DNA of 64,000 bases, taken from an uncultured Corynebacterium sp. (GTDB lineage: Bacteria; Actinomycetota; Actinomycetes; Mycobacteriales; Mycobacteriaceae). A model generated the notes under the pieces. It ran no database searches. It was given only the letters and a program-made list of their open reading frames with translations, and had not been told where the DNA came from. Location of the stretch: NCBI RefSeq assembly GCF_947253065.1, contig NZ_CAMXWS010000003.1, positions 19,954-83,953 of the forward strand, read 5' to 3'. A program made the translations under genes and the position numbers. Positions 1 to 64,000 of this stretch are shown piece after piece. The number at the start of each line of letters is the position of its first letter. Position 1 is the stretch's first letter.

Positions 1-24
1 CATTTCCCAGGAAAAGAGTGGACA

Positions 25-453
25 TTGAACACGGCTTTCGGGGGATCACAGGGGTACAGTTACGGCATGAGCACTGCGCAGTCTGATTTCTCCGGAGCCG
101 AAGATGTTCCGGAACGAATAGTCGTCAACGACGGGCGACTGGAATATTTCGTCCGCGCGAATGACCGTTGGGAAGAGATTCCCGAGCGGCTCATCGAGGA
201 CTGGGAAGCGATGGAGAAACTCATCGCCTATTACGAGAGCATTTGGCGTGACGACGTCCGCGATTTCCCCGAAGCCCAGTTTGGCGTGCTCTCCGAAGAC
301 GGCGTATGGAACGAGATGGGGCGTTTCTACCAGTCGATGAAGGAGATCGCGGAGACAGCGACCCGGATTGTCCGCGAATATGAGCAGGACAATGACCCGG
401 AAGTCGATCCGGGCACCATCATTGACGACGATGAGGGAACCGAGGAGCCCTAA
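25..453 (+). CDS. hypothetical protein with acidic C-terminus
   Basis: Complete ORF with ATG start. No recognisable motif. Confidence 0.4.
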   Translation: MNTAFGGSQGYSYGMSTAQSDFSGAEDVPERIVVNDGRLEYFVRANDRWEEIPERLIEDWEAMEKLIAYYESIWRDDVRDFPEAQFGVLSEDGVWNEMGRFYQSMKEIAETATRIVREYEQDNDPEVDPGTIIDDDEGTEEP

Positions 454-470
454 GCCTCAAGGCACGCCGG

Positions 471-1835
471 CTACTGGTCCACTGGAGTGAGCGTGACATC
501 GGCGGCCTGCTCCATCGCCTGTTCCTCGCCCAGACGCTCCATGGTCTCATCGGTCACGTCACTGGCATCGACTTCGATGCTGTCCTGGTTACCAGTCGGT
601 GCCGGGGCGCTGCGGAATGTCGCGGTGTCCTTCGGGTTGATGCCGAAGAAGGTGTCCAAGCCCTTCACGTTGAATTGCGTGGACATGTAGCGAGAGTTGG
701 TCGCGGTATTCCACTGGGAGACAACAAGGTCCATGTTGTCCAGGGTGGAGCCGGGCACGATGTATCCGCCGTAGAGCTGGGTGAAGTTATTCTCGTTCTG
801 CTTGCCACCCCAGCCTTTATCGCCAGCGACGACGACGCGTGCGGGCTTGATGGAATTCCAATCGCGGGCGATCGTTTCCGAAATGCGCACCTCGATGGAG
901 CGGGTCTGCTCATTGAACATGGCCAACACCCAGTGGTCCTCGATGCGGCGCAGCGACATTTCGCCGGCGCGGACATTGGTGGACAGGATCGGGGTGCGGT
1001 CGTGGCCCCAGCCGCCGGTCTTTGGGTTGTACTGCTCCCAAGCAGCGCGGTTAGCCATCTGCTCTTCACGGAAACGGGAGAGGTAAACAGGGCTATCGCG
1101 GCGGAAATCAGAGGAGACAACGTAGATATATCCGTCGGGGCCCTTCTCCCAACTGATCAGGTTGCCCATGCCACTCATGTAGCGGTTGCTGGTGCGACCA
1201 ACGGAGGTCCAACTGGCGCCGAGGTCAGTGGACTTCCAGATCTGGGTTTCCTGCACATTGCCGATTCCCTTATTCCACATGCCCTGCATGTAAAGGGTTC
1301 CGTCGAGGTTGATCACATCAGACGGAATGAGTGTGAGCATGTCGTTGTGCTTGTAGTCGATGAGCTGGTCGACGTGCTCATCATCGTTAAGCGGGCGAGT
1401 GAATTTGATGCGGCCGTTTTCATCCATCTGCGCCACGAGCCCGACAGGGCTGAGCCAATCGCCGGTGCCGAAACGATTACCCGTGAATGAATCACCGAAG
1501 ATGACGGCGAAGTCTTTATTCACCAGTGGCACCATGATGCCCAGATCCACGACACCAAGCCCGGAGGGCGTTTGGTGGTTGCCCAGCAGGTCACCGATCA
1601 TTTTCACATCGAGGCCGTCGCTGATTTTGCTCCACGGATTCGTCTGCGGCGCAGGAGCAGGACCACGCTTCGAAGACAGTGAGCTTCCGGAGCTCAAAGA
1701 GCTAAGCGAGCTTGTCGACGACAGTCCCTGTGCCTCAGCTGTCACCGGTGCCATTGTCGAAACTGTGAGTACCCCAGCGAGAGCGGTAGGAACAATAGCA
1801 GTAGCGGGGACAAGAATGCGGCGACTAAAGCGCAT
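471..1835 (-). CDS. secreted DUF4185-like (sialidase/beta-propeller-like) protein
   Basis: The track ORF is 471..1970. The start chosen here is the internal Met (MRFSRRILVPATA...) that opens a signal-peptide-like segment followed by a Ser-rich linker. The body resembles the DUF4185 family. Confidence 0.5.
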   Translation of the reverse strand: MRFSRRILVPATAIVPTALAGVLTVSTMAPVTAEAQGLSSTSSLSSLSSGSSLSSKRGPAPAPQTNPWSKISDGLDVKMIGDLLGNHQTPSGLGVVDLGIMVPLVNKDFAVIFGDSFTGNRFGTGDWLSPVGLVAQMDENGRIKFTRPLNDDEHVDQLIDYKHNDMLTLIPSDVINLDGTLYMQGMWNKGIGNVQETQIWKSTDLGASWTSVGRTSNRYMSGMGNLISWEKGPDGYIYVVSSDFRRDSPVYLSRFREEQMANRAAWEQYNPKTGGWGHDRTPILSTNVRAGEMSLRRIEDHWVLAMFNEQTRSIEVRISETIARDWNSIKPARVVVAGDKGWGGKQNENNFTQLYGGYIVPGSTLDNMDLVVSQWNTATNSRYMSTQFNVKGLDTFFGINPKDTATFRSAPAPTGNQDSIEVDASDVTDETMERLGEEQAMEQAADVTLTPVDQ

Positions 1836-1923
1836 AAGAAGGCTCGTTTCGATTGAGGACGCACAGGGCGCAGAAATAGGTGAAGCGGAAAGGACCGACA
1901 GCGGAACTGTAGCAAAAAGTGAG

Positions 1924-3036
1924 CTAGTCGTCTTTGCGGTGACGGCCGGTGTACTCCTGCGGAGCCACATTGTCCTTGCTGTGCTTCGGGCCGTTCTGAT
2001 TACGGCGTGCCCTGCGCAGCCGGACTTTTTCTACCTCGGTCAGGTAGGCCTCGCTGGAAGCTGCTTCACCGTCATTACCGGTATCTGCCGGGGCGAAATC
2101 GACCAAAGCCGGGAAGTACTGCGTTGGTGCATCATCCTCGGTTGCAGTGGCACCGGCATAGACCGGGGCAACGGTCCGCTCACCAGTGCCGGGGTAGACC
2201 CAGTCTTCCGGGTCGATGGCAGCAGCCAGATCCACGGTGATGACAAAGGAGCCGTCGTCGAAGTAGTAGACCTCTGGGTTAGGGATTTCCAATTCGGGGC
2301 CGTCTGGCAATGGCAGTGGTGGGAGAGTGCGGACGGGGAATGCACCACGGTTGCGGGTGACGTCCACACTGATGGTGCCGTCCACTGCCCATGCGCGTGC
2401 CTTGACATCAGATCCTTGCGAAAACAGCGCGGCGATCTTCTCGCGGATCGGGCCAGCATGGTTGCTATCCAATGTGCCTAGGACACGACCACCGCACGTG
2501 ACCACCACGGTGTGGCCATGCAAATGTAATCCCACGAGCCACTGGCCAGGGGACATCAGCATGGTTTCTGCAGCGGTGAATTCGCCATCGGCGACGTGCA
2601 CGTATACAGGTGCTTCGCCCGGGCCAGTGCCGGGCAGAAGAAGTGCGCCGGGCAGGAGATTATTGCGCGGAATGCACATCGTCGCTGGTGCGAGCTGCAC
2701 GACAACGTTGTGGGTTTCGGCGGAAGAGTTATAGGAAATCAGGGCTTGGGCGGTGGGGACAAGTCCTGCGTCGTGAAGCGTGTCTACACTGCGGTACGGC
2801 GCGCGGTCATGGGCGCTGATGTCTCCGATGATGCCGCCAAAAGCGTCTGGCCAACGGACACGCCATGTGCCATTGATCGGGTCTGGCTCCAGCTCAACGG
2901 TGGTGACCATGGGTGCGTATGCATCGGGCGTGCCAGCGAATTCGAATAGCGTGGCAGAGACTAAATTGCCCACGCTGAGCTCGGTGCCGCCACCGAGGGC
3001 GGTCGGGGCGAGCGGATAGCGGGGCAGTGGTTCCAT
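1924..3036 (-). CDS. conserved hypothetical protein
   Basis: 370-aa ORF in a coding-dense context. No motif recognised. Confidence 0.4.
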   Translation of the reverse strand: MEPLPRYPLAPTALGGGTELSVGNLVSATLFEFAGTPDAYAPMVTTVELEPDPINGTWRVRWPDAFGGIIGDISAHDRAPYRSVDTLHDAGLVPTAQALISYNSSAETHNVVVQLAPATMCIPRNNLLPGALLLPGTGPGEAPVYVHVADGEFTAAETMLMSPGQWLVGLHLHGHTVVVTCGGRVLGTLDSNHAGPIREKIAALFSQGSDVKARAWAVDGTISVDVTRNRGAFPVRTLPPLPLPDGPELEIPNPEVYYFDDGSFVITVDLAAAIDPEDWVYPGTGERTVAPVYAGATATEDDAPTQYFPALVDFAPADTGNDGEAASSEAYLTEVEKVRLRRARRNQNGPKHSKDNVAPQEYTGRHRKDD

Positions 3037-3109
3037 GGCCCTCGACCTTAGCGCGATCGAGTGGCAGAACTTGGGCGCGCCACTCGTGGGTGCGTGGAAA
3101 GCGGACGCT

Positions 3110-4027
3110 CTAGTCCTTCTTGAGGGGCTTGCTGACGATCTCCACGATGCCGAAGACGAGGAAGCCGACGATCAAGCCAACAACGGTGGACCCAGCGGTA
3201 TCCACCAACCAGCCGAGCATGCCGCCGCCGACAGATTCAGAGGCTTGGGCAAGCACGTCGTGGGGCCAGTGCCAACCGAAGACTTCGCCCAGACCACGAA
3301 TGATCAAGTGGCCACCGACCCACAGCATGGCAACAGTGCCGATGATGCCGATCGCCTTGAGCACGTACGGCATGCCCTTCACAAGAGCACGGCCGACGCC
3401 TGGAGCATTATCGCGTTCGATCATGCCCAGGCCGATATCGTCCACCTTCACCAGCAACGCGACGGCGCCGTACACAGCCGCGGTGATGAATAGTGCCACT
3501 GCGACGAGCACCATGAATTCCATCATGAAGGGCTGGTCAGCAACCTCATCGAGGGAGATGATCATGATCTCAGCAGAAAGAATCAGGTCGGTCGTCACAG
3601 CGCGTTTGACCAGTGTGTCTTCGCTTTCAGGACTGCGGTTCACCGCGCGGTCCTGTTGCTCCTCCTCGTTGTGGAGGAATTTATCGGCGATCTTTTCCGC
3701 ACCCTCGAAGCACAGGTAAGTGCCACCGATCATGAGGATCGGCACCAGCGCCCAGGGCGCGACCGCATTGAGCAAAAGCGCGATCGGAAGGATGATCAGC
3801 AGCTTATTGCGCAGCGAGCCTTTGGTGATCTTCCAAATGATCGGCAGTTCGCGTGCCGGGGTCACTCCCGTGACATACTGCGGGGTCACCGCCGCGTCGT
3901 CGATGACAACACCTGCGGCCTTGGTCGAGGTTTTCGCGGTCATTGTGGCCACATCGTCCATGCTGGAGGCAGCAGTTTTGGCGATGAGGGCAACGTCGTC
4001 AAGCAGTGCAAGGAGACCGCCAGCCAT
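3110..4027 (-). CDS. DUF808 (YedI-like) inner membrane protein
   Basis: N-terminal MAGGLLALLDDVA... and multiple hydrophobic helices typical of the DUF808 family. Confidence 0.6.
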   Translation of the reverse strand: MAGGLLALLDDVALIAKTAASSMDDVATMTAKTSTKAAGVVIDDAAVTPQYVTGVTPARELPIIWKITKGSLRNKLLIILPIALLLNAVAPWALVPILMIGGTYLCFEGAEKIADKFLHNEEEQQDRAVNRSPESEDTLVKRAVTTDLILSAEIMIISLDEVADQPFMMEFMVLVAVALFITAAVYGAVALLVKVDDIGLGMIERDNAPGVGRALVKGMPYVLKAIGIIGTVAMLWVGGHLIIRGLGEVFGWHWPHDVLAQASESVGGGMLGWLVDTAGSTVVGLIVGFLVFGIVEIVSKPLKKD

Positions 4028-4106
4028 GTGCGGGCCTTTCTGTTGGGGAAGTGCGTTCGATCAACAAATCTTAATGTGCGGAGCAGCTTTGGGTAGGGTG
4101 TGATCC

Positions 4107-4463
4107 ATGTCAGAAACCGTGACCTCGACCGCGCGCGTGCGCCTGGGCAGCCCAGCACGTTACGGCAAGCTGTTGGCTCATCACTTTGAGCAGCTTATCG
4201 ACGCCACATGGGACCCCGAGACTGCCAAAGGGTCTTTCACTTTTTCCGCCGAGGACTCGCAGAATGAGTCATGTGATTCGGCGACATGCGATGTGATCGC
4301 CACTGAGGGCGTGCTCATGCTGAGCGTTGAAGGTCCAGAGCCCGCCGTGGAAAACGCGGAACGTCAGATGGCCTCACAGTTGATTCATCTAGCTCAAGAT
4401 GAAGACGTGGTTGTCGAATTCGCCCGTGGTGATAAGGGCTTGGTGCGGTTTACCAGCGCTTAA
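4107..4463 (+). CDS. hypothetical protein
   Basis: 118-aa ORF. Contains one copy of the 11-mer repeat, in frame as LID. Confidence 0.4.
   Translation: MSETVTSTARVRLGSPARYGKLLAHHFEQLIDATWDPETAKGSFTFSAEDSQNESCDSATCDVIATEGVLMLSVEGPEPAVENAERQMASQLIHLAQDEDVVVEFARGDKGLVRFTSA
4193..4203 (+). repeat. 11-mer GCTTATCGACG copy
   Basis: Exact match. In frame as Q-L-I-D-A in the hypothetical gene at 4107..4463. Confidence 0.9.
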
Positions 4464-5089
4464 ATTGCAGCAGGGGTGAGTTCTACCTCATCTGCCCATG
4501 TCAGGTCGATGCCCTGCGCGCGGAGCCATTCCATCGCATCATCATCGTGGCGAGTAATGCCTTCAACAGCATTGAGCGTTGCATCAATCGCGCGCTCGGC
4601 TTCTTCAGCCGTGATGAAACCAGCTGAGGTGGCTGCAGCCAGTTCGTCGATATCGAGAACATCGACTGCCTCTCCCCGAACGGCCACGAGGTCGACGTAC
4701 AAGTCGCGTGTGCGCCAGACTTCGCCCTCGACATCGATATCAGCGATATCAAAGTAGTAGTCCTGCTCCACCTCGACGCCTTCGCGGAAGTGGAAGATAT
4801 TGGCACGCAGATTCAGCTTGGGCAGCAGCCAGCTTTCCAGGTAGCCGAATTTCGGGTGATTCGCGCCGCGTGCCATGTAAAGGCCGAAGTCTGTGACCCG
4901 GAAGGTATCCACATCACGCAGGTACCCCTTCGGGTCGGTGTTGATCTTTGATGTCGTGTCAAAGGTTTCCTGCTTGACTGGGTGAAGGTCAGGCGCGAAT
5001 TCGCTGTTGGCTTTATAGGCGCTGTTGCCGCTGCCTACCGTGGCTGCTGTCATGTCCTTCACCTGCCGTTCGTCTTTATGCGCATTCAT
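4460..5089 (-). CDS. DUF402-family protein
   Basis: C-terminal acidic beta-rich region resembles DUF402. The assignment is tentative. Confidence 0.45.
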   Translation of the reverse strand: MNAHKDERQVKDMTAATVGSGNSAYKANSEFAPDLHPVKQETFDTTSKINTDPKGYLRDVDTFRVTDFGLYMARGANHPKFGYLESWLLPKLNLRANIFHFREGVEVEQDYYFDIADIDVEGEVWRTRDLYVDLVAVRGEAVDVLDIDELAAATSAGFITAEEAERAIDATLNAVEGITRHDDDAMEWLRAQGIDLTWADEVELTPAAI

Positions 5090-5097
5090 GGGCTTAT

Positions 5098-5796
5098 CTA
5101 CTTCACCGTCACGCTCAGTGCCGTCGGGGCGAAACCGCAGCTGCGGCCGCCGGTATTGACAGCTCCAGAGACAACCGCCAATACCGTGCCGGAGCCCGTA
5201 TTGGCCACGTTGGAGAGCGTTGCCGGTCCTGTTGGGTTTATCCCTTTGTTATGAAGCGGCGTTACACCACTGCGAAGATTGGACAGGTTGATCCAGTGGA
5301 CACGCATCGCTCCTTGCTGGGCGGATGCAGGTTTTGTACCCAAAGCTGTGAATACAAAAGTGGTCTGTCCAGCCTTCGGTGCTGGCACTGGAATGCGGGC
5401 AGGACCGGGCACGGCAAGGAAAGATCCGGTGGAGTGCATGCCTGCGCCCATGCAGTTGGGAGAGACTGTCGGCCAGAATCCTTGGCGGAAAGCTGGGCCG
5501 TTTTGGGGGAGTCCCGGGCCACCTGGCTCGCCGGTTCCAGCGGCGAAGGCCAGGCCGTTTAGCAGGGCATCGCGCACCGGAGCGGGCACGCCGGGATGAT
5601 TGGCGAAGTCCTTGACGGCGCGTTGCACCTGCGGGGTTGGGCGGCCGAGCGGGTCCACGACCTGAGAGGGTAGGGAGGACAGTGAAGATGGGGTCGGCGC
5701 TGCCTGTGCAGGGGAGATGGCACTGGGTCCGAGAATCGTGCCAGCGGTGAGGGCGACAGACAAAGCAAGCGTGCGTGCAGCGGTTGCTATCTTCAA
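5098..5796 (-). CDS. secreted hypothetical protein
   Basis: N-terminal signal peptide MKIATAARTLALSVALTAG... followed by a Pro-rich region. Confidence 0.5.
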   Translation of the reverse strand: MKIATAARTLALSVALTAGTILGPSAISPAQAAPTPSSLSSLPSQVVDPLGRPTPQVQRAVKDFANHPGVPAPVRDALLNGLAFAAGTGEPGGPGLPQNGPAFRQGFWPTVSPNCMGAGMHSTGSFLAVPGPARIPVPAPKAGQTTFVFTALGTKPASAQQGAMRVHWINLSNLRSGVTPLHNKGINPTGPATLSNVANTGSGTVLAVVSGAVNTGGRSCGFAPTALSVTVK

Positions 5797-6031
5797 CGAA
5801 ACTATCCTTAGCTGAGGGAAAATAACGTTACAACTTTAGCAACTGTAGTCACATATATGACTTCCGCAACATCAATCGCATCAGTTTCTTGATTTTTCTT
5901 TGGTGTCAAGGGTCTTAACTGGACGGAAAGTCCATGTAGTTTTGATATCGCACGTAAGGCCCTATGGGAGTAGGGTTTAACCGTTCAACTGCCATAAAGC
6001 AGTACGCCTATTCAAAGGAGCAGACGAAGAA

Positions 6032-7948
6032 GTGTCGCACCCTGAGTTCCGTAACGTCGCCATCGTCGCCCACGTCGACCATGGCAAGACCACTCTCGTC
6101 AACGGCATGCTGGAGCAGTCCGGCGCGTTCGGCGATCACGGCGAGGTTGCAGACCGCGTCATGGATTCCGGTGATCTCGAATCCGAACGTGGCATCACGA
6201 TTTTGGCGAAGAACACGTCCATTCGTCGTAAAGGCCTCGGCAAAGATGGCCGCGACCTGGTGATCAACGTCATTGACACCCCGGGCCACGCGGACTTCGG
6301 CGGAGAGGTCGAGCGCGGCCTTTCCATGGTCGACGGCGTTGTCCTGCTTATCGACGCCTCCGAAGGCCCCCTTCCGCAGACCCGCTTCGTGCTGGGCAAG
6401 GCGCTCGAGGCGAAGAAGCCTGTGATCATCTGCGTGAACAAGACCGACCGTCCGGACGCGCGTATCGACGAAGTCGTAGAAGAAGCCCAGGACCTGCTCC
6501 TCGAGCTCGGCGCCGGCCTTGAGGATCCGGAAGCTGCCGAAGCGGCTGAGAACCTGCTTGAGCTGCCGGTGCTCTACGCCTCCGGTCGTGCTGGCCGCGC
6601 TTCGTTCAACAACCCTGGCAACGGCGAGCTGCCGGACAACGATGATCTTCAGCCGCTCTTCGACGTCATCTACGACGTCCTCCCAGAGCCGTCCGCAGAT
6701 ATCGACGCACCTTTCCAGGCCCAGGTCACCAACTTGGACTCCTCTTCCTTCCTCGGTCGTATCGCGCTTGTTCGTGTGCACCGCGGCTCGGTAAAGAAGG
6801 GCGACCAGGTCGCTTGGGTGCACTACGACGCGGAAGGCGAGCAGCACGTCAAGAACGTCAAGATCGCTGAGCTGCTGGTCACCGAGGGGCTCGAGCGCGT
6901 TCCGGCGCAGGGCGAAGTCGTAGCAGGCGATATCGCTGCTGTCTCCGGTATCGACGAGATCATGATCGGTGACACCCTTTGTGATCCGGAGAATGTCGAG
7001 CCGCGCCCGCGCATCAAGATTGATGACCCGGCGATCTCCATGACCATCGGTGTGAACACCTCTCCGATGGCTGGTCGTGGTGGTGGCGACAAGCTCACTG
7101 CCCGCATGGTCAAGGCGCGTCTGGATCAGGAGCTGATCGGTAATGTCTCCATCAAGGTGCTGCCGACCGAACGTCCGGATGCTTGGGAGGTTCAGGGCCG
7201 TGGCGAGATGGCGCTGACCGTCCTGATTGAAACGATGCGTCGTGAAGGCTTTGAGCTGACCGTGGGCAAGCCGCAGGTTGTTACTAAGGAGATCGACGGC
7301 AAGATCCACGAGCCGTACGACCACATGGTCATTGACACTCCGTCTGAGTACCAGGGCGCTGTCACCCAGCTGATGGCCAGCCGCAAGGGGCAGATGACCG
7401 CGATGGGCAATGCAGGCTCCGGCGACTGGGTGCGCATGGAATTTGATGTTCCGTCCCGTGGCCTCATCGGCTTCCGCACGACCTTCCTTACTGAGACTCA
7501 TGGTGCTGGTATTGCTAACTCGTACTCCATCGAGCACCGCCCGTGGGCGGGTGAGATCAAGGGTCGTCCGACGGGCTCGCTTGTCGCTGACCGTTCCGGC
7601 CAGGTCACCTCGTACGCGCTGATGCAGCTCGCTGACCGCGGCAACTTCTTCGTGGAACCCGGCGCTGAGACCTACGAGGGCATGGTCGTTGGTGCGAATA
7701 ACCGTGATGAGGACATGGACGTCAACATCACTAAGGAGAAGAAGCTGACCAATATGCGTGCTGCTTCGGCGGACACTACGGTCACCTTGGCGAAGGCGAA
7801 GTCTCTGTCACTCGATGAGGCCATCGAATTCTGTGATGACGACGAATGCGTTGAGGTCACCCCGGACGTCATGCGCGTGCGCAAGGTCATCCTGAATGCC
7901 ACCGAGCGTGGTCGTGCTCGTTCCCGCGCTAAGCAGATGAACAAGTAG
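6032..7948 (+). CDS. typA: translational GTPase TypA/BipA
   Basis: GTG start preceded by AAAGGAG. G1 motif AHVDHGKTT, DTPGHADF, NKTD. Full-length (638 aa) EF-G-like architecture. Confidence 0.95.
   Translation: MSHPEFRNVAIVAHVDHGKTTLVNGMLEQSGAFGDHGEVADRVMDSGDLESERGITILAKNTSIRRKGLGKDGRDLVINVIDTPGHADFGGEVERGLSMVDGVVLLIDASEGPLPQTRFVLGKALEAKKPVIICVNKTDRPDARIDEVVEEAQDLLLELGAGLEDPEAAEAAENLLELPVLYASGRAGRASFNNPGNGELPDNDDLQPLFDVIYDVLPEPSADIDAPFQAQVTNLDSSSFLGRIALVRVHRGSVKKGDQVAWVHYDAEGEQHVKNVKIAELLVTEGLERVPAQGEVVAGDIAAVSGIDEIMIGDTLCDPENVEPRPRIKIDDPAISMTIGVNTSPMAGRGGGDKLTARMVKARLDQELIGNVSIKVLPTERPDAWEVQGRGEMALTVLIETMRREGFELTVGKPQVVTKEIDGKIHEPYDHMVIDTPSEYQGAVTQLMASRKGQMTAMGNAGSGDWVRMEFDVPSRGLIGFRTTFLTETHGAGIANSYSIEHRPWAGEIKGRPTGSLVADRSGQVTSYALMQLADRGNFFVEPGAETYEGMVVGANNRDEDMDVNITKEKKLTNMRAASADTTVTLAKAKSLSLDEAIEFCDDDECVEVTPDVMRVRKVILNATERGRARSRAKQMNK
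6346..6356 (+). repeat. 11-mer GCTTATCGACG copy
   Basis: Exact match. L-L-I-D-A in typA. Confidence 0.9.
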
Positions 7949-7985
7949 CGGTAAATAGCGGGAGGGTCGCCGAGATGCAGTAGCA

Positions 7986-9698
7986 TTGACCCTCATGCGC
8001 ACCCCCAGTTGCAGAACTACTACGGCGAGGATTCTCGCCCCGGTTCTTGCTCTGGGGGTGCTGTCGTCTTTGGTGTCGTGTTCCGCGCAACCTGGCCCGC
8101 CGCCAATCGTTGAGGAAGAAGAACAGGAAACAACGGAGACGACCAGCACGACGGAGCAGCCCGCGACACGCTCTCAAGCGAATGTGGGCATCCAGCCACT
8201 GCGCAATGGTCTCAACCCGCACCTTGTGGCTGATGAGAATTCCACGGTGCGTGATGTTGCTGAGTTGACGCTGCCGAGCGCATTTCACGCCGGCAAGCTC
8301 AATACCGACTTGTTGGAATCAGCCGAGGTGCTCGATGCTGAAGACAACGAGGTGCCAGACGCGCCTGCAATGACAGTGCGGTATGTGATCAACCCTGCTG
8401 CGCAGTGGTCAGACGGCAGCCCGATCACGGGCGCGGATTTCGTGTACCTGTGGCGCGGAATCACCTCCACGCCCGGCGCAGTCGCCCCGGCTGGGTACCG
8501 CGCGATTCGGGATGTGCAGGTCACCGGCGGTGGCGGCAAGACCGTGGATGTGCTTTTCGACGAACAGGTGGATACCTGGCCCGACCTTTTCAATTACCTC
8601 CTGCCTTCGCATTTGCTCGACTCGCGTGCAGAGGACTTTGCCACGGCGTTGCGTGACACGATCCCAGCGTCGGCAGGCCGCTACATGGTGGACAATGTCG
8701 ACCGTGGCGCAGGCACGATCGACCTGAACCGAAATGACAGGTTCTGGGGGGCGAACCCGGCAGGCATTGATCTGCTCACGCTCAATTTCGTGCGGTCCAC
8801 GGATCTGACAGCTGATCGGTTGCGCTCAGGGCAGCTCGCTTTCGTCGATCATGTACCGGGGGAGACCTCGTGGGATACATATTCGCTAATCCCAGATGCG
8901 CAGGTCCGGCTCGAGGAAGGTCCGCGTGAGCTCGGCCTCACCTTGTCGGTTGATTCGCCGATTCTTCAGTCGCGCGATGTGCGTACGGAACTCGCATCGC
9001 TAATCGACGTCCCACTCATCGCCCGCATCGCCGCCGGTCGCACCCGCGATCTGGCAGAGGCAGAACCCACCCGTCAGGTCGAGCGTGAGCCTGATGCTCT
9101 GCGCGCTGCAGCAGGGAAGTCCCGTCCATTGCGGATTGCTGCTGATCCCCGCGATGATCAAGCTATGCCAGCAGCTCGAGCACTGGTCGATGTTCTCGTA
9201 CGCGCCGGGGTGTCAGCAGAAGCGGTCGCAGCGGATGCCACCGAGACTGCACAGCGCCTGCGCGCCGGCACTGTCGATGCAACGGTCGCATGGTCGCTCG
9301 ACGGTGGTCCCGGGGTGTGGGCTAGCAAGGTGCAGTGCCCACCAGCGGACGTTGAATACGTCTCGGGGAATTTGAGTGGGTTGTGTTTGGCGTCGACACG
9401 CATGCTTTCCGGCGACATCCTGTCCGGAGAGATTCCTGCAGACCGCGCCAGCGATGTCGTTTCTGACACCTTGCGACGCGAAGCTGTCTGGGTGCCTTTA
9501 TTGTCCGAGCGTCGCATCATGGTCTTAGGCAATGGCATAGAAGGACCCGCCGCACAGCTCGATGAGTGGGGCAGTGGGGTGGCAGGAGCAGCCCAGTGGA
9601 AGCTAGCGGAACCAGTCAATACGGAAGGTGAATCCATAGATGAACGCAGCGAGCCCGATCCCGAACCTGATTCCGATGCCGAGCTCCGAGCCGGCTAA
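7986..9698 (+). CDS. ABC transporter substrate-binding lipoprotein, family 5 (peptide/nickel type)
   Basis: Lipobox LVSCS after a signal peptide. WSDGSPITGADF motif typical of SBP_bac_5. Confidence 0.65.
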   Translation: MTLMRTPSCRTTTARILAPVLALGVLSSLVSCSAQPGPPPIVEEEEQETTETTSTTEQPATRSQANVGIQPLRNGLNPHLVADENSTVRDVAELTLPSAFHAGKLNTDLLESAEVLDAEDNEVPDAPAMTVRYVINPAAQWSDGSPITGADFVYLWRGITSTPGAVAPAGYRAIRDVQVTGGGGKTVDVLFDEQVDTWPDLFNYLLPSHLLDSRAEDFATALRDTIPASAGRYMVDNVDRGAGTIDLNRNDRFWGANPAGIDLLTLNFVRSTDLTADRLRSGQLAFVDHVPGETSWDTYSLIPDAQVRLEEGPRELGLTLSVDSPILQSRDVRTELASLIDVPLIARIAAGRTRDLAEAEPTRQVEREPDALRAAAGKSRPLRIAADPRDDQAMPAARALVDVLVRAGVSAEAVAADATETAQRLRAGTVDATVAWSLDGGPGVWASKVQCPPADVEYVSGNLSGLCLASTRMLSGDILSGEIPADRASDVVSDTLRREAVWVPLLSERRIMVLGNGIEGPAAQLDEWGSGVAGAAQWKLAEPVNTEGESIDERSEPDPEPDSDAELRAG

Positions 9699-10581
9699 GC
9701 GCGCAGTGAAAGGCCCGCGTGATCTCGTTGGTCTGCGCGTCGTAGCAGTGCACGCGCACCCGGATGACGAGTCCATTTCCACCGGCGGTGCTCTCGCACA
9801 CCTCGCGCGACGTGGCGCCGACGTCCTCGTTGTCACCTGCACACTTGGCGAGGAAGGCGAAGTGATCGGGGAGACCTACCAAGGCCTCGTCAACGATGCC
9901 GCTGACCAACTCGGTGGCTTCCGCATCCATGAGCTCTCCCGTGCATTGGAGATCCTCGGCGTCCGCGGCGCATTCCTTGGCGGTGCTGGCCGTTACCGGG
10001 ACTCCGGCATGGCGGGATCACCTGCAAGCCGCAACCCTCGCGCCTTCGTCAACTCCGGCCAGCAAGCCGTCAACGACCTCGTAGACATCTTCGAACGCGA
10101 AGCACCACACCTCGTGCTCACCTATGACGAAAACGGTGGTTACGGCCACCCTGACCACATTCGTGCTCACGAAATCACGCACCTCGCAGCACAACAGGTC
10201 GAGATCCCACGCATCCTCTGGGCAGCGCGCCTGCGTGAAGAACTCGAGGCCAATTTCGCGGAAGACATCCCCGAAGGATGGACCCGCCCCGCGCCGGGCG
10301 AGCTCGACGCTGTCGACACCACCGACACGTGGGTTGAGATGGATGATGTTGTCTACGCTGCCAAAGCCGAAGCCATGAAAGCTCACGCCACGCAGATTTG
10401 GCTTGCCGACGCCTCCGTCACCCTCACCAACCCCCACGCCGCCATCGCTCGCGGCCCAGTGACCACCTATGCATTGTCCAACCTGATCGCCCAACCGATC
10501 ATTCGTCGCGAGCACTACCTACTTGGCGCTGGCATGCCTCTTGAGCACGGCGCAGATATCACCAGCGGCCTGGACTTCTAA
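9640..10581 (+). CDS. mshB: N-acetyl-1-D-myo-inositol-2-amino-2-deoxy-alpha-D-glucopyranoside deacetylase (LmbE family)
   Basis: AHPDDE zinc-binding motif and HPDH motif. The start is uncertain: Met13 at 9676 is an alternative. The ORF overlaps the upstream ORF. Confidence 0.8.
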   Translation: MNAASPIPNLIPMPSSEPAKRAVKGPRDLVGLRVVAVHAHPDDESISTGGALAHLARRGADVLVVTCTLGEEGEVIGETYQGLVNDAADQLGGFRIHELSRALEILGVRGAFLGGAGRYRDSGMAGSPASRNPRAFVNSGQQAVNDLVDIFEREAPHLVLTYDENGGYGHPDHIRAHEITHLAAQQVEIPRILWAARLREELEANFAEDIPEGWTRPAPGELDAVDTTDTWVEMDDVVYAAKAEAMKAHATQIWLADASVTLTNPHAAIARGPVTTYALSNLIAQPIIRREHYLLGAGMPLEHGADITSGLDF

Positions 10582-10582
10582 T

Positions 10583-10948
10583 ATGCAGCCCGCTGTCCGG
10601 ACAGACTTCACCCGTGGGGAAGCCCGCTCAGGTTTAGCCTGGCTCTCAGTGGGGGCTGGGCTGTCAGGGCTGGTGGAGGTGGCGTCGATAAGCACGCTCT
10701 ACGGCGTAGTTTCGATTCTTGCCGCAGCGGGCCTTGGGGTTGTCTTCACCCGCACCGCGCTGCTCTGGGTGCGCGGACGCACATGGCTGGCGCTTATTCC
10801 ACTTTGGGCGTGGATCTGCGCATTCATCATGCTCGCGGTCGGTCCGGAAGTCACTGCAACGATCGTCGCCGAAAATAAGATTCGCTGCGCTCTGCTGCTC
10901 GCCGCCGCCGTAGCTGGGGCCGTGTGGCCCATTGCGATGCGGAAGTGA
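10583..10948 (+). CDS. hypothetical membrane protein
   Basis: ATG immediately after the mshB stop. Three predicted transmembrane helices. Confidence 0.45.
   Translation: MQPAVRTDFTRGEARSGLAWLSVGAGLSGLVEVASISTLYGVVSILAAAGLGVVFTRTALLWVRGRTWLALIPLWAWICAFIMLAVGPEVTATIVAENKIRCALLLAAAVAGAVWPIAMRK
10683..10693 (-). repeat. 11-mer copy (reverse orientation)
   Basis: Plus strand shows CGTCGATAAGC. Read as A-S-I-S using the rare ATA codon. Confidence 0.9.
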
Positions 10949-10994
10949 CATACTGTTGTGAGAATTTTCGTCAGACGAGGAGTGACAACAGCCC

Positions 10995-11318
10995 ATGACC
11001 TACATCATCGCTGAGCCTTGTGTCGACCTACTGGACCGCGCTTGTGTTGAAGAGTGCCCGGTCGACTGCATCTACGAAGGCAAGCGCATGCTTTATATCC
11101 ACCCCGACGAATGCGTGGACTGCGGCGCCTGCGAGCCCGCATGCCCGGTCGAGGCAATCTTCTACGAAGACGACCTGCCCGAAGAGTGGAATGACTACTA
11201 CGACGCGAACGTCGCCTTCTTCGATGAAATCGGCTCCCCGGGCGGTGCTGCCGCAGAAGGCCCATACGATTTCGACCACCCATTCGTGGCTGCATTGCCA
11301 CCGATGAACCAGGAGTAG
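10995..11318 (+). CDS. fdxA: 7Fe ferredoxin
   Basis: CxxCxxxCP and CxxCxxCxxxCP cluster motifs. [11 protein letters not shown]-terminus. Confidence 0.9.
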
Positions 11319-11322
11319 ACAG

Positions 11323-12426
11323 ATGGGGTCTCGCCGCTCGCTCAGTCAGGTACTGCCGGATTTTCCATGGGACACCATCGCCGACGTCAAGGCGAAGGCA
11401 GCATCCCACCCAGATGGGCTGGTGGACCTGTCCGTCGGCGGGCCGGTCGATGATGTGCCGCCTGCGATCCAGCTCGCGCTCGCGGAGAATTCCGCCGAGC
11501 CCGGCTACCCGCAGACGATGGGCACGCCTGCCTTGCGCGCCGCGATCGTCTCGGCGTTGGAGCGCCGCTTCGGCATCGCCGGACTGAACGAGCGCGCTGT
11601 GTTGCCGACCATCGGGCTCAAAGAAGCCATCGCGTGGCTGCCGACGTTGCTGGGTCTGCGTGGCCAGACCGTCGTCATCCCGGAAGTCGCGTACCCCACC
11701 TACGAGGTCAGCGCACTCATGGCTGGCTGCGATGTCGTGCGTTGCGACGACCCGGCGCAAGCCCCCCGCGATGCCGCCCTGATTTTCCTCAACTCCCCGT
11801 CGAACCCGACTGGCGCTGTGGCCTCCGTTGAGCTGCTGCGCTCCTGGGTCGCCTTCGCGCGCGAAACTGGCGCGATCATCGCCTCCGACGAGTGCTACCT
11901 CTACCTCGGGTGGGCCACTGAACCTGTCTCTGTGCTGCACCCGTCCGTCACCGACGGTGATAACACCGGCCTTCTGGCGCTGCACTCCCTGTCTAAGACC
12001 TCGAATCTGGCGTCCTACCGCTGCGGCATGATCTCCGGCGACGAAGCTCTCGTCCAAGAACTCCTCGAGGTGCGCAAGCACGCTGGCTTGATCGTTCCCG
12101 GCCCGATCCAGCACGCCATGGTCGCGGCATTGGAGAGCGACCTGCACGAGGAAATGCAACGCTCGGACTACGCCATGCGCCGCCTCGAGCTGCTCAAGGC
12201 CCTGCCTGAAGCAGGCTTCACCGTCGATGACTCTGACGCTGGCCTGTACCTCTGGGTTCGCCGCGACGGCATGGATTCACGCGCGATCCTTAACTGGTTC
12301 GCCGAGCGCGGCATCCTCGGTGCACCCGGCGATTTCTACGGCCCGGCAGGCGCATCTCACGTCCGCATCGCACTGACTGCGACGGATGAGAATATCGCTA
12401 AGGCCGCACGCCGCATCGTCGAATAG
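11323..12426 (+). CDS. dapC: N-succinyldiaminopimelate aminotransferase (class I PLP aminotransferase)
   Basis: Aminotransferase class I fold with an SKTSN PLP-lysine region. Conserved fdxA-dapC synteny of Corynebacterium and Mycobacterium. Confidence 0.8.
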   Translation: MGSRRSLSQVLPDFPWDTIADVKAKAASHPDGLVDLSVGGPVDDVPPAIQLALAENSAEPGYPQTMGTPALRAAIVSALERRFGIAGLNERAVLPTIGLKEAIAWLPTLLGLRGQTVVIPEVAYPTYEVSALMAGCDVVRCDDPAQAPRDAALIFLNSPSNPTGAVASVELLRSWVAFARETGAIIASDECYLYLGWATEPVSVLHPSVTDGDNTGLLALHSLSKTSNLASYRCGMISGDEALVQELLEVRKHAGLIVPGPIQHAMVAALESDLHEEMQRSDYAMRRLELLKALPEAGFTVDDSDAGLYLWVRRDGMDSRAILNWFAERGILGAPGDFYGPAGASHVRIALTATDENIAKAARRIVE

Positions 12427-12503
12427 CACACGCGCATAACGTTTTCATTTCGCCGCCCTCGCGGGACTACACTGTCACAAGTTCAGGAAGGAAGGCGGCT
12501 GGG

Positions 12504-13112
12504 GTGACCCAACACGATATAGCTGAAGACGCGGCGTCCGATGTCGCCCGCTCGGCGCCACCTGCGCAGCAAAAGAGAGGCAGCACCGCCTTGCGCGTGA
12601 TGAACGGTGCCCGCGAATTCATCAAATTCGGCATCGTCGGCGGTTCCGGAGTGCTGGTCAACCTCGCGGTTGTCTACCTCGTGACGAAGGCACTCGAGCT
12701 CGGCTGGAACATCCACGAAAATGAAGTCTTCTTCAACCTGTTCGGCACTCGCTGGAATGTCCGCTGGTACCACGTGATCATGACCATCGCGTTCATCACC
12801 GCGAACACGTGGAATTACCAGCTCAATCGGTCGTGGACCTTCCGCAACGTGCCGAAGCGGTCGTGGCTGCGCGGGTACTTCCCGTTCCTCGCCACGGGCA
12901 TTGTCGCGTTCGTTGTCAGCCAGATCGTCGCGACGTTGCTGATGAATCCGACGACGCCCGTCGCGCTTCCCGACGACATCTTCGACGACTCCACCGGACT
13001 TCGCACCAAGTTCTACTGGGCAGCTGGCATATCGACGCTGGTGGCCATGCCCGTCAACTTCATCATCAACAAGCTTTGGACGTTCAGTCGCCCGAAAAAG
13101 CCGCGGTCCTAG
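12504..13112 (+). CDS. GtrA-family membrane protein
   Basis: FIKFGIVGGSGVLVNL N-terminal motif and four transmembrane helices of GtrA-like proteins. Confidence 0.65.
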   Translation: MTQHDIAEDAASDVARSAPPAQQKRGSTALRVMNGAREFIKFGIVGGSGVLVNLAVVYLVTKALELGWNIHENEVFFNLFGTRWNVRWYHVIMTIAFITANTWNYQLNRSWTFRNVPKRSWLRGYFPFLATGIVAFVVSQIVATLLMNPTTPVALPDDIFDDSTGLRTKFYWAAGISTLVAMPVNFIINKLWTFSRPKKPRS

Positions 13113-13161
13113 CAGCAGTTTCCTGCCCTAGGCCGCGGCGCCGCGGGGGAGTGGAAAAGAA

Positions 13162-14127
13162 TTAGTTCTTGTGCAGCTCCGCGTTGAGCTCCACGCCCTT
13201 TGCCTTGGTGGCTTCCACAGCGCCGGTAACGGAGTTACGGCGGAACAGGATGCCGCTGGCACCGGAAAGCTCAACAGCCTTCACAGAGTCGCCCTCAGAC
13301 TTACCCACGGCCTCAGCGATCGCAGCGGTCAGAACGACCTTGGTGCCGGCGGTGACGTAGAGGCCGGCTTCGACGGTGCAGTCGTCGCCAAGCGAAATAC
13401 CGATGCCTGCGTTGGCGCCGAGCAGGCAGCGCTCACCGATCTTGATGGTTTCCTTGCCGCCACCCGAGAGGGTGCCCATGATGGATGCACCGCCGCCGAT
13501 ATCGGTGCCGTCGCCCACGACGACGCCCGCGGAAATGCGGCCCTCAACCATGGACGCGCCGAGCGTGCCCGCGTTGAAGTTGACGAAGCCCTCGTGCATC
13601 ACCGTGGTGCCCTCAGCCAGGTGAGCGCCCAGGCGCACGCGGTCCGCATCACCGATGCGCACACCAGACGGAACGACATAATCGACCATGCGCGGGAACT
13701 TGTCCACGGAGAACACCACGACCGGGCCACGCGCGGACAGACGGCCACGCACAACCTGGAAATCAGCGACAGCGCACGGACCGTAGTTCGTCCACACCAC
13801 ATTCGCCAGCAGGCCGAACAGGCCATCAAGATTCGCCTCGTGCGGTTTCACAAGACGGTGGGAGAGCAGGTGCAGACGCAGGTACGCGTCGTACGCATCG
13901 ATCGGGGCGGCGGAGATATCAGCAATCGACGTCGCCACCGGCACGCGTGCCACACCGCGGTCCTCATCCGGGCCAGCGAGCTTCGCGAACTGCTGCGGGG
14001 TCTCCTCCAAGCGAGTAGTGCCTGTCGACGCCACCGACTCACCGAGCTTCGGAGCCGGATACCAAACATCAAGGACAGTTCCGTCGTGCGTGACAGTGGC
14101 CAAGCCCCGTGCGAATGCGGTGGTCAT
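13162..14127 (-). CDS. dapD: 2,3,4,5-tetrahydropyridine-2,6-dicarboxylate N-succinyltransferase
   Basis: Left-handed beta-helix hexapeptide repeats and a corynebacterial DapD-like N-terminus. Synteny with dapC/dapE. Confidence 0.85.
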
Positions 14128-14226
14128 AGTAGCAATCAGTCTTTCTCGTCAGGTTACAAATTCTGGGTATGAAATTGCACGGCCAACGCAATGCGCCAGC
14201 CGTGCATAGTTTAGAAGATCTTCAGT

Positions 14227-14246
14227 TATGTGTGGGGGCTCCACAC
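14227..14246 (-). terminator. weak hairpin downstream of the permease gene
   Basis: GTGTGG-ggct-CCACAC stem-loop. The U-tract is poor. Confidence 0.2.
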
Positions 14247-14255
14247 GCGAGGTGG

Positions 14256-15626
14256 TTAAGCCATCTCGGCCGGTTCCGTTGCCTTGCCGCGGTGAACGAT
14301 GAGACTGATGATCACAATCGTCGACACCACGATGATGGCGGAGATGAGCTCGGTGCGGCCACCGGCGTCGAAAAGCATGAGCAAAACGAAGCCGCCGAGT
14401 ACTGCCAGGGTGGCCCATGCGAGCCACGGATAACCCCACATGCGCACTTCGGTGATCTCTCCCTTCGCCACAAGCTGCGGGTGCAGGCGAATGTAGGAGA
14501 GGATGATCATCGTCCAAATCATGATCAAGATGCCACCCACGGCGTTGAGCAGGAAGGTGAGCAGCCCCGGCGGGTTCCACCATTGGAGACCCACGGAGAC
14601 AAAACCGAAGAAGATCGACACGAGCACAGCACGCACCGGAACACCGGAATCATTGGTCTGTGCAAAGTACTTTGGAGCATCGTGTCCGCGTGCCATGGAG
14701 TACAGCAGACGCGAGTTGCCGTAGAGCTGCGCATTACAAGCCGACAGCAGTGCGAGAGCGATGACGACCTCCATGATCGTCGCAGCACCAGAAATATTCG
14801 CGCGGTCCAGGACCAAGGTGAACGGGGATTCCGCAGCCGATTCAGCGCCCGCAATCTGGTCGTAGGGGAGCAGCAGAATGATCAGCAGAACAGAGCCGAT
14901 GTAGAACACAGCGATACGCCAGATCGCGGAACGAATGGCGGCGCCGACGGCTTCCTTCGGGTCCTCCGACTCAGCTGCAGCGATGGTGACCAGCTCGATG
15001 CCGCCGAAAGCGAATGCCACGGCGAGCATTGCGGTGGCAATACCACCGATGCCATTCGGCATGAAGCCAACACCCTCGATATTGCTCGTGCCCACTGCGT
15101 CCATGCCCGGGAACAGGCCGATGACCATGAGCACGCCCATGACGAGGAATGTGATGATCGCAGCGACCTTGATTAGCGCGAACCAGAACTCGAATTCGCC
15201 AAAGCCACGTACAGCAACCAGGTTGATGGCGGCGAAGAACACCACCGCAATCAGCGCCGGGATCCAGGGGGCAATCCCGAACCAGCCACTGATAATCGCT
15301 GAAGCACCAGTGATTTCCACACCGATGATGAGCACCTGCATGAACCAGTACGCCCAGCCGACAGAGAAGCCCGCCCACGCACCGAACGCTTGGTCCGAAT
15401 ACGTAGCAAAGCTTCCCGACGATGGCCGCGCTGCGACCATCTCTGCCAGCATCTGCATAATGCAGACCGTGACAGCTCCGGCGAAGATATAGGCGATGAG
15501 GACGGCCGGGCCCGCGGCCTGGATGCCCACGCCGGTTCCGAGGAAGAGGCCAGCGCCGATGGCTGAGCCCAGTCCCATCATGGTCAGGTGGCGGGTTTGC
15601 AAACCGCTATTGAGGGTGTTCGACAT
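14256..15626 (-). CDS. aroP: amino acid permease (APC superfamily), AroP-like
   Basis: 12-TM APC-family permease signature. In C. glutamicum an aroP gene sits between dapD and dapD2, as recalled from that genome rather than seen here. The gene symbol is tentative. Confidence 0.6.
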   Translation of the reverse strand: MSNTLNSGLQTRHLTMMGLGSAIGAGLFLGTGVGIQAAGPAVLIAYIFAGAVTVCIMQMLAEMVAARPSSGSFATYSDQAFGAWAGFSVGWAYWFMQVLIIGVEITGASAIISGWFGIAPWIPALIAVVFFAAINLVAVRGFGEFEFWFALIKVAAIITFLVMGVLMVIGLFPGMDAVGTSNIEGVGFMPNGIGGIATAMLAVAFAFGGIELVTIAAAESEDPKEAVGAAIRSAIWRIAVFYIGSVLLIILLLPYDQIAGAESAAESPFTLVLDRANISGAATIMEVVIALALLSACNAQLYGNSRLLYSMARGHDAPKYFAQTNDSGVPVRAVLVSIFFGFVSVGLQWWNPPGLLTFLLNAVGGILIMIWTMIILSYIRLHPQLVAKGEITEVRMWGYPWLAWATLAVLGGFVLLMLFDAGGRTELISAIIVVSTIVIISLIVHRGKATEPAEMA

Positions 15627-15705
15627 GAGTCAAGTGTAGAAACACTGGGCACTCACCGATAATTGGGGGTGAATTATATACACCCGCGCTGTGGATACAA
15701 GCTCG

Positions 15706-16635
15706 CTACATGCGTTGCCGCACGACCGGTGTGGCACTGTGAGGCTCGTGCGTGATCGACCAATCTGACTGCTCAGTAATGGTGTGAGCTGGGACATAGG
15801 TTTTCTCGCCCGGGCTGCGGGTGTCGTAGACGATCGTGCCAGGCTCCAGGATCACGCCGGCACCGAGTTCGCAGCGGTCACCCATATTCAGATCGATCAG
15901 CCCGGCGGATGGTCGAATGATGCAGTCCTCGCCGATGCGGATGGGGGTGCGGTTGTGGCCGTCGGTGCGTTCGGACATCACAAAGGAAGACAGGCCGATA
16001 TCGCTGCCGGCACCGATCACGCAAGAAGAGAACAAACGGCCTTCCACACGCGCGGGGCCAAGCGTTCCGGAGTTAAAGGAGACAGCACCTTCGCGGTACA
16101 CACTCGTGCCTTCCGCGAGGTAAGCGCCGAGCCGCACGCGCTCAGCTTCTGCGATGCTGATGCCCGTGGGCACCACGTAGTCCACCATGCGGGGGAGACG
16201 CTCAATGCCATAGACGTGGATATTTCCGCGGGCGCGCAAATTGGTGCGCACGTACTCAAAATCATCAGGCAGGCACGGCCCCTTATTCGTCCACGCTACG
16301 GGCACGAGATGCTCAAGCACATCCGTCATGTTGATCTCCAGCGGCTTCACCTTCCGGTGGGAGAGCAAGTGCAGGCGCAAATACACATCATGCGCATCGA
16401 CGGCAGGAGCCGAAAGATCAGCGATCTCAGTACGCACCGGCACCACTTCCACATGGCGGTCACGGTCCATGCCGACCAAGTTCAACAGCCTGGGCGAGAG
16501 GTCATTGGCGCTGACGCGGCGGGTGTGGGGGTGGGTGGCGTCGTCGACAAGCTGGACGGTGGGGAACCAACTATCCAGAACTGTTCCGTCAGCGGCGATG
16601 TGTGCGATCCCTGTCGCGCGTGCTCCAAAAGGCAT
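15706..16635 (-). CDS. dapD2: DapD paralogue (tetrahydrodipicolinate N-succinyltransferase-like)
   Basis: Same hexapeptide-repeat fold and N-terminal domain as dapD at 13162..14127. Divergent from dapE, as in C. glutamicum. Confidence 0.75.
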   Translation of the reverse strand: MPFGARATGIAHIAADGTVLDSWFPTVQLVDDATHPHTRRVSANDLSPRLLNLVGMDRDRHVEVVPVRTEIADLSAPAVDAHDVYLRLHLLSHRKVKPLEINMTDVLEHLVPVAWTNKGPCLPDDFEYVRTNLRARGNIHVYGIERLPRMVDYVVPTGISIAEAERVRLGAYLAEGTSVYREGAVSFNSGTLGPARVEGRLFSSCVIGAGSDIGLSSFVMSERTDGHNRTPIRIGEDCIIRPSAGLIDLNMGDRCELGAGVILEPGTIVYDTRSPGEKTYVPAHTITEQSDWSITHEPHSATPVVRQRM

Positions 16636-16677
16636 GGTTGTATCCTACGTGCCCGCCCGGCAGGTAGGATCGCCCCC

Positions 16678-17763
16678 GTGAATCTGGACCTTTTTGCTGA
16701 CCCGGTGGAGCTGACAAAAGCTCTGATTGACATCCCATCTCCCTCCCACGAGGAGAAGGAGATCGCAGACGCGATCGAAGCAGCACTGCAAGCGCTCGAC
16801 GGTATCGAGGTGATCCGCCGCGGCAACACCGTTGTTGCGCGCACCCACCGCGGCTTTGCTGATCGCATCGTGCTCGCTGGCCACATTGATACCGTGCCCA
16901 TCGCCGACAATGTGCCGCACCACGTCGAAGGCGACATCCTGTGGGGCTGCGGATCGGTAGACATGAAGTCCGGCATGGCATGCTACCTCCACGCATTTGC
17001 CACGCTGTGCAACTCTGACGACCTGGCCTTTGACCTCACGCTCATCTGCTACGAGGCGGAGGAGGTTGCCGCAACGTACAACGGGCTGGCACACCTTGAA
17101 CGCGACGCACCGGAGCTGCTGGAGGGCTCGCTGGCGCTGCTCGGCGAACCTTCGGGCGCGATTATCGAGGCGGGCTGCCAGGGCAGCATCCGCGTCAAGG
17201 TGGTTGCGCACGGCACGCGAGCACATTCGGCACGCGCGTGGCTCGGGCACAACGCGGCGCACGATCTCGCGGGAGTGCTCGGCCGCGTCGCCGCGTACGA
17301 GCCACGCACCGTCACCATCGCCGGCTGCGAGTACCGCGAAGGCCTCAACGTCGTCGGCCTGTCCGGCGGGGTGGCTACTAACACGCTTCCCGACGAAGCC
17401 ACGTTGACCATCAACTTCCGCTTCGCCCCCGACCGCAGCTTGGAAGAAGCAAAGCAACACCTCGAAGAGACCCTCGCGCTCGAAGAAGGCCTCGAATTGC
17501 TTTACGACGACGCCGTCCCCGGCGCCCTCCCCGGCCTCGACGCCCCGGCCGCCCAGGGACTCCTTGCTGCTGTCGGTGGGAAATACCGTGCGAAGTTCGG
17601 ATGGACGGATGTGTCCAGGTTCTCTACGCTCGGAGTTCCGGCTGTGAACTTCGGCGCCGGCGACCCCGGGTTCGCCCACAAGATCGACGAACAGTGCCCG
17701 ATCGACCAGATCCGCACCGTCGCCGACACGTTGATGGCGTACCTGTCCGGCGCTAAGGCCTAG
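16678..17763 (+). CDS. dapE: succinyl-diaminopimelate desuccinylase (M20 peptidase)
   Basis: GTG start at 16678. M20 metal-binding motifs GHIDTV and AxDMKSG. The track ORF 15784..17763 extends upstream as an antisense artefact. Confidence 0.85.
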   Translation: MNLDLFADPVELTKALIDIPSPSHEEKEIADAIEAALQALDGIEVIRRGNTVVARTHRGFADRIVLAGHIDTVPIADNVPHHVEGDILWGCGSVDMKSGMACYLHAFATLCNSDDLAFDLTLICYEAEEVAATYNGLAHLERDAPELLEGSLALLGEPSGAIIEAGCQGSIRVKVVAHGTRAHSARAWLGHNAAHDLAGVLGRVAAYEPRTVTIAGCEYREGLNVVGLSGGVATNTLPDEATLTINFRFAPDRSLEEAKQHLEETLALEEGLELLYDDAVPGALPGLDAPAAQGLLAAVGGKYRAKFGWTDVSRFSTLGVPAVNFGAGDPGFAHKIDEQCPIDQIRTVADTLMAYLSGAKA

Positions 17764-17811
17764 CAGGTTTCTGCAGCCCGCAGCACATTTGAACCACTCT
17801 GAAGAGAAGGC

Positions 17812-18621
17812 GTGATTTCCGTGGCTCCACACATCACTCCGCGCCCGGACCGGGACCGCACGCTCAGCGGTCCGATCCTGCGGCGCCACAAGGGCGGCGA
17901 CACTGGGCCCGCTTCCACCTACGACCAGCGTTTGCTGCAGATGGGACGAGCAGATCACGACTGGAAGCACGCTGACCCATGGCGCGTCATGCGCATCACC
18001 AGTGAATTCGTTTCCGGTTTTGATGCCTTGCACGACTTGGGCTGGGCAGTGACTGTGTTCGGTTCGGCCCGTCTGGGGGAGGGCACTCCGGAATACGAGC
18101 AGGCTCGCCAGGTTGGCAAAGCTCTCGTGGAGGCAGGATATGCCGTCATCACTGGTGGTGGCCCTGGTCTGATGGAAGGACCGAACCGTGGGGCATACGA
18201 GGCGGGTGGCATGTCTGTCGGTCTTGGCATTGAGCTGCCGTTTGAACAAGGTCTCAACCCATGGGTCGACCTGGGCCTGAATTTCCGATACTTCTTCGCC
18301 CGCAAAACGATGTTTTTGAAGTACTCGCAAGGGTTCATCTCGCTGCCCGGTGGATTCGGCACGATGGATGAGGTCTTCGAAGTCCTCTGCATGATCCAAA
18401 CAGGCAAGGTGACGAACTTCCCGATGGTGCTGTTGGGCACCGAGTTCTGGTCCGGCCTCGTTGATTGGATTCGCAACCAGCAGCTCGCACGCGGCCTCAT
18501 CTCCGAAGGCGATGACCAGCTCTTCCTGGTCACTGATTCGGTTGAGGAAGCTGTCGAGTACATCGTCAACGCCCACCACAAGATGGCCGACCCACGCAAC
18601 CTGCACAAATACGAGCGTTAA
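17812..18621 (+). CDS. LOG-family cytokinin riboside 5'-monophosphate phosphoribohydrolase-like protein
   Basis: LPGGFGTMDE (PGGxGTxxE) and GGGPGLME motifs of the TIGR00730/LOG family. Confidence 0.8.
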   Translation: MISVAPHITPRPDRDRTLSGPILRRHKGGDTGPASTYDQRLLQMGRADHDWKHADPWRVMRITSEFVSGFDALHDLGWAVTVFGSARLGEGTPEYEQARQVGKALVEAGYAVITGGGPGLMEGPNRGAYEAGGMSVGLGIELPFEQGLNPWVDLGLNFRYFFARKTMFLKYSQGFISLPGGFGTMDEVFEVLCMIQTGKVTNFPMVLLGTEFWSGLVDWIRNQQLARGLISEGDDQLFLVTDSVEEAVEYIVNAHHKMADPRNLHKYER

Positions 18622-19469
18622 TGAGCACAGCTGTAAACGGTCTGCCTCGTGTCATGGCGATCATTAACCGCACCCCTGATTCGTTCTATGACAAGGGCGC
18701 GACCTTCGCTTTCGATGCTGCTGTGCAGCGGTGCCGTGACGTGGTTGAGGCAGGTGCAACGATCGTGGACATCGGGGGAGTGAAAGCTGGCCCCGGTGAT
18801 GAAGTAGACGCTGCCGAAGAGATCGACCGCGTCGTGCCTTTCATCGCTGCTGTGCGTGAGGGGCTTCCAGAGGGCGTCGATATCTCTGTGGACACGTGGC
18901 GCCCAGAAGTAGCTGATGCAGCTGCGCGTGCAGGAGCCACGCTGATCAACGACACCTGGGCGGGATACGAACCGGAACTGGTCGAGGTCGCTGGTGCCCA
19001 TAAGGCTGGCTACGTGTGCTCACACACCGGTGGTGCGACACCACGCACGCGCCCGCACCGTGTCCACTACGACGACGTCGTTGTAGACGTCATTCGCGAA
19101 ACGACTGCTCTTGCTGAGCGTGCTGTCGCATGTGGAGTGCCGGAAGAAAAGGTCTTCATCGACCCGACTCATGACTTTGGCAAGAACACCTTCCACGGAC
19201 TTGAGATCCTGCGGCGTATCGACGAAGTCGTCGCAACTGGCTGGCCCGTCCTCATGGCCTTGTCCAACAAGGACTTCATCGGAGAAACCACCGGCCGCGG
19301 CGTGGGCGAACGCGTCGCAGGAACGCTCGCAGCAACCGCATGGTGCACCGCTCGCGGGGTGGCAGCTTTCCGCGTCCATGAAGTCGCCGAAACGCTTGAT
19401 GTCATCCGCACGATCGCAGCCATTCAAGGCACGGCGGCACCCCTCGACACGATCCGAGGGCTCGCATGA
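18621..19469 (+). CDS. folP2: dihydropteroate synthase-like protein (FolP2)
   Basis: Pterin-binding DHPS fold (IINRTPDSFYD, DIGG). Synteny with gpgS as in Rv1207-Rv1208. Confidence 0.75.
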   Translation: MSTAVNGLPRVMAIINRTPDSFYDKGATFAFDAAVQRCRDVVEAGATIVDIGGVKAGPGDEVDAAEEIDRVVPFIAAVREGLPEGVDISVDTWRPEVADAAARAGATLINDTWAGYEPELVEVAGAHKAGYVCSHTGGATPRTRPHRVHYDDVVVDVIRETTALAERAVACGVPEEKVFIDPTHDFGKNTFHGLEILRRIDEVVATGWPVLMALSNKDFIGETTGRGVGERVAGTLAATAWCTARGVAAFRVHEVAETLDVIRTIAAIQGTAAPLDTIRGLA

Positions 19470-20209
19470 CGGCCAATCCGAGTGTGTCGGTGGTCATTCC
19501 CGCGCTCAATGAGGAGACCACGGTCACAAATGTCGTGCGAGCAGCTTTCGCATCCTGCGCAAACGAAGTCATCGTCGTCGACTCCGATTCCACCGATGCC
19601 ACCGCAGCCAACGCAGCAGCAGCCGGGGCGACTGTGCTCAATTGGCGCGACATTGCCCCCGAGATTCCTGTCCAACCCGGCAAGGGCGAAGCACTCTGGC
19701 GTGGAGTCCGCGCGGCCCGAGGAGACATTGTTGTTTTTCTCGACGCAGACGTGACCACGGTGCAGCCGGCGTGGGTGAATGGGTTGGTGGGGGAGTTCGT
19801 CGATAAGCGAGTGCAGCTTGTGAAAGCCTCCTATTCCCGCGCGCTCGACGGTGCCCCGAGCGGCGGTGGGCGCGTCACGGAGCTGACCGCAAAACCACTG
19901 TTGCGCCTGCTCTTTCCGCACATCCCGGAGCTCGATCAACCGCTCGCCGGCGAGTACGCGATCCGCCGCGAAACCGCGCTCGAAGTGCCATTCGTCGCAG
20001 GTTACGGGGTTGAAGCGGGCCTGCTTATCGACGTCGCAACCCTCCACGGCCCCCACTCCATCACCCAAGTTGACCTCGGGCACAAAGCCCACCGCAACCG
20101 GCCCCTGACCGAACTGACTGAGATGTCTGAAACCGTCGCCCGCACCATCCTCGCCCGCGCTGGTGTGCTCGACATTCCACAACGCAGCCCGTGGGCGCAA
20201 CTGCGGTAG
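19466..20209 (+). CDS. gpgS: glucosyl-3-phosphoglycerate synthase (GT81/GT2-like)
   Basis: VVIPALNEE N-terminus and DADV (DxD) motif. Positional orthologue of Rv1208. Carries two copies of the 11-mer repeat. Confidence 0.75.
   Translation: MTANPSVSVVIPALNEETTVTNVVRAAFASCANEVIVVDSDSTDATAANAAAAGATVLNWRDIAPEIPVQPGKGEALWRGVRAARGDIVVFLDADVTTVQPAWVNGLVGEFVDKRVQLVKASYSRALDGAPSGGGRVTELTAKPLLRLLFPHIPELDQPLAGEYAIRRETALEVPFVAGYGVEAGLLIDVATLHGPHSITQVDLGHKAHRNRPLTELTEMSETVARTILARAGVLDIPQRSPWAQLR
19798..19808 (-). repeat. 11-mer copy (reverse orientation)
   Basis: CGTCGATAAGC, read as F-V-D-K-R (rare CGA codon) in gpgS. Confidence 0.9.
20023..20033 (+). repeat. 11-mer GCTTATCGACG copy
   Basis: Exact match. 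L-L-I-D-V in gpgS. Confidence 0.9.
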
Positions 20210-20218
20210 CATCAGCTC

Positions 20219-20566
20219 ATGCTGTCTTGGCTCATCCTCATTCTCGTCATCGCCGCGATCGCAATCTTCGGCGCGTGGGTCACCGCCTCCTTCGTCGGAC
20301 GCGGGGAAGCCATCCCACCACTGGACGAACCCCACGACGTCATCGCCGCGAACCGCACCGCCGTTGACGAGGGCCGTTACAACGACATTGCCCTCGAAGT
20401 CGTGCCACGTGGCTACCGCCAAGACCAAGTCGACGCACTCCTTGAGCACCTGCTCGGCAAACAAAAGCGTAATATTGGAGAAGAGTTCCCGCCGACGGCC
20501 ACCGCGCCTGCCGGAGGGAAAGAGATAACCGAAGAGCCAAGGAGTAACACCACATGGCAGCAATGA
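20219..20566 (+). CDS. DivIVA-domain-containing small membrane protein
   Basis: N-terminal TM helix, then a DivIVA-like IALEVVPRGYRQDQVDALLEHL segment. Confidence 0.5.
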   Translation: MLSWLILILVIAAIAIFGAWVTASFVGRGEAIPPLDEPHDVIAANRTAVDEGRYNDIALEVVPRGYRQDQVDALLEHLLGKQKRNIGEEFPPTATAPAGGKEITEEPRSNTTWQQ

Positions 20567-20724
20567 AGCCGCGTACCGGCAACGGTCCGATGGAAGTCGT
20601 CGAGGAAAGCCGTAAGATCGTGATGCGCATCCCATCCGATGGCGGCGGACGTCTCGTGGTGGAGCTGAACAACGAGGAAGCAGCCGAGCTCGGCCAGCTC
20701 CTCACCGATGTCGCAGCTGAGTAG
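20554..20724 (+). CDS. DUF3117 small protein (Rv1211/CAMLP-like)
   Basis: Not in the ORF track (56 aa). Translates to MAAMKPRTGNGPMEVVEESRKIVMRIPSDGGGRLVVELNNEEAAELGQLLTDVAAE, which closely resembles the conserved actinobacterial Rv1211 family. Confidence 0.65.
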   Translation: MAAMKPRTGNGPMEVVEESRKIVMRIPSDGGGRLVVELNNEEAAELGQLLTDVAAE

Positions 20725-20747
20725 AACTGCAGGTAACATAACGCGCC

Positions 20748-21620
20748 ATGCTCAAAGACATTGTTGATGTGCTGGCGGACCCCGTCGACGGAAGCGCCCT
20801 GACCGGCGCGGACGATTTCAGCCGCTTGGTCTCTGAGTCCGGACATTCCTATGACGTGGCCAAGCAAGGCTATGTCACGTTGGCGTCCGGCGCAGGCATC
20901 GCCCACAAGGGTGACAGCGCTGAAATGGTGGCTTCCCGCGAGGCATTTTTGTCGCGTGGCCACTTCGCGCCGTTCGTGGAAACGATCACGGAACGCGTCC
21001 TCGACGCCCTCGAAGGTCTCCCGCTTGACGACGTCGCCGCGACCCCTCCCACCATCCTCGAAGTCGGTGCCGGAACTGGCTACTACTTGTCCCACACCCT
21101 TGATGCCGTGGAGAATTCCCGCGGCGTGGGTGTGGACATCGCTGTTCCTGCCGCGAAGCACCTGGCGAAGGCACACCGCAATATCGGTGCCGTTGTCGCT
21201 GATGTGTGGGATGGTCTGCCGGTGCGTGATCAGTCGATCGACGTGATCACCGTGATTTTCGCGCCGCGCAACCCGGAGGAATTCGCACGCGTGCTTGTCG
21301 ATGACGGCGAGGTCCTCATTCTCACCCCCCAAACCGGCCACCTTGACGAACTGCGCGAGCCACTCGGCATCCTGGGCGTTGAGGAAGGCAAGCTTGAGCG
21401 GATGCTCGAGCAAGCAGCCGGACACCTGACTCCGGTCGGTGAGCCGGAGCTGATTGAGTTCCCGATGAACCTGGACCGCGAGTCCATCGCAGCGCAGGTG
21501 GGAATGAGTCCTTCGGCGCGTCACCTCGACCCGGAGGTCCTCGCTGAGCGCGTTGCAGCTCTGCCAGAGACCATGACGGTCACGGCACGAGCTCAGCTCA
21601 CCCGCATGAAGAAGGCTTAA
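20748..21620 (+). CDS. class I SAM-dependent methyltransferase (RlmA/RrmA-like)
   Basis: SAM-binding motif LEVGAGTGYY. RlmA-like C-terminal half. Confidence 0.6.
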   Translation: MLKDIVDVLADPVDGSALTGADDFSRLVSESGHSYDVAKQGYVTLASGAGIAHKGDSAEMVASREAFLSRGHFAPFVETITERVLDALEGLPLDDVAATPPTILEVGAGTGYYLSHTLDAVENSRGVGVDIAVPAAKHLAKAHRNIGAVVADVWDGLPVRDQSIDVITVIFAPRNPEEFARVLVDDGEVLILTPQTGHLDELREPLGILGVEEGKLERMLEQAAGHLTPVGEPELIEFPMNLDRESIAAQVGMSPSARHLDPEVLAERVAALPETMTVTARAQLTRMKKA

Positions 21621-21636
21621 GCCTCCAGATAGCCAA

Positions 21637-21680
21637 AGCATCCGCACTGCTGATTGGCAGCGCAGGTGCTTTCGTTGTTT
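21637..21680 (+). terminator. candidate rho-independent terminator between convergent genes
   Basis: Imperfect hairpin AGCATCCGCACTGC-tgattg-GCAGCGCAGGTGCT followed by TTCGTTGTTT. Confidence 0.35.
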
Positions 21681-23070
21681 ACAGAGCCGTGTGCGGACGA
21701 CTCCACTGGTTCAGGATTTCCGCGTCTCCATCGGTGGTGACGCGAAGTTCACCGACACCGTTTTCAGGCCAGAAGCGACTAGCCATCGTCACTGCACCGC
21801 CGCCAGCGAAAACTTCGATAGCGGAGCCGTCGACGAGGACGGAGATGTGGTCCTCGTCATCGTCGGAAAGCGGGGCGGTGGTGGGGGATCCGTCGAGACG
21901 GTCGAGTGTGATCGTGTCGCCCGAGTGCGTGATCGTCGCGGTGACGTCGCCCTTGGTGTCCAACACGTCAACAGTCACAGACGATCCAACCGGGATCTCG
22001 CACAGACCAGTCCACAACTTGGCACGCTCAGTGGAGCTGACTGCATCCGGGAGGCCCTGTGCAGGTGTTTGGAACAGTGCGCCCCCAGCGAGGGTGACCA
22101 CGCGCGGCAACGAGAGCGCATTCGCCCAGCCTTCGGTCTCCCACGTCGGCTGAGCAGTTGGATTACCACCACGGCCGGACTCAGCGAGCAGACCGAAGAT
22201 GCGTGCTTCGGCATAACGCTCGTCGTCCGTCTGCGTACCGCGGACAACATTCGTGCTGCGGGGGCGGGTGAAATCGTGGCCATAGTCAAGGCGCGTGAAC
22301 GGCGTTTTCACAGTGAATTCCGTCTCGTCGAGCGTGCCCACGAGGTAACCCGAAAGATCACCCGATTCCTGCTCGATGGTGAGGAAGAGAACGTCGTAAA
22401 TCTCGCCGTCTTCCTCGTCGCGCAGGCGAATAATGCGCGGGGCGACCGTCACATCGTCCTCCTGCAGACCTGTTTCGCCGTTGAACTTCAACGGGCCGAG
22501 CAGTGTCCAGGTGGTGCCGTCAGAAGAGTCGAGCACCATCGGCATCGGCTTTTCGGACGGTCCACTGCTCGCCAGCATGATCCAGCCGGACTGGCCGCGG
22601 TCACGGTCGTCGACTTCCTTCCAGTCAGGGACAACGCAGGGGGAGCGGAAGCGGGTGAAACGCCCGGAGTCCTTCACCAGGGGGCCGAGGCGGCGCACGC
22701 CGGGGTCGATGTCGCCGGCTTCGTCTACTTCGTCGCTAAGCGTCTCGATTTCGTCGATACGCGCGGCTTGAATCGTTGTTCCAGCGTTGGTGACAGACGT
22801 GAAATACAGGTCCGTGCCCTCCGCTGAGGAGACGACAGAGCCGGCGAGCACACGCGTTTCACCCCCGACTGGCGCGATGACGTCGTTGCACTCGTAGAAC
22901 TCAAAAGGATTGCCTTCGGAGAACTGGTGTGCCCAGCGTGAAGGTGCGTCTGCGGTGGGTTCGTACTGGTAGAAGATGTGCCAATCATCTCCGTCGCGGA
23001 GCATGCCTGCCGCGGCATCGAGGATGCCTTTATCAGCGGTGACATGGAGTTCGGGTCTCAAATTGCTCAC
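21679..23070 (-). CDS. GH32/GH43-like beta-propeller glycosidase family protein (divergent)
   Basis: WHIFYQYEP matches the GH32 YHLFYQYNP block. The WMNDPNG catalytic block is replaced by GILDAAAG. Confidence 0.4.
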   Translation of the reverse strand: MSNLRPELHVTADKGILDAAAGMLRDGDDWHIFYQYEPTADAPSRWAHQFSEGNPFEFYECNDVIAPVGGETRVLAGSVVSSAEGTDLYFTSVTNAGTTIQAARIDEIETLSDEVDEAGDIDPGVRRLGPLVKDSGRFTRFRSPCVVPDWKEVDDRDRGQSGWIMLASSGPSEKPMPMVLDSSDGTTWTLLGPLKFNGETGLQEDDVTVAPRIIRLRDEEDGEIYDVLFLTIEQESGDLSGYLVGTLDETEFTVKTPFTRLDYGHDFTRPRSTNVVRGTQTDDERYAEARIFGLLAESGRGGNPTAQPTWETEGWANALSLPRVVTLAGGALFQTPAQGLPDAVSSTERAKLWTGLCEIPVGSSVTVDVLDTKGDVTATITHSGDTITLDRLDGSPTTAPLSDDDEDHISVLVDGSAIEVFAGGGAVTMASRFWPENGVGELRVTTDGDAEILNQWSRPHTAL

Positions 23071-23086
23071 AGTTTCGTCCTCCGGG

Positions 23087-24256
23087 TTACAGAAGCGACT
23101 TGTACACGTCGACGGTTTCTTGGGCGATTTTGTCCCAGGTGAATTCCTTCTTCACGCGGGTCAGGCCAGCTGCTGCGAATCGTTTGCTGGTTTCCGCGTC
23201 CTGGGCGAGTGCATTGACGGCGGCGGCGAGGTCTTTTTCGAAGGCCTGTGTGTCTTCCGCGTCGTAGTGGACCAGGGTACCGGTCTCACCGTCGACGACA
23301 ACCTCGGGAATTCCACCTACGTCAGATGCAACCACGGCAGTATTACATGCCATCGCTTCCAGGTTCACGATGCCCAGCGGTTCGTACACCGACGGGCACA
23401 CAAAGATGTCGGCGGCGGAATAAATATCGCGGATATCTTCCTTGGGCAGCATGTCCGTCACCCAGTACACGCCGTCACGCATTTCACGCAGCTTATCGAC
23501 GAGCCCCTCCGTCTCCTCCGCGATCTCCTTCGTATCCGGCGCACCGGCGCACAAGACAAGCTGGATATCCGGGTCGAAATCCTGGGCGGCCTTCACCAGG
23601 TGAGCAACACCCTTTTGGCGGGTGATACGGCCGACGAAGGCCACGATTGGGCGGGTCGGGTCAACACCGAGGCGTTCTACGACGTTGTCTTGGGCGTTGT
23701 CAGTGGGGTACCACACGGCTGTGTCGATGCCGTTGAGGACGACGTGGACGCGGGATTCGTCGATACGCGGGTAGGCGCGCAAAATCGCGTCCTTCATGCC
23801 TGAAGAAACACCGATGACCGCGTCTGCGTTTTCCATCGCATTCTTCTCCGACCACGAGGAGACGTCGTAGCCGCCACCAAGCTGCTCCCGTTTCCACGGG
23901 CGGTCAGGCTCCAGCGAGTGTGCGGTGACCACATGGGGGATACCGTGCAGTAGACCCGCGAGGTGGCCACCCAGCCCCGAGTACCACGTGTGCGAGTGGA
24001 CGATGTCCACGTTGTTCGCAGCATGTGCCATCCGCAGACCCGTCGACATTGTCTTTAGCGCACCGTTGGCATCTTCCAGCTCTGGGTCAACGCCGTGAAC
24101 ATAAACATCCTGCTCATCGCGCGGTTGACCCATGCAGTGGACGTCTACCTCGACGCCATCAAGCTTGCGCATGAAGCGCGTCAACTCGGTGACGTGGACA
24201 CCCGCGCCACCATAAATTTCGGGAGGATATTCGCGGGTCATCATTCCGACTCTCAT
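23087..24256 (-). CDS. glgA: GT4 glycogen synthase / alpha-maltose-1-phosphate synthase
   Basis: N-terminal MTREYPPEIYGGAGVHV and a GT4 C-terminal domain. Divergent from glgC, as in Rv1212c/Rv1213. Confidence 0.85.
   Translation of the reverse strand: MRVGMMTREYPPEIYGGAGVHVTELTRFMRKLDGVEVDVHCMGQPRDEQDVYVHGVDPELEDANGALKTMSTGLRMAHAANNVDIVHSHTWYSGLGGHLAGLLHGIPHVVTAHSLEPDRPWKREQLGGGYDVSSWSEKNAMENADAVIGVSSGMKDAILRAYPRIDESRVHVVLNGIDTAVWYPTDNAQDNVVERLGVDPTRPIVAFVGRITRQKGVAHLVKAAQDFDPDIQLVLCAGAPDTKEIAEETEGLVDKLREMRDGVYWVTDMLPKEDIRDIYSAADIFVCPSVYEPLGIVNLEAMACNTAVVASDVGGIPEVVVDGETGTLVHYDAEDTQAFEKDLAAAVNALAQDAETSKRFAAAGLTRVKKEFTWDKIAQETVDVYKSLL
23491..23501 (+). repeat. 11-mer GCTTATCGACG copy
   Basis: Exact match. 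The glgA coding strand reads L-V-D-K-L. Confidence 0.9.
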
Positions 24257-24352
24257 AGTCCTCGAGCCTAGTTATGTTTGAACACGCGTGCAGGCGCATG
24301 AATTTTTCCAAGCGCACTGCAGTTTCTGTGCGACTTACCTAGGCTGGAAAGC

Positions 24353-25576
24353 GTGAACAACCAGCCGAATGTCCTCGCCATTGTCCTTGCCGGCGGAGAA
24401 GGAAAGCGCCTCTTCCCGCTAACCCTCGACCGCGCTAAACCCGCCGTGCCATTTGGCGGGAATTACCGACTCATCGACTTCGTCCTGTCCAACCTCGTCA
24501 ACGCCGGCTATAACCGCATCGCCGTGCTGACGCAGTACAAGTCCCACTCGCTCGACCGCCACGTGGCTACTGCCTGGAATTTCTCCGGTCCGATGCACCA
24601 GTACATCGCCTCCGTCCCGGCGCAGCAGCGCCTGGGTAAGCGCTGGTACCAAGGCTCCGCAGACGCGCTGCTGCAGTCGCTGAACCTCATCTTTGACGAG
24701 CAGCCGGACTACGTGCTCGTCTTCGGCGCGGACCACGTTTACCGCATGGACCCGTCGCAGATGGTGGAAAACCACATTGCCTCGGGCAAGGAGTGCACCG
24801 TCGCGGGTATCCGCGTGCCTCGCAGCGAAGCCTCCGCATTTGGTTGCATCCAGGCGGATGATGACGGAAGTATTACGGAATTCCTGGAAAAACCAGCCGA
24901 TCCGCCCGGCACCCCCGACGACCCGAACATGACTTTCGCGTCCATGGGCAACTACTGCTTCTCAACAGAAGCGCTTATCGACGCACTCCGTCTCGACAAC
25001 GAGAACGAATCCTCCGAACACGACATGGGCGGCGACATCATTCCGTACTTCGTGGGCAAGGGCGAAGCCAACGTCTATGACTTCACCGCCAATCAGGTGC
25101 CTGGCGCGACCGAGCGCGATAAGGCGTACTGGCGCGACGTGGGCACCATCGACTCTTTCTACGAGGCCCACATGGATCTGATCTCGATCCACCCGATTTT
25201 CAACCTATACAACAAGTCGTGGCCGATCCACTCCACGGAGGACGAGAACCTCCCGCCGGCGAAATTCGTCTCAGGTGGTGTGGCGCAGGAGTCGATCATC
25301 GCGCCGGGCTCCATCATTTCGGGTTCAACGGTGAGTAATTCGGTGCTGTCCACCGACGTCCGCGTTGAAGAAGGCGCGATCGTCGAATCTTCGGTGCTCA
25401 TGCCGGGGGTCCGGGTCGGCAAGGGGGCTGTCGTACGCCACGCCATTCTGGACAAGAATGTCTACGTCTCAGACGGAGCGAGCGTGGGCGTTGGCGAGGA
25501 CTCTGATCGCGCACGAGAATTCACGATCTCGAAGGAAGGCGTCGTCGTGGTGGGCAAGTCCGAGGTCGTCGAGTGA
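24353..25576 (+). CDS. glgC: glucose-1-phosphate adenylyltransferase
   Basis: GTG start. [16 protein letters not shown] and a C-terminal hexapeptide beta-helix. Confidence 0.9.
24973..24983 (+). repeat. 11-mer GCTTATCGACG copy
   Basis: Exact match. A-L-I-D-A in glgC. Confidence 0.9.
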
Positions 25577-25596
25577 CTAGTTCGAGTGACTAGTTG
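25571..25596. repeat. tandem 13-bp duplication spanning the glgC stop codon
   Basis: GAGTGACTAGTTC GAGTGACTAGTTG. The first copy contains the glgC TGA stop. Confidence 0.7.
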
Positions 25597-25609
25597 AGGA
25601 AATAGAAAA

Positions 25610-25633
25610 CCCGCAGCTCGACTGAGCTGCGGG
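25610..25633. terminator. bidirectional hairpin between convergent glgC and O-methyltransferase genes
   Basis: Perfect 10-bp stem CCCGCAGCTC-gact-GAGCTGCGGG. A U-rich run (uuuucuauuu) follows on the minus-strand transcript. Confidence 0.6.
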
Positions 25634-25672
25634 CAACGAAACTAGCGCAGAGCTGCGCAGAACTCCGCAGTG

Positions 25673-26323
25673 CTATTCAGCCAAGCGTGTCACCAGAGTC
25701 ACCCCGGAATCCAGGGGGAGGCGCGTGGCTACTGCACCTTCCAGACCGTCGATGAGCTCTTCTGCCTCACGAGCAGCGAGAGTGGGGCGGTCTTTGCGGG
25801 TGGGGTCGGTGATGGTGGCGTCGAGAAGCGAACCGGCGAGGACGAGTGTGCCGCCGGGGGAGAGCAGAGGCCAGGCAGCCTCGACGACGCCCGGCAGGTC
25901 CACAGGATCCACGTCGGCATAGACGAGGTGGTACGCCCCGCTGGCCAGACGTCCCAGCACATCCAGCGGGCGCGACGGCAGGAACCGTGCGCGCGAAGCA
26001 CCATAACCAGCATCGCGGAATGCCACCTTTGCACGTGCCTGGTGGTCTGCCTCCGGGTCGATGCACGTCAACGCGGACTTCTCCGGCAGACCCGCGAGAA
26101 TATGCAGCCCGACCACGCCCGCAGCGGGAGTGATAGCGACGGCGCCCGTTGCGCCACCCGCAGCATGCCCGGAGGCAGCGAGGGTGCCCAACAGGTTGCC
26201 CACCGCAACGCTCGGGGTGGGGAGGGAGTATTCGGAGGCGTCGGCGCGGGCGTCGATAAGCGTGCCGTCCTGCTGCTTCGCCGTGATGTACTCGTTAAGG
26301 GAGGTAAATGCTGAATCGCTCAC
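25673..26323 (-). CDS. class I SAM-dependent O-methyltransferase (Rv1220c-like)
   Basis: Family 3 O-methyltransferase-like fold. Conserved position upstream and divergent from sigE. Confidence 0.6.
26251..26261 (-). repeat. 11-mer copy (reverse orientation)
   Basis: The coding strand of the O-methyltransferase reads T-L-I-D-A. Confidence 0.9.
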
Positions 26324-26388
26324 ACGCTCATCCTACGAAATCGACCCCGCCCGTGCGGGAAGAAGCGCGGTACGCAAGAATAGAAGCC

Positions 26389-26973
26389 ATGCCAGAAGAT
26401 CTGACAGGCACCGCCGCATTCGACGCAGGACGCGGCACCATGCCCAGCTGGGCTGAACTCGTCGAGGAGCACGCCGACAGTGTGTACCGCCTCGCGTTCC
26501 GCCTGTCGGGCAACCAGCAGGACGCCGAAGACCTCACGCAAGAAACATTCATGCGCGTGTTCCGCAACCTGAAGTCGTACAAGCCCGGGACCTTCGAGGG
26601 GTGGTTGCACCGCATTACCACGAACTTGTTCCTCGACATGGTGCGTCACCGCAGCAAGATCCGCATGGAGGCGCTCCCGGAAGACTACGAGCGCGTGCCG
26701 GGCACCGCGCCGACGCCGGAACAGGTGTACTCCGAGGTCAACCTTGATCCGGCGCTGCAGGAAGCGCTCGATGAACTCAGCCCTGAGTTCCGCGTGTCGG
26801 TCGTGCTGTGTGATGTTGTGGGGATGAGCTACGAGGAGATCGCGAAGATACTCGGTGTGAAAATGGGCACCGTGCGTTCGCGTATTCACCGCGGCCGCAG
26901 CCAGCTGCGCGCATCGCTTGAAGCACAGGCCGCGACGAACGAAAGCGCTCGCGAGCTGCTCCGCGCGAGGTGA
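26389..26973 (+). CDS. sigE: ECF RNA polymerase sigma factor SigE
   Basis: Sigma-70 region 2 ([26 protein letters not shown]) and region 4 ([25 protein letters not shown]). The track ORF starts at 26308 but would overlap the divergent gene, so Met28 (26389) is preferred. Confidence 0.85.
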
Positions 26974-27302
26974 TTGCCGTGCCGAAGTTTGATTCGATCG
27001 AGCACCTCAATTTCGAAGCTGTCGCCGCGCTTATCGACGACGAACTCACCCCCACCGCCTACCACCGCGCCCAGAATCATCTGGCGCAGTGTGAGGATTG
27101 TCGTCGTGAAGTAGCGCAGCAGCGCGCCGCGTCTGAGGCCGTGCGGGAACACAACACCGATGGTTGCTTGCGCGCACCACGGTCGCTGGTGGAGAAATTG
27201 GCGCACCTGGACGATCAGGCGCCGCTGACTCGAGTTGCCGCAGAGAATTCGGGTGGAAAGTGGCCTATTTCGTGGAGTCGTTTGCGTAACGGGCTAAGGT
27301 GA
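26970..27302 (+). CDS. cseE: anti-sigma-E factor (zinc-finger anti-sigma, RseA/CseE-like)
   Basis: HxxxCxxC motif (HLAQCEDC). 4-bp overlap with the sigE stop. Confidence 0.7.
27029..27039 (+). repeat. 11-mer GCTTATCGACG copy
   Basis: Exact match. A-L-I-D-D in cseE. Confidence 0.9.
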
Positions 27303-27306
27303 AACC

Positions 27307-27750
27307 GTGTTTGACTCAATCGGTTGGGGCGAAATCTTCGTCATTATTCTCGCGGGCCTGATCATCATTGGTCCGGAGCGCCTCCCCGGTGTGATCATGG
27401 ACGTGCGTGCCGCTATTTTCGCGGCTCGTCGCTCTATCAATGATGCGAAGAAAGAGCTTTACGGCGAGGAATTCGCTGAGTTCCGCAAGCCGATGAACAC
27501 CGTCACCGAGTATGCGGCGATGGGGCCGAAGCGGGCGATTGCCAAGATGCTTTTCGACGAAGACGGTGACTACCTCGACCAATTCGACCCCCGCAAAATG
27601 ATGGATGAGGATCCCGCTGAGTCCGGTTCAACTTCAGGCATGGGGAGTACGCAGCCACCTTCGAAGCCGCGACGGAGGCAGCCAGGAATGAACCCGGAAC
27701 CACCCGCCGAATCTGGCGGCGGCGGGTTCTCCTGGACTGACGTGACCTAG
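27307..27750 (+). CDS. tatB: twin-arginine translocase subunit TatB
   Basis: GTG start. N-terminal TM helix plus amphipathic helix (MFDSIGWGEIFVIILAGLIIIGPERLP). Confidence 0.85.
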   Translation: MFDSIGWGEIFVIILAGLIIIGPERLPGVIMDVRAAIFAARRSINDAKKELYGEEFAEFRKPMNTVTEYAAMGPKRAIAKMLFDEDGDYLDQFDPRKMMDEDPAESGSTSGMGSTQPPSKPRRRQPGMNPEPPAESGGGGFSWTDVT

Positions 27751-28886
27751 CGAGTCACACCGAGGTTCAAATTCTTGCCCGCCAGCGAATCGCGGCGAAT
27801 CTTCAGCTTGCCGGCGATCTCTGCGATGGCCTTCCCAGAGGGGGACTCGGGGGCTTGGATGGCGATGGGGGTGCCCTCGTCACCCTGGACACGCAGTTGC
27901 GGGTCGAGCGGGACGGAGCCCAGCAGGGGGACATCAGTGCCGGTGATCGCGGAGAGGCGCTCAGCCACATTCTCGCCGCCACCTGTGCCGAAGATGTCCA
28001 TTGTGGAGCCGTCCGGCATGACCATGGCGGACATATTCTCAATCACGCCGGCGACACGCTGACCGGTCTGTTGGGAGATGGAGCCTGCACGCTCGGCGAC
28101 CTCAGCTGCAGCAGCCTGCGGGGTGGTCACGATCAACAGCTCTGCATCCGGGACGAGCTGCGCCACAGTGATGGCGACATCGCCGGTTCCTGGCGGGAGG
28201 TCCATGAAGAGGACGTCGAGTTCGGACCAGTAGACGTCGGCAAGAAATTGTTGGATTGCGCGGGTCAACATGGGGCCGCGCCAGACAACGGGGGCGTTGC
28301 CTTCGACGAACTGGCCAATCGAGATGTGGCGGACGCCGTGAGCGATCGGTGGCATGAGCATCTCATCCACGACCGTTGGGCCTTGGCCTTCTGACCCCAT
28401 CAGACCAGGGATGGAGTGGCCATAAATATCGGCGTCGAGAATGCCCACGGTCAACCCTTGCTCGGCGAGCGCCGTCGCCAAATTCACCGTCATAGAGGAC
28501 TTGCCTACGCCACCCTTGCCCGATGCCACGGCGTACACACGTGTGGTCGAACCCGGCTGGGAGAACGGAATTACCGGTTCAGACCTATCGCCCTTGAGGC
28601 GCTGCGCAAGATTGCGGCGCTGCTCTTCGCTCATGGTGTGCATGGTCACGCTGACCTCGCCGACACCGTCGAGCTCCTCGACGACGGCACGCACGTTGGA
28701 CTCGATGGTGTCGCGCATTGGGCATCCAGCAATGGTGAGGTAGATGCCGACGGCGACATCACGGCCGTCGATACGCACGGACTCGACCATGTCTAGCTCG
28801 GTGATCGGTTTGCCGATCTCCGGATCGTCGACACGCGCAAGCGCGTTGCGGACAGCTGCTTCTGAAATCGGTGATGTGTCAGTCAT
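27747..28886 (-). CDS. mrp: Mrp/ApbC iron-sulfur cluster carrier ATPase
   Basis: Start taken at MTDTS (28886). The track ORF extends to 28982. N-terminal DUF59 domain, Walker A GKGGVGKSS and a CxxC region. Confidence 0.85.
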   Translation of the reverse strand: MTDTSPISEAAVRNALARVDDPEIGKPITELDMVESVRIDGRDVAVGIYLTIAGCPMRDTIESNVRAVVEELDGVGEVSVTMHTMSEEQRRNLAQRLKGDRSEPVIPFSQPGSTTRVYAVASGKGGVGKSSMTVNLATALAEQGLTVGILDADIYGHSIPGLMGSEGQGPTVVDEMLMPPIAHGVRHISIGQFVEGNAPVVWRGPMLTRAIQQFLADVYWSELDVLFMDLPPGTGDVAITVAQLVPDAELLIVTTPQAAAAEVAERAGSISQQTGQRVAGVIENMSAMVMPDGSTMDIFGTGGGENVAERLSAITGTDVPLLGSVPLDPQLRVQGDEGTPIAIQAPESPSGKAIAEIAGKLKIRRDSLAGKNLNLGVTR

Positions 28887-28980
28887 TGCACGTAAAGTAT
28901 ATGGCCTTCCCCGCCCGGGCACGAAGCCGGCACTAGACTTGAGCCGATACACGAATGCAACGAGAAGGATGGTTAGCCAC

Positions 28981-29523
28981 ATGACTCAGCCGAACCCAGC
29001 CTCCGCACGACGTCGACTGACTGAGCCGCAGCGACCTGCAGGCTGGCCCGTGGGTAGCTTCCAGGAATACGTCGACGCGCAAGCAGCTGTCGACGGGTTG
29101 TCTGACCAGGAGTTTCCCGTCGAGAACATCACCATTGTCGGTGTTGATCTGATGCAAGTGGAGCGCGTCACTGGTCGGCTGACGTGGGGGCGCGTCCTTG
29201 CTGGCGGTGCTCTGTCCGGCCTGTGGTTTGGCCTTTTTGTCGGCCTGCTGTTCGCTCTGTTCACGCCGAATGTGTGGGCGGCGCTGCTGTCCGCGATCGT
29301 GTTCGGCGTCATTTTCGGCGTTGCGTTTGCGGCACTCGGCTACGCCTTCACGCAGGGACGCCGTGATTTTTCGTCCGCAACGAATATTGTTGCTGGGCGT
29401 TATGACATTCTCTGCGAACCATCCACCGCGCCCCAGGCCCGTGACCTGATCGCACAGATGGGACCACGCCCGTCCCAAAATGCGCAGCAGCCACGCCCGC
29501 AGCAGCCACGCCCGCAGCAGTAA
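28981..29523 (+). CDS. hypothetical membrane protein with Q/P-rich C-terminus
   Basis: Start at the internal ATG (MTQPNPASARRR). Two transmembrane helices. C-terminal QQPRPQQPRPQQ repeats. Confidence 0.45.
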   Translation: MTQPNPASARRRLTEPQRPAGWPVGSFQEYVDAQAAVDGLSDQEFPVENITIVGVDLMQVERVTGRLTWGRVLAGGALSGLWFGLFVGLLFALFTPNVWAALLSAIVFGVIFGVAFAALGYAFTQGRRDFSSATNIVAGRYDILCEPSTAPQARDLIAQMGPRPSQNAQQPRPQQPRPQQ

Positions 29524-30251
29524 TGGCTAGATCGCAGGAGAGAAGCGTGGCGAATTCACGGCGCAAACGCGTAGTGGCAATTGGTGCGACAGCTCTACTT
29601 GGCATGACAGCTCTGACCGCCTGCGGCGAGAAAAGCCCGGCGGTGAAGATCGCTGCTGACCCGTCTGACCCCGAACAGCTGGTGCTGGCGGAGATTTACC
29701 GCCAGGTGGCGGAGTTGGATGGAAGGGAAGTGGGGATCGTCGGCAAGCGGTATGTGGATGATGCCGCCAAGCTGGACGTGCTGCAAACACGTGACGCGAA
29801 TTTCGCAGTCATGTGCGTCGGTTCGCTGGTGGTCACTGCGAATCCCGGTGAGGCCGAGGTACTGGTAGAAAAGAAGAACGAAGCCGACGAAGAAGATTCC
29901 AACAACGCCGACCTGGCGCTCGCGACTTACGACGCAGCCGTGGGCACGCTGCCCGGATCCTTCAAAACAGTCGACCCATCACCCGCCGAAGGCTGCTCGA
30001 AGACCGAGCACGACGACTTGCCCCAGAACATCATCCCGGTGTTTGAGGCAGGCATGTTTGATCGCGGCGTGCGCAACGCCATGAATAAGGTCACACGTGC
30101 GCTGTCCACGACCGATCTGGAAAAGCTCGTCGAGCAGACCGAAGAAGACGGCAGCCCAAGTGCAGCCGTCAATGCGTGGATGCAGGAGAAGACCGGCATG
30201 GGTTCGGAGCTGCAGCGCATCGTTGATGAGGGGCAGGCTCGCGAAGTCTAG
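29523..30251 (+). CDS. putative lipoprotein
   Basis: TAATG overlap with the upstream gene. Signal peptide with LTAC lipobox. Confidence 0.45.
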   Translation: MARSQERSVANSRRKRVVAIGATALLGMTALTACGEKSPAVKIAADPSDPEQLVLAEIYRQVAELDGREVGIVGKRYVDDAAKLDVLQTRDANFAVMCVGSLVVTANPGEAEVLVEKKNEADEEDSNNADLALATYDAAVGTLPGSFKTVDPSPAEGCSKTEHDDLPQNIIPVFEAGMFDRGVRNAMNKVTRALSTTDLEKLVEQTEEDGSPSAAVNAWMQEKTGMGSELQRIVDEGQAREV

Positions 30252-31318
30252 GTTCCGAACAGTAGGTGCATCGCCCCGTACTGGTGGGTGGTGTTCGGCA
30301 CTGGTTTCCCACGTGGTGAAACCCATATTGGTGTTCCGTGCCGGATACGTATTCGCCCCCGATGTTTTCGCCGTGGGTCATCATCATTGGTGAGGTTGTG
30401 ATACCTGCACAACACCGACAGATTGTTCATATTCGTCTGCCCACCAACCACCCACGGGGTGACATGATGAACCTGACAATGATCCGCAGCATGCCGACAC
30501 CCTGGCACCGGACACGTCGTTAGCGTCGCACGAGCCAAATCACGCTGCTTAGCGTTGGCACAACGCTTCGTGTCATACAAATTCACCGGACCCGCCTGCG
30601 GGTGGAACAAACCAACCTCTAAATCCTTGCCGTAATGCTCCGTCAAAAACTCCGCACCCGTCATCGTCGTACCATCAGATAAACCCAAGATGGTCTCATC
30701 ACCATCACCCGCCAGAATCTTGAAGTACTCCGGCACCGGAACCACCACCAACGGACGCGGTGCGGCCGCAGCCACACCACCACCATCACGCAACAAATCC
30801 GCAAAAGCCTCGTACATTTGCGGGGCATCCGGCCGATCCGGATTAAGCCCCCGGCGCAAGGTGTGCTCTAATGCGGCGATCAGGTGTTCATCACCCGTGG
30901 CAGAAAAAGTCCGCTTGCCTTTACAGGACTTACCAAACCGCACCTTCGATTCCGGGGCAGGTTTATCAACCTCAGGGACGATGTCTTTAGCGCGGCGCTG
31001 CAATGTTTTAAAGTCCCCGCGCACAGACAGCAACGCCAGGCGGATCTTCCACTTCTCACCCTCCGCCGCCAAAGCGGAGACGTGTTGTTCGATGAACAGA
31101 ATCTGATCCAACGACTTGCCCGTCGAACGGGCCACACGCACCGCATTGGCCTGCTGACGCCGAAACCGCGTCGTACCGAAATAGACCTTATGGGCACGCT
31201 CCCAGGCCTGGTAGGTGGCAGGTTTGACGCCAGCAGCACAAGCAGCCTGACGATCAAACCCCGCCAGGATATCCATCGGGCTCGCAAGAGAGCCCAAAAA
31301 CGCGTCAAAAACTGTCAT
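30248..31318 (-). CDS. DUF222-domain HNH endonuclease (13E12-repeat-like family)
   Basis: C-terminal HNH motif CPVPGCRHAADHCQVHHV...N. N-terminal DUF222-like region. Start taken at MTVFDAF (31318). Confidence 0.7.
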   Translation of the reverse strand: MTVFDAFLGSLASPMDILAGFDRQAACAAGVKPATYQAWERAHKVYFGTTRFRRQQANAVRVARSTGKSLDQILFIEQHVSALAAEGEKWKIRLALLSVRGDFKTLQRRAKDIVPEVDKPAPESKVRFGKSCKGKRTFSATGDEHLIAALEHTLRRGLNPDRPDAPQMYEAFADLLRDGGGVAAAAPRPLVVVPVPEYFKILAGDGDETILGLSDGTTMTGAEFLTEHYGKDLEVGLFHPQAGPVNLYDTKRCANAKQRDLARATLTTCPVPGCRHAADHCQVHHVTPWVVGGQTNMNNLSVLCRYHNLTNDDDPRRKHRGRIRIRHGTPIWVSPRGKPVPNTTHQYGAMHLLFGT

Positions 31319-31370
31319 GCCCCAAACGCTAAACGCACAACGGGGACAAAAACAGCGCACGCAACCCAGG

Positions 31371-31397
31371 CTGTGGATAACCAAAAGTTATCCACAG
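31371..31397. promoter_or_regulatory. perfect 11-bp inverted repeat containing the DnaA-box word TTATCCACA
   Basis: CTGTGGATAAC-caaaa-GTTATCCACAG lies 53-79 bp upstream of the DUF222-HNH start and just past the odhA terminator. Confidence 0.35.
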
Positions 31398-31403
31398 CAG
31401 CAA

Positions 31404-31440
31404 AACACCCCGCCGCACGCCGGGAAGGCGGGGCGGGGTG
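31404..31440 (-). terminator. rho-independent terminator of odhA
   Basis: GC-rich hairpin CCCCGCC...GGCGGGG immediately after the odhA stop on the minus-strand transcript, followed by UGUUUUG. Confidence 0.55.
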
Positions 31441-31451
31441 GAAGGGGAGGG

Positions 31452-34400
31452 TTAGGCGAATGCTTCGTCGATAAGCGCCTTCTCTTCTTGCTGGTGGATC
31501 TTGCTCACGCCGGTCGCTGTGGTGGACTGTGCGCGGCGGGAGATGCGACGCATCGGCGGGAGGTCATCCACGAGGTTAGCCAGGTGCTCGTTGTAGAACG
31601 GCCACGGACCCTGGTTGGCGGGCTCGTCCTGAACGAAGCGGACTTCCTTGGCATTCGGGTAGTTGGCGAATGCCTTGTTGAGTCGGTTGAACGGGATCGG
31701 GTGGAGCATCTCGATACGGATGATGGCCACGTCGTCGCGTCCGTCCTTCTGGCGGCGCTTCTCCAGGTCGTAGTAGATCTTGCCGGAGCACAGCATGATC
31801 GTGGTGACCTTGTCGGCGTCGCCGATGACGTTGTTCTTCGCATCGACGATATTCGGGTCGTCGATGACGGAACGGAAGGACTTGGTCTCGATGAACTCTT
31901 CCGGCTGGGAGACTGCGGCCTTGTTGCGCAGCATCGACTTCGGGGTGAAGACGACGAGTGGGCGGCGCATATCGCCAAGCGCTTGACGACGCAGCAAGTG
32001 GAAGTGGTTAGCCGGCGTCGTCGGCTGCGCGATGGTCATGGAACCCTCGGCAACGAGCTGCAGGAAGCGCTCGATGCGTGCCGACGAGTGGTCCGGTCCC
32101 TGACCCTCGTAACCATGCGGCAGAAGCATGATCAGGCTGGACAGCTGACCCCACTTGGTCTCACCGGAGGAGACGTATTCGTCGATGATGGTCTGGGCAC
32201 CGTTGGCGAAGTCGCCGAATTGTGCTTCCCATGCGACGAGTGCGTTCGGGTTACCCACGGTGTAGCCGTACTCGAAGCCGAGTCCACCGAACTCGGTGAG
32301 TGCCGAGTTGTAGATGGTGAAGCGGCCGCCGTTGCCGGCCTCGATGGCGTTGGCGTCGAGCGGGTTGTACTGCTCACCGGTGTTCGGGTCGAACAGGACG
32401 CCGTGGCGCTGGGTGAAGGTACCGCGCTTGGAGTCCTCGCCGGCGAGGCGGACGAGCTTGCCTTCCGCAGCGAGGGAGCCGAAGGCGAGGAGTTCGCCCC
32501 ATGCCCAGTCGACGTTGCCGTTGTCGAAGGATCCACCACGGGACTTCAGGACGGACTTGAGGCGCTTGTTCGGGGTGAAGTCGCCTGGCAGCTCAGCGTA
32601 TGTGTTAGCAAGCTGCTTGAACATGTCCGCGTTGATAGAGGTGTCCAGGCCGCGGGTGAGCGACTGGGATTCGGTGATGCCGTGCTGGGAAGCGGGGGAG
32701 CCGCCGCCTTCCTTGACGTCGGTGAACACGGAGTCCAGCTGGTCGTGGAAGTCCTGTGCCGCGATCTCGGCTTCTTCCTTGGTGATGTCGCCACGGCCAA
32801 TGAGGTCATTGGTGTAGCGGGTACGCACGGACGGGTGCGAGTTGATGCGCTCGTACATCTGCGGCTGGGTCACCGACGGGTCGTCGGCCTCGTTGTGGCC
32901 GCGGAGGCGGTAGCAGATGAGGTCGATGAAGACGTCCTTGCCGAATTCGCGGCGGTACTCGGTGGCCAGCTGGCCAACCCATGCTGCGGCTTCGGGGTCG
33001 TCGCCGTTGACGTGGAAGACCGGGCAGTCGAAGCCCTTGGCCAGGTCGGTGGCGTAGTAGGTGGAACGGCCCTGGTCCGGGGTGGTGGTGAAGCCGACCT
33101 GGTTGTTCACCACGATGTGGACGGTGCCGCCGACGTCGTAGCCGGCCAGCTTGGACATGTTCAGGGTCTCCTGAACGACGCCGAGGCCGGCGAAGGACGC
33201 GTCGCCGTGCAGCATCATCGGGACGACGGAGCGCTCGTTGACGTTCTTGTCGCGGTTCAGGATGTCCTGCTTGGCGCGGGCGATGCCGACCATGACTGGG
33301 TCGACTGCTTCCAGGTGGGACGGGTTGGCAGCGAGGGTGACCTTGATGTCGCCGTCGCCGAACATCTGGATGTGCTCGCCTTCGAAGCCAAGGTGGTACT
33401 TGACGTCACCGGAGCCGCCCTGCTGGGCGGGCTGCAGGTTGCCTTCGAATTCGCCGAAGATGGTCTTGACTGGCTTGCCGACGATGTTGAACAGCACGTT
33501 CAGGCGTCCACGGTGCGGCATACCGATGACGACCTCGTCGAGGCCCTGGCCGGCAGCAGTGTCGATGACGGCATCCATGAGCGGAATCAGGGTCTCGGCG
33601 CCCTCGAGGGAGAATCGCTTCTGGCCGAGGTACTTGGTCTGCAGGAAGTTCTCGAATGCTTCTGCGGCATTGAGTTTCTGCAGGATGTACTTCTGCTCGG
33701 CGCTGGTCGGCTTGGGCATGCCCACCTCGATGCGGTCGCGCAGCCATTCGCGCTCGTCGCGGTCGAGGACGTGGGTGTATTCAGCTCCGACGTGGAGGGT
33801 GTATGCGGCGCGGAGGCGGGTGAGCACCTCACGCAGCGTCATGGTTTCCTTGCCACCGAAGCCGCCGACGTTGAAGGTGCGGTCGAGGTCCCACAGGGTC
33901 AGGCCGTGGGTTTCTAGCAGGAGGTCGCGGGAGTCCGGCTTTGGCAGGCCGGGCTGGCGCCACTGCAGCGGGTTGGTATCAGCCATGAGGTGTCCGCGGG
34001 AGCGGTATGCCTCGATCAGGTTCATCACGCGGGTGTTCTTGTCCACACCGTGGTTCGGGATGTCCTGTGCCCAACGCATTGGTGCGTAGGGGATCTGCAT
34101 GGCGTCGTAGATTTCGTCCCAGAACTTGTCGTCGTTAAGCAGCTGGGAGATGTCGCGCAGGAACTCGCCGGACTCTGCGCCCTGGATGACGCGGTGGTCG
34201 TAGGTGGAGGTCAGTGTGGTCAGCTTGCCCACACCGAGTTCTGCGAGACGGTCTTCGGATGCTCCGGCGAATTCTGCCGGGTAGTCCATGGCGCCGACAC
34301 CGACGATGGTGCCCTGGCCCTTGGTCAGACGCGGAATGGAGTGGCGGGTGCCAATGCCACCCGGGTTGGTCAGCTGGATGGTGACGCCCTGGAAGTCGTC

Positions 34401-35207
34401 GATCTTCAGCTTGTTCTGGCGGGCGCGGGCAACGATGTCCTCGTATGCCTTGACGAATTCGTCGAAGGTGAGGGTTTCGCATTCCTTGATGGCTGCGACG
34501 ACGAGGGCGCGGGTGCCGTCCTTCTGCGGAAGGTCGATGGCCAGGCCGAGGTTGATGTGCTCAGGCGTGACGACGAAAGGCTTGCCGTCCTCCACCTTGT
34601 AGTTCACGTTCATGCCCGGGTGAAGCAGGGCAGACTTGACGATTGCCCAGCCGATGATGTGGGTGAACGAGATCTTGCCACCGCGAGTGCGCTTCAGGTG
34701 ATCATTGATCTGCGCGCGGTTTTCGAACATGAGCTTGACCGGCATATCGCGCACGGTCGTTGCCGTCGGGACGGTCAGGGACTCGTCCATGTTCTTGGCA
34801 ATGGCCTTGAAGGTGCCCTTCAGCTGCTTCTCGCCAGCTTCTGGCAGTGGCTGCAGGCGTTCCATCGGGGACTGCTTGGCCTTCTTCTTACCGGCCTGCT
34901 TTGCGGACGGGTGCGGCACGTCCTTGACGGCTGCGTCCACGCGGGTGGCGCGTCCGTCCTGGCTGGGCGCACCGGTGCTTTCAGCGACCTTGGTTGCTGT
35001 GCGGGACTGGTGCTGTTGGGTGTCGCGCACCGAAGCCTGCTTTGTGGCGGGGGAGACGAGCGGGGTGGTTTGGCTTGCGCCACTGTGCCCCTGTTTGTCG
35101 AACATCTCGCGCCACTCTTCGTCGACGGAGGAGGGGTCCTCCTTGTACTGCTGGAACATCTCATCAACCAGCCAGTCGTTTTGGCCGAATGTGCTCTCGC
35201 TGCTCAC
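31452..35207 (-). CDS. odhA: 2-oxoglutarate dehydrogenase E1 component fused to an E2 succinyltransferase domain (corynebacterial OdhA type)
   Basis: 1251 aa. The N-terminal E2-like catalytic region (DHRV...G motif context) is followed by a TPP-dependent E1 domain. The length and architecture match the OdhA/Kgd of Corynebacterineae. Confidence 0.95.
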   Translation of the reverse strand: MSSESTFGQNDWLVDEMFQQYKEDPSSVDEEWREMFDKQGHSGASQTTPLVSPATKQASVRDTQQHQSRTATKVAESTGAPSQDGRATRVDAAVKDVPHPSAKQAGKKKAKQSPMERLQPLPEAGEKQLKGTFKAIAKNMDESLTVPTATTVRDMPVKLMFENRAQINDHLKRTRGGKISFTHIIGWAIVKSALLHPGMNVNYKVEDGKPFVVTPEHINLGLAIDLPQKDGTRALVVAAIKECETLTFDEFVKAYEDIVARARQNKLKIDDFQGVTIQLTNPGGIGTRHSIPRLTKGQGTIVGVGAMDYPAEFAGASEDRLAELGVGKLTTLTSTYDHRVIQGAESGEFLRDISQLLNDDKFWDEIYDAMQIPYAPMRWAQDIPNHGVDKNTRVMNLIEAYRSRGHLMADTNPLQWRQPGLPKPDSRDLLLETHGLTLWDLDRTFNVGGFGGKETMTLREVLTRLRAAYTLHVGAEYTHVLDRDEREWLRDRIEVGMPKPTSAEQKYILQKLNAAEAFENFLQTKYLGQKRFSLEGAETLIPLMDAVIDTAAGQGLDEVVIGMPHRGRLNVLFNIVGKPVKTIFGEFEGNLQPAQQGGSGDVKYHLGFEGEHIQMFGDGDIKVTLAANPSHLEAVDPVMVGIARAKQDILNRDKNVNERSVVPMMLHGDASFAGLGVVQETLNMSKLAGYDVGGTVHIVVNNQVGFTTTPDQGRSTYYATDLAKGFDCPVFHVNGDDPEAAAWVGQLATEYRREFGKDVFIDLICYRLRGHNEADDPSVTQPQMYERINSHPSVRTRYTNDLIGRGDITKEEAEIAAQDFHDQLDSVFTDVKEGGGSPASQHGITESQSLTRGLDTSINADMFKQLANTYAELPGDFTPNKRLKSVLKSRGGSFDNGNVDWAWGELLAFGSLAAEGKLVRLAGEDSKRGTFTQRHGVLFDPNTGEQYNPLDANAIEAGNGGRFTIYNSALTEFGGLGFEYGYTVGNPNALVAWEAQFGDFANGAQTIIDEYVSSGETKWGQLSSLIMLLPHGYEGQGPDHSSARIERFLQLVAEGSMTIAQPTTPANHFHLLRRQALGDMRRPLVVFTPKSMLRNKAAVSQPEEFIETKSFRSVIDDPNIVDAKNNVIGDADKVTTIMLCSGKIYYDLEKRRQKDGRDDVAIIRIEMLHPIPFNRLNKAFANYPNAKEVRFVQDEPANQGPWPFYNEHLANLVDDLPPMRRISRRAQSTTATGVSKIHQQEEKALIDEAFA
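31466..31476 (-). repeat. 11-mer copy (reverse orientation)
   Basis: The coding strand of odhA reads A-L-I-D-E at the extreme C-terminus. Confidence 0.9.
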
Positions 35208-35272
35208 GGCAGGTACTCGCCTCGTTTCTTCGTTCTACGTCTGCTTTTGATTGCTTTATTGATCAGTATCAA

Positions 35273-38200
35273 TCAATGGCTAACAGCCCACAATACTGCA
35301 TAATTCCCGCCCTGCTTGAGCAGGTCGGTGTGGGGTCCGTCCTCAATGATACGTCCTTGGTCGATGACGAGTACTCGATCGGCCCGTGCGGCGGTGGCGA
35401 GTCGGTGCGCGACGATGATGGATGTGCGTCCTTTGGTGGTCTGTGCAGAGGCGTCGAGGACGGCGCGTTCGGTCGCGGGATCTAGGGTGGCGGTGGCTTC
35501 GTCGAGAAGCACGACGTCGGGGTGGAGCATTTCGGCGCGGGCGAGCGCGATGATTTGGCGTTGGCCGGAGCTTAAGCCGCGGCCGCGTTCGCCGATGCGG
35601 TGGTTGAACCCGCCGGGGATGGCGGCGATGATTCCGAGCGCGCCGATGCGACGGACGGCGTCTTCGATGTCGGTTTCGGTGGCGTCGGGTGCGCCGTAGG
35701 CGATGTTTTCTGCGACGGTGCCGGGGAAGAGGTAGGACTCTTGCGGCACTTGCGCGAGTGCGCGGCGCCAGGCAGGCAACGGGAATTCGCGCACGTTTGT
35801 GTCGCTTGCGGTCACTTCGCCGCTTAACGGATCGTAGAAACGAGCAAGCAGCTTGACGACGGTCGACTTGCCCGCCCCCGTCGACCCCACCAGTGCGACG
35901 GTCTCGCCGGGCTGGAAGGTGACGGTGAGGTCGGACAGCGTGACGGGAGAAGTGCTGGTGGGATCGGCTGTAGCCTCGTCAATTTGAGGGTGTGCGCCAT
36001 AGGAGAAGGTGACGTTATTGAAGGCAAGTTCGCCGCGGGCTGCGTCTGCGGCGTCGGGCGTGGTGCCGGTGTCGGGGACGGTGGTTTCTTCGCTAAGAAG
36101 CTCGCGGATGCGGTCGAAGCTTACGGTGGCTTGCTGCCAGGAGTCGAAGATTTGGCCGAGCTGTTGGATGGGGCCGTAGAGCTGGCTCAAGTACATGGTG
36201 AAGGCGACGAGAACACCGACAGATAGGGTTCCGTCGGCAATGCGGGTGGCGCCGATGCCGATGATGATGGCGCTCATGATCTGGGAGATCATTTGCATGC
36301 CGTTGAAGTAGGTGGCGACGAGGAGTTGGGAGCGCATGCGGAGGCGTCGATAAGCGTTGCTTTCGGCGGCGAAGTGGACTTCGGCAGAGGGCTCCATGCG
36401 GTGCATTTGGCTGATGCGGATGCCGCCGATGAGTTCGGCGAATTCACCGTTGACCGCGGAGATTTGGGCGCGGGATTCAGCGTGGAAACGTTTGGAATAG
36501 TGGCGGAAAACGATGGTGATGGCCGCGATGACCGGCACGGCGTAGAGCGCGATGAGCGCGAGTGAGCCGTCGGTGGCAACCAGCATCGCGGCAACGCCGA
36601 TGAGTGTGCCGACAGACACGATGGCTTGGGCGAGCCCCGTCTGTAGGAAGCTGGACAGGGTGTCGATGTTGGTGGTCATCCGTGTCATGATCCGACCCGA
36701 CAGGTGCGATTCGAAATAGCTCATACCCAGGTGCTGGAGGTGGGCATAGCTGCGCACGCGCAGGCCGTAGAGGAGGCGCTCGCCGGAGCGCGCGGAGAGC
36801 ACAGTCATTGCTGCGCTGGCGAGCCACGCGATGAGCACGACGGCGAGTGCGGCGGCGGCGACGAGCCACAGGGTGCGGGCATCGCCAGCTTGAATGCCCT
36901 TATCCACGGCCGTGCGCACCAAGGTGGGGAAACTTAAGTCCGCGAGCACGCCAACGATAAGCAGTCCAGTGACAGCCGCGATGAGCCATTTCACGGACCC
37001 GAACATTGCGCGCAGACCAGCGGGGATCGTGCCGGTCGGTTCTTCATCGGCGGGTGGGAGGTGGGCAAGGCGTTCCCGGAGTTCAGGGGTGGCGGTGACC
37101 ACGTGGGCTCCACGTCCGCCACCGCCGCCTCCGCCAGAGGGGCTCAGAACATGCTCGTGGGGTGCGTCATCTGCAATCTCGGGCCAAAGATCGACGTGAC
37201 TTGGCTCAGTCACAGCAGCTGACGAAGTGGCGTCATCGGGGACCATGAGCGCGGTGTAGGAGGGGTGGGTGAGGGTGTGGGCAAGGGGTGCGTCGATAAG
37301 CGTTGTGCCCTGATCGACGATGATGACGCGTTCGGCGTGCTCGACGGTGGATTGGCGGTGTGCGACCGCGATGATGGTCACTCCGGGGAGGTTGTCGCGC
37401 AGGTTGGCCAGGATGTCGGCTTCGGTGGCGGCGTCGATGGCGGAGGTCGCGTCGTCGAGGATGAGCACGCGCGGGCGGGCGAGAAGCGCGCGGGCAAGGG
37501 CGATGCGTTGGCGTTGGCCACCGGAGAGCGTGAGGCCGCGTTCGCCGACGACGGTGTCGTAGCCATCGGGCAATTGGGTGATGAATTCATTGGCGCATGC
37601 CATGCGTGCGGCGTGTGTGACCTCGGCGTCGGTGACATCGGCGCCCATGGCGATGTTGTCGCGGATGGACAGTGAGAAGAGGAATGCTTCGTCGAAAACG
37701 CACGTGACGGCGCTGCGGAGTTCGCGGTGCGTGAGTTCGTCGTACGGGATCTCCCCGTCGGGCGTGATAACCGCGAGGTGTCCACGCTCGGGCGAGTAGA
37801 ACCCGCCGGCGAGTTGCACGGCCATTGATTTGCCGCTGCCGGCGGGCCCCACGACGGCGACTTGTTCGCCCGGCGCGACGGTGAGGTTGAAGCCATCGAG
37901 GACGCGGCGACCGTCGGTGCTGAATGTGACGTCGTTGAACGCGATGCCCACCGGTCCGTCGGGGATCGTGCGCGTCTGCGCGGGATCGGGATGTTCGGGC
38001 GCGAGCTGCAGGACTTCGTCGAGGCGATCGACGCCGCTCATGCCCATTTGAAGCGTCACGTACGTATTCGCCAGCATGGAGATCAGCGAGGTCAGCGACG
38101 TGAGGTACGCGGTGAATGCGACGAAGCCGCCGACCGTCATGCCGCCGCCGAGTGCGATGAGGCCGCCCGCGACGATGGTGACAACAAGCGCGAGGTTGGG

Positions 38201-38866
38201 TAGTTGGCTTAGTGCGGGCTGGAATCGTGCGGTGAGCTTGGCCGCGCGCATTTTCACGGCGTACAGGTGGCGCGCGAGCCCATCGAGCTTTTCTACTTCG
38301 TGGTCTTCGCGGCCGAAGGCTTTGACCACGCGCACACCGGATACGGTTTGCTCGACGTGGCTGGTCAGATCAGCAGCGGATTGCTGATTCGCCCACGTGG
38401 CGGCATATAAGGATCTGCGCGAACGTCCGGCCACCCACACGATGACGGGCAAGAATGCCAGCGCCATTACGGTCAGCGGGAGGTCTACCCACGCCATGAC
38501 AGCGACGGTGAGAATCAGCTGTACCAGCCGTGAAAACGCCATCGGGCTCATCGCGAGAACAGAGAAGAGCTGGCCTAAGTCCGTGATCGAGCGCGAGACG
38601 ATCTGCCCGGTGACGATTTGGTCTTGGCCTGGCCCGTCGAGGCGGTGCAGCGTTTTGAGCAGTTCGACGCGCACGTAGTGCTGCGAGCGGGTGGCCAAGT
38701 TGCCAGCGGCCCAGCGGCGCAGGACCTGGAATGCGAATTGCGCGACAGCGATACCGGCCATGGCCCACGCGATCCGGGTGGCGGAACCCTCGCGTGCGCC
38801 GGTGGCGACGTCGATGGCCGTGCCTGTCAATCCAGGCACAGTGGTTTGCAGCACTGCCGCAAGCAC
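35273..38866 (-). CDS. fused ABC exporter (two TMD-NBD half-transporters in one polypeptide)
   Basis: 1197 aa with two Walker A motifs (GPAGSGKS, GSTGAGKST), two LSGGQ signatures and two six-helix TMDs joined by a Gly-rich linker (SPSGGGGGGGRGAH). Confidence 0.85.
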   Translation of the reverse strand: MLAAVLQTTVPGLTGTAIDVATGAREGSATRIAWAMAGIAVAQFAFQVLRRWAAGNLATRSQHYVRVELLKTLHRLDGPGQDQIVTGQIVSRSITDLGQLFSVLAMSPMAFSRLVQLILTVAVMAWVDLPLTVMALAFLPVIVWVAGRSRRSLYAATWANQQSAADLTSHVEQTVSGVRVVKAFGREDHEVEKLDGLARHLYAVKMRAAKLTARFQPALSQLPNLALVVTIVAGGLIALGGGMTVGGFVAFTAYLTSLTSLISMLANTYVTLQMGMSGVDRLDEVLQLAPEHPDPAQTRTIPDGPVGIAFNDVTFSTDGRRVLDGFNLTVAPGEQVAVVGPAGSGKSMAVQLAGGFYSPERGHLAVITPDGEIPYDELTHRELRSAVTCVFDEAFLFSLSIRDNIAMGADVTDAEVTHAARMACANEFITQLPDGYDTVVGERGLTLSGGQRQRIALARALLARPRVLILDDATSAIDAATEADILANLRDNLPGVTIIAVAHRQSTVEHAERVIIVDQGTTLIDAPLAHTLTHPSYTALMVPDDATSSAAVTEPSHVDLWPEIADDAPHEHVLSPSGGGGGGGRGAHVVTATPELRERLAHLPPADEEPTGTIPAGLRAMFGSVKWLIAAVTGLLIVGVLADLSFPTLVRTAVDKGIQAGDARTLWLVAAAALAVVLIAWLASAAMTVLSARSGERLLYGLRVRSYAHLQHLGMSYFESHLSGRIMTRMTTNIDTLSSFLQTGLAQAIVSVGTLIGVAAMLVATDGSLALIALYAVPVIAAITIVFRHYSKRFHAESRAQISAVNGEFAELIGGIRISQMHRMEPSAEVHFAAESNAYRRLRMRSQLLVATYFNGMQMISQIMSAIIIGIGATRIADGTLSVGVLVAFTMYLSQLYGPIQQLGQIFDSWQQATVSFDRIRELLSEETTVPDTGTTPDAADAARGELAFNNVTFSYGAHPQIDEATADPTSTSPVTLSDLTVTFQPGETVALVGSTGAGKSTVVKLLARFYDPLSGEVTASDTNVREFPLPAWRRALAQVPQESYLFPGTVAENIAYGAPDATETDIEDAVRRIGALGIIAAIPGGFNHRIGERGRGLSSGQRQIIALARAEMLHPDVVLLDEATATLDPATERAVLDASAQTTKGRTSIIVAHRLATAARADRVLVIDQGRIIEDGPHTDLLKQGGNYAVLWAVSH
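36345..36355 (-). repeat. 11-mer copy (reverse orientation)
   Basis: The coding strand of the ABC exporter reads N-A-Y-R-R (GCT TAT CGA CGC), which uses rare codons. Confidence 0.9.
37291..37301 (-). repeat. 11-mer copy (reverse orientation)
   Basis: The coding strand of the ABC exporter reads T-L-I-D-A. Confidence 0.9.
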
Positions 38867-38937
38867 AGCGGTGACCAGCGTGAGTGCCGCAAACCCAGGG
38901 TTTGCTTTCAGCGACCGGGTAATTAAATGCCCACGCA

Positions 38938-38948
38938 GCTTATCGACG
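38938..38948 (+). repeat. 11-mer GCTTATCGACG copy (intergenic)
   Basis: Exact match, 72 bp upstream of the ABC exporter start. Confidence 0.9.
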
Positions 38949-38989
38949 ATCGCCCCTTCACTTCCTTCATTTTGCCCGTAAGAGTCCTG

Positions 38990-39946
38990 CTATTTTTCGG
39001 CTTTCGCGTCGATGGCTGCCGCGGCTGCTGCTTCGGCTGCGTCGGCATCATCATCGCCGGCGTTGTCATTGTCATTGTCACGGTCGCGGAAACGGCTGAA
39101 CACGTCCAGGACAGCCTTGACACGGGACTTCTTGTTCTTTTCAGCCTTGTCGATTTCTTCTTCAGCTTCGGACTTAGCGGGCAGCTCATTAGCGAATTCA
39201 ACGGGCGGCTGGCCAAGGTTGGGGTCAACTCCTTCGATGACCTTCTTTGCTAGTGCGCGGTTAGCCATCGTGCCGGCGACTGCACCGATACCAAGCGGCA
39301 TGAGCTTGCCGATCCACATGCGACGAAGACGGCTCTTCAGCGACTTCATCAATGAGCGAGTGAGAAGACTGTTCGCCTGGTTCAGCGTGGGGCCGGAGAA
39401 TTTCGACAGCATCTTTACCGACGGAACGGACTGGGCATTGGGGCCCACGAGGGTGTCCACGATCGCAGCGCCCTGTGCGCCAGAGAGCACCATCAAAACG
39501 ATTGCACGACGACGCTCCGCATCAGAAATATCTACACCACGCAGGTAGGCCGAGCCGACGGTGTACACCGCTGCCAGGTCGACGAAGACGAGCGATTCGC
39601 CCGCGATTGCAGCAGCACCCGTGACAAAACCGATACCCGGAATCGCGGCAGCGCCGCCCGCGCCAGCACCGGTGCCGGATGCTGCATAGAGGAAGTGCTT
39701 ATCCATGATCGCCTGAATCTCAGCTGGCGAGGCCTCCGGATTCGAGCGACGCAAATGGTCGACATACGCGCGGATCACGCCGGACTGTAGACGAACGGCG
39801 CGGTCGAGGCCGGTGATGAAGGACCGTCCCAAAAGGGATGCGTTTTGCTCAATGAGCTGTGCATCTGCCGTTTCGGTAGTCATTGCGGGCTGGTTCTTCT
39901 TATCTTTTTTGAACAGGGCCATGGTGGGTCCTCCTTTAAAAGCCAA
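38990..39946 (-). CDS. hypothetical protein with an Ala/Gly-rich core and a K/E/D-rich C-terminus
   Basis: ORF only. Met9 (39922) is an alternative start. Confidence 0.4.
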   Translation of the reverse strand: MAFKGGPTMALFKKDKKNQPAMTTETADAQLIEQNASLLGRSFITGLDRAVRLQSGVIRAYVDHLRRSNPEASPAEIQAIMDKHFLYAASGTGAGAGGAAAIPGIGFVTGAAAIAGESLVFVDLAAVYTVGSAYLRGVDISDAERRRAIVLMVLSGAQGAAIVDTLVGPNAQSVPSVKMLSKFSGPTLNQANSLLTRSLMKSLKSRLRRMWIGKLMPLGIGAVAGTMANRALAKKVIEGVDPNLGQPPVEFANELPAKSEAEEEIDKAEKNKKSRVKAVLDVFSRFRDRDNDNDNAGDDDADAAEAAAAAAIDAKAEK

Positions 39947-40053
39947 TGCGTACCAACTTATAGGAAGAGCTCCATTGCCCGTCGTACGCGTGAACGAGCT
40001 CGGGTGCGGAACACGCAGGTTCTTTTACGGTGGCGTGGCTAAAGTGGCAGGGC

Positions 40054-41637
40054 ATGGCTACCGATCCCGTCGTGCACACGACTTCCGGTCGGGTCCGCGG
40101 CATCGTGGATCCGACGACAGGCATGCGCACCTGGCGCGGCGTTCCGTATGGCGCGCCCACGGGCGGCCAGCGACGGTTCCGCGCGCCACAACCGCGTGAA
40201 CCGTGGGCAGGGGAGCTCGATGCGAGTCGCTTCGCACACCCAGCCATGCAGGGAACCTATGGCTGGAATGACCGCGTCAAAGGTACCGAGGACTGCCTCA
40301 CGCTGGATATCGTCCGGCCTGATACCGACGAGGAACTTCCCGTAGTCGTATACATGCACGGCGGAACATTTCTAACTGGTTCTTCGCACGAGAAGGTCCT
40401 GCAGGGACACCGCTTTGCTGAGGCCACTGACATCGTTTATGTCTCGCTGAATTTCCGGCTTGGCGTGCTGGGCTATTTGGATCTGCGCTCACTCGGCCCT
40501 GATTGTGTGGCCAATCCCGGCACGATGGATCAGATCCTGGCGCTTGAATGGGTGCGGGACAATATCGCGGAATTTGGTGGCGACCCAGACCGAGTGACCA
40601 TCATGGGTGAATCCGCGGGTGCAGCATCCGTCATCGCGCTGATGTGTGCGCCGTCCGCACGCGGTCTCTTCCACGGCGCTGTCGCCCAATCCGCACCCGC
40701 CGCCGCAGTTCACTCACGCATTCAGGCCGCAATGTGGGTGCGCAAGCTTCTCGACGGCATGGGCATGTCCCGCCTCTCCACCCTCGACGACCTGCGGGAG
40801 GTTGATGGCGAATCACTCGTCCGCGTGGGCAATTCCTTATTGATCCGCAGCGGGGAGCTGCCGTATTTGAACCTGGCATTTATGCCCACGGTCGATGGCG
40901 ATGTTCTGCCGCGCCATCCGATCGACACCTTCACCGATGATGAGCAGGCGCCAGTGCCACTGATCATTGGCTCGAATTCTGGGGAAGCCAGCTTCACCAA
41001 AGCGATGTACGTATTCAACCGCTCCCGGGAGCGCGCGGCACGTCGCATCTTGGAGGTCTTCGACCCGGATCATGCCGATGCGATCTTGGAAGCCTATAAC
41101 GGTGCGCAGACACGGTCCGATTTCGCGGAGCTGGTGGCCGATGCGGTGTTCTGGGCGCCGTCGGTACGCCTGGCCACCGAACACCGCCACTCAGCAGATG
41201 TGTGGATGTATCATTTCGATCACGCCGCACCCGCTATCCAAAGGCTCGGGATCGGGGCAGTGCACACCGCTGATCTTGAGGCCGTTTTTGGTGCCCCATA
41301 TTCCACCCCAGCTGGCCTCCTGCAACGTTTGGGTCCGATGGGTGATTTCGAGTCTGTCAGCGAGATGATGCAACGCAACTGGGGTGCCTTCTTCCACACC
41401 GGTCGCGTGGATGATGCTTGGCCTCTCTATGGTTTCCGTTCCGAAGACGCGCCGGGCCGGGCGACCGCGGTGATTCGTGCGGAATCGATCGTGGTGCGTG
41501 ACCCGAAGCCGGAGAAGCGCCGTGCGTGGGAAGGCTTCAAATTCACCAACTGGGGCACCGGCCGACCGGAAGTGTTGGAAAGCGTGACCGACTTCCTTGG
41601 ATTAGAACCTGAAGATTTAGAAGTTTTTGATACCTAA
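40054..41637 (+). CDS. carboxylesterase type B (para-nitrobenzyl esterase-like)
   Basis: GESAG nucleophile elbow, HGG oxyanion motif and EDCLTLDI signature. The track ORF starts 24 nt earlier. Confidence 0.85.
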   Translation: MATDPVVHTTSGRVRGIVDPTTGMRTWRGVPYGAPTGGQRRFRAPQPREPWAGELDASRFAHPAMQGTYGWNDRVKGTEDCLTLDIVRPDTDEELPVVVYMHGGTFLTGSSHEKVLQGHRFAEATDIVYVSLNFRLGVLGYLDLRSLGPDCVANPGTMDQILALEWVRDNIAEFGGDPDRVTIMGESAGAASVIALMCAPSARGLFHGAVAQSAPAAAVHSRIQAAMWVRKLLDGMGMSRLSTLDDLREVDGESLVRVGNSLLIRSGELPYLNLAFMPTVDGDVLPRHPIDTFTDDEQAPVPLIIGSNSGEASFTKAMYVFNRSRERAARRILEVFDPDHADAILEAYNGAQTRSDFAELVADAVFWAPSVRLATEHRHSADVWMYHFDHAAPAIQRLGIGAVHTADLEAVFGAPYSTPAGLLQRLGPMGDFESVSEMMQRNWGAFFHTGRVDDAWPLYGFRSEDAPGRATAVIRAESIVVRDPKPEKRRAWEGFKFTNWGTGRPEVLESVTDFLGLEPEDLEVFDT

Positions 41638-41747
41638 ATTTCTGATGTCAATCCCTGTGTAACCAGTGCGTAGTGTCGGCGACGTAGCTAGGCTGGTTCG
41701 CGCCAGGCCGAAAGTGTCTGAATTGCCAGCAGGAGGGAGCTGCCGTC

Positions 41748-42620
41748 ATGAGCTTTTTCGAGGACATCGCCGCAGGCCTTGATCGTGAAGGCATCGAATC
41801 ACGCGTGCACGACGACACCATGTTCGTGCCTATCACGTCCGATGTGGAGATCCACTTCGTTGAGATCGACCCATTGCTGCCAGCAGCCAACGTGTATATC
41901 GCTGCTGCTGATGTGGATGAAGATGATGATGAATTTGAGACCGTTTTGGTCTCCGTGGTCTTCTCCGTGGAAGATGCAGTTCAGACTGCTGCCAAGCACA
42001 TGGCCACTGATCAGGTGATCACTGTTCTCAGTGACTTGCTGGAGGGAACCGATGAGCGGATTGGTGACCTTGATTTCTTCCAGGACCCAATAAACCCGAA
42101 CCTCGTGCGCGCTGAGGTCGGCGAGAATGCTGAGCTGCAGGTCCAGGTTGAACTCGAAGACGGCACGCCGTGCGCCGCCGTCACGTTCATTGCGTTGCCG
42201 GAGACCTATGACGATCTGCTGGATGATGCGATTGGTGAGCTCTGGGAGTCCGACGGCGATGCCGAGCTCACCGATGAAGACCGCGAGCGTCTCTTCGCCA
42301 GTCTTCATGCCGAAGCGATCGCTGAGGTGGAAACCCTGGACCTGGGTACCTTCGTCGATTTTGATCGGCTTTTTGATGTCCTCTCACTCGCTGCCGACCA
42401 TGCCGAGGATTGGGAATCGCAGCTCCTCCCGTTCGACGACGATGAATTCGACGAACCGGACATCTACGATATCTTCGGCGCCGACGACCCAGATGATGAT
42501 GAGGATGTCGACTACGACGAGGACGATGACTTCGACTACGACGACGAAGATGACGACCTCGACGACGACGACGAGGACGAGGACGAAGGCGACGACGAGG
42601 AAGAGTCCGACGAGGGCTAG
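41748..42620 (+). CDS. highly acidic hypothetical protein with a poly-Asp/Glu tail
   Basis: The last ~60 residues are almost exclusively D/E (DDEDDDLDDDDEDEDEGDDEEESDEG). Confidence 0.45.
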   Translation: MSFFEDIAAGLDREGIESRVHDDTMFVPITSDVEIHFVEIDPLLPAANVYIAAADVDEDDDEFETVLVSVVFSVEDAVQTAAKHMATDQVITVLSDLLEGTDERIGDLDFFQDPINPNLVRAEVGENAELQVQVELEDGTPCAAVTFIALPETYDDLLDDAIGELWESDGDAELTDEDRERLFASLHAEAIAEVETLDLGTFVDFDRLFDVLSLAADHAEDWESQLLPFDDDEFDEPDIYDIFGADDPDDDEDVDYDEDDDFDYDDEDDDLDDDDEDEDEGDDEEESDEG

Positions 42621-43078
42621 GCGGCGGCCAGACCTTCAAACATGGAGGCGGGCGAGTAGACGGGGGTGAATGTGCCGTCGACAAGCCAGACAAACGTCGT
42701 GCCGGTCGGGGAGTAGACCTCGTGGACCGCACCGGCCATGGATGAAGGAACAAGTGCGCGGACCCATGCCTCGGCCAGGTCGCGGTCAACCGTGATGCCG
42801 GTGACATCGGTAAGACGTACTTCGATCAGGTAGGCCGGAATATGTGATTCGCCGTAGCCCTTGACGCGGGCCTGGGCGCGCGGGCCGACGCGGCGGCGGG
42901 TGACCGCCGCTTTCAGTTGTGGACCGTGCCCGATGCGGGGGAGCTCCCTTGTTGGCGGCCGCCAAGCCGGTGTTGGCCGGGCGAGCGAACGCGGGTGGTG
43001 GACCACCGCTTCGAAGCGGTTGAGGGCATCGGTGTGGGTGTTGCGGATCTGCTGGGCGAGTTCTCGTGTGTTCGTCAT
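42617..43078 (-). CDS. hypothetical protein
   Basis: 153-aa ORF divergent from the MFS transporter. A SOS-box-like dyad lies 45 bp upstream. Confidence 0.4.
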   Translation of the reverse strand: MTNTRELAQQIRNTHTDALNRFEAVVHHPRSLARPTPAWRPPTRELPRIGHGPQLKAAVTRRRVGPRAQARVKGYGESHIPAYLIEVRLTDVTGITVDRDLAEAWVRALVPSSMAGAVHEVYSPTGTTFVWLVDGTFTPVYSPASMFEGLAAA

Positions 43079-43122
43079 GGCTCACAAACTACGAGTCGTG
43101 GTGGACACACCATCCCAGCTAT

Positions 43123-43138
43123 TCGAACAGGATTTCGA
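43123..43138. promoter_or_regulatory. SOS-box-like dyad (TCGAAC-N4-TTTCGA)
   Basis: Matches the Corynebacterium/Mycobacterium LexA box TCGAAC-N4-GTTCGA with one mismatch. Sits in the divergent intergenic region. Confidence 0.3.
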
Positions 43139-43206
43139 ACTTGGGTGTGAATTGCGTGGTCAGCGAATGTCTTTATTGGGTTTAAAAGGGTAGCCTGTGG
43201 GGCGAT

Positions 43207-44496
43207 ATGACAACCCTTTTTCGACATGGCCGTTGGGCCGATCGCCGCCATCAGCGGGCTGAAGCCAAGGCAGCAAAACTGCAAAGAGAACCATTGCCAC
43301 CGATCCCACAAGAGATCTGGGTATTGGTTTCCGCGGCATTTTTGATCGCGCTGGGTTACGGTCTGATCGCGCCGATCATTCCGCAGTTCGCGGGCAGCTT
43401 CGGTGTGTCTATGGCTGCAGCGGCCGCAGTGGTGTCGGTGTTTTCGGTCGCGCGGTTGGTGGGGGCGCCGGGGGCGGGACGGCTCGTCGATAAGCTTGGC
43501 TCGCGCAAAATCTATATCTCCGGCCTGGTGATTGTGGCGGTGACCACTGGTTTGGTCGCTGTTGCGCAGGAGTATTGGCACATGATGCTGCTGCGTTTTC
43601 TGGCGGGGCTGGGCTCGACCATGTTCACGATTTCGGCGCAGGCACTGATTGTGAAGGTGGCGCCGCCGCAGATCCGTGGCAAGGCGAGCTCGACGTATGC
43701 GACGGCTTTCCTGCTGGGCAATATCATCGGCCCTGTCGTGGGCGCTGGCCTGTCGTTTTTGGGTATGCGCTGGCCTTTTGTGATTTATGGCGTTGCCGTG
43801 GGCCTGGCTGCATTTGTGGTGTGGGTGCGGTTGCCTAAGTCGGATCATGATTTGAACCGTGCAAAACGTCTTCCGCTGCGTTTGGATGAGGCACTGAGCA
43901 ATCCGAGCTACCGGAGCTTGCTCGCGTCGATGTTCTCCCAGGGCTGGGTGAATATGGGCGTGCGCGTGGCTATTTTGCCGCTGTTCGCGGCCTCCGTGTT
44001 CACTCATGGTGCTGCGATGTCGGGCCTGGCGCTCGCGGCTTTTGCTGCTGGCAACGCGATCACCCTGCAGTTCTCCGGACGGCTTGCGGATGAGATCGGC
44101 CGCAAGCCCATGATTCTGTCTGGCCTGGCCGTGACAGTGGTGGCCACCGCGACACTGGGCTTTGCCACGAGCTTCTGGCCACTGATCGCCCTGTCCGCGC
44201 TCGCTGGTGTCGGTGGCGGTCTGCTCGTGCCCAGCCAGCAAGCAACACTGGCGGACATCATCGGCAATGACCGTTCGGGTGGCAAGGCCTTGTCCTTGTT
44301 CCAGATGTGTGGCGATGCCGGCCAGGTACTCGGCCCGATCGTGATCGGCGCTCTGGCGGAGGCCTACGGTTTCCCTGTCGCATTCGCTGCGTGCGGTGCG
44401 ATCGCCGCTGGCGCCTTCACCGTCTGGGCGCTGATGGGGCAGGAGACCCACCCGATGCGCAACAACACAGTGGCGACCACCGCGAAGGAGAACTAG
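43207..44496 (+). CDS. MFS transporter
   Basis: 12 predicted TM helices. MFS motif A-like GRLVDKLGSRK between TM2 and TM3. Confidence 0.85.
   Translation: MTTLFRHGRWADRRHQRAEAKAAKLQREPLPPIPQEIWVLVSAAFLIALGYGLIAPIIPQFAGSFGVSMAAAAAVVSVFSVARLVGAPGAGRLVDKLGSRKIYISGLVIVAVTTGLVAVAQEYWHMMLLRFLAGLGSTMFTISAQALIVKVAPPQIRGKASSTYATAFLLGNIIGPVVGAGLSFLGMRWPFVIYGVAVGLAAFVVWVRLPKSDHDLNRAKRLPLRLDEALSNPSYRSLLASMFSQGWVNMGVRVAILPLFAASVFTHGAAMSGLALAAFAAGNAITLQFSGRLADEIGRKPMILSGLAVTVVATATLGFATSFWPLIALSALAGVGGGLLVPSQQATLADIIGNDRSGGKALSLFQMCGDAGQVLGPIVIGALAEAYGFPVAFAACGAIAAGAFTVWALMGQETHPMRNNTVATTAKEN
43485..43495 (-). repeat. 11-mer copy (reverse orientation)
   Basis: CGTCGATAAGC, read as L-V-D-K-L in the MFS transporter. 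Confidence 0.9.
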
Positions 44497-45500
44497 TGCG
44501 AATCATCTACGACTGCGACCCGGGCGTGGACGACACCTATGCGTTGATTTACCTCGCGGCCGCCGTGCACGCGGGTACCCACGAACTCGAATGCGTGACC
44601 ACCACCGCAGGCAATGTTGAGGCCGACCAGTGCGCACGCAATGCCGCATGGATTCTGTCGCTGTGCGGCCTGCCCATCATTCCGCTCGCCGCCGGCATTC
44701 CTGGCCCGATCGAGTGGGAGCTGACCACCACCCCGGAAACCCACGGCGACACTGGCCTGGGCTACGCGCACGCCCCCGACCGCCACGTTGAGCATGACTG
44801 GCACCGCCTCTGGATCGACGCGATCGAGCGCGGCACCGACGACCTTCATTTGATTGTCACCGGTCCCATGACCAACCTCGCCGCTTTTCAGCGCCTCCAC
44901 CCCGACCATTACGCCCAACTCCGCCACATCACGGTCATGGGTGGCGCGTTCAATTACCCCGGCAACACCACACCAACCGCCGAGTGGAATTTCTGGGTTG
45001 ACCCACACGCCGCCAAAGAAGTCTTCGCAAACGCCCCCGCATCGATCACCATCTGTCCCCTCAACGCCACGGAGCAGATGCTGCTGACCCCCGAGCGCCT
45101 CGACCGCATCACACACACCCTCGGCACCGCACCGATCGCCACACAGCTCGACCCGATCACCCGCTTCTACTTCGAGTTCCACGAGGACATGGGGGAGGGC
45201 TACCAAGCCCAGATCCACGACCTGTTCACCGTGCTCACCGCTACCGGCGCGATCACCACCGAATCCCAGCTGACCACCGTCGACGTTGAAGCCGACAGCG
45301 AGCTGACCCGCGGCACATCCGTCGCCGACACCAAAGACTTCTGGGAACGCGAACCCAATGCCCACATCATCCCAAGCACCGACACCGCCACCATCGAACA
45401 CGCATGGTCGCTTTTCGACGACGCCTGCCACATCCTCTCCCGCATCGCCACCGGCGACGCCGCCCTGGAGAAGCTCCGGCACCTGCGGGCGGAGGATTGA
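44496..45500 (+). CDS. inosine-uridine-preferring nucleoside hydrolase
   Basis: GTG start overlapping the MFS stop (TAGTG). DCDPGVDD aspartate-cluster motif of IU-nucleoside hydrolases. Confidence 0.85.
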   Translation: MRIIYDCDPGVDDTYALIYLAAAVHAGTHELECVTTTAGNVEADQCARNAAWILSLCGLPIIPLAAGIPGPIEWELTTTPETHGDTGLGYAHAPDRHVEHDWHRLWIDAIERGTDDLHLIVTGPMTNLAAFQRLHPDHYAQLRHITVMGGAFNYPGNTTPTAEWNFWVDPHAAKEVFANAPASITICPLNATEQMLLTPERLDRITHTLGTAPIATQLDPITRFYFEFHEDMGEGYQAQIHDLFTVLTATGAITTESQLTTVDVEADSELTRGTSVADTKDFWEREPNAHIIPSTDTATIEHAWSLFDDACHILSRIATGDAALEKLRHLRAED

Positions 45501-45801
45501 CCTTTCGTCAACCGAACCTCGGTCCATTCACCTGTGGTGCACTTTTCTTAACTGATTATTCACTCAGCGCTAAAAGCCGATTTGCAATAACTGTGCAGTG
45601 GATAAGCGAAGATGCTTAGCCTTAGTCATTGGAGAGGTAAATGCGGAGAGCTTAAGTACTTTGCCAATTTGAGCTGCGATATTCTGCAACTCAAAACATG
45701 AAGGTTGGGGCGGAAGCCTCCCCACAGCCCCAAACTTCGTACCGAGCCGAAAGCACAAACGGCTACACCACTACACGGGACTTGGCCGACTTGAGTTAGC
45801 G

Positions 45802-46620
45802 CTATTCGAAACTCGGTTCCGAAGTATGACGCAGGGTGATTTCTGCTGTTCGATACCAGTAACAACTTGCGGCTTTATAATCTTGAGTTTCGCGGTAGAT
45901 GATTACGTAGCCTGGCAAGGCAGTCGCCTGCCAGCCGTCGGGTAAAGACCAGATTATTGACTCGATCCATTCATCGATTGTCGTGGGGCTTTCGACATGC
46001 GGAGCAACTGCAAAATCGTTTTCTAGGTCTGGGTGGCTTTCAAAACGAATGTTAAAAGGCGCTGCTCTCTTGAGTGAACCCAGAACTTCTTCAACGGTTG
46101 TATTTTTAGCTCCGCTCATGGTTTGCCCGTCGGGAATAAAATTAAGGTCGATGGGGTATAGGGCATCAAAATGATTACGCTTAACCAGGGTTCTATCTCT
46201 ATTGCGTCCTGGATCCTTGTTGCCAAACCCATTGGTGTTCCACGGCACTGACCCTTCTTTTCTGTATCCGTCAATCAACATCTTTTCTGGAGCCGCCGCA
46301 TCCAGATCCTCATCGACGTAGACAGCTTTAAATCGGATTTGCTCAAGGGATAACCCTTTTCTCCCCGAAATCTTTAACATGTGCTGGCTTAAGCGAGCGC
46401 GTAGGTCAGACTTGGCCTTTCCCACATAAACCCTCGCCAAAGAGCCGCGATCATATTTGAATAGTTCGTACACTCCGGACCGGGGCTCCAACTTACTTAC
46501 ATTATTTGGCTGAAGTGTGGCGGTTTCAATGCCCTGAAGGGTCTCATGTAACTGAGTAGCTAGTGCCTTCGTGATACTGAGTTTAAAATCGGCGATGAAT
46601 GGTTGGTTGGGTTTTGCCAT
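45802..46620 (-). CDS. type II restriction endonuclease, GIY-YIG family (Eco29kI-like)
   Basis: SGVYELF...(10)...YVGKA GIY-YIG block. Lies immediately downstream of a C5-methyltransferase in a low-GC island. Confidence 0.55.
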   Translation of the reverse strand: MAKPNQPFIADFKLSITKALATQLHETLQGIETATLQPNNVSKLEPRSGVYELFKYDRGSLARVYVGKAKSDLRARLSQHMLKISGRKGLSLEQIRFKAVYVDEDLDAAAPEKMLIDGYRKEGSVPWNTNGFGNKDPGRNRDRTLVKRNHFDALYPIDLNFIPDGQTMSGAKNTTVEEVLGSLKRAAPFNIRFESHPDLENDFAVAPHVESPTTIDEWIESIIWSLPDGWQATALPGYVIIYRETQDYKAASCYWYRTAEITLRHTSEPSFE

Positions 46621-47847
46621 CTAAATCACCTGCAAGGATGACTCGTGAGTAACTTTCTCTCTTCTTGTCAATGATTTGTGGACCGATGACGTGACGATAT
46701 GCGCCAATTCAACAGGCACAGCGTTGCCTAGTTGCCGCATTACTTCTCCCCAGGCTCCGTGGAGAACATAGTCATCTGGAAAAGTTTGGATACGCGCAGC
46801 TTCTCGTACAGTGAAATAGCGAACGGATCCATCTGGAAACCTAATCATATTTTCGCCTCCAGGAACTCCGTGCGCGCCCGCTTTCAAAGCCTTGCTGGGA
46901 GCATCGATAGGTGATCCATTGTGCCCTGGGTAGATCTTTGCGCCAGGCCGGAAATCATGGTCGGGCCAATCGGTTGAGGAACCCGTAGTAGGGTCGGGCA
47001 GATCCTGAAGTGCATCGCGAACTGTTCGCCAGCGCTTCAATCCGTCTTCTTCTGCGCGGTTGCGAATTGGAACTCGATCCTTTTCCGGAATGCGGTGCTC
47101 TTCCCAGTAGCTTCCATCGGCTTGGGCAGTTGCTAGCGCCTTACCGCTATGGGTTTGCGTGGGGAACTCCCAATCTGCGTCCACATCGTCTCGGAATCCA
47201 ATTAGGAAGACGCGATGTCGGTGCTGGGGGACACCATAGTCTGCTGCATTTACAAGACGAGACACGACTTTGTAGCGAAGGTCGCTATGAACGTGAAGAT
47301 GTTCCTTTTCTAAGCGTGCATAGTGCTCGTGCCATAATTCTCCTTCACGCGATCGAAGTTCGGGGTGGCTCAAACGGAGCTTGACGTATTCGAAATAGTC
47401 CGCAAATGTCGAGCGGGTCAATCCTTTGACATTCTCTATCACAAAAGCTCTTGGCATGAGTTTCTCAATTACCGACGTAGCGGCTGGAAACATATCGCGA
47501 GGGTCGTCAGCGCTCCTGGCTAGGCCACCGAGGGAGAACGGCTGGCATGGTGGCCCGCCGGTCACGACATCGATTTCGCCGGGTTGTGCATGTTCAGTCC
47601 ACTTAACGTCGCGCACGTCGCCTTCTAGGATACGGACCCCTCTTATTAGAGGATGCCCGTTACTAGAGTTTTCTCGCATTGTTTGGCATGCCCACATATC
47701 CCATTCAGATGCAATTACGTGATTGATTCCGGCTTTGGATGATCCGAGCAAGAGGCCACCGCCGCCCGCGAAGAGCTCAATACCTTTTAGCTTTTGAGTT
47801 TTAACTCTGGCGTTCCTCGAATGGGTCATGCGGATATCTTTACACAC
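46621..47847 (-). CDS. DNA (cytosine-5)-methyltransferase
   Basis: Motif I LFAGGGG, motif IV GPPCQPFS and motif VI ENV. Low-GC DNA. Confidence 0.9.
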   Translation of the reverse strand: MCKDIRMTHSRNARVKTQKLKGIELFAGGGGLLLGSSKAGINHVIASEWDMWACQTMRENSSNGHPLIRGVRILEGDVRDVKWTEHAQPGEIDVVTGGPPCQPFSLGGLARSADDPRDMFPAATSVIEKLMPRAFVIENVKGLTRSTFADYFEYVKLRLSHPELRSREGELWHEHYARLEKEHLHVHSDLRYKVVSRLVNAADYGVPQHRHRVFLIGFRDDVDADWEFPTQTHSGKALATAQADGSYWEEHRIPEKDRVPIRNRAEEDGLKRWRTVRDALQDLPDPTTGSSTDWPDHDFRPGAKIYPGHNGSPIDAPSKALKAGAHGVPGGENMIRFPDGSVRYFTVREAARIQTFPDDYVLHGAWGEVMRQLGNAVPVELAHIVTSSVHKSLTRREKVTHESSLQVI

Positions 47848-47856
47848 TGCAATTTT

Positions 47857-48300
47857 TTCGAATAGTTGAATAGCCTTTTATGCGAACTTACTGGAGGGCC
47901 TAGATAGGATTGGGAGTTCGGAATCAAGCACCGTGCTCTTCTGGATGACTGTAACGCTCTGACTTCGTGATTGCCTTTTGATTGGCTTTCAGGCTGAAAC
48001 GCGTGCGCGAGTTGTAATGCACGAAGATTTTGGTTCGGTCGATGGGCATGAGGGGCACATTTGAATTTACTGTTTCCGGGCTTGGACTCGAGCCTGTCGA
48101 GAATTTCAGATGGTGTATGGCCCGCGATCGTCCTTAAGAGGAGATCGGTTGTGAGTTTCGTGACATTGAGGCTTAAACACAGCCCTTGCCGCTTGAAACA
48201 GCGTTGACACGGAGAGGTTTGCGCTCGTTGTCTGGTTATTATCGCAGTACGTATTATCCAAGGCTTTCTACATCGTGCTCTTGAAGTCACTGTCCTTGCC
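47857..48300 (-). pseudogene. vsr: very-short-patch repair endonuclease (vsr) remnant
   Basis: Minus-strand frames give IGKDSDFKSTM*KAL (compare Vsr IRGKDTKPELLVRRAL) and LMPIDRTKIFVH (compare VLPRYRTVVFVHG). There is no start codon, an in-frame TAG, and the CFWH block is lost. Confidence 0.4.
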
Positions 48301-48725
48301 GATTCTTGGCTTGCAGACTCTTTTCTACGTTGACTTACTGTCTATTAGTTTTTTCGTTCTACTTATCATCGTTCGATGTGTTGGGCGCTGCTGTGAGCCC
48401 AGTCGCTGCTGGTTGTAGTCGTGAGTGACCAGACGTCTCCGTCGATAGTCTTTTTCGCATAACTGAAGCCAATGTGGGAGTTACCCCTTCGGTCAGGTTG
48501 AACGAGGCGGAGTCATAAGCGTAGTCGGCGACGATATTGTTGAAGATGATGTGGATTTGCATGGCAAGGGGGACGAGAATGCTCCGGGAAATGGATCAAC
48601 TGTCGTGACTTGCGACTATTCGTTCTCCTTACAAGTGAGCAAATGTAGGGCACCGATGGTTCCCCGCAGCGGTTATGATGAGCGCATTCGATTCCGCTTT
48701 ATTGCTGAGCTAAGGACCGTGTGAG

Positions 48726-49151
48726 ATGAGCACCCAGCCGACGGCACCGCGTCAACAGTCTGACCTTGCGCAACGGCCGAAATTGTTATTCAAGGTCGTT
48801 GCGTGGGTGTGCGTTGCGTGGGGTGTGGTGGCCATCTTCGCGGGAGTATTCCCGGGTGATGTTGAGATGAGCACCCTGAATCGTTTCGGGATGGTGCTAT
48901 TCGGTCTGATCTTCATCATCCCGGCGGTGCGGTGGATGTATTGCTCCGCCGAGGATGTGAAGGCGATCGAGGCCTATGAGGAATCGCTGCGGACCAATGA
49001 GTCGCTTGTTCATCTGCTCACTGAGGAAGATAAGCGGATCCTGCAGGGGATGGGCGGGATTCAGCCGCCAAAGCGCACGAAGCGTCACTGGAAGATCATG
49101 GTGGGTATCTGCATCGCGCTGTTCGCCGCGATGATTCCACTGATGCAGTAG
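48726..49151 (+). CDS. hypothetical membrane protein
   Basis: Three predicted transmembrane segments. Confidence 0.4.
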   Translation: MSTQPTAPRQQSDLAQRPKLLFKVVAWVCVAWGVVAIFAGVFPGDVEMSTLNRFGMVLFGLIFIIPAVRWMYCSAEDVKAIEAYEESLRTNESLVHLLTEEDKRILQGMGGIQPPKRTKRHWKIMVGICIALFAAMIPLMQ

Positions 49152-49175
49152 GTACCGCGCGCAGGCAGCGGAGTT

Positions 49176-49829
49176 TTAGAGCTCGTCGGCGCTATAGAGG
49201 ATGACGCTGCGGTCACTGTTGTTCGGTCCGCAGCCAATGTGGCGGGTACCAGGCTCATCATGCATTCCCGGCGGGATCACTCGCGAGGAGCACACCCAGC
49301 CTTCGGGGGATTCCCAAATGCCGGCGGATCCTTGGGGTGGAGTGCCGGGAGGGTTGGGGGAGAGGTACTGCTGCACGACTTTGAGCCCGGTCTCACAGTC
49401 CGTGTTGTCGGCGAGCGCGACAACGGTCAACGGGTCGCCGAATTTATCGGGAAATTCACCGCAGTGCGTGCCCTCCGGGGCGCGGGCCATGTCGACCTTG
49501 TCGTCGCGCTTGCCGTTGTCTTTATCGGCCTTCTCATTGTCTTTTTTGTCATTCCCCGCGTCCTTTTTGTCGTCGGACGCGGAGTCTTTCTTTTCGTCCT
49601 TGGCCTTATTGCCTTTGTAGTCCTTGTCGTCGGACTTCTTCTTGTTGTTTGGTTCCTTGTCGTCGTTGGCCTGCTCGGACGACTCGTCGCCTGCGGCTTC
49701 GGCCTCAGAGGTGGCCATGGTGGTTAGGACGGGTGCATCGGTGTCTGGTTCGCGGGTGGAGCAGCCAGCCAGGGCGATGGTGGCTGTGGTGAAGACGGCG
49801 GTGATGCGGGCACGGTGTGAAAGACGCAT
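49176..49829 (-). CDS. lipoprotein with a Lys/Asp-rich low-complexity region
   Basis: Signal peptide with LAGCS lipobox. About 70 residues of K/D/N-rich low complexity. Cys-containing C-terminal domain. Confidence 0.5.
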   Translation of the reverse strand: MRLSHRARITAVFTTATIALAGCSTREPDTDAPVLTTMATSEAEAAGDESSEQANDDKEPNNKKKSDDKDYKGNKAKDEKKDSASDDKKDAGNDKKDNEKADKDNGKRDDKVDMARAPEGTHCGEFPDKFGDPLTVVALADNTDCETGLKVVQQYLSPNPPGTPPQGSAGIWESPEGWVCSSRVIPPGMHDEPGTRHIGCGPNNSDRSVILYSADEL

Positions 49830-49959
49830 AAGAGCACAGTGTAGGTGGTTGGCCGGGGCTCGTGTGGGCTAAGCGGAAGTCCTGCTGGTGCTGCTAGGGG
49901 ACAGTATTCTCGGGGAAAATAACAGGATTGATGGGTGCTCAAAGGGCCGGAGGCAGGGT

Positions 49960-50517
49960 ATGAAGAAGTTCGGAATTGTGATCGCGGTGATCGGGGCGAT
50001 TGGTCTTGCCGCGGCGCTCATTGTTGGCATCTTCGTCAGTGGCGCGGGGCTGCGTGATGGGTTGAATGAGACGCAGTACGACATCAATGGTGGAAGTGGC
50101 CAGGTGCAGCTGGAAGCGGAAACGGAATACCGGCTCTTCCGCACCGGGGAGGCGCCAAGGAATACTTCTTGTGAGGTCACATCACCCGGCGGGGAAGTAA
50201 TGGAGCAGTCATCATCAGGGATCAGCCTGACCATTGAGAATACGGAGGGTGCGTGGTACTCGATGAGTAAGTTCACCACCCAAGAAGCCGGTGAATATGA
50301 CTTCGATTGCACCGGTGACGCCATGGTGCGCACCGCTGATTCAGCTGATGCGATCGGCAAAGGAATCTTCGGGGTGCTCGGCTCCATCTTCGGCGCGATG
50401 GGTGCTGGAACACTACTGATCGCCGGGATCATTCTGGCAGTAGTGGGGAACTACCACGAAAAACAAGCGCGACGACGTGAGCAGGCCGCGTACTGGTCAC
50501 CGCAGCAAGGCATGTAG
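49960..50517 (+). CDS. hypothetical membrane protein
   Basis: Start taken at MKKFGIV. N- and C-terminal TM helices. The track ORF begins at 49888. Confidence 0.4.
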   Translation: MKKFGIVIAVIGAIGLAAALIVGIFVSGAGLRDGLNETQYDINGGSGQVQLEAETEYRLFRTGEAPRNTSCEVTSPGGEVMEQSSSGISLTIENTEGAWYSMSKFTTQEAGEYDFDCTGDAMVRTADSADAIGKGIFGVLGSIFGAMGAGTLLIAGIILAVVGNYHEKQARRREQAAYWSPQQGM

Positions 50518-50613
50518 CTCCAGCGGGGCACGGTCCTGAAAGCCCGGGAAGTTGATGCCAAGGAATGGCTGAGTGTAAATGGCTATAGCGCCGGCACTGA
50601 CGTAGGCTTTGGC

Positions 50614-52536
50614 GTGATGAATATTGATGAGAACGCCGCTGAAGAACAGCAGGCGAATACCCCGGTTGAGCCGGAAGAAAATGGGAATGGGTCCGCAGAT
50701 CAAGGTGCGGAAGATGTGAAGGAAAATGGGGGCGACGGGGCGTCGGCAAGCGATGGCTTTGATGCGCTCGGCCTGCCTGATGATGTGCTGGCCGCGATCC
50801 GGAAGGTCGGCTTTGAGGAGCCGTCGCCGATTCAGGCGCAGACGATTCCGCTGCTGATGGAAGGCCGCGACGTGGTCGGCCTGGCGCAGACGGGTACGGG
50901 CAAGACCGCGGCGTTCGCGCTGCCGGTGCTGTCGCAGATTGATCGGAAGGCGCGTCACCCGCAGGCGCTTGTGCTTGCGCCGACGCGTGAGCTGGCACTG
51001 CAGGTGTCCGATTCCTTCCAGTCTTTTGCTGATCACCTGGGCGGCATTTCGGTGCTGCCGATCTACGGCGGTCAGGCATACGGCATTCAGCTGTCGGGTC
51101 TGCGCCGTGGCGCACAGATCATCGTGGGTACTCCGGGACGTGTGATTGACCACCTGGAGAAGGGCTCGCTGGATATCTCCAACCTGCGCTTCCTCGTGCT
51201 CGATGAGGCGGACGAGATGCTGAACATGGGCTTCCAGGAAGACGTTGAGCGCATCCTGGAGGACACCCCGGACGAGAAGCAGGTCGCGCTGTTTTCGGCG
51301 ACGATGCCAAATGGCATCCGCCGGATTTCGAAGCAGTACCTGGACAACCCGGCTGAAGTCACGGTCAAGTCCGAGACGCGCACGAACACGAATATCACGC
51401 AGCGCTACCTGTTCACCGCGCACCGCAACAAGCTCGATGCGATCACGCGCATCCTTGAGGTCACCGAATTCGACGGCATGATCGTTTTCGTGCGCACCAA
51501 GCACGAAACGGAAGAGGTCGCGGAGAAGCTCCGTGCGCGCGGATTCTCCGCCGCCGCGATCAATGGTGATATTGCACAGCAGCAGCGTGAGCGCACGGTT
51601 GATCAGCTTCGCGACGGGCGCTTGGACATCCTCGTCGCCACCGACGTCGCCGCGCGTGGTCTGGATGTGGAGCGCATCTCGCACGTGCTCAACTACGACA
51701 TTCCGAATGACACGGAAAGCTACGTCCACCGCATTGGCCGCACCGGTCGTGCTGGACGTACTGGTGAGGCGATCCTCTTTGTCACCCCGCGTGAGCGCCG
51801 CATGCTCCGCTCGATTGAGAAGGTCACTGGCGCGAAGATCGAAGAGATGGACCTGCCCACCGTGGACGAGGTCAATGTCTCCCGTATGGCTAAGTTCTCC
51901 GACTCGATCACCGAGTCGCTGGAAAACGACCAGATGGATCTCTTCCGTGGCCTGGTGCGCACCTACTCCGCTGACCACGATGTGCCGATGGAAGACATCG
52001 CAGCAGCGCTCGCCGCACAGACTTCTGGTGATGAGTTCCTGATGAAGGAGCCGCCGAAGGACAAGCGCGACCGCCGTGATCGTGACCGTTGGGATCGCGA
52101 TGACCGTCGTGGACGCGGCCGCGGCCGTGATGATCGTGGTGGTCGTAGCCGTTTCCACAACGACGACCCGAATTTTGATACCTACCGTCTGGACGTGGGC
52201 AAGCGTCAGCACGTCCGCCCGGGTGCGATCGTCGGTGCGCTCGCCAACGAAGGTGGCCTGACCAACCGCGACTTCGGTCGCATCACCATCGGTGGTGACT
52301 TCACGCTCGTGGAGCTGCCGAAGAACCTCGACCGGGCTGTCCTCGACCGCCTGTCGGACACGCGCATTTCCGGTCAGCTGATCAATATTCAGCGTGATCA
52401 CGGCGCACCGCCGCGCAATCGTGGCGGCCGCGGTGGTTACCGCCGGCGTGACGACGATCGCGATCGCGGCTACCGCGGTGGCCGCGGTGGGCGCGGTGGA
52501 CGTGGCGGTCGGGGCAACCGCAATTGGCGTGACTAA
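50614..52536 (+). CDS. deaD: DEAD-box ATP-dependent RNA helicase (DeaD/CshA-like) with an RG-rich tail
   Basis: Q-motif, GTGKT, DEAD, SAT and HRIGRTGRAG motifs. DbpA-like C-terminus and RGG/RD repeats. Confidence 0.9.
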   Translation: MMNIDENAAEEQQANTPVEPEENGNGSADQGAEDVKENGGDGASASDGFDALGLPDDVLAAIRKVGFEEPSPIQAQTIPLLMEGRDVVGLAQTGTGKTAAFALPVLSQIDRKARHPQALVLAPTRELALQVSDSFQSFADHLGGISVLPIYGGQAYGIQLSGLRRGAQIIVGTPGRVIDHLEKGSLDISNLRFLVLDEADEMLNMGFQEDVERILEDTPDEKQVALFSATMPNGIRRISKQYLDNPAEVTVKSETRTNTNITQRYLFTAHRNKLDAITRILEVTEFDGMIVFVRTKHETEEVAEKLRARGFSAAAINGDIAQQQRERTVDQLRDGRLDILVATDVAARGLDVERISHVLNYDIPNDTESYVHRIGRTGRAGRTGEAILFVTPRERRMLRSIEKVTGAKIEEMDLPTVDEVNVSRMAKFSDSITESLENDQMDLFRGLVRTYSADHDVPMEDIAAALAAQTSGDEFLMKEPPKDKRDRRDRDRWDRDDRRGRGRGRDDRGGRSRFHNDDPNFDTYRLDVGKRQHVRPGAIVGALANEGGLTNRDFGRITIGGDFTLVELPKNLDRAVLDRLSDTRISGQLINIQRDHGAPPRNRGGRGGYRRRDDDRDRGYRGGRGGRGGRGGRGNRNWRD

Positions 52537-52553
52537 TTTCTACGTACATTAGG

Positions 52554-52590
52554 GCCACCGACGGGGAGAGCGATTCCCGTCGGTGGCTTT
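52554..52590 (+). terminator. rho-independent terminator of deaD
   Basis: Perfect 13-bp stem GCCACCGACGGGA-gagcga-TCCCGTCGGTGGC followed by TTTGGTGGATT. Confidence 0.7.
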
Positions 52591-52624
52591 GGTGGATTAA
52601 ACGGCAAGGGACAGGGAGACAACA

Positions 52625-53614
52625 GTGCGGAGGATTAGTGCCGCTTTAGCACTCAGCATCGGTGTGGCTGGCTCTGTTTTGTTTGCTGGGCCTGATGCTG
52701 GTTTCGCGCATGCTGCTGTCCCTACCGTCGCATATCAAGGCATGCCAATTAGCGTCGAAGGCACCGGCCAACGGTGCACCATCGGCTATAACGATGCCGA
52801 GAATCGTCGCAGCTTCACCGCTGCACACTGTGGTGCTGATGGTGCACGCGTCCGCCTGGTTGATCCTGCTGATTTCAGGCAGCGCTCTGGGTATGTGGGC
52901 ACTCTTCGTCTCTCCCCGGAATATGCCGGCATGCGTGGCCCGAATGACTGGGCTGTCATCGAATGGGATGAGGGCATCACCATCGCACCAAATAACTATT
53001 CCGGTGACACTTTGATCCATCCCGATGAGATTCGTCCCGGCGATCAGATCTGCTACCACGGCTCGACCACGCACAAGGGAAACCGCGAATCCAACTGTGG
53101 TGAAGCCGTGATCACGTTTGGTCATGAGGCCTATGCCATTGGTGTTTCCGGTCAGCCGGGTGATTCCGGCGGGCCGGTCTTCATTCCGGGGCGTGGCCTG
53201 GTCGGTGTTGTCTCCGGACACGTCACGCCGACACTGAACCTACCCGGCTTCCAGGGGGTGAAAGCCCGCTTCCTGCGCGCGACCTTCCCGCAAGACGGTC
53301 CTGCTGATGCCGTGAGCCAGTTCCACCGCTGGGCGGTCACCGGCTATTTGCGCGATCAAAGCAACCCCGGCGTCGTGCCACTTCTGCACACCATCGATCG
53401 CGCCTCCACCGGACAGTCTGGCCCGACTGCGGAGCCATACAAGAACTATCCCGGCAAGGCGGCCGATCCCGGTGCCACTGACAATGATGATGCACAGCAA
53501 GACCACGGGAGCAGCCAGAGCTCAGCGACGTCCCCTGGCGCGATCCTCGCCTATGTTCTGATGGTCATTGTCGCTGCAGTGCCGCTGGTAGGGCAGGTCC
53601 TCGGGTTCTTCTAA
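52625..53614 (+). CDS. secreted trypsin-like (S1) serine protease with a C-terminal membrane anchor
   Basis: GTG start. Signal peptide, TAAHC (His) and GDSGGP (Ser) motifs. C-terminal hydrophobic helix. Confidence 0.8.
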   Translation: MRRISAALALSIGVAGSVLFAGPDAGFAHAAVPTVAYQGMPISVEGTGQRCTIGYNDAENRRSFTAAHCGADGARVRLVDPADFRQRSGYVGTLRLSPEYAGMRGPNDWAVIEWDEGITIAPNNYSGDTLIHPDEIRPGDQICYHGSTTHKGNRESNCGEAVITFGHEAYAIGVSGQPGDSGGPVFIPGRGLVGVVSGHVTPTLNLPGFQGVKARFLRATFPQDGPADAVSQFHRWAVTGYLRDQSNPGVVPLLHTIDRASTGQSGPTAEPYKNYPGKAADPGATDNDDAQQDHGSSQSSATSPGAILAYVLMVIVAAVPLVGQVLGFF

Positions 53615-53680
53615 AACCAAAAATCCCCCCTTGACCAACCCGACGAACCGGAAGGCGAAGGAGGGGAAGTAGTCCTGTGT

Positions 53681-54163
53681 TTAGACCGGAGTCGGCAGGA
53701 ACATCAGGATCAGAACCAGGAACCACAGCAGGCAGAAGATGCCGCCGCCGGCAGCGGCCTTGACGCGGGCGGAGTCAAAGTTATTGGTCACATCGCGCGG
53801 GTCCGCATCAGCAGGGGACAGGGCGCCCAGGCTGCCCATGATCTTGCGCTGCTGCGGAATGACCATTGCGAACAGGAAAGCCCATGCCAGAACGCTAAGC
53901 ACGATCGCGGTGTGCATCCAGTAATTAGCCTTATGGGTCTCCCAATCGAAGGCGAGCAGTGCACCGCCGAGCAGCGGGACCAGCATGGAGATCAGACCGT
54001 AGGTGGTGGAGGAGCGGTGCAGGAAAGATGCGCGACCGACAGCCTCTTCCGAACCGGACTGGGCCTGCTGAGCGGCCTTGGGGAACGCGGACACGGCAAC
54101 CGTTACCGGGCCGATAAGCAGAATCGCGGCGGCAACGTGCAGGAAAAGCATGAATGAAGTCAT
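53681..54163 (-). CDS. small integral membrane protein
   Basis: Four predicted TM helices. Confidence 0.45.
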   Translation of the reverse strand: MTSFMLFLHVAAAILLIGPVTVAVSAFPKAAQQAQSGSEEAVGRASFLHRSSTTYGLISMLVPLLGGALLAFDWETHKANYWMHTAIVLSVLAWAFLFAMVIPQQRKIMGSLGALSPADADPRDVTNNFDSARVKAAAGGGIFCLLWFLVLILMFLPTPV

Positions 54164-54169
54164 GGGTCC

Positions 54170-54823
54170 TTACTCTACGGAAAACACTGGAATTGTCCCA
54201 TCTGGGGAGTGCCCGCTGATCAAACCACGAATGCCCGAACATTGTCGACGCATCGCGCGCACATCAGGTTTGGGCAGCGCAAGCCCATATTTTCTGGCCA
54301 CCTCTCCGATTCTTTGGGCATAGGCGCAGCGTGCCGACGCATCCATTGGCACCCACTCGCTGGGCAAGGCATCTGATTTGGATTGGTTAGCGGCCCGTGA
54401 GGTAACCACAAGGTTCAACGGATCGTTGGCAAAAGCGAGACGCTTCTTATCCGGCCAGCGGAATGCCCCGATATCCCAGGCGGCGCGGAGGGGAATGACA
54501 TGGTCGATTTCAACATCGTCGGGTTGAAGGAGCTCGCCGGTGTATGGGTCAGTGAAAGGCGTGACCGTGTTCATGTCCCACTGGCGGTAGGGCACAGCGC
54601 AGGAGTCGACCTGCCATGCGTCTGCCATGACGGCCTCACGCGTCGTGCAGCCGCTGCGGTGGGTGGCCCAACCAGCGCCGAAGACACTGCGTTCGTATCC
54701 GAGGACGGTGTGGCGGGGGTGGGGGCTTGAGGGGACGTCGATAAGCGAATGCGGAGTGGGGAACGGGACGACCGCGATGGTGGCGATGATGAGGGCGCAG
54801 AGATACGCGCGGAATGGTGTCAT
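54170..54823 (-). CDS. secreted DUF1524/HNH-like nuclease-domain protein
   Basis: N-terminal signal/TM segment. DHVIPLRAAW...NDPLNLVVTSRAANQSKSD resembles the DUF1524 His-Me finger nuclease domain. Confidence 0.5.
   Translation of the reverse strand: MTPFRAYLCALIIATIAVVPFPTPHSLIDVPSSPHPRHTVLGYERSVFGAGWATHRSGCTTREAVMADAWQVDSCAVPYRQWDMNTVTPFTDPYTGELLQPDDVEIDHVIPLRAAWDIGAFRWPDKKRLAFANDPLNLVVTSRAANQSKSDALPSEWVPMDASARCAYAQRIGEVARKYGLALPKPDVRAMRRQCSGIRGLISGHSPDGTIPVFSVE
54736..54746 (-). repeat. 11-mer copy (reverse orientation)
   Basis: The coding strand of the DUF1524 gene reads S-L-I-D-V. Confidence 0.9.
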
Positions 54824-54940
54824 GCCTTATTGGACTGCGGCGGGGCGTGTAGCGGTTCCACATCGCATAGTGCAGCCGAAAGAGACACAAAAACGCACCG
54901 CGGTAATCAAGCGGTGCGTTTGTTGTGAGCTAGAGGAGTT

Positions 54941-56500
54941 CTAGCGCTGGGTGCTCTCCAGTGCGTCGTCGAAGCTCTGCTCCGGGTGGGTCATGGCGTA
55001 GTCGAAGACCTGGCCGGCGCGGTCGAATTCGGCTTCGGCCTCGGCGTTCGGCTTGGTAGCCAGGGAGACACCCACCATGGCGATGGTGGCGAACAGCACG
55101 CCCGGGACCATCTCGTAGATGAGCTCGGAGGTGGCGGGGACGTAGCCCCACACCATCACAGTCACTGCGCCGACGATCATGCCGGCCATCGCGCCCTGGG
55201 CGGTCAGGCGACGCCAGAACAGGGAGGCGACGACGACCGGGCCGAATGCGGAACCAAAGCCAGCCCATGCGAAGCCGACGAGGCCAAGGATGGTGTCGGA
55301 CGGGTTGAGCGCCATGAGGATGGCGATGATGGCGACGAGCACGACCATGCCGCGGGAAGCGATCAGCAAACCGTTGCCGGTCAGTTCCTTCTTGGTCAGG
55401 CCGCGGAAGAGGTCCTCGATCAGTGCGGAAGACGTGACCAGCAGCTGGGAAGACATGGTGGACATGATGGCCGCGAGAACAGCGGTGAGAACCAGGCCAG
55501 CGAACAGCGGGTGGAACAGAACATAGGTCATGTCCAGGAAGATCGTCTCAAAGCCCTTGCGGTCGGTGACGGAGTGCTGGGTCTGGCCGAAGAAGCTCGT
55601 GCCGACGATGGCGGTGAAGACAGCGCCGACGTAGCAGACACCAACCCAGATCAGGCCGGAATTACGGCCGGAGCGTGCCTCAGACGGGCTGCGCAGCGCC
55701 ATGAAGCGGGTGACAATGTGCGGCTGGCCCATGTAGCCGAAGCCCCAAGCCAAGTTGCCGATGATGGTGGCGGCAGAAACACCGGCGAAGAAGTTGAAGA
55801 ATGTCGGATTGCCATTCTCATGTGGCCCGTAGGGGTTATCCAGCGGGTAGGAGAAGACATCGCCGGCATTGTCGATGGCGAACAGCGCCATGATCGGGAC
55901 GATGATCAAGGCGGCGAACATCAGTAGACCCTGCGCAACGTCAGTGTAGGACACTGCGAAAAAGCCGCCGACGAAGGTGTAGACGACGGTGATGGCACCG
56001 ACGATCAGCATGCCCCACACGTACTCGCCCTTGAAGGTGGATTCGAAGTAGCGTCCGCCGGCGACCATGCCGGAGGAGACGTAGAAGGTGAAGAAGAAGA
56101 TGATGATCAATGCGGCGATCACGCGCAGCGCACGGGTTTGATCGTGCGTGCGGTTTTCAAAGAAGCTCGGCAGGGTGATCGAGTTATTGGCCACCTCCGA
56201 GTAGGCGCGCAGGCGTGGGGCGACCCACTGCCAGTTCGCCCAGGAGCCCAGGAACAGGCCGATGACGATCCACAGTTCGCTCATGCCGGAGACGAACAGC
56301 GCGCCGGGCAGGCCCATCAGTAGCCAGCCGGACATATCTGACGCGCCGGCGGAAATGCCTGCGACGAAGGCAGGCAGGTCACGTCCGCCGATGACGTAGT
56401 CGCCGTATTTAGTGGTTTTGCGCCATCCGTAATAACCGATGGCGAGCATCAATCCGAAGTAGATGACCACCGCGATGATCATCCAAGTGCTCTCGGACAT
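54941..56500 (-). CDS. putP: sodium/proline symporter
   Basis: SSS-family signature and PutP-like N-terminus MIIAVVIYFGLMLAIGYYGWRKT. Thirteen TM helices. Confidence 0.9.
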   Translation of the reverse strand: MSESTWMIIAVVIYFGLMLAIGYYGWRKTTKYGDYVIGGRDLPAFVAGISAGASDMSGWLLMGLPGALFVSGMSELWIVIGLFLGSWANWQWVAPRLRAYSEVANNSITLPSFFENRTHDQTRALRVIAALIIIFFFTFYVSSGMVAGGRYFESTFKGEYVWGMLIVGAITVVYTFVGGFFAVSYTDVAQGLLMFAALIIVPIMALFAIDNAGDVFSYPLDNPYGPHENGNPTFFNFFAGVSAATIIGNLAWGFGYMGQPHIVTRFMALRSPSEARSGRNSGLIWVGVCYVGAVFTAIVGTSFFGQTQHSVTDRKGFETIFLDMTYVLFHPLFAGLVLTAVLAAIMSTMSSQLLVTSSALIEDLFRGLTKKELTGNGLLIASRGMVVLVAIIAILMALNPSDTILGLVGFAWAGFGSAFGPVVVASLFWRRLTAQGAMAGMIVGAVTVMVWGYVPATSELIYEMVPGVLFATIAMVGVSLATKPNAEAEAEFDRAGQVFDYAMTHPEQSFDDALESTQR

Positions 56501-56654
56501 GAAGTCTCCTTTTCATGTTCTTACGGCCCCGTAGCTTTCAAGGCACGTGGTTGTCAGAAGCAACGGCCAGAATAACGTACGGCCATTCACAGGGTGTGGA
56601 TATCTAGTTATAGGTTCTGTGGTGCGTTTCGCCGTCGGTGGTACAAAAGAGGTT

Positions 56655-59600
56655 ATGCCTAAATTCCTTCTGCACGGCCTGTGGCTGCCCGCCTCAGGTC
56701 TCAACCTGTGGGTTGAGCGTGTAGATGGGCACAAGATTTTGATGCCTTCGCAGGTTCCTGCGGGCACGTTCCCGCCGATGGTGGAGAACATGCTGCAGGA
56801 TTCGCAGTTCCGTCGCCGCGGGGCGATCACGCTGCAGACTCCGAAGGGCAAGCAGGTGCAGTTGCGTGCTCCGACGGCAGCATTTTCGCCGGAGGAAACG
56901 GTGGCTTTTTTGAGCCAGGTTTCGCTTCTCGACGATGCGTCGCCCGCCGCCACCACCGCTCAACGCCAGTCGATCGCACCGGATCTGTACTGGATCATTC
57001 GCCTCTATGTGGGCCTGACTCGGTTTGTGCGTGCGGGCAGGGTGAGCATTCGTGTGCGTCCATCCGATGGTGCCTGGTACCCGGAGTGGCAATTGGGCAC
57101 GGGCCTGGAAGAGCGTGGCTGGTTGGCATCGATGATTGCGGCCGCGCCGGGAGTGATTACGGCGAATAACGTGAACCTGGGCGAGGATGTGGCCACGACA
57201 TTGGTGCACTGGATTGCTAGTGCACACCTGTCGCATTTGAAGGACCAGACGCGGGCATACCCGTGGCATGATTTTTCGGACGCACTGCTGAATTCTCAGC
57301 CTTTGCGCCGTGGCGGTTCGAGTGTGTCGAAGCAGATCGCGCATTGGAATGGCTCGATCACTGCAGTGAATGTGCAGTTGGTCTTCATCGTCGAGGAGCC
57401 AACGGATCCGGTGCAGCAGGCGCACGAGAATGATTCAGCCGGTGCGATGCTCAGTGAGCTCGCCGATATCACTGCCACCAGTACTGGCACGGATACGAAT
57501 GCCTCGATGGATCCGGCGAAGGTGCAGTGGCCGGTGCGTGCCCAGGTGCGTGCGGGTACGGATGCGCCGCGGCCGATTCATCTTGATGAGGTCGATGTGG
57601 CCACGTTGTCCAGTTTGCGTGATCAGCTGCGCCGCGCGGTTGAGGTCACTGGCTTGGTGGATCCGGAGAAGCATCCGCGCATGCCTTTTACCCCGATGAC
57701 GGACAGGGACGGGGATTGGGATGCGTACTTGAGCACGGATGAGCTGATGGAGCTCGTGGCCAAGGATGCGACGCGGCTGCAGATGAAGGGCATCACAGTG
57801 ATGCTGCCGCGCTCCTGGCAGCGCATGGAGACTACGGCGAAGCTCAAGGTCAGCGCCAATGATGATGACGGTGCTGATGCCGCGACGACGCGTCGTTTCG
57901 GCGTGGATCAGCTGATTTCTTATGACTGGTCACTCTCTGTCGGGGATACGGAGCTAACGGCAGAAGAAATGCGCCAGCTGGTCAATTCCAAGTCAGGGCT
58001 GATCCAGCTGCGTGGCCAGTGGGTGATGGCGGATTCGCAGTCTCTGGCGAGGTCACGCAAATACATCGAGTCCTTGTCGGAGAAGGAAGTCGAAGAGGGC
58101 GTCATCACTGCCGAGGAGCTGCGCCAGCTGGCGTTGGAGTCTGCGGCGGAGGCTGAAGGCGGCGCGCTGGAGATCGCCGGTGATGTGGATTCACCGGCGT
58201 GGATGGACACTTTGATTGGCGGGACCGACCGCCCGGCCCCGGACCGTCAGCCGATTCCGGATACGGTGACTGCGGAGCTGCGTGATTATCAGCGCCGTGG
58301 TGTGGATTGGCTGTATTTCATGTCGCGGAACCAGCTCGGTGCGGTGCTCGCCGATGACATGGGGCTGGGCAAGACGTTGCAGCTGCTCACGCTTCTGGCC
58401 ATCGAGGCGGAGAATAAGGAGAAGACGGGTCCCACGTTGGTTGTCGCACCGACTTCTGTGGTGGGCAACTGGGCACGCGAGGCGCAGCGCTTCGTGCCCA
58501 ACATGCGGGTTGGTGTTCACCATGGGCAAGGGCGTCTCAAAGGCGATGCGCTGGTCGAGGAGATCGGGCAGTTGGATCTGCTGATCACCTCCTACGGCGT
58601 GGTCACCCGGGATTACAAGCAATTGGGGCTCATTGAATGGGACCATGTGGTGCTTGATGAGGCGCAGGCAATCAAGAATGCGTCGACGCGGGCGTCGCAA
58701 AGCGTGCGTGCAATTGATGCGCGCCACCGCATCGCGCTGACGGGTACTCCTGTGGAGAATCGTCTGGCGGAGCTGCGCAGCCTCCTTGATTTCGTGAACC
58801 CCGGCATTTTGGGGACGCAGAGCTTCTTCCGCAATCACTTCGCCAAAATCATTGAGACGCGACGTGATGAGCAGCTGGCTGATGAGATGCAGGATCGCCT
58901 CCAGCGTCTTACCGCGCCATTTGTGTTGCGCAGGTTGAAGACGGATCCGACGATTATTTCGGACCTGCCGGAGAAAAGCGAGCAAGTGGTCACCGTAGAT
59001 ATGACGGATGAGCAGGCCGCGCTGTACACCGCGCTCGTGGAATCGATGAAAAAGGAGCTGGAGAAGCGCACAGGTATGTCGCGCAAGGGGCTCGTGCTTT
59101 CCACGATCACGCGCATCAAACAGATCTGTAACCACCCCGCGCACTTCCTCGGCGATGGGTCTGCGGTGACCATCAAGGGCAAGCACCGCTCCGGCAAGGT
59201 GGCAAAGCTTTTGCAGCTTATCGACGAAGCCGTGGCCACCGACCAGCGCGTCCTCGTTTTCACTCAGTACAAGGCTTTCGGCGATATTCTCCAGCCGTAT
59301 TTGAGCGACCGGCTGGGCCAGGACATTCCGTTCCTGCATGGCGGAGTGTCCAAAACTGCGCGTGATGCGATGGTGGATGAATTCCAAAATCCGAATGGTC
59401 CGCGCGCCATGATTCTGTCGCTGCGTGCCGGCGGCACGGGCCTGAACCTGACTGCGGCATCGATGGTGATCCACATGGATCGGTGGTGGAACCCCGCGGT
59501 GGAGAACCAGGCCACTGACCGTGCGTACCGCATCGGGCAGGCCAAGAATGTTCAGGTGTACAAGATGATCACCCGCGGGACGATGGAGGAGTCCATCCAA

Positions 59601-59720
59601 GACATTCTGGACGGCAAGCTCCAGCTCGCCGGCGCAGTGGTCGGTGAAGGCGAAGGCTGGATCACCGAGCTGGACACCGATGATCTGACCACGCTGATGA
59701 GCTACCGGACGAGCGAGTAG
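56655..59720 (+). CDS. helZ: SNF2-family helicase (HelZ-like)
   Basis: Start taken at MPKFLLHGLW. SNF2 N-terminal ATPase motifs (LADDMGLGKTLQ, DEAQ) and a helicase C domain. Confidence 0.85.
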   Translation: MPKFLLHGLWLPASGLNLWVERVDGHKILMPSQVPAGTFPPMVENMLQDSQFRRRGAITLQTPKGKQVQLRAPTAAFSPEETVAFLSQVSLLDDASPAATTAQRQSIAPDLYWIIRLYVGLTRFVRAGRVSIRVRPSDGAWYPEWQLGTGLEERGWLASMIAAAPGVITANNVNLGEDVATTLVHWIASAHLSHLKDQTRAYPWHDFSDALLNSQPLRRGGSSVSKQIAHWNGSITAVNVQLVFIVEEPTDPVQQAHENDSAGAMLSELADITATSTGTDTNASMDPAKVQWPVRAQVRAGTDAPRPIHLDEVDVATLSSLRDQLRRAVEVTGLVDPEKHPRMPFTPMTDRDGDWDAYLSTDELMELVAKDATRLQMKGITVMLPRSWQRMETTAKLKVSANDDDGADAATTRRFGVDQLISYDWSLSVGDTELTAEEMRQLVNSKSGLIQLRGQWVMADSQSLARSRKYIESLSEKEVEEGVITAEELRQLALESAAEAEGGALEIAGDVDSPAWMDTLIGGTDRPAPDRQPIPDTVTAELRDYQRRGVDWLYFMSRNQLGAVLADDMGLGKTLQLLTLLAIEAENKEKTGPTLVVAPTSVVGNWAREAQRFVPNMRVGVHHGQGRLKGDALVEEIGQLDLLITSYGVVTRDYKQLGLIEWDHVVLDEAQAIKNASTRASQSVRAIDARHRIALTGTPVENRLAELRSLLDFVNPGILGTQSFFRNHFAKIIETRRDEQLADEMQDRLQRLTAPFVLRRLKTDPTIISDLPEKSEQVVTVDMTDEQAALYTALVESMKKELEKRTGMSRKGLVLSTITRIKQICNHPAHFLGDGSAVTIKGKHRSGKVAKLLQLIDEAVATDQRVLVFTQYKAFGDILQPYLSDRLGQDIPFLHGGVSKTARDAMVDEFQNPNGPRAMILSLRAGGTGLNLTAASMVIHMDRWWNPAVENQATDRAYRIGQAKNVQVYKMITRGTMEESIQDILDGKLQLAGAVVGEGEGWITELDTDDLTTLMSYRTSE
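59216..59226 (+). repeat. 11-mer GCTTATCGACG copy
   Basis: Exact match. Q-L-I-D-E in helZ. Confidence 0.9.
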
Positions 59721-59735
59721 GAGGGAGGAGCACGC

Positions 59736-60560
59736 ATGCCACGGCCCCAATTAGACAATGTCACCTGGGTGAATTTCGGTTCGCGCGAGAAGGTGAACAG
59801 CGCTGCGGAGACCACCACGCCGAATGATGCGTCGGAGGAGACTCGCTCGCAGATTCTGCGCTACAACGAAGCCGCCCGGACGATCTACCGCGCGGCCCAG
59901 CAGGGCGCGGACCAAGGCCGGTTCTCCCGTGGCCGAAAATACGCGGAGCAAGGCAATGTGCTTGAGCTCCGCGCAGAAGCCGGTCGCTTCACTGCCACGA
60001 TCGCCGGTTCACAGAACGAACCATTCACCACGCTGATCATCCTCCCGTACCGCGATTCCGGTGCGATCCGCGATGCGCTCGGCATCATGTCGCACAATGC
60101 GAATGCGCTGGCTGAAGTCCGCAACGGCTACATTGGCCGAGAGCTGCTCGATTGTCTGCTGGCCACCGAGGACGAGAAGATCCGCTTCCGCTGCGATTGC
60201 CCGGATGAGACCCGCGTGTGCAAGCACGGGGTCGCAGCCGCACTCAAAGCAGCAGAGCTTATCGACGCCGACCCCACCCTCCTCTTCCGCCTCCGCAACC
60301 TCGACCTGAACACGCTAGAGCGCCAACTCCGTGAATCCGCCGGGGAGCGGGCCATGGAATCTGCCAGGGAAGGCTCTGAATTCTTCTGGGACGGCCACAT
60401 CCTCCCGCACCTGCCCGAGCCGAAGATCGCCCCGATGATTGAGGACTCAGATCTGGACCTTTTGCACAAGGCGATGCAGACCATCTCCTTTACCAATATC
60501 GACCAGCTACGTGCCGTGTCCGATCTGGAAGACCTCTACGACGAACTGACCCGTAGATAA
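59736..60560 (+). CDS. SWIM zinc-finger protein
   Basis: CDCPDETRVCKHGVAAAL matches the CxCxnCxH SWIM finger. Positional partner of HelZ, as for Rv2101/Rv2102. Confidence 0.7.
   Translation: MPRPQLDNVTWVNFGSREKVNSAAETTTPNDASEETRSQILRYNEAARTIYRAAQQGADQGRFSRGRKYAEQGNVLELRAEAGRFTATIAGSQNEPFTTLIILPYRDSGAIRDALGIMSHNANALAEVRNGYIGRELLDCLLATEDEKIRFRCDCPDETRVCKHGVAAALKAAELIDADPTLLFRLRNLDLNTLERQLRESAGERAMESAREGSEFFWDGHILPHLPEPKIAPMIEDSDLDLLHKAMQTISFTNIDQLRAVSDLEDLYDELTRR
60257..60267 (+). repeat. 11-mer GCTTATCGACG copy
   Basis: Exact match. E-L-I-D-A in the SWIM gene. Confidence 0.9.
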
Positions 60561-60630
60561 TCCAACCGTTCTTTATCCATATTTGCCCATGTAAACAGCA
60601 TGGTTCATCACGAGTGGTAGTACTAAGACC

Positions 60631-61848
60631 ATGACCACGAGCCCACAGTCAGCCCATCTTGCAGCCACACACTCAGATGCCCAGCAGGTGACGTTCATTC
60701 ACACCTCGGATTTCCAGCTGGGCATGACCCGCTGGTTTTTTGATGTCAAAGCACAAGCCCGATTCGATGACTCAAGGCTGCGCGCCATCGCTCGTCTCGG
60801 TGATCTCGCGAAGGAGACTGGCGCTGAATTCATCGTTGTCGCCGGTGATGTCTTTGAAGCTAATGCGCTCGAGCCTCAGACGATGGACCGCGCGCTCGAT
60901 GCCATCGATGCGCTGCCCGTCCCGGTTTATCTTCTGCCCGGAAACCACGACCCGTTGATCCCAGGCGCCGCCCTGGAACGCGCTGGGCAGCGTGAGAACA
61001 TCACTGTGCTGGCTGATTCCGCCCCGGTGGAGGTCCGCCCCGGAGTGGAGGTCATCGGTGCGCCACTGCTCGCTCGCACCGCCACTGAAGATCTGGCTGC
61101 GAAAGCGATCGCTGGGCTCGAGCCTACGGATAAGATCCGCGTTCTGGTCGCACATGGCCAGTGCGAGGACCGCAGTGGTGATAGAAGTCCAGACACGATT
61201 GACTTGCCTGGGCTCGAAGCAGCACTTGACGCCGGCGTTATTGACTATGTGGCCATGGGGGATACACACTCCGCCGGGCAGATCGGCACGAGTGGCCGCG
61301 TGTGGTTCTCCGGGGCGCCCGAGGTCACCGATTTCCACGACCGCCGTGAAGATGTTGAAGGAGGTGAGGTCAATTCGGGCAAGGCGTTGGTGGTTAGCGT
61401 GGATAAGCCTTCCGCAGATTCAGCAGACGTGACCGTGGACGAGTGCGAAGTCGGGGAGTGGACTTTTGATGCCCTGCACTTCGAGGTTGCTGATAGTGCG
61501 GATGTGAAAGACCTGCTCGACCTGCTTGAGGCATATCCGGAAAAGCCACGCACGGTGGTGAAATACTCCATCGTCGGCACACTCGGATTGGAGGCCACCC
61601 GTGAGCTGGAGGAGGGGCTCGCCGCCAAAGAGAATGTTTTCGGCGCGCTGTATGAGCGAAAACGCCTGATGGATCTCCACCTCGAACCCAGCGAGGATGA
61701 GCTGGCCAATCTGCCTTTGACCGGCTACGCGAGTGATGCCATGTCGGATTTGTTGGCGATGTCTGCTGGTTCCGCCGGCCCGGACCACACCGAAGCGGCA
61801 CGTGACGCCGTCAACCTGTTGTTCCGCCTGAGCAAGGAGTCGAAATAA
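60631..61848 (+). CDS. SbcD-like metallophosphoesterase (DNA repair exonuclease)
   Basis: Calcineurin-like phosphoesterase motifs (HTSDFQLG, GDVFE, GNHD). Confidence 0.7.
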   Translation: MTTSPQSAHLAATHSDAQQVTFIHTSDFQLGMTRWFFDVKAQARFDDSRLRAIARLGDLAKETGAEFIVVAGDVFEANALEPQTMDRALDAIDALPVPVYLLPGNHDPLIPGAALERAGQRENITVLADSAPVEVRPGVEVIGAPLLARTATEDLAAKAIAGLEPTDKIRVLVAHGQCEDRSGDRSPDTIDLPGLEAALDAGVIDYVAMGDTHSAGQIGTSGRVWFSGAPEVTDFHDRREDVEGGEVNSGKALVVSVDKPSADSADVTVDECEVGEWTFDALHFEVADSADVKDLLDLLEAYPEKPRTVVKYSIVGTLGLEATRELEEGLAAKENVFGALYERKRLMDLHLEPSEDELANLPLTGYASDAMSDLLAMSAGSAGPDHTEAARDAVNLLFRLSKESK

Positions 61849-64000
61849 TGCGAATCCACTCCCTGGTTATCAACAACGTCCGTGCGGTTGAGCACCTTGA
61901 ACTCACTGATCTGCCGGACACCGGTGTCATCCTCATTCACGGTGACAATGAGGCCGGAAAATCCACGATTCTCGATGCGCTCGATGCCGTATTGACCATC
62001 AAGCACGATTCGTCGGCTGCCAAGATCCGCGCGCTTTACCCGATCGGCCGCGATGAACAACCGGACATCACGCTCGGTGCCACAATTGGCCCGTACACCT
62101 TTACCGTGCATAAACGCTTCGGTAAAGGCGCCAAGGGCAAAGCCGAGCTGATCATTACCGCCCCACACCGCGAGGAGCTTGCAGGGGAGCAGGCGCATGA
62201 CCGGTTGAAAGAGATCATTGCCGAGCACGTCGACACAGAGCTTTTTGACGCTTTGTTTCTCCGCCAAGGCGAATTCACCGAAACGATCGCTGCTGCCGGC
62301 ATCCCGTCGTTCACTCGGACGCTCGAGGAATCCGGGGCGGCTGATAGTGCCACTGCAGACGAAGAACAATCAGCTGGCGCACCACTCGATGACTCTGGTT
62401 TGATGCAGCGCGTTGAAGCCGAATTTGGCCGGTATTTCACCGCCAAAGGCAATGACAAGCAGGTGCTTACCGCAGCCGATAAAGAGGTGGATGAAGCAGA
62501 ACAGATCGTGGCCGAAGCAGAAGAGAAGCTGCGGTCCTACGAAGCAGCAGTGGATGAATTCGCGCGCAGTGAAGCGACCATGGCGGATATTCAGAACGAG
62601 CTCCCCGAAGCCGAAAAAGAACTGACCCAGCGGGAGAGCGAGGCAATCGCGGCGAAGGAGCTAGCTGGCAAGCTCGAAGCAGCGCAGGAAAAAGTCGCAC
62701 GTGCCACTGTTGATGCACAGCGTGCCGCCGATGATGTTGAACGCCGCCAAGTGCTCATCGCGCGTGTGAAGGAAGTCGAAACTGAACTGGCTGATGTCTC
62801 CGAACAGCTTGAGCCAGCTCGTGAGCGTGAACGGGCAGAAGCAGAATCTCTCACAGCGAAAGAAGAGGCACACGCAAAGGCTGAGCAGGATGAGAAGACG
62901 GCCCGTGAACGTCTCACCACTGCCGAAAAGACTCTGGCAGCGGTACAGGCGAAAGATCGTCTTGCGGATCTCACCGATACCGTGACACGCCTCGACGAAG
63001 CCGATGCGGAGATCGCCCGATTTCGGGACAGCGCGCCGGAACGCCCGGTTACTGACGATGATGTTCGCGCACTCGAAGCTGCTGCCAATGAGGTCGCTTT
63101 GCAGAAGCGCCTCCGGGATGCCGCTGCCGCACGCATGGAGATCACCGCGCCTGATGGAACCACGATCACCGTTGACGGTGACTCCCATGCAGTCGATTCA
63201 GATGAACAGGGAAGTGACTCGATCGCTCTCCACGACGGCACTGAGCTGGGTGTCGGTGGAGTGACGCTGACGTATCGTGCCGCTGCTGGAACAGAGTCTG
63301 CGTCCGGTGCACTCGATGCAGCGCAGAGTGAATTCACTCGGTTGAGCACTGCACTTGGTTGCGCTGATGTGGATGAGGCTCGTTCCCTGAGGGATACCCA
63401 CCGTGACGCTGCCGCTGCATTGACCGCTGCACGTGATCGTCGCCAGGACATTCTTCGCGGACGTGATGCCGATGACGTGCGCCACGAGTACTCCCGGCTG
63501 ACCGAACTTATCGATGCTGCAGACGATGCCGCTGCACCCCTTTCACTCGACGACGCCACCGCAGCTGTTGAATCAGCCCGCACTGAGGTCGAGCAGGCAG
63601 CGCAGGCTGCTCACGATTGTGCTCTTGAGCTCGTCCAACTGCGCACCAAACCTGAGCACGCCACGCTCATCGCATTGGATACGAAGATTCAAGGTTTGAA
63701 CATCACAGTGGAAGGTGCGCGGGCTGATCTGGCAGCAGCACGCGAAAAGAGCGACGACGATGCTGTGACCGCCATCCGTGAGGCGGCGAATGCGGCCCTT
63801 AAAGTCGCTGAGATTGAAGCAGCTTCTGTCGCGGAAGAGGTCGCACAAGTTGATCCGGTACAAGCGGAAAGCCTGCGCGACGGTGCCCGCAACCGCGTGG
63901 ACAACCTGACCAAGCGCTACAACGCTGCCCGCGATCGTCGACTCCAGCTCGAGGCACGTGTGCGTGCTGCAGAAGGCGAGGGGGAGAAGCTCGACCAGGC
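61848..64000 (+). CDS. SbcC/SMC-like AAA ATPase, 3'-truncated by the window end
   Basis: ATG overlaps the upstream stop (TAATG). Walker A GDNEAGKST, then a long Ala/Glu-rich coiled coil. No stop before position 64000, so the ORF track omits it. Confidence 0.7.
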   Translation, partial: MRIHSLVINNVRAVEHLELTDLPDTGVILIHGDNEAGKSTILDALDAVLTIKHDSSAAKIRALYPIGRDEQPDITLGATIGPYTFTVHKRFGKGAKGKAELIITAPHREELAGEQAHDRLKEIIAEHVDTELFDALFLRQGEFTETIAAAGIPSFTRTLEESGAADSATADEEQSAGAPLDDSGLMQRVEAEFGRYFTAKGNDKQVLTAADKEVDEAEQIVAEAEEKLRSYEAAVDEFARSEATMADIQNELPEAEKELTQRESEAIAAKELAGKLEAAQEKVARATVDAQRAADDVERRQVLIARVKEVETELADVSEQLEPARERERAEAESLTAKEEAHAKAEQDEKTARERLTTAEKTLAAVQAKDRLADLTDTVTRLDEADAEIARFRDSAPERPVTDDDVRALEAAANEVALQKRLRDAAAARMEITAPDGTTITVDGDSHAVDSDEQGSDSIALHDGTELGVGGVTLTYRAAAGTESASGALDAAQSEFTRLSTALGCADVDEARSLRDTHRDAAAALTAARDRRQDILRGRDADDVRHEYSRLTELIDAADDAAAPLSLDDATAAVESARTEVEQAAQAAHDCALELVQLRTKPEHATLIALDTKIQGLNITVEGARADLAAAREKSDDDAVTAIREAANAALKVAEIEAASVAEEVAQVDPVQAESLRDGARNRVDNLTKRYNAARDRRLQLEARVRAAEGEGEKLDQ

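Follow-up and report, generated by a model that had tools for sequence, protein, structure and literature searches.

An abundant two-part DNA word in Corynebacterium with features of an uptake sequence

Why does one 11-nt word, GCTTATCGACG, recur throughout a stretch of Corynebacterium DNA? We analysed the window, the whole 64-kb stretch in which the word was noticed, together with one syntenic 20-kb region per species.

Abundance and placement of the word

The window contains 17 exact copies of GCTTATCGACG, nine on the + strand and eight on the - strand, equivalent to one copy per 3.8 kb, whereas 100 dinucleotide-preserving shuffles gave a mean of 0.01. The first-pass annotation had reported this count and both strand totals; they are correct but understate the element. 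Since the 10-mer core retrieves the same 17 exact matches as the 11-mer, a G follows every copy, as also claimed there. Sixteen copies (94%) are genic and one, at 38938, is intergenic, in agreement with the earlier description. However, the genic copies are spread over 14 CDSs and not 15, because gpgS and a fused ABC exporter carry two each. The hypothetical ORF that holds the copy at 10683 is unsupported. Four or five copies are antisense to a real gene.

A codon shuffle that keeps each protein and the codon usage of each gene yielded 0.42 ± 0.65 copies (maximum 4 in 1000) against the 16 observed in CDSs. Of the 22 sites at which the word could be written synonymously, 16 (about three quarters) are occupied, with similar occupancy in sense (12/16, Leu-Ile-Asp) and antisense (4/6, Val-Asp-Lys), so the excess of sense copies is as coding constraint predicts. 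These results uphold the earlier view that the copies lie in preferred frames and that protein conservation does not explain them. Eleven of 18 Leu-Ile-Asp tripeptides are spelled CTT-ATC-GAC, against about 5% expected from codon usage; ATC and GAC are preferred codons, but CTT is little used for Leu (12%). Compared with the same proteins from clades lacking the word, both LID and VDK are about twice as frequent. Strand counts are balanced (9:8, 15:13 and 25:22), and the wide family is spaced slightly more evenly than random (CV 0.72, P=0.012). Within the window, no preferred position of the word in genes was seen, nor any hairpins or inverted partners at the copies. None of the 17 copies forms an inverted-repeat terminator, and an Rfam search of the window gave no matches.

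Core family and C-rich tail

In the window we count 47 members of a family defined by the bipartite core GCTT-N2-CGACG, of which GCTTATCGACG is the most frequent form; about 70% of the members are in sense orientation. The 30 further members vary at positions 5-6, and 'AT' is the preferred N2 spacer in this clade. Every exact copy is followed 3', on the same strand, by a tail of about 35 nt containing 50-64% C and 11-15% G (tail skew 0.35 vs a background of 0.00 ± 0.13, p=9e-12; Table 1). This tail is strictly one-sided and strand-specific: it starts just 3' of the word, ends at about +48, and its signal, weakest next to the word, reaches its maximum between +20 and +40. The first-pass annotation had missed the C-rich tail, the 30 further members and the four or five antisense copies.

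Tails are conserved in composition only, not in sequence, and their skew falls with core quality, better cores having stronger tails (0.35, 0.25 and 0.19). As single-stranded DNA, the motif strand with its tail folds weakly (-3.2 kcal/mol vs a background of -7.1 ± 2.8), and the complement lies above the 99th percentile of background G4Hunter values in 10 of 17 tails. Tail substitutions are directional (G>C 38%, G>T 17%, T>C 15%, G>A 11% and A>C 8%, with the reverse changes at 1-3% each), and G is removed in 66% of changes. The element is a DNA-level two-part signal, formed by the bipartite 11-bp core and a same-strand C-rich, G-poor tail. It arose at its present sites through point substitutions, whichever way it faces relative to the gene, and it changes weakly constrained amino acids.

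Table 1. Exact copies and 19 of the 30 variant members in the window (word plus tail, 48 nt)
Position	Strand	Form	Gene context	Tail skew	Other genomes
4193..4240	+	exact	DUF2218 gene, sense, Leu-Ile-Asp frame	0.10	
6346..6393	+	exact	typA (G-domain LLIDASEGPLPQTRF), sense	0.17	
10646..10693	-	exact	unsupported hypothetical ORF 10583-10948 (+), coding status uncertain	0.35	
19761..19808	-	exact	gpgS, antisense; coding strand Val-Asp-Lys	0.42	orthologues without word: tail about -0.09
20023..20070	+	exact	gpgS, sense	0.38	exact word in 9 species
23491..23538	+	exact	glgA, antisense	0.28	
24973..25020	+	exact, weak tail	glgC, sense	0.20	exact word in 11 species
26214..26261	-	exact	methyltransferase gene 25673-26323, sense	0.40	
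27029..27076	+	exact	zf-HC2 anti-sigma factor gene downstream of sigE, sense	0.40	
31429..31476	-	exact	odhA C-terminus (…LIDEAFA*); tail extends beyond stop codon into non-coding DNA	0.47	
36308..36355	-	exact	fused ABC exporter, sense, Ala-Tyr-Arg-Arg frame	0.40	
37254..37301	-	exact, strongest tail	fused ABC exporter, sense, LID frame	0.60	
38938..38985	+	exact	intergenic, ABC exporter start / upstream gene	0.25	
43448..43495	-	exact	MFS transporter gene, antisense	0.35	
54699..54746	-	exact	GmrSD_C/HNH-domain gene, sense	0.45	
59216..59263	+	exact, weak tail	SNF2-family helicase (helZ), sense	0.17	
60257..60304	+	exact	hypothetical gene 59736-60560, sense	0.50	
1710..1757	+	position-5 variant GCTTGTCGACG		0.10	
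8552..8599	+	position-5 variant GCTTTTCGACG		0.15	
14329..14376	-	position-5 variant GCTTTTCGACG		0.12	
16505..16552	-	position-5 variant GCTTGTCGACG		0.38	exact word (A) in strain L002 and species L006
25782..25829	-	position-5 variant GCTTCTCGACG		0.47	identical in L004 and L005
27549..27596	+	position-5 variant GCTTTTCGACG		0.17	identical in L004, L005 and L006
35463..35510	-	position-5 variant GCTTCTCGACG		0.25	
40746..40793	+	position-5 variant GCTTCTCGACG		0.20	
42639..42686	-	position-5 variant GCTTGTCGACG		0.30	
45410..45457	+	position-5 variant GCTTTTCGACG	nucleoside hydrolase gene, sense	0.33	
56924..56971	+	position-5 variant GCTTCTCGACG		0.25	
2732..2779	-	position-5/6 variant GCTTCACGACG		0.25	
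10401..10448	+	position-5/6 variant GCTTGCCGACG		0.47	
12965..13012	+	position-5/6 variant GCTTCCCGACG		0.23	
17385..17432	+	position-5/6 variant GCTTCCCGACG		0.28	
17499..17546	+	position-5/6 variant GCTTTACGACG		0.33	
21023..21070	+	position-5/6 variant GCTTGACGACG		0.23	
29701..29748	-	position-5/6 variant GCTTGCCGACG		0.38	
50704..50751	-	position-5/6 variant GCTTGCCGACG	DEAD-box helicase gene, antisense	0.40	

Conservation and distribution

Three independent metagenome assemblies contain the same copies. Two sister species share 9/9 and 8/11 copies in identical form, against 0.9 expected, bearing out the DNA-level conservation at orthologous genes that the first-pass annotation had proposed to look for. 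Synonymous sites are 35-39% diverged between species in which the element stays unchanged, and in motif-rich species further away the copies occupy other sites. Orthologous sites that have the word show a tail skew of +0.21 and those that lack it one of -0.04 to -0.06, and no indels or length changes relative to orthologues were found at element sites.

Of 80 Corynebacterium species, most show an enrichment of the word family of about 100-fold or higher. In several whole clades (at least four), as well as in Tsukamurella and Nocardia, the family stands at baseline and is not avoided; this clade-structured absence fits a dispensable factor that has been repeatedly lost. Corynephage BFK20 contains one family member in 43 kb (baseline), and the low-GC restriction-modification (R-M) island contains none. 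Position 5 of the core varies by lineage, forming dialects. Some lineages, C. callunae and C. glucuronolyticum among them, carry the word with no tail, so core and tail are separable.

Comparison with known systems

The Pasteurellaceae USS, a 9-bp core (AAGTGCGGT) with one-sided T-rich tracts (PMC3458573), shares with the element a short core and a one-sided compositional flank. Both occur in either orientation, mainly in genes and in preferred reading frames, and the tripeptides encoded by USS and DUS are likewise about twofold inflated (PMC2817400). In both, copies are conserved in close relatives and found at other sites in distant ones, variants are lineage-specific and recently acquired DNA lacks copies. 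Unlike USS, the present word belongs to an actinobacterium without known competence or uptake bias and has a bipartite core with a free 2-nt spacer. Its flank of about 35 nt is G:C-rich and strand-asymmetric, whereas USS tracts are A/T, easily deformed and helically phased. Inverted-pair terminators are absent, and its genic share contrasts with 65% for USS (PMC2817400). The 10-12-mer DUS of Neisseriaceae, whose receptor is the minor pilin ComP, resemble the 11-nt word in length, in being non-palindromic and in dialects by which related species differ at single positions (PMC3630211). However, DUS are mostly intergenic (35% in ORFs; PMC2817400), often as inverted pairs in terminators, and have no long compositional flank. 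The USS/DUS analogy drawn in the first-pass annotation holds for frame preference, twofold tripeptides, lineage dialects and the one-sided flank, as well as for absence from the R-M island and phage.

Two other comparisons made there fit less well. HIP1 of cyanobacteria (GCGATCGC) is, like the word, very abundant in coding sequence beyond codon usage and lacks strand polarity. It is, however, a perfect palindrome linked to cognate methyltransferases, while the word is non-palindromic and directional with a strand-asymmetric tail, and so is not of HIP1 type. Chi and KOPS/AIMS, the recombination and segregation guide words, share over-representation in the chromosome and are read by translocating enzymes, but their length is 5-8 nt, their enrichment only few-fold and their co-orientation with replication strong. 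The 11-bp length of the word, its enrichment of 100-fold or more and its balanced strands disfavour this class.

Possible mechanisms

Could the pattern be an artefact, whether an assembly error, a watermark written by deliberate synonymous recoding, a bias in codons or peptides, or what is left of small mobile elements? Most copies do read Leu-Ile-Asp, and the word uses the preferred codons ATC and GAC. However, artefact and watermark, both raised in the first-pass annotation, are refuted by the same copies in three assemblies and at orthologous sites of many other named species, by the codon-preserving null, and by the antisense and intergenic copies. The minor codon CTT and the absence of inverted partners, hairpins and length change relative to orthologues also speak against this explanation, to which we give virtually no credence. 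A signal in RNA, the word being a nut/boxA-like protein-binding site in the transcript and the tail a rut site controlling termination of untranslated or antisense transcripts, is very improbable. Rut sites are defined by a C-rich, G-poor and unstructured composition that the tail shares, most of the family is in sense, and the tail of the odhA copy directly follows the stop codon. The sense excess is nevertheless predicted by coding constraint alone, Pfam-backed antisense copies keep full tails (0.28-0.42), the word lies 5' of the C-tract, and in the window there is neither a positional link to gene ends nor an Rfam match. Moreover, it is the word, not the transcript, that sets the direction of the tail, and rut sites have no fixed word beside them.

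A footprint of sequence-directed nicking and repair appears quite unlikely. A nick at or beside the word would be followed by 5' to 3' resynthesis of a 35-40 nt patch by a polymerase or repair pathway that over-inserts C and under-inserts G, while a very-short-patch-like bias in mismatch correction would restore or create the word. The start, strand and end of the tail match the geometry of patch synthesis, composition is conserved without sequence, substitutions are directional, better cores have stronger tails, and core and tail are separable. On the other hand, a G-to-C bias is known from no bacterial polymerase, G is lost to all three bases and C gained from all three, resembling selection on composition, and processivity decay would peak at the word and not at +20 to +40. 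A specificity of 11 bp is unprecedented for VSP-type repair, and selection would be expected to oppose a protein-damaging process, not to let it saturate the writable sites. It is also unlikely, though deserving some weight, that selection keeps the element because a machine that processes chromosomal DNA binds or loads there. Candidates would be a Chi-like word for an end-resection helicase-nuclease (e.g. AdnAB), another translocase or topoisomerase, or a nucleoid protein. The protein would read the core, and the G-poor tail would serve as an unstructured single-stranded landing pad or, alternatively, as a hard-to-unwind stretch with a G4-prone complement that slows an enzyme approaching the word. 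Weak folding, the G4Hunter values, the one-sided, strand-specific tail, conservation far above neutral expectation and the slightly even spacing agree with this, as does the density of the word: Chi occurs in E. coli about once per 4-5 kb, which is similar. Yet strand polarity is absent (25:22, with the + strand presumed leading from synteny with C. glutamicum), while Chi and KOPS are polar, shorter and only few-fold enriched. An essential chromosome function should not vanish from at least four clades, and it is difficult to see how per-site selection could be strong enough to alter amino acids at hundreds of sites.

The most likely mechanism in our analysis, tentatively held, is that biased gene conversion has spread the element as a word resembling uptake sequences. 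A word filled in wherever it is tolerated needs a force that favours it and is blind to transcription; the molecular drive that gives rise to uptake sequences would be the best-documented candidate. Word-bearing fragments would be preferred at a sequence-specific step in the acquisition of DNA, for example by a pilus or a receptor of ComEA type during natural transformation, and recombination would then convert near-cognate sites of the recipient, so that core and flank would accumulate together until stopped by coding constraint. Lineages that lose the receptor would decay to baseline, and the C-rich tail may extend the signal used for recognition or handling, as a counterpart of the T-rich flank of Haemophilus USS. 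Natural transformation dependent on tad/flp exists in Actinobacteria, where tad and comEA/EC loci are common (PMC4322843). The strong G-depletion of one strand points instead to single-strand recognition or a mutational footprint, as a double-strand receptor would not obviously require such asymmetry. To our knowledge, neither natural competence nor sequence-biased uptake has been reported in Corynebacterium, and we know of uptake sequences in two Gram-negative families only. No earlier description of the word was found in the open-access literature searched, which agrees with the first-pass annotation that none exists for Corynebacterineae. If the uptake reading is right, the element would be an uptake-tag-like word in a bacterial group for which such tags have not been described.

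A bipartite word far above chance

The first-pass annotation had counted 17 exact copies of the 11-mer GCTTATCGACG or its reverse complement CGTCGATAAGC in the 64-kb window, nine on the plus strand and eight on the minus strand, and these were confirmed in number, strand and position, at a density of one per 3.8 kb. The 10-mer core gives the same 17 exact matches, so the eleventh base is always G, as had been claimed. Sixteen copies are genic and one is intergenic, in agreement with that annotation; the genic copies, however, lie in 14 genes and not in 15, since gpgS and a fused ABC exporter (1197 residues) hold two copies each.

Dinucleotide-preserving shuffles of the window contained a mean of 0.01 copies against the 17 observed. 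A codon-shuffled null had been proposed for the word; with synonymous codons shuffled within each gene, proteins and per-gene codon usage being kept, 0.42 ± 0.65 copies were expected against 16 observed in coding sequence, and the maximum over 1000 runs was four. The spelling CTT-ATC-GAC was found in 11 of the 18 Leu-Ile-Asp (LID) tripeptides of the window's genes, whereas codon usage predicts about 5%, because CTT accounts for only 12% of Leu codons. The amino-acid-preserving shuffle and the existence of antisense and intergenic copies led us to reject codon or peptide bias, and they bear out the earlier statement that protein conservation cannot explain the copies.

A position-by-position mismatch scan of the window and six close relatives retrieved 49 exact copies and 33 position-5 variants, the latter followed by C-rich tails with a skew, (C-G)/40, of 0.16-0.26. 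Position-6 variants were likewise enriched and likewise tailed, while nearly all other single-mismatch classes held 0-5 copies, the exception being one ordinary codon word. Given this tolerance at positions 5 and 6, the core is bipartite, GCTT-N2-CGACG, with 'AT' favoured. The window contains 47 members of this family, one per 1.4 kb. Their flanks are alike in composition but not in sequence, and a longer conserved repeat was therefore rejected. Exact copies are spaced indistinguishably from random, the wide family slightly more evenly, and no preferred position within genes was found in the window.

The DnaA-box consensus is TTWTNCACA (TTATCCACA). A DnaA box was rejected: TTATCGACG within the word departs from this consensus at two conserved positions, and only two copies of GCTTATCCACG were found. 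The partial resemblances of the word to the DnaA box and to the mycobacterial topoisomerase-I site were set aside. Separately, the one-mismatch variant GCTTATCCAC, present twice in the window, contains TTATCCAC, which resembles the DnaA-box consensus; one of its two copies has a C-rich tail (0.35).

Occupancy of writable sites on both strands

In the real genes of the window, the exact word is present at 16 of the 22 positions where it can be written without changing the protein. On the sense strand, it occupies 11 of 14 LID sites, the single Ala-Tyr-Arg-Arg site and none of one x-Leu-Ser-Thr site; in antisense, it occupies three of four Val-Asp-Lys (VDK) sites and one of two x-Ser-Ile-Ser sites. 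The filling of the LID and VDK frames agrees with the preferred frame previously proposed. The apparent sense excess of 12:4 equals the writable-site ratio of 16:6, and there is thus no preference for the transcribed strand; with equal sense and antisense occupancy, a transcript-level signal was rejected. Strand counts in the window are balanced at 9:8, 15:13 and, for the widest family, 25:22. Local GC skew tracks gene orientation, and the replichore direction is presumed from synteny with C. glutamicum. Inverted partners are missing from all copies, the closest two on opposite strands being 225 bp apart inside gpgS, and Rfam retrieved no known RNA family in the window.

The encoded tripeptides themselves are more frequent where the word is. 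Counted over the same set of orthologous proteins, LID reaches 11-13 occurrences per 10,000 residues in the window's clade versus 6.1 in motif-free clades, and VDK 5-7 versus 2.4.

Five long shadow ORFs (275-634 residues) run antisense to real genes, and none has a Pfam match (see table). Naive longest-ORF calling would assign the wrong strand to several copies. In the fused ABC exporter, two half-transporters are joined in a single ORF, the ABC_membrane and ABC_tran domains each being present twice, and its two exact copies differ in frame (LID and Ala-Tyr-Arg-Arg). Another exact copy, strongly tailed, lies close to the 5' end of a gene whose 217-residue product has GmrSD_C and HNH endonuclease domains and resembles a type IV restriction nuclease.

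Coordinates of features in the window and in compared loci
Feature	Sequence	Coordinates	Strand
Antisense copy in gpgS	window	19798	
Antisense copy in glgA	window	23491	
Antisense copy in MFS transporter gene	window	43485	
Antisense variant in DEAD-box helicase gene	window	50741	
Shadow ORF antisense to gpgS	window	19424-20635	-
Shadow ORF antisense to glgA	window	22976-23803	+
Shadow ORF antisense to MFS transporter gene	window	43075-44451	-
Shadow ORF antisense to nucleoside hydrolase gene	window	44493-45527	-
Shadow ORF antisense to DEAD-box helicase gene	window	50497-52401	-
Position-5 polymorphic site	window	16542-16552	-
Same site in the metagenome strain	L002	20677	
Variant GCTTATCCAC, copy with C-rich tail	window	61399-61408	
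Variant GCTTATCCAC, other copy	window	45598-45607	-
Fused ABC exporter	window	35273-38866	-
R-M pair	window	45802-47847	-
Eco29kI-like GIY-YIG endonuclease	window	45802-46620	-
C-5 cytosine DNA methylase	window	46621-47847	-
Lower-GC stretch	window	44-49 kb	
Span without family members	window	45410-50741	
GmrSD_C/HNH protein	window	54170-54823	-
CCCTTCGCGCTCAC/GTGAGCGCGAAGGG element sites	L038	8115-8590, 12756-13050	
CCCTTCGCGCTCAC/GTGAGCGCGAAGGG element sites	L053	3407-3630, 8383-8630, 12664-12870	

A one-sided C-rich tail

When the 17 copies were aligned on the word, no flank sequence was shared. The 5' flank is ordinary, whereas the 3' flank on the same strand, from about +13 to +48, contains 46-57% C and 13-14% G per 10-nt bin. 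The mean tail skew of the 17 copies is 0.35, compared with 0.00 ± 0.13 across the window (Mann-Whitney p=9e-12), and 13 of them exceed the 96th percentile. Tail orientation tracks the word and not the transcript: the antisense copies assigned through Pfam in gpgS, glgA and the MFS transporter gene, as well as the DEAD-box helicase variant, have tails of 0.28-0.42, and on these grounds a Rho utilisation site was rejected. In odhA, where the copy is C-terminal, the tail extends beyond the stop codon. Many further C-rich tracts in the window have a near-cognate word upstream. Helically phased sub-tracts of the kind seen in the Pasteurellaceae uptake signal sequence (USS) were not found in the tail, which has only a 3-nt (codon) periodicity. 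The motif strand, taken as single-stranded DNA, has weak folding (-3.2 versus a background of -7.1 kcal/mol), and its complement is prone to G4 formation, the mean G4Hunter score being 1.05 where the 99th percentile of the background is 1.03.

Maintenance, turnover and origin of the copies

The locus of the window was found again in ENA metagenome assemblies through its TypA protein (97.5-100% identity), and the same copies are in place in three independent assemblies. Together with copies at the same sites in sister species, this refutes an assembly artefact as well as the engineered watermark that the first-pass annotation had put forward as its alternative. One site is polymorphic within the species at position 5, the window having the G variant GCTTGTCGACG and a 97.5% identical metagenome strain (L002) the exact GCTTATCGACG, as does the species represented by locus L006.

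One genome per species, scanned with GlgA, provided 80 Corynebacterium loci. GCTTATCGACG is also the commonest 11-mer in the loci of the nearest relatives, with nine exact copies in 17.8 kb of Corynebacterium sp. Marseille-P3884 and, in 21 kb each, seven in C. urinipleomorphum, five in Corynebacterium sp. HMSC29G08 and four in C. riegelii. Alignment of orthologues found the word kept at the DNA level: all nine aligned members are identical in Marseille-P3884 (0.9 expected), where third-codon-position identity to the window is 0.65, and eight of 11 in C. urinipleomorphum (0.9 expected). More distant motif-rich species have only one or two sites in common and otherwise copies of their own, so that the word undergoes turnover as well as maintenance.

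Orthologous sites with the exact word have a mean tail skew of +0.21, reaching 0.4-0.5 in the window's clade, versus -0.04 to -0.06 at sites without it. No indels were observed at orthologous positions, which differ by substitutions only and with unchanged length. In gpgS, for example, other species have aagggcgcggccaaggccgaga where the window has aactcccccaccaacccattca, and the protein sequence is altered too. The differences are directional, with G>C at 38%, G>T at 17%, T>C at 15%, G>A at 11% and A>C at 8%, the reverse changes amounting to 1-3% each. In sense copies, the shift affects all three codon positions, third-position C rising from 42% to 72% and G falling from 30% to 9%. The data show that a DNA-level force writes word and tail wherever coding permits, regardless of transcription, and that it is strong enough to alter weakly constrained residues.

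A REP, MITE or in-frame palindromic element was rejected, as the strand folds less than background, the substitutions come without indels and the flanks have no common sequence. A different abundant element was observed in other corynebacteria, namely an inverted-repeat pair, CCCTTCGCGCTCAC and GTGAGCGCGAAGGG, separated by about 34 variable nt. It occurs in sp. J010B-136, sp. L4757, C. aurimucosum, the casei-like group and tuberculostearicum relatives (among the compared loci also in L026, L032 and L022-L024), often in clusters at distances of 125-200 nt and with as many as 14 arm copies in 21 kb, and is not found in the window. It resembles a hairpin family of the REP or MITE type; being an inverted-repeat element of another kind, GTGAGCGCGAAGGG was rejected as a sister dialect of the word.

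Distribution in the genus and beyond

In the GlgA loci, about 60 of the 80 Corynebacterium species have GCTTNTCGACG at a density of 2-8 copies per 10 kb; all loci other than the window cover the same syntenic region, and these densities are therefore regional, with some sites shared by descent. Position 5 varies by lineage, with A in the window's clade, C in C. nasicanis, G or C in C. pollutisoli and T in C. glucuronolyticum. The A dialect and a strong tail mark a single clade (the window, Marseille-P3884, C. urinipleomorphum, MSK041, HMSC29G08 and C. riegelii), beyond which the tail is weaker or absent in motif species. In the C. pacaense locus, GCACCCGCACC occurs 10 times, probably as a tandem repeat.

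Species without copies group into clades on the GlgA tree (casei-like, jeikeium/falsenii and penguin isolates), with C. halotolerans and C. uropygiale as further cases. GCTT forms number 1 versus 23 GCTC/GCTG forms in the zero-copy clades, 281 versus 72 in other motif species and 75 versus 9 in the window's clade. The word is at baseline in the zero-copy clades and not avoided; one copy against about two expected does not support active avoidance. This distribution shows that the writing force depends on a heritable factor that has been lost several times.

Outside the genus, the syntenic region, 41 kb in each case, contained no family member in Tsukamurella and one in Nocardia. The corresponding PLSDB records, both NCTC assemblies, are labelled as plasmids: Tsukamurella tyrosinosolvens 'plasmid 17' (NZ_LR134459.1, 239 kb) carries the core chromosomal genes glgA, glgC, folP, dapE, dapD and gpgS in synteny with the window, and Nocardia farcinica 'plasmid 2' (NZ_LN868939.1, 2.66 Mb) has a glgA match. 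Both look like mislabelled chromosome pieces. Corynephage BFK20 has one member in 43 kb; it also contains 10 copies of a CTAACCAGTTCCAG-like word. Within the window, an R-M pair lies in a stretch of lower GC (55%, as opposed to 60% over the whole window), probably an island gained by horizontal transfer. The span covering it has no family member, albeit in a small sample.

Comparison with known systems and rival explanations

USS and the Neisseriaceae DNA uptake sequence (DUS) have reading-frame preferences and roughly double the tripeptides they encode, are missing from genes without homologues and lie where residues are poorly conserved (Findlay and Redfield 2009, PMC2817400). In the Haemophilus USS, a sharp core precedes tracts that are defined by composition and confined to one side (Mell et al. 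2012, PMC3458573), single-base dialects occur in Neisseriaceae (PMC3630211), and Flp/tad-dependent natural transformation exists in Actinobacteria (PMC4322843). Like them, the Corynebacterium word is short, sharply defined and, in the window, far above chance within one per 1-4 kb, and equally frequent in both orientations whatever transcription does; it sits in preferred frames with its tripeptides roughly doubled, is missing from the R-M island and nearly absent from BFK20 (a small sample), and is common to related species with lineage dialects. The likeness to uptake sequences proposed earlier thus stands for density, orientation, frame, foreign DNA and dialects, but not for inverted terminator pairs, which the window lacks, only one copy being intergenic. 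The HIP1-type option fails: HIP1 is its own reverse complement, whereas GCTTATCGACG is not identical to CGTCGATAAGC and has its tail on one side.

Molecular drive, the process behind uptake sequences, would have exactly the consequences observed, and for this reason we tentatively favour, as the likeliest mechanism, a specificity signal of the uptake type or coupled to recombination in some other way, uptake itself being inferred by analogy. Against it stand the nearly exclusively genic location of the copies, their lack of terminator pairs and the failure of the literature searched to report competence in Corynebacterium. The G:C richness and strand asymmetry of the tail, moreover, suggest the handling of single strands or a mutational footprint. 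A site kept by selection, at which a chromosomal machine would bind or load (similar to Chi but lacking polarity), is an unlikely competitor to an uptake-type signal; as a guide word of the Chi or KOPS type, it would be expected to show strong co-orientation with replication, whereas the strand balance is 25:22 over 64 kb, relative to a leading strand presumed from synteny. It is improbable that the element is the footprint of a nick followed by biased patch repair. An RNA-level, rut-like signal, with antisense occupancy equal to sense, is very improbable, and the presence of the same copies in independent assemblies and sister species leaves an artefact practically no probability.

Rather than an uptake tag, GCTT-N2-CGACG might, as an outside chance, be read by a factor of a sequence-directed DNA-writing or loading system acting about 35 nt downstream on one strand. 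Such a system could be a machine loaded on the unstructured C-rich single strand, or nick-primed, C-biased resynthesis, and the genome around each site would be progressively rewritten, protein sequences included.

Significance

Full-text literature searches retrieved no description of the word, its complement, its dialect variants or an uptake sequence in Corynebacterium; the matches were limited to primers, unrelated papers and the Bxb1 attB site, which contains GCTTGTCGACG by chance. In architecture and in evolutionary behaviour, the element matches an uptake sequence, but in a phylum without a known one. It also has a bipartite core and a type of tail for which we know of no precedent. To our knowledge, uptake sequences are restricted to two Gram-negative families, and we know of no demonstration of sequence-selective natural transformation in mycolic-acid bacteria. 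The clade-structured presence and absence of the word makes the responsible gene findable by phylogenetic profiling.

Corynebacterium comprises relatives of the industrial C. glutamicum, along with numerous species from skin, the urinary tract and clinical samples. Should the word mark DNA for uptake, sequence-selective natural transformation would exist in the genus, the view of gene flow and of the spread of resistance within it would change, and adding the word to DNA might raise transformation. If it is not an uptake tag, some factor would recognise an 11-bp word hundreds of times in each genome and reshape 35 nt of one strand next to it, enough to alter proteins, which would be a new kind of genome-wide signal.

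What the first reader, a model, noticed from the sequence alone, without database searches (positions are those of the whole stretch)
4193..60267. The motif is accommodated by codon choice: 11 copies encode Leu-Ile-Asp as CTT-ATC-GAC, others force rare codons
Eleven genic copies sit in frame as G-CTT-ATC-GAC-G, encoding Leu-Ile-Asp followed by A, D, E or V. About 19 LID tripeptides occur in the window's proteins, and 11 of them use exactly this codon triplet, although CTT is not expected to be the favoured Leu codon at ~62% GC. The remaining LIDs use CTC, CTG, CTA, CTG-ATT or TTG-ATT. Three copies are read in the opposite orientation as Val-Asp-Lys (GTC GAT AAG C). One is read as Ser-Ile-Ser with the rare ATA codon (10683-10693). 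One is read as Ala-Tyr-Arg-Arg with the rare CGA codon (36345-36355). The same DNA word is thus maintained in at least four different reading contexts, sometimes at a translational cost. This argues for selection, or engineering, on the nucleotide word itself.
Basis: seen in the sequence. Interest (0 to 1): 0.7.

Follow-up and report, generated by a model that had tools for sequence, protein, structure and literature searches.

The report
Uptake-signal-like DNA word in Corynebacterium
A short DNA word followed by a C-rich stretch is written about once per kilobase into the genes of this Corynebacterium and many relatives, bending codon and even amino-acid choice; it looks like the "self" DNA tags known only from Haemophilus and Neisseria, in a group where nothing of the kind has been described.

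Summary
GCTTATCGACG occurs 17 times (0.04 expected). Eleven copies encode Leu-Ile-Asp as CTT-ATC-GAC, out of 17 LID tripeptides (0.9 expected).

This 11-mer is only the commonest form of a bipartite core, GCKT-NN-CGACG:
- 61 copies in 64 kb, about 1 per kb (3.2 expected), on both strands (33/28).
- Each core is followed on its 3' side by a ~30-nt C-rich, G-poor tract, in sense, antisense and non-coding copies alike.
- Synonymous-codon shuffles give 1.75 sense and 2.76 antisense copies of GCTTNNCGACG; 32 and 13 are seen.

The window is a natural Corynebacterium chromosome. About 30 related species carry the element at 0.4-1.35 per kb, some lineages have lost it, and one uses a dialect (GCTTNNCGATG). 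At orthologous sites, core and tract come and go together. There is no replication-strand bias and no sign of engineering.

Best reading (unproven, confidence about 0.35): a clade-specific self-DNA signal like the Pasteurellaceae USS or Neisseria DUS, accumulating through biased recombination. Rivals are a Chi-like nuclease regulator and a Rho-loading (rut-like) module. I found no paper that mentions the word.

The parts
246..288 (+). core GCGTGACGACG + 3' flank; sense R-D-D; weak tract (C .35, G .29)
1710..1752 (+). core GCTTGTCGACG + tract; antisense to the DUF4185 gene
2737..2779 (-). core GCTTCACGACG + tract; no confident ORF
3962..4004 (-). core GCTTGACGACG + tract; sense L-D-D
4193..4235 (+). 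canonical core GCTTATCGACG + flank; sense L-I-D in the DUF2218 gene; weak tract
6346..6388 (+). canonical core + C-tract; sense L-I-D in bipA/typA
6460..6502 (+). core GCGTATCGACG; sense R-I-D in bipA/typA; weak tract
8552..8594 (+). core GCTTTTCGACG; sense L-F-D; weak tract
9359..9401 (-). core GCGTGTCGACG + tract (G .10); antisense
10401..10443 (+). core GCTTGCCGACG + strong tract (C .65, G .10); sense L-A-D
11739..11781 (+). core GCGTTGCGACG + tract; sense R-C-D
12965..13007 (+). core GCTTCCCGACG + tract; sense L-P-D
13351..13393 (-). core GCTTGGCGACG + tract; sense L-G-D
14334..14376 (-). core GCTTTTCGACG + tract; sense L-F-D
15411..15453 (+). core GCTTCCCGACG + tract; antisense
16510..16552 (-). 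core GCTTGTCGACG + strong tract (C .65); antisense V-D-K in the M20 peptidase gene
17385..17427 (+). core GCTTCCCGACG + tract; sense L-P-D
17499..17541 (+). core GCTTTACGACG + tract; sense L-Y-D
19214..19256 (+). core GCGTATCGACG; sense R-I-D; weak tract
19766..19808 (-). canonical core + tract (C .58, G .10); antisense V-D-K in the GT2 gene
20023..20065 (+). canonical core + tract (C .61, G .10); sense L-I-D in the GT2 gene
21023..21065 (+). core GCTTGACGACG + tract; sense L-D-D
21829..21871 (-). core GCTTTCCGACG + tract; sense L-S-D in the GH32 gene
22699..22741 (-). core GCTTAGCGACG; sense L-S-D in GH32; no clear tract
22720..22762 (-). core GCGTATCGACG, 21 nt from the previous core; sense R-I-D; no tract
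23491..23533 (+). canonical core + tract; antisense V-D-K
23726..23768 (-). core GCGTATCGACG + tract; sense R-I-D
24973..25015 (+). canonical core + tract; sense L-I-D in the glgC-like gene
25787..25829 (-). core GCTTCTCGACG + tract; sense L-L-D
26219..26261 (-). canonical core + tract; sense L-I-D in a methyltransferase gene
27029..27071 (+). canonical core + tract (C .61, G .13); sense L-I-D in the zf-HC2 gene
27549..27591 (+). core GCTTTTCGACG + tract; sense L-F-D
28734..28776 (-). core GCGTATCGACG + tract; sense R-I-D
28794..28836 (-). core GCGTGTCGACG; sense R-V-D; weak tract
29706..29748 (-). core GCTTGCCGACG + strong tract (C .58, G .03); antisense V-G-K
31434..31476 (-). canonical core in the last 8 codons of odhA (A-L-I-D-E-A-F-A-stop); the tract lies in the 3' UTR and forms the 5' arm of a hairpin followed by a T-run
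31981..32023 (+). core GCTTGACGACG; antisense in odhA; no tract
32076..32118 (+). core GCGTGCCGACG; antisense in odhA
33473..33515 (+). core GCTTGCCGACG; antisense V-G-K in odhA; no tract
34098..34140 (-). core GCTTAACGACG; sense L-N-D in odhA (GCTTATCGACG in 16 relatives); no tract
34565..34607 (+). core GCGTGACGACG; antisense in odhA
35468..35510 (-). core GCTTCTCGACG + tract; sense L-L-D in the fused ABC transporter
35851..35893 (+). core GCTTGACGACG + tract; antisense V-V-K in the ABC transporter
36313..36355 (-). canonical core + tract; sense strand but other frame, A-Y-R-R with CGA, in the ABC transporter
37259..37301 (-). canonical core + strongest tract (C .68, G .03); sense L-I-D in the ABC transporter
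38938..38980 (+). canonical core + tract; at or upstream of the ABC transporter start, antisense to it
40746..40788 (+). core GCTTCTCGACG + tract; sense L-L-D
41127..41169 (-). core GCGTACCGACG + tract; antisense
42644..42686 (-). core GCTTGTCGACG + tract; sense L-V-D
43453..43495 (-). canonical core + tract (C .65); antisense V-D-K in the MFS transporter; site shared with many relatives
45410..45452 (+). core GCTTTTCGACG + tract; sense L-F-D in the nucleoside hydrolase gene; last copy before the 5.3-kb motif-free island
50709..50751 (-). core GCTTGCCGACG + tract (G .06); antisense in the DeaD helicase gene
51606..51648 (+). core GCTTCGCGACG + tract; sense L-R-D in DeaD
52446..52488 (+). core GCGTGACGACG; sense R-D-D in the DeaD tail; no tract (possibly a chance match)
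54329..54371 (+). core GCGTGCCGACG; antisense; weak tract
54704..54746 (-). canonical core + strong tract (C .68, G .10); sense L-I-D in the GmrSD/HNH-like gene
56924..56966 (+). core GCTTCTCGACG + tract; sense L-L-D in the SNF2 helicase gene
58661..58703 (-). core GCTTTGCGACG; antisense in the SNF2 gene
59216..59258 (+). canonical core; sense L-I-D in the SNF2 gene; weak tract
60257..60299 (+). canonical core + tract (C .61, G .10); sense L-I-D

Best explanation
SHOWN. The genome carries, about once per kb and in both orientations, an oriented composite DNA element. It has a sharply defined 11-bp core, GCKT-NN-CGACG (GCTTATCGACG is the favoured form in this lineage), followed about 10-30 nt downstream on the same strand by a C-rich, G-poor tract that often holds a C4-5 run. 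The element is written into unrelated housekeeping genes by choice of synonymous codons and, where needed, of amino acids. It is shared by a large part of the genus Corynebacterium, has been lost in some lineages, and has single-base dialects. Core and tract are gained and lost together.

INFERRED. I propose it is a 'self-DNA' recognition signal of the same kind as the uptake signal sequences of Pasteurellaceae (USS) and Neisseriaceae (DUS). A clade-specific, fast-evolving protein would read the core on duplex DNA. The one-sided tract would help a following strand-specific step, such as strand separation, or entry or protection of one strand. DNA fragments carrying good copies would be taken up and/or recombined preferentially, so copies spread and are kept by biased gene conversion (molecular drive), tempered by purifying selection on the proteins. 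That would explain thousands of weakly useful sites kept at a cost to coding. It would also explain the graded constraint: invariant core, free NN, statistical tract.

Whether the biased step is uptake across the mycolate envelope or survival and recombination of linear DNA inside the cell is not resolved.
For: - Abundance and sharpness. 61 cores against 3.19 +/- 1.84 expected. With the other eight specified bases fixed, each position is near-invariant (for example G11 47/47, C2 47/48), except T/G at position 3. One-off cores are near background.
- Pressure on the DNA, not the peptide. Codon shuffles give 1.75 sense and 2.76 antisense copies against 32 and 13 seen. CTT is used in 30 of 34 in-context Leu codons against 12% elsewhere.
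- Both orientations, no replichore bias. 33+/28- in the window; 253 leading against 267 lagging over 36 loci. Neighbour orientation is random, and spacing is slightly more even than random (CV 0.80 against 0.98).
- One-sided flank. C-G skew at +12..+42 is 0.27 against 0.04 upstream (p = 2e-9, 56 of 61 elements). It is present in sense and antisense copies alike. It falls with core integrity: 0.306, 0.076, 0.006, -0.001 for 0 to 3 mismatches. At orthologous sites it is 0.12-0.15 higher where the core is intact, with no difference in control flanks.
- Clade distribution and dialects. 0.4-1.35 per kb in about 30 species, about 0 in C. phocae, L033, L037 and L162, and GCTTNNCGATG x12 in L039, also with a tract.
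- Turnover with protein change at orthologous sites. CGC-CGC-CAG becomes CGT-CGT-CAA, and LLEEAFA becomes LIDEAFA. LID is 3-fold over-represented.
- Orthologous cores are identical in 31% of species pairs. My own rough estimate of the neutral expectation is about 1-2% (inference from codon frequencies, not a tool result).
- A 5.3-kb low-GC restriction-modification island carries no copy.

From established knowledge, all of these are textbook properties of USS/DUS: a core plus a one-sided flank, about 1 per kb, both strands, preferred reading frames, a proteome footprint, dialects, and accumulation by drive.
Against: - No natural transformation is known in Corynebacterium. I found no paper reporting competence or an uptake sequence there, and I could not test for competence genes or a receptor.
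- Known USS/DUS are enriched in intergenic terminators, often as inverted pairs. Here only 2 of 61 copies lie outside ORFs (ORFs cover about 90% of the window; P = 0.05), and no inverted pairs were seen.
- Copies are 2.2 times more often sense than antisense (340:153). The excess over shuffles is 18-fold against 5-fold. A purely orientation-blind DNA signal does not predict this, unless coding cost differs between orientations.
- A strand-specific C>G tract with C-runs is not what the AT-rich USS flank looks like. It resembles an RNA rut site or a RecA-preferred G-rich strand just as well.
- The viral-contig scan gave no information on whether phages avoid or mimic the element.
Confidence: 0.35

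Rival explanations
1. Chi-like regulator of a DNA-end-processing helicase-nuclease (AdnAB or RecBCD). Read on the complementary strand, the element is 5'-(G-rich tract)-N-CGTCGNNAMGC-3'. An enzyme entering from the 3' side would meet the core, stop degrading that strand, and leave a 3' tail that ends in a G-rich stretch favourable for RecA loading. Foreign DNA without the word would be degraded.
For: - The word is strongly over-represented, codon-compatible and mostly in genes, at about 1 per kb.
- It varies between species, as Chi does.
- It has a strand-asymmetric flank. From established knowledge, Chi in E. coli sits in GT-rich islands preferred by RecA.
- No Chi is known for actinobacterial AdnAB (established knowledge), so the role is vacant.
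- Protection of incoming linear DNA would also create a drive.
Against: - There is no co-orientation with replication: 253 against 267 and 33/28 in the window. Every characterised Chi is skewed.
- Nine specified bases plus a tract is much longer than the 5-8 nt of known Chi sites.
- All loci sampled come from one chromosomal neighbourhood, so the skew test, although clear, is local.
Confidence: 0.15
2. RNA-level module for transcription surveillance. The C-rich, G-poor tract would act as a Rho-loading (rut-like) or RNase-entry site. The core would be bound by a clade-specific RNA-binding adaptor. Sense copies would act as latent terminators when translation fails, and antisense copies would silence antisense transcripts.
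For: - A tract of about 30 nt with C about 0.5 and G about 0.15-0.2, C4-5 runs at variable distance and no G-runs is what rut sites look like (established knowledge).
- Copies are almost all inside ORFs, are biased 2.2:1 to the sense strand, and are spaced fairly evenly.
- The tract is not a quadruplex or i-motif former.
Against: - From established knowledge, Rho and RNA polymerase are conserved and have no 11-nt specificity. Dialects and lineage losses therefore require an unknown accessory factor.
- The T/G alternative at position 3 cannot be read by base pairing, so a guide RNA is unlikely.
- Copies are not concentrated at gene ends. The one copy at a gene end (odhA) is followed by an ordinary hairpin plus T-run.
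- Keeping thousands of such sites by site-by-site selection, at a cost to protein sequence, is hard to justify.
- No Rfam family matches.
Confidence: 0.15
3. By-product of a sequence-directed repair or conversion bias. In E. coli, very-short-patch repair inflates CCWGG, and a similar cause is suspected for HIP1 in cyanobacteria. Here, an enzyme that nicks or corrects near-cognate sites towards the core would play that role, and patch synthesis would leave a compositional footprint downstream.
For: - There is a sharp step between perfect cores and one-off cores.
- A directional tract of about 30-40 nt starts next to the core, which is the size of a short repair patch.
- The tract decays together with the core.
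- The element depends on lineage.
Against: - From established knowledge, no known repair enzyme has 9-base specificity.
- A G-to-C swap without any change in A or T is not a known mutational signature.
- First codon positions change too, so amino acids are altered, which argues that the pressure is strong and sustained.
- Spacing more even than random is not expected.
Confidence: 0.1
4. Binding sites for an abundant chromosome-organising protein (nucleoid-associated or a condensin/translocase guide).
For: - The sites are dense, fairly evenly spaced and clade-specific, with a sharply defined duplex-readable core. T and G at position 3 share a major-groove keto group, which is my inference.
Against: - From established knowledge, known guides (KOPS, SRS, AIMS) are strand-skewed; this element is not.
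- From established knowledge, nucleoid proteins do not show 9-base specificity.
- Nothing explains the strand-specific tract or the cost accepted in proteins.
Confidence: 0.07
5. Ordinary codon-pair or translational bias, or deliberate engineering.
For: - 40 of 61 copies share one sense frame.
Against: - Antisense copies are also enriched 5- to 15-fold over shuffles.
- Copies exist in another frame and outside ORFs.
- The tract follows the core, not the gene.
- The word is shared by about 30 wild species and has dialects.
Confidence: 0.01

Closest known systems
Uptake signal sequence (USS) of Pasteurellaceae (Hin-type AAGTGCGGT, Apl-type ACAAGCGGT)
   Same: - A short asymmetric core plus a one-sided, compositionally biased flank of about 20-30 bp.
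- About 1 per kb, on both strands equally, with spacing more even than random.
- Most copies lie inside genes in a few preferred reading frames, with a measurable footprint on codon and tripeptide usage.
- There are family-level variants.
- Positions are partly conserved between species.
   Different: - The flank here is C-rich and G-poor on one strand, not AT-rich.
- Copies are not enriched in intergenic terminators and not paired as inverted repeats.
- There is a 2.2:1 sense bias.
- The host is an actinobacterium with a mycolate envelope and no known competence.
- Uptake has not been tested.
DNA uptake sequence (DUS) of Neisseriaceae and its dialects
   Same: - A 10-12-nt word at about 1 per kb.
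- Single-base 'dialects' between lineages (here CGACG, CGATG, AGACG).
- Sparse in recently acquired DNA.
- In Neisseria the word is read by a dedicated, evolving receptor (ComP).
   Different: - DUS has no long flank and is concentrated in terminators.
- No ComP-like receptor or type IV pilus link is known here.
Chi sites (RecBCD/AddAB) and their GT-rich islands
   Same: - An over-represented, codon-compatible, species-specific word, mostly in genes.
- Strand-asymmetric neighbouring composition that could favour RecA.
- Marks self DNA.
   Different: - Chi is 5-8 nt and co-oriented with replication; this element shows no skew (253/267).
- The enzyme link is untested.
Rho utilisation (rut) sites
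   Same: The tract is C-rich, G-poor and unstructured, with C-runs, and is about 30 nt long.
   Different: - rut sites have no conserved core, are not clade-specific words, and act only in the RNA sense orientation.
- Here the tract is tied to an 11-bp core in both orientations.
HIP1 (GCGATCGC) of cyanobacteria
   Same: A hyper-abundant word written into coding regions, lineage-specific, of unexplained origin, possibly spread by drive.
   Different: HIP1 is an 8-bp palindrome without a flank or orientation.

Membership tests
Uptake signal sequences (USS/DUS) | Genome-wide hyper-abundance (about 1 per kb) of one asymmetric word | tested here: met
   61 copies in 64 kb against 3.19 expected. Density is 0.4-1.35 per kb in about 30 related species, against about 0.04 per kb in 1.07 Mb of unrelated viral DNA.
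Uptake signal sequences (USS/DUS) | Both orientations equally, no replichore bias | tested here: met
   33+/28- in the window. Over all loci, 253 copies on the leading strand against 267 on the lagging strand, strands assigned by GC skew. All loci come from one chromosomal neighbourhood only.
Uptake signal sequences (USS/DUS) | Lineage-specific variants (dialects) and absence outside the clade | tested here: met
   GCTTNNCGATG x12 in L039. GCTTNNAGACG is a secondary form in L027 and L030. No enrichment in C. phocae (L020), L033, L037 or L162.
Uptake signal sequences (USS/DUS) | Accommodation in preferred reading frames, with a proteome footprint | tested here: met
   40 of 61 copies share the frame xxG|CTT/CGT|NNC|GAC|Gxx. 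LID occurs 17 times against 5.6 expected. Amino acids change at orthologous sites.
Uptake signal sequences (USS/DUS) | Enrichment in intergenic regions or terminators, often as inverted pairs | tested here: not met
   Only 2 of 61 copies lie outside ORFs. Neighbour orientations are random, and no inverted pairs were seen. One copy (odhA end) abuts a terminator.
Uptake signal sequences (USS/DUS) | Preferential uptake or transformation by DNA carrying the word; competence machinery and receptor present | not testable with these tools
   This needs experiments or whole genomes. The literature search found no report of competence in Corynebacterium.
Chi sites | Co-orientation with replication (strand skew) | tested here: not met
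   253 against 267 copies.
Chi sites | Attenuates RecBCD/AddAB/AdnAB nuclease in one orientation | not testable with these tools
   This needs a biochemical assay.
KOPS/SRS/AIMS (translocase guides) | Strong strand skew that switches at dif | tested here: not met
   There is no skew in the region sampled.
rut (Rho loading) sites | C-rich, G-poor, unstructured RNA segment | tested here: met
   The tract has C 0.46-0.57 and G 0.13-0.21. CCCC occurs in 49-82% of tracts and GGGG in 0%.
rut (Rho loading) sites | Acts in the RNA sense orientation; Rho-dependent 3' ends downstream | not testable with these tools
   Orientation is mixed (41 sense, 18 antisense). No transcript data are available.
Interspersed repeats (REP/MITE) | Copies share extended sequence, lie between genes, and are inserted relative to empty sites | tested here: not met
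   Nothing is conserved beyond the core and the tract composition. Copies lie in-frame inside aligned orthologous codons, without indels.
Codon-pair / translational bias | Enrichment confined to the translated frame | tested here: not met
   Antisense GCTTNNCGACG occurs 13 times against 2.76 expected. The canonical antisense form occurs 4 times against 0.26. Copies also exist outside ORFs, with a tract.

The most novel reading that the evidence does not exclude
This is the first uptake or self-recognition DNA signal outside the Proteobacteria. A dialect-forming, about 45-bp composite tag (11-bp core plus a strand-specific C-tract) would show that many skin, urogenital and environmental Corynebacterium species exchange chromosomal DNA by a sequence-selective route: natural transformation through the mycolate envelope, or a Chi-type gate on incoming DNA. 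The receptor would be unknown. Alternatively, the core plus rut-like tract is an entirely new, dedicated transcription-surveillance module.
Probability: 0.4. Interest if true: 0.9.

Novelty: new variant of a known kind. Interest (0 to 1): 0.8.

Why it matters
- **Gene exchange.** If the element is a self-DNA tag, it predicts an unrecognised, sequence-selective route of gene exchange in a genus that includes major members of the human microbiota and opportunistic, increasingly drug-resistant pathogens.
- **A handle for experiments.** It supplies a defined oligonucleotide bait for finding the receptor and for making these poorly tractable species transformable.
- **Evolutionary genetics.** It is a clean new case of a DNA-level pressure that overrides codon preference and changes proteins: CTT in 88% of in-context Leu codons, and LID three-fold in excess. 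Core and flank visibly co-evolve, and there are natural 'knock-out' lineages and a dialect lineage for comparison.
- **Practical uses.** The word is a strong taxonomic and k-mer marker, it can flag horizontally acquired islands, and it is a confounder for codon-usage and dN/dS analyses in these genomes.

Tried and rejected
1. Full-text search for the word and its reverse complement found only primers and vector sequences. Searches for an uptake sequence, competence, or Chi/AdnAB in Corynebacterium found nothing relevant. Two k-mer and motif surveys were read and do not mention it.
2. Engineering or a plant is rejected. The word is in about 30 wild genomes.
3. Codon-pair bias is rejected by the antisense enrichment and the flank.
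4. Chi/KOPS-type skew is absent.
5. Quadruplex or i-motif: only 2-12% of tracts have four runs of C>=3.
6. Terminator or gene-end association: there is no excess near stop codons apart from the odhA site, and that site has an ordinary hairpin plus T-run.
7. Known RNA families: Rfam finds no hit in the window.
8. Phage mimicry or avoidance: a viral-contig scan with core+N{5,25}+CCCC gave 120 single, chance-like hits. The few loci with several relaxed cores lack tracts, so the scan was uninformative.
9. An alternative abundant word in species lacking the motif (L020, L033, L032, L004, L026, L037, L162): none was found. The L033 'hit' is a 15-bp tandem repeat.
10. DnaA box (TTATCCACA against TTATCGACG): there are two mismatches at contact positions, and the A/T positions that matter for DnaA are the free NN here. 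Rejected from knowledge, not tested.
11. RNA polymerase elemental pause (G-10, Y-1, G+1 fits G1...C10 G11): rejected as the main cause. Core polymerase specificity cannot give dialects, lineage loss or antisense enrichment. This is inference.
12. Mycobacterial topoisomerase I site CGCTT: position -1 is not conserved.
13. One call failed on a region-size limit, and two protein look-ups found no record.

Full report
**What the window is**

The window is about 60% G+C. It encodes ordinary actinobacterial housekeeping genes:
- a fused E2o/E1o 2-oxoglutarate dehydrogenase (OdhA, 31452-35207, minus strand);
- a fused ABC transporter;
- BipA/TypA;
- an SNF2 helicase with DUF3670;
- a DeaD helicase, GlgC, GH32 and others.

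OdhA is 93-94% identical to that of Corynebacterium urinipleomorphum and C. sp. Marseille-P3884, and the neighbourhood is syntenic in 34 other Corynebacterium genomes. The sequence is a natural Corynebacterium chromosome segment.

**Check of the observation**

All 17 copies are followed by G. I assigned reading frames by codon-usage scoring of every ORF over each copy, and by Pfam:
- 11 copies are read Leu-Ile-Asp (G|CTT|ATC|GAC|G).
- 3 copies are antisense Val-Asp-Lys.
- 1 copy is Ala-Tyr-Arg-Arg using CGA, which is 5.3% of Arg codons.
- 1 copy sits at or upstream of the ABC transporter start.

I find 17 LID tripeptides, and 11 of them are CTT-ATC-GAC. Codon frequencies (CTT 12%, ATC 75%, GAC 60%) predict 0.9.

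In the context NNG-CTN-NNC-GAC-GNN, Leu is CTT in 30 of 34 cases and CTG in none. Elsewhere CTT is 165 of 1367.

Shuffling synonymous codons within each gene 500 times keeps protein sequence and codon usage. It gives 0.26 canonical copies in sense and 0.26 in antisense, against 12 and 4 observed.

**The word is part of something larger**

One- and two-mismatch neighbours are concentrated at three positions only. The real core is bipartite: GCKT-NN-CGACG.
- GCTTNNCGACG occurs 47 times and GCGTNNCGACG 14 times.
- Together that is 61 copies, about 0.95 per kb, against 3.19 +/- 1.84 expected (maximum 9 in 100 shuffles).
- With the other eight specified bases fixed, each position is almost invariant. 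For example, position 11 is G in 47 of 47, position 2 is C in 47 of 48, and position 10 is C in 47 of 49. Only position 3 admits G.
- Copies lie 33 on + and 28 on -.
- 40 of 61 share the sense frame xxG|CTT or CGT|NNC|GAC|Gxx (Leu/Arg-X-Asp). 18 are antisense, 1 is in another sense frame, and 2 lie outside confident ORFs.
- Codon shuffles give 1.75 sense and 2.76 antisense GCTTNNCGACG, against 32 and 13 observed.

The excess is therefore created by codon choice in both orientations. It is stronger in sense.

**A second module: a one-sided C-rich tract**

The 30 nt from +12 to +42 on the core's own strand are C-rich and G-poor.
- For the 17 canonical copies, C is 0.55-0.57 and G is 0.13-0.14. 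For the other 44 copies, C is about 0.46-0.47 and G is 0.17-0.21. Composition returns to background (about 0.3 each) beyond +50 and upstream.
- The C-G skew is 0.266 against 0.042 in the upstream control. 56 of 61 elements have C>G (Wilcoxon p = 2e-9).
- The tract follows the core, not the gene. It is present in sense and in antisense copies, both in the window (n = 41 and 18) and pooled over all species (n = 327 and 151).
- It peaks at +24 (C 0.78, G 0.08 in 506 pooled copies) and has a 3-nt period. That period fits codon position 3 in the favoured sense frame and codon position 1 (G-starting codons) in the favoured antisense frame.
- C4 runs occur in 82% of canonical and 49% of all window tracts, against 5-15% in control flanks. 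They start anywhere between +18 and +35. G4 runs are absent.
- Four-run quadruplex or i-motif patterns are rare, at 2-12%.
- The tract depends on an intact core. Within the window the skew is 0.306 for perfect GCTTNNCGACG, 0.076 for one mismatch, 0.006 for two and -0.001 for three.
- GCGT copies, and copies inside the highly constrained odhA, tend to have weak tracts or none.

**Relatives**

The core is enriched in almost all related species sampled, at 0.4-1.35 per kb in about 24-kb loci. Unrelated viral DNA holds about 0.04 per kb.

On an OdhA tree the motif-rich species form a large clade. Density is reduced in two sub-lineages. There is no enrichment in C. phocae or a related MAG, yet the most distant species sampled is enriched.

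Further species fetched through OdhA homologues gave these counts:

| Locus | Organism or record | Copies of the core |
|---|---|---|
| L036 | C. atrinae | 15 |
| L161 | CP126970 | 7 (0.48 expected) |
| L163 | ENA assembly | 8 (0.27 expected) |
| L037 | GCA_000688435 | no enrichment |
| L162 | CP046884, 46% G+C | no enrichment |

One species (L039, GCA_030229285.1) uses a dialect. GCTTNNCGATG, mostly GCTTGCCGATG, occurs 12 times, and the CGACG form once. The dialect also has a C-rich tract (C 0.46, G 0.21, against 0.35 and 0.31). The C. riegelii pair has a secondary form, GCTTNNAGACG.

The preferred NN differs by lineage. AT makes up 36-57% in the window's clade, while CT or GC lead elsewhere.

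**Evolution at orthologous sites**

A codon alignment of 35 odhA genes shows copies at both shared and unshared positions.
- There are coordinated synonymous changes: CGC-CGC-CAG becomes CGT-CGT-CAA in the window, L008 and L019.
- There are amino-acid changes: LLEEAFA becomes LIDEAFA.

Across all loci, the orthologue of a given copy has an identical core in 31% of species pairs. Codon frequencies would give roughly 1-2% once synonymous sites are saturated; that figure is my own estimate.

The tract co-varies with the core. Compared with orthologues whose core has 0, 1, 2 or at least 3 mismatches, the motif-bearing sequence has a C-G skew higher by -0.005, 0.057, 0.119 and 0.146. No difference appears in two control flanks. 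Core and tract are therefore gained and lost together.

**Distribution in the window**

- There is no replication-strand bias: 253 copies on the G-rich strand against 267 on the other, over all loci.
- Neighbour orientations are random.
- Spacing is slightly more even than random (CV 0.80 against 0.98, p about 0.04).
- 59 of 61 copies lie in ORFs, which cover about 90% of the window (P = 0.05).
- There is no pile-up at stop codons, except the conserved odhA C-terminal site. There the tract forms the 5' arm of a normal hairpin followed by a T-run.
- The only long gap (45421-50740) coincides with a low-GC island encoding an Eco29kI-like endonuclease and a C5 DNA methylase.

**What it most likely is**

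The shown facts are these:
- a sharp asymmetric core with a free central dinucleotide;
- a one-sided, graded flank;
- about 1 copy per kb, on both strands, without replichore skew;
- accommodation in preferred frames, with a proteome footprint;
- absence from an acquired island;
- conservation with turnover;
- lineage losses and single-base dialects.

From established knowledge, this is point for point the syndrome of the uptake signal sequences of Pasteurellaceae and Neisseriaceae. Such sequences can accumulate by molecular drive alone, because DNA with better copies is preferentially taken up and recombined. A drive also best explains how thousands of individually trivial sites, including a merely statistical flank, persist at a cost to proteins.

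I therefore favour a clade-specific self-DNA recognition signal, read by an unknown, fast-evolving protein. My confidence is about 0.35.

The misfits are real:
- Competence is unknown in Corynebacterium.
- Copies are not enriched between genes or in terminators.
- There is a 2.2:1 sense bias.
- The flank is strand-specific C>G, not AT-rich.

**Rivals**

- *Chi-like gate on AdnAB/RecBCD.* Read on the other strand, a G-rich tract lies just 5' of the core. That is where a preserved 3' tail would load RecA. This model would also generate a drive, but the absence of skew and the length of the element argue against it (0.15).
- *RNA-level Rho-loading or RNase-entry module.* This fits the rut-like tract, the ORF location and the sense bias. 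It needs an unknown sequence-specific adaptor to explain the core, the dialects and the losses (0.15).
- *Repair or conversion by-product* (0.1).
- *Architectural protein site* (0.07).
- *Codon-pair bias and engineering* are refuted.

**Novelty**

No paper in the searchable library contains the word or describes such an element in Corynebacterium, and Rfam has nothing. I rate it a new variant of a known kind: an uptake-signal-like genomic word, found here in a new phylum, with a new type of flank and unproven function. It deserves experimental follow-up.

Noticed in passing
window 45802-47847 (gap without cores 45421-50740): A low-GC island (0.55-0.58 against about 0.61) encodes an Eco29kI-like restriction endonuclease (weak Pfam hit, below cut-off) next to a C5 cytosine DNA methylase. 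It coincides with the only long stretch free of the motif. It is probably a recently acquired restriction-modification system.
   Followed up: partly
window 31395-31452 (minus strand, just after the odhA stop): The C-tract of the odhA C-terminal element (CCCTCCCCTTCCACCCCGCCCCGCC) pairs with GGCGGGGTG and is followed by TTTT. The tract therefore doubles as the 5' arm of an intrinsic terminator. In the closest relatives (L001, L019) the 3' UTR is equally C-rich; in others it is not.
   Followed up: partly
L039 13892-14255 and 20549-20786: An intergenic family of inverted repeats, CCTTCGCGCTCAC ... GTGAGCGCGAAGG (10 arms), looks REP- or MITE-like. Two copies of the dialect core GCTTGCCGATG sit inside these repeats.
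   Followed up: no
L027 and L030 (C. riegelii group): A secondary form, GCTTNNAGACG (6 and 5 copies), occurs beside GCTTNNCGACG (7 and 9). It may be a second dialect or a relaxed position 7.
   Followed up: no
window-wide; odhA C-terminus in 35 species: The element leaves a protein-level footprint. The LID tripeptide occurs 17 times against 5.6 expected. The OdhA C-terminus alternates between LLEEAFA/LLDEAFA and LIDEAFA according to whether the core is present.
   Followed up: partly
window 22731-22762 (minus strand, GH32 gene): Two cores (GCTTAGCGACG and GCGTATCGACG) lie in direct orientation only 21 nt apart. Neither has a clear C-tract.
   Followed up: no
window, all 14 GCGT-type cores: Cores with G at position 3 have much weaker tracts than GCTT cores. 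The one-mismatch class as a whole has skew 0.076 against 0.306. Some of them may be near-cognate or chance sites rather than full members.
   Followed up: partly
L033 1374-1473: A 15-bp tandem repeat (CACAGCTCCACACGG and variants, at least 6 units) accounts for the only abundant word in that motif-poor MAG.
   Followed up: yes
window 54170-54823 and 56547-60560: A small GmrSD_C/HNH-like nuclease gene and an SNF2 helicase with DUF3670, followed by an unannotated 274-aa ORF, lie together. The same trio is syntenic in L162. It may be a defence or repair module, and each gene carries cores.
   Followed up: no
L024 (record titled 'uncultured Campylobacter sp.' MAG): This contig carries a Corynebacterium-type odhA neighbourhood (78% identity) and 20 cores. 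The MAG label is almost certainly a binning error.
   Followed up: no
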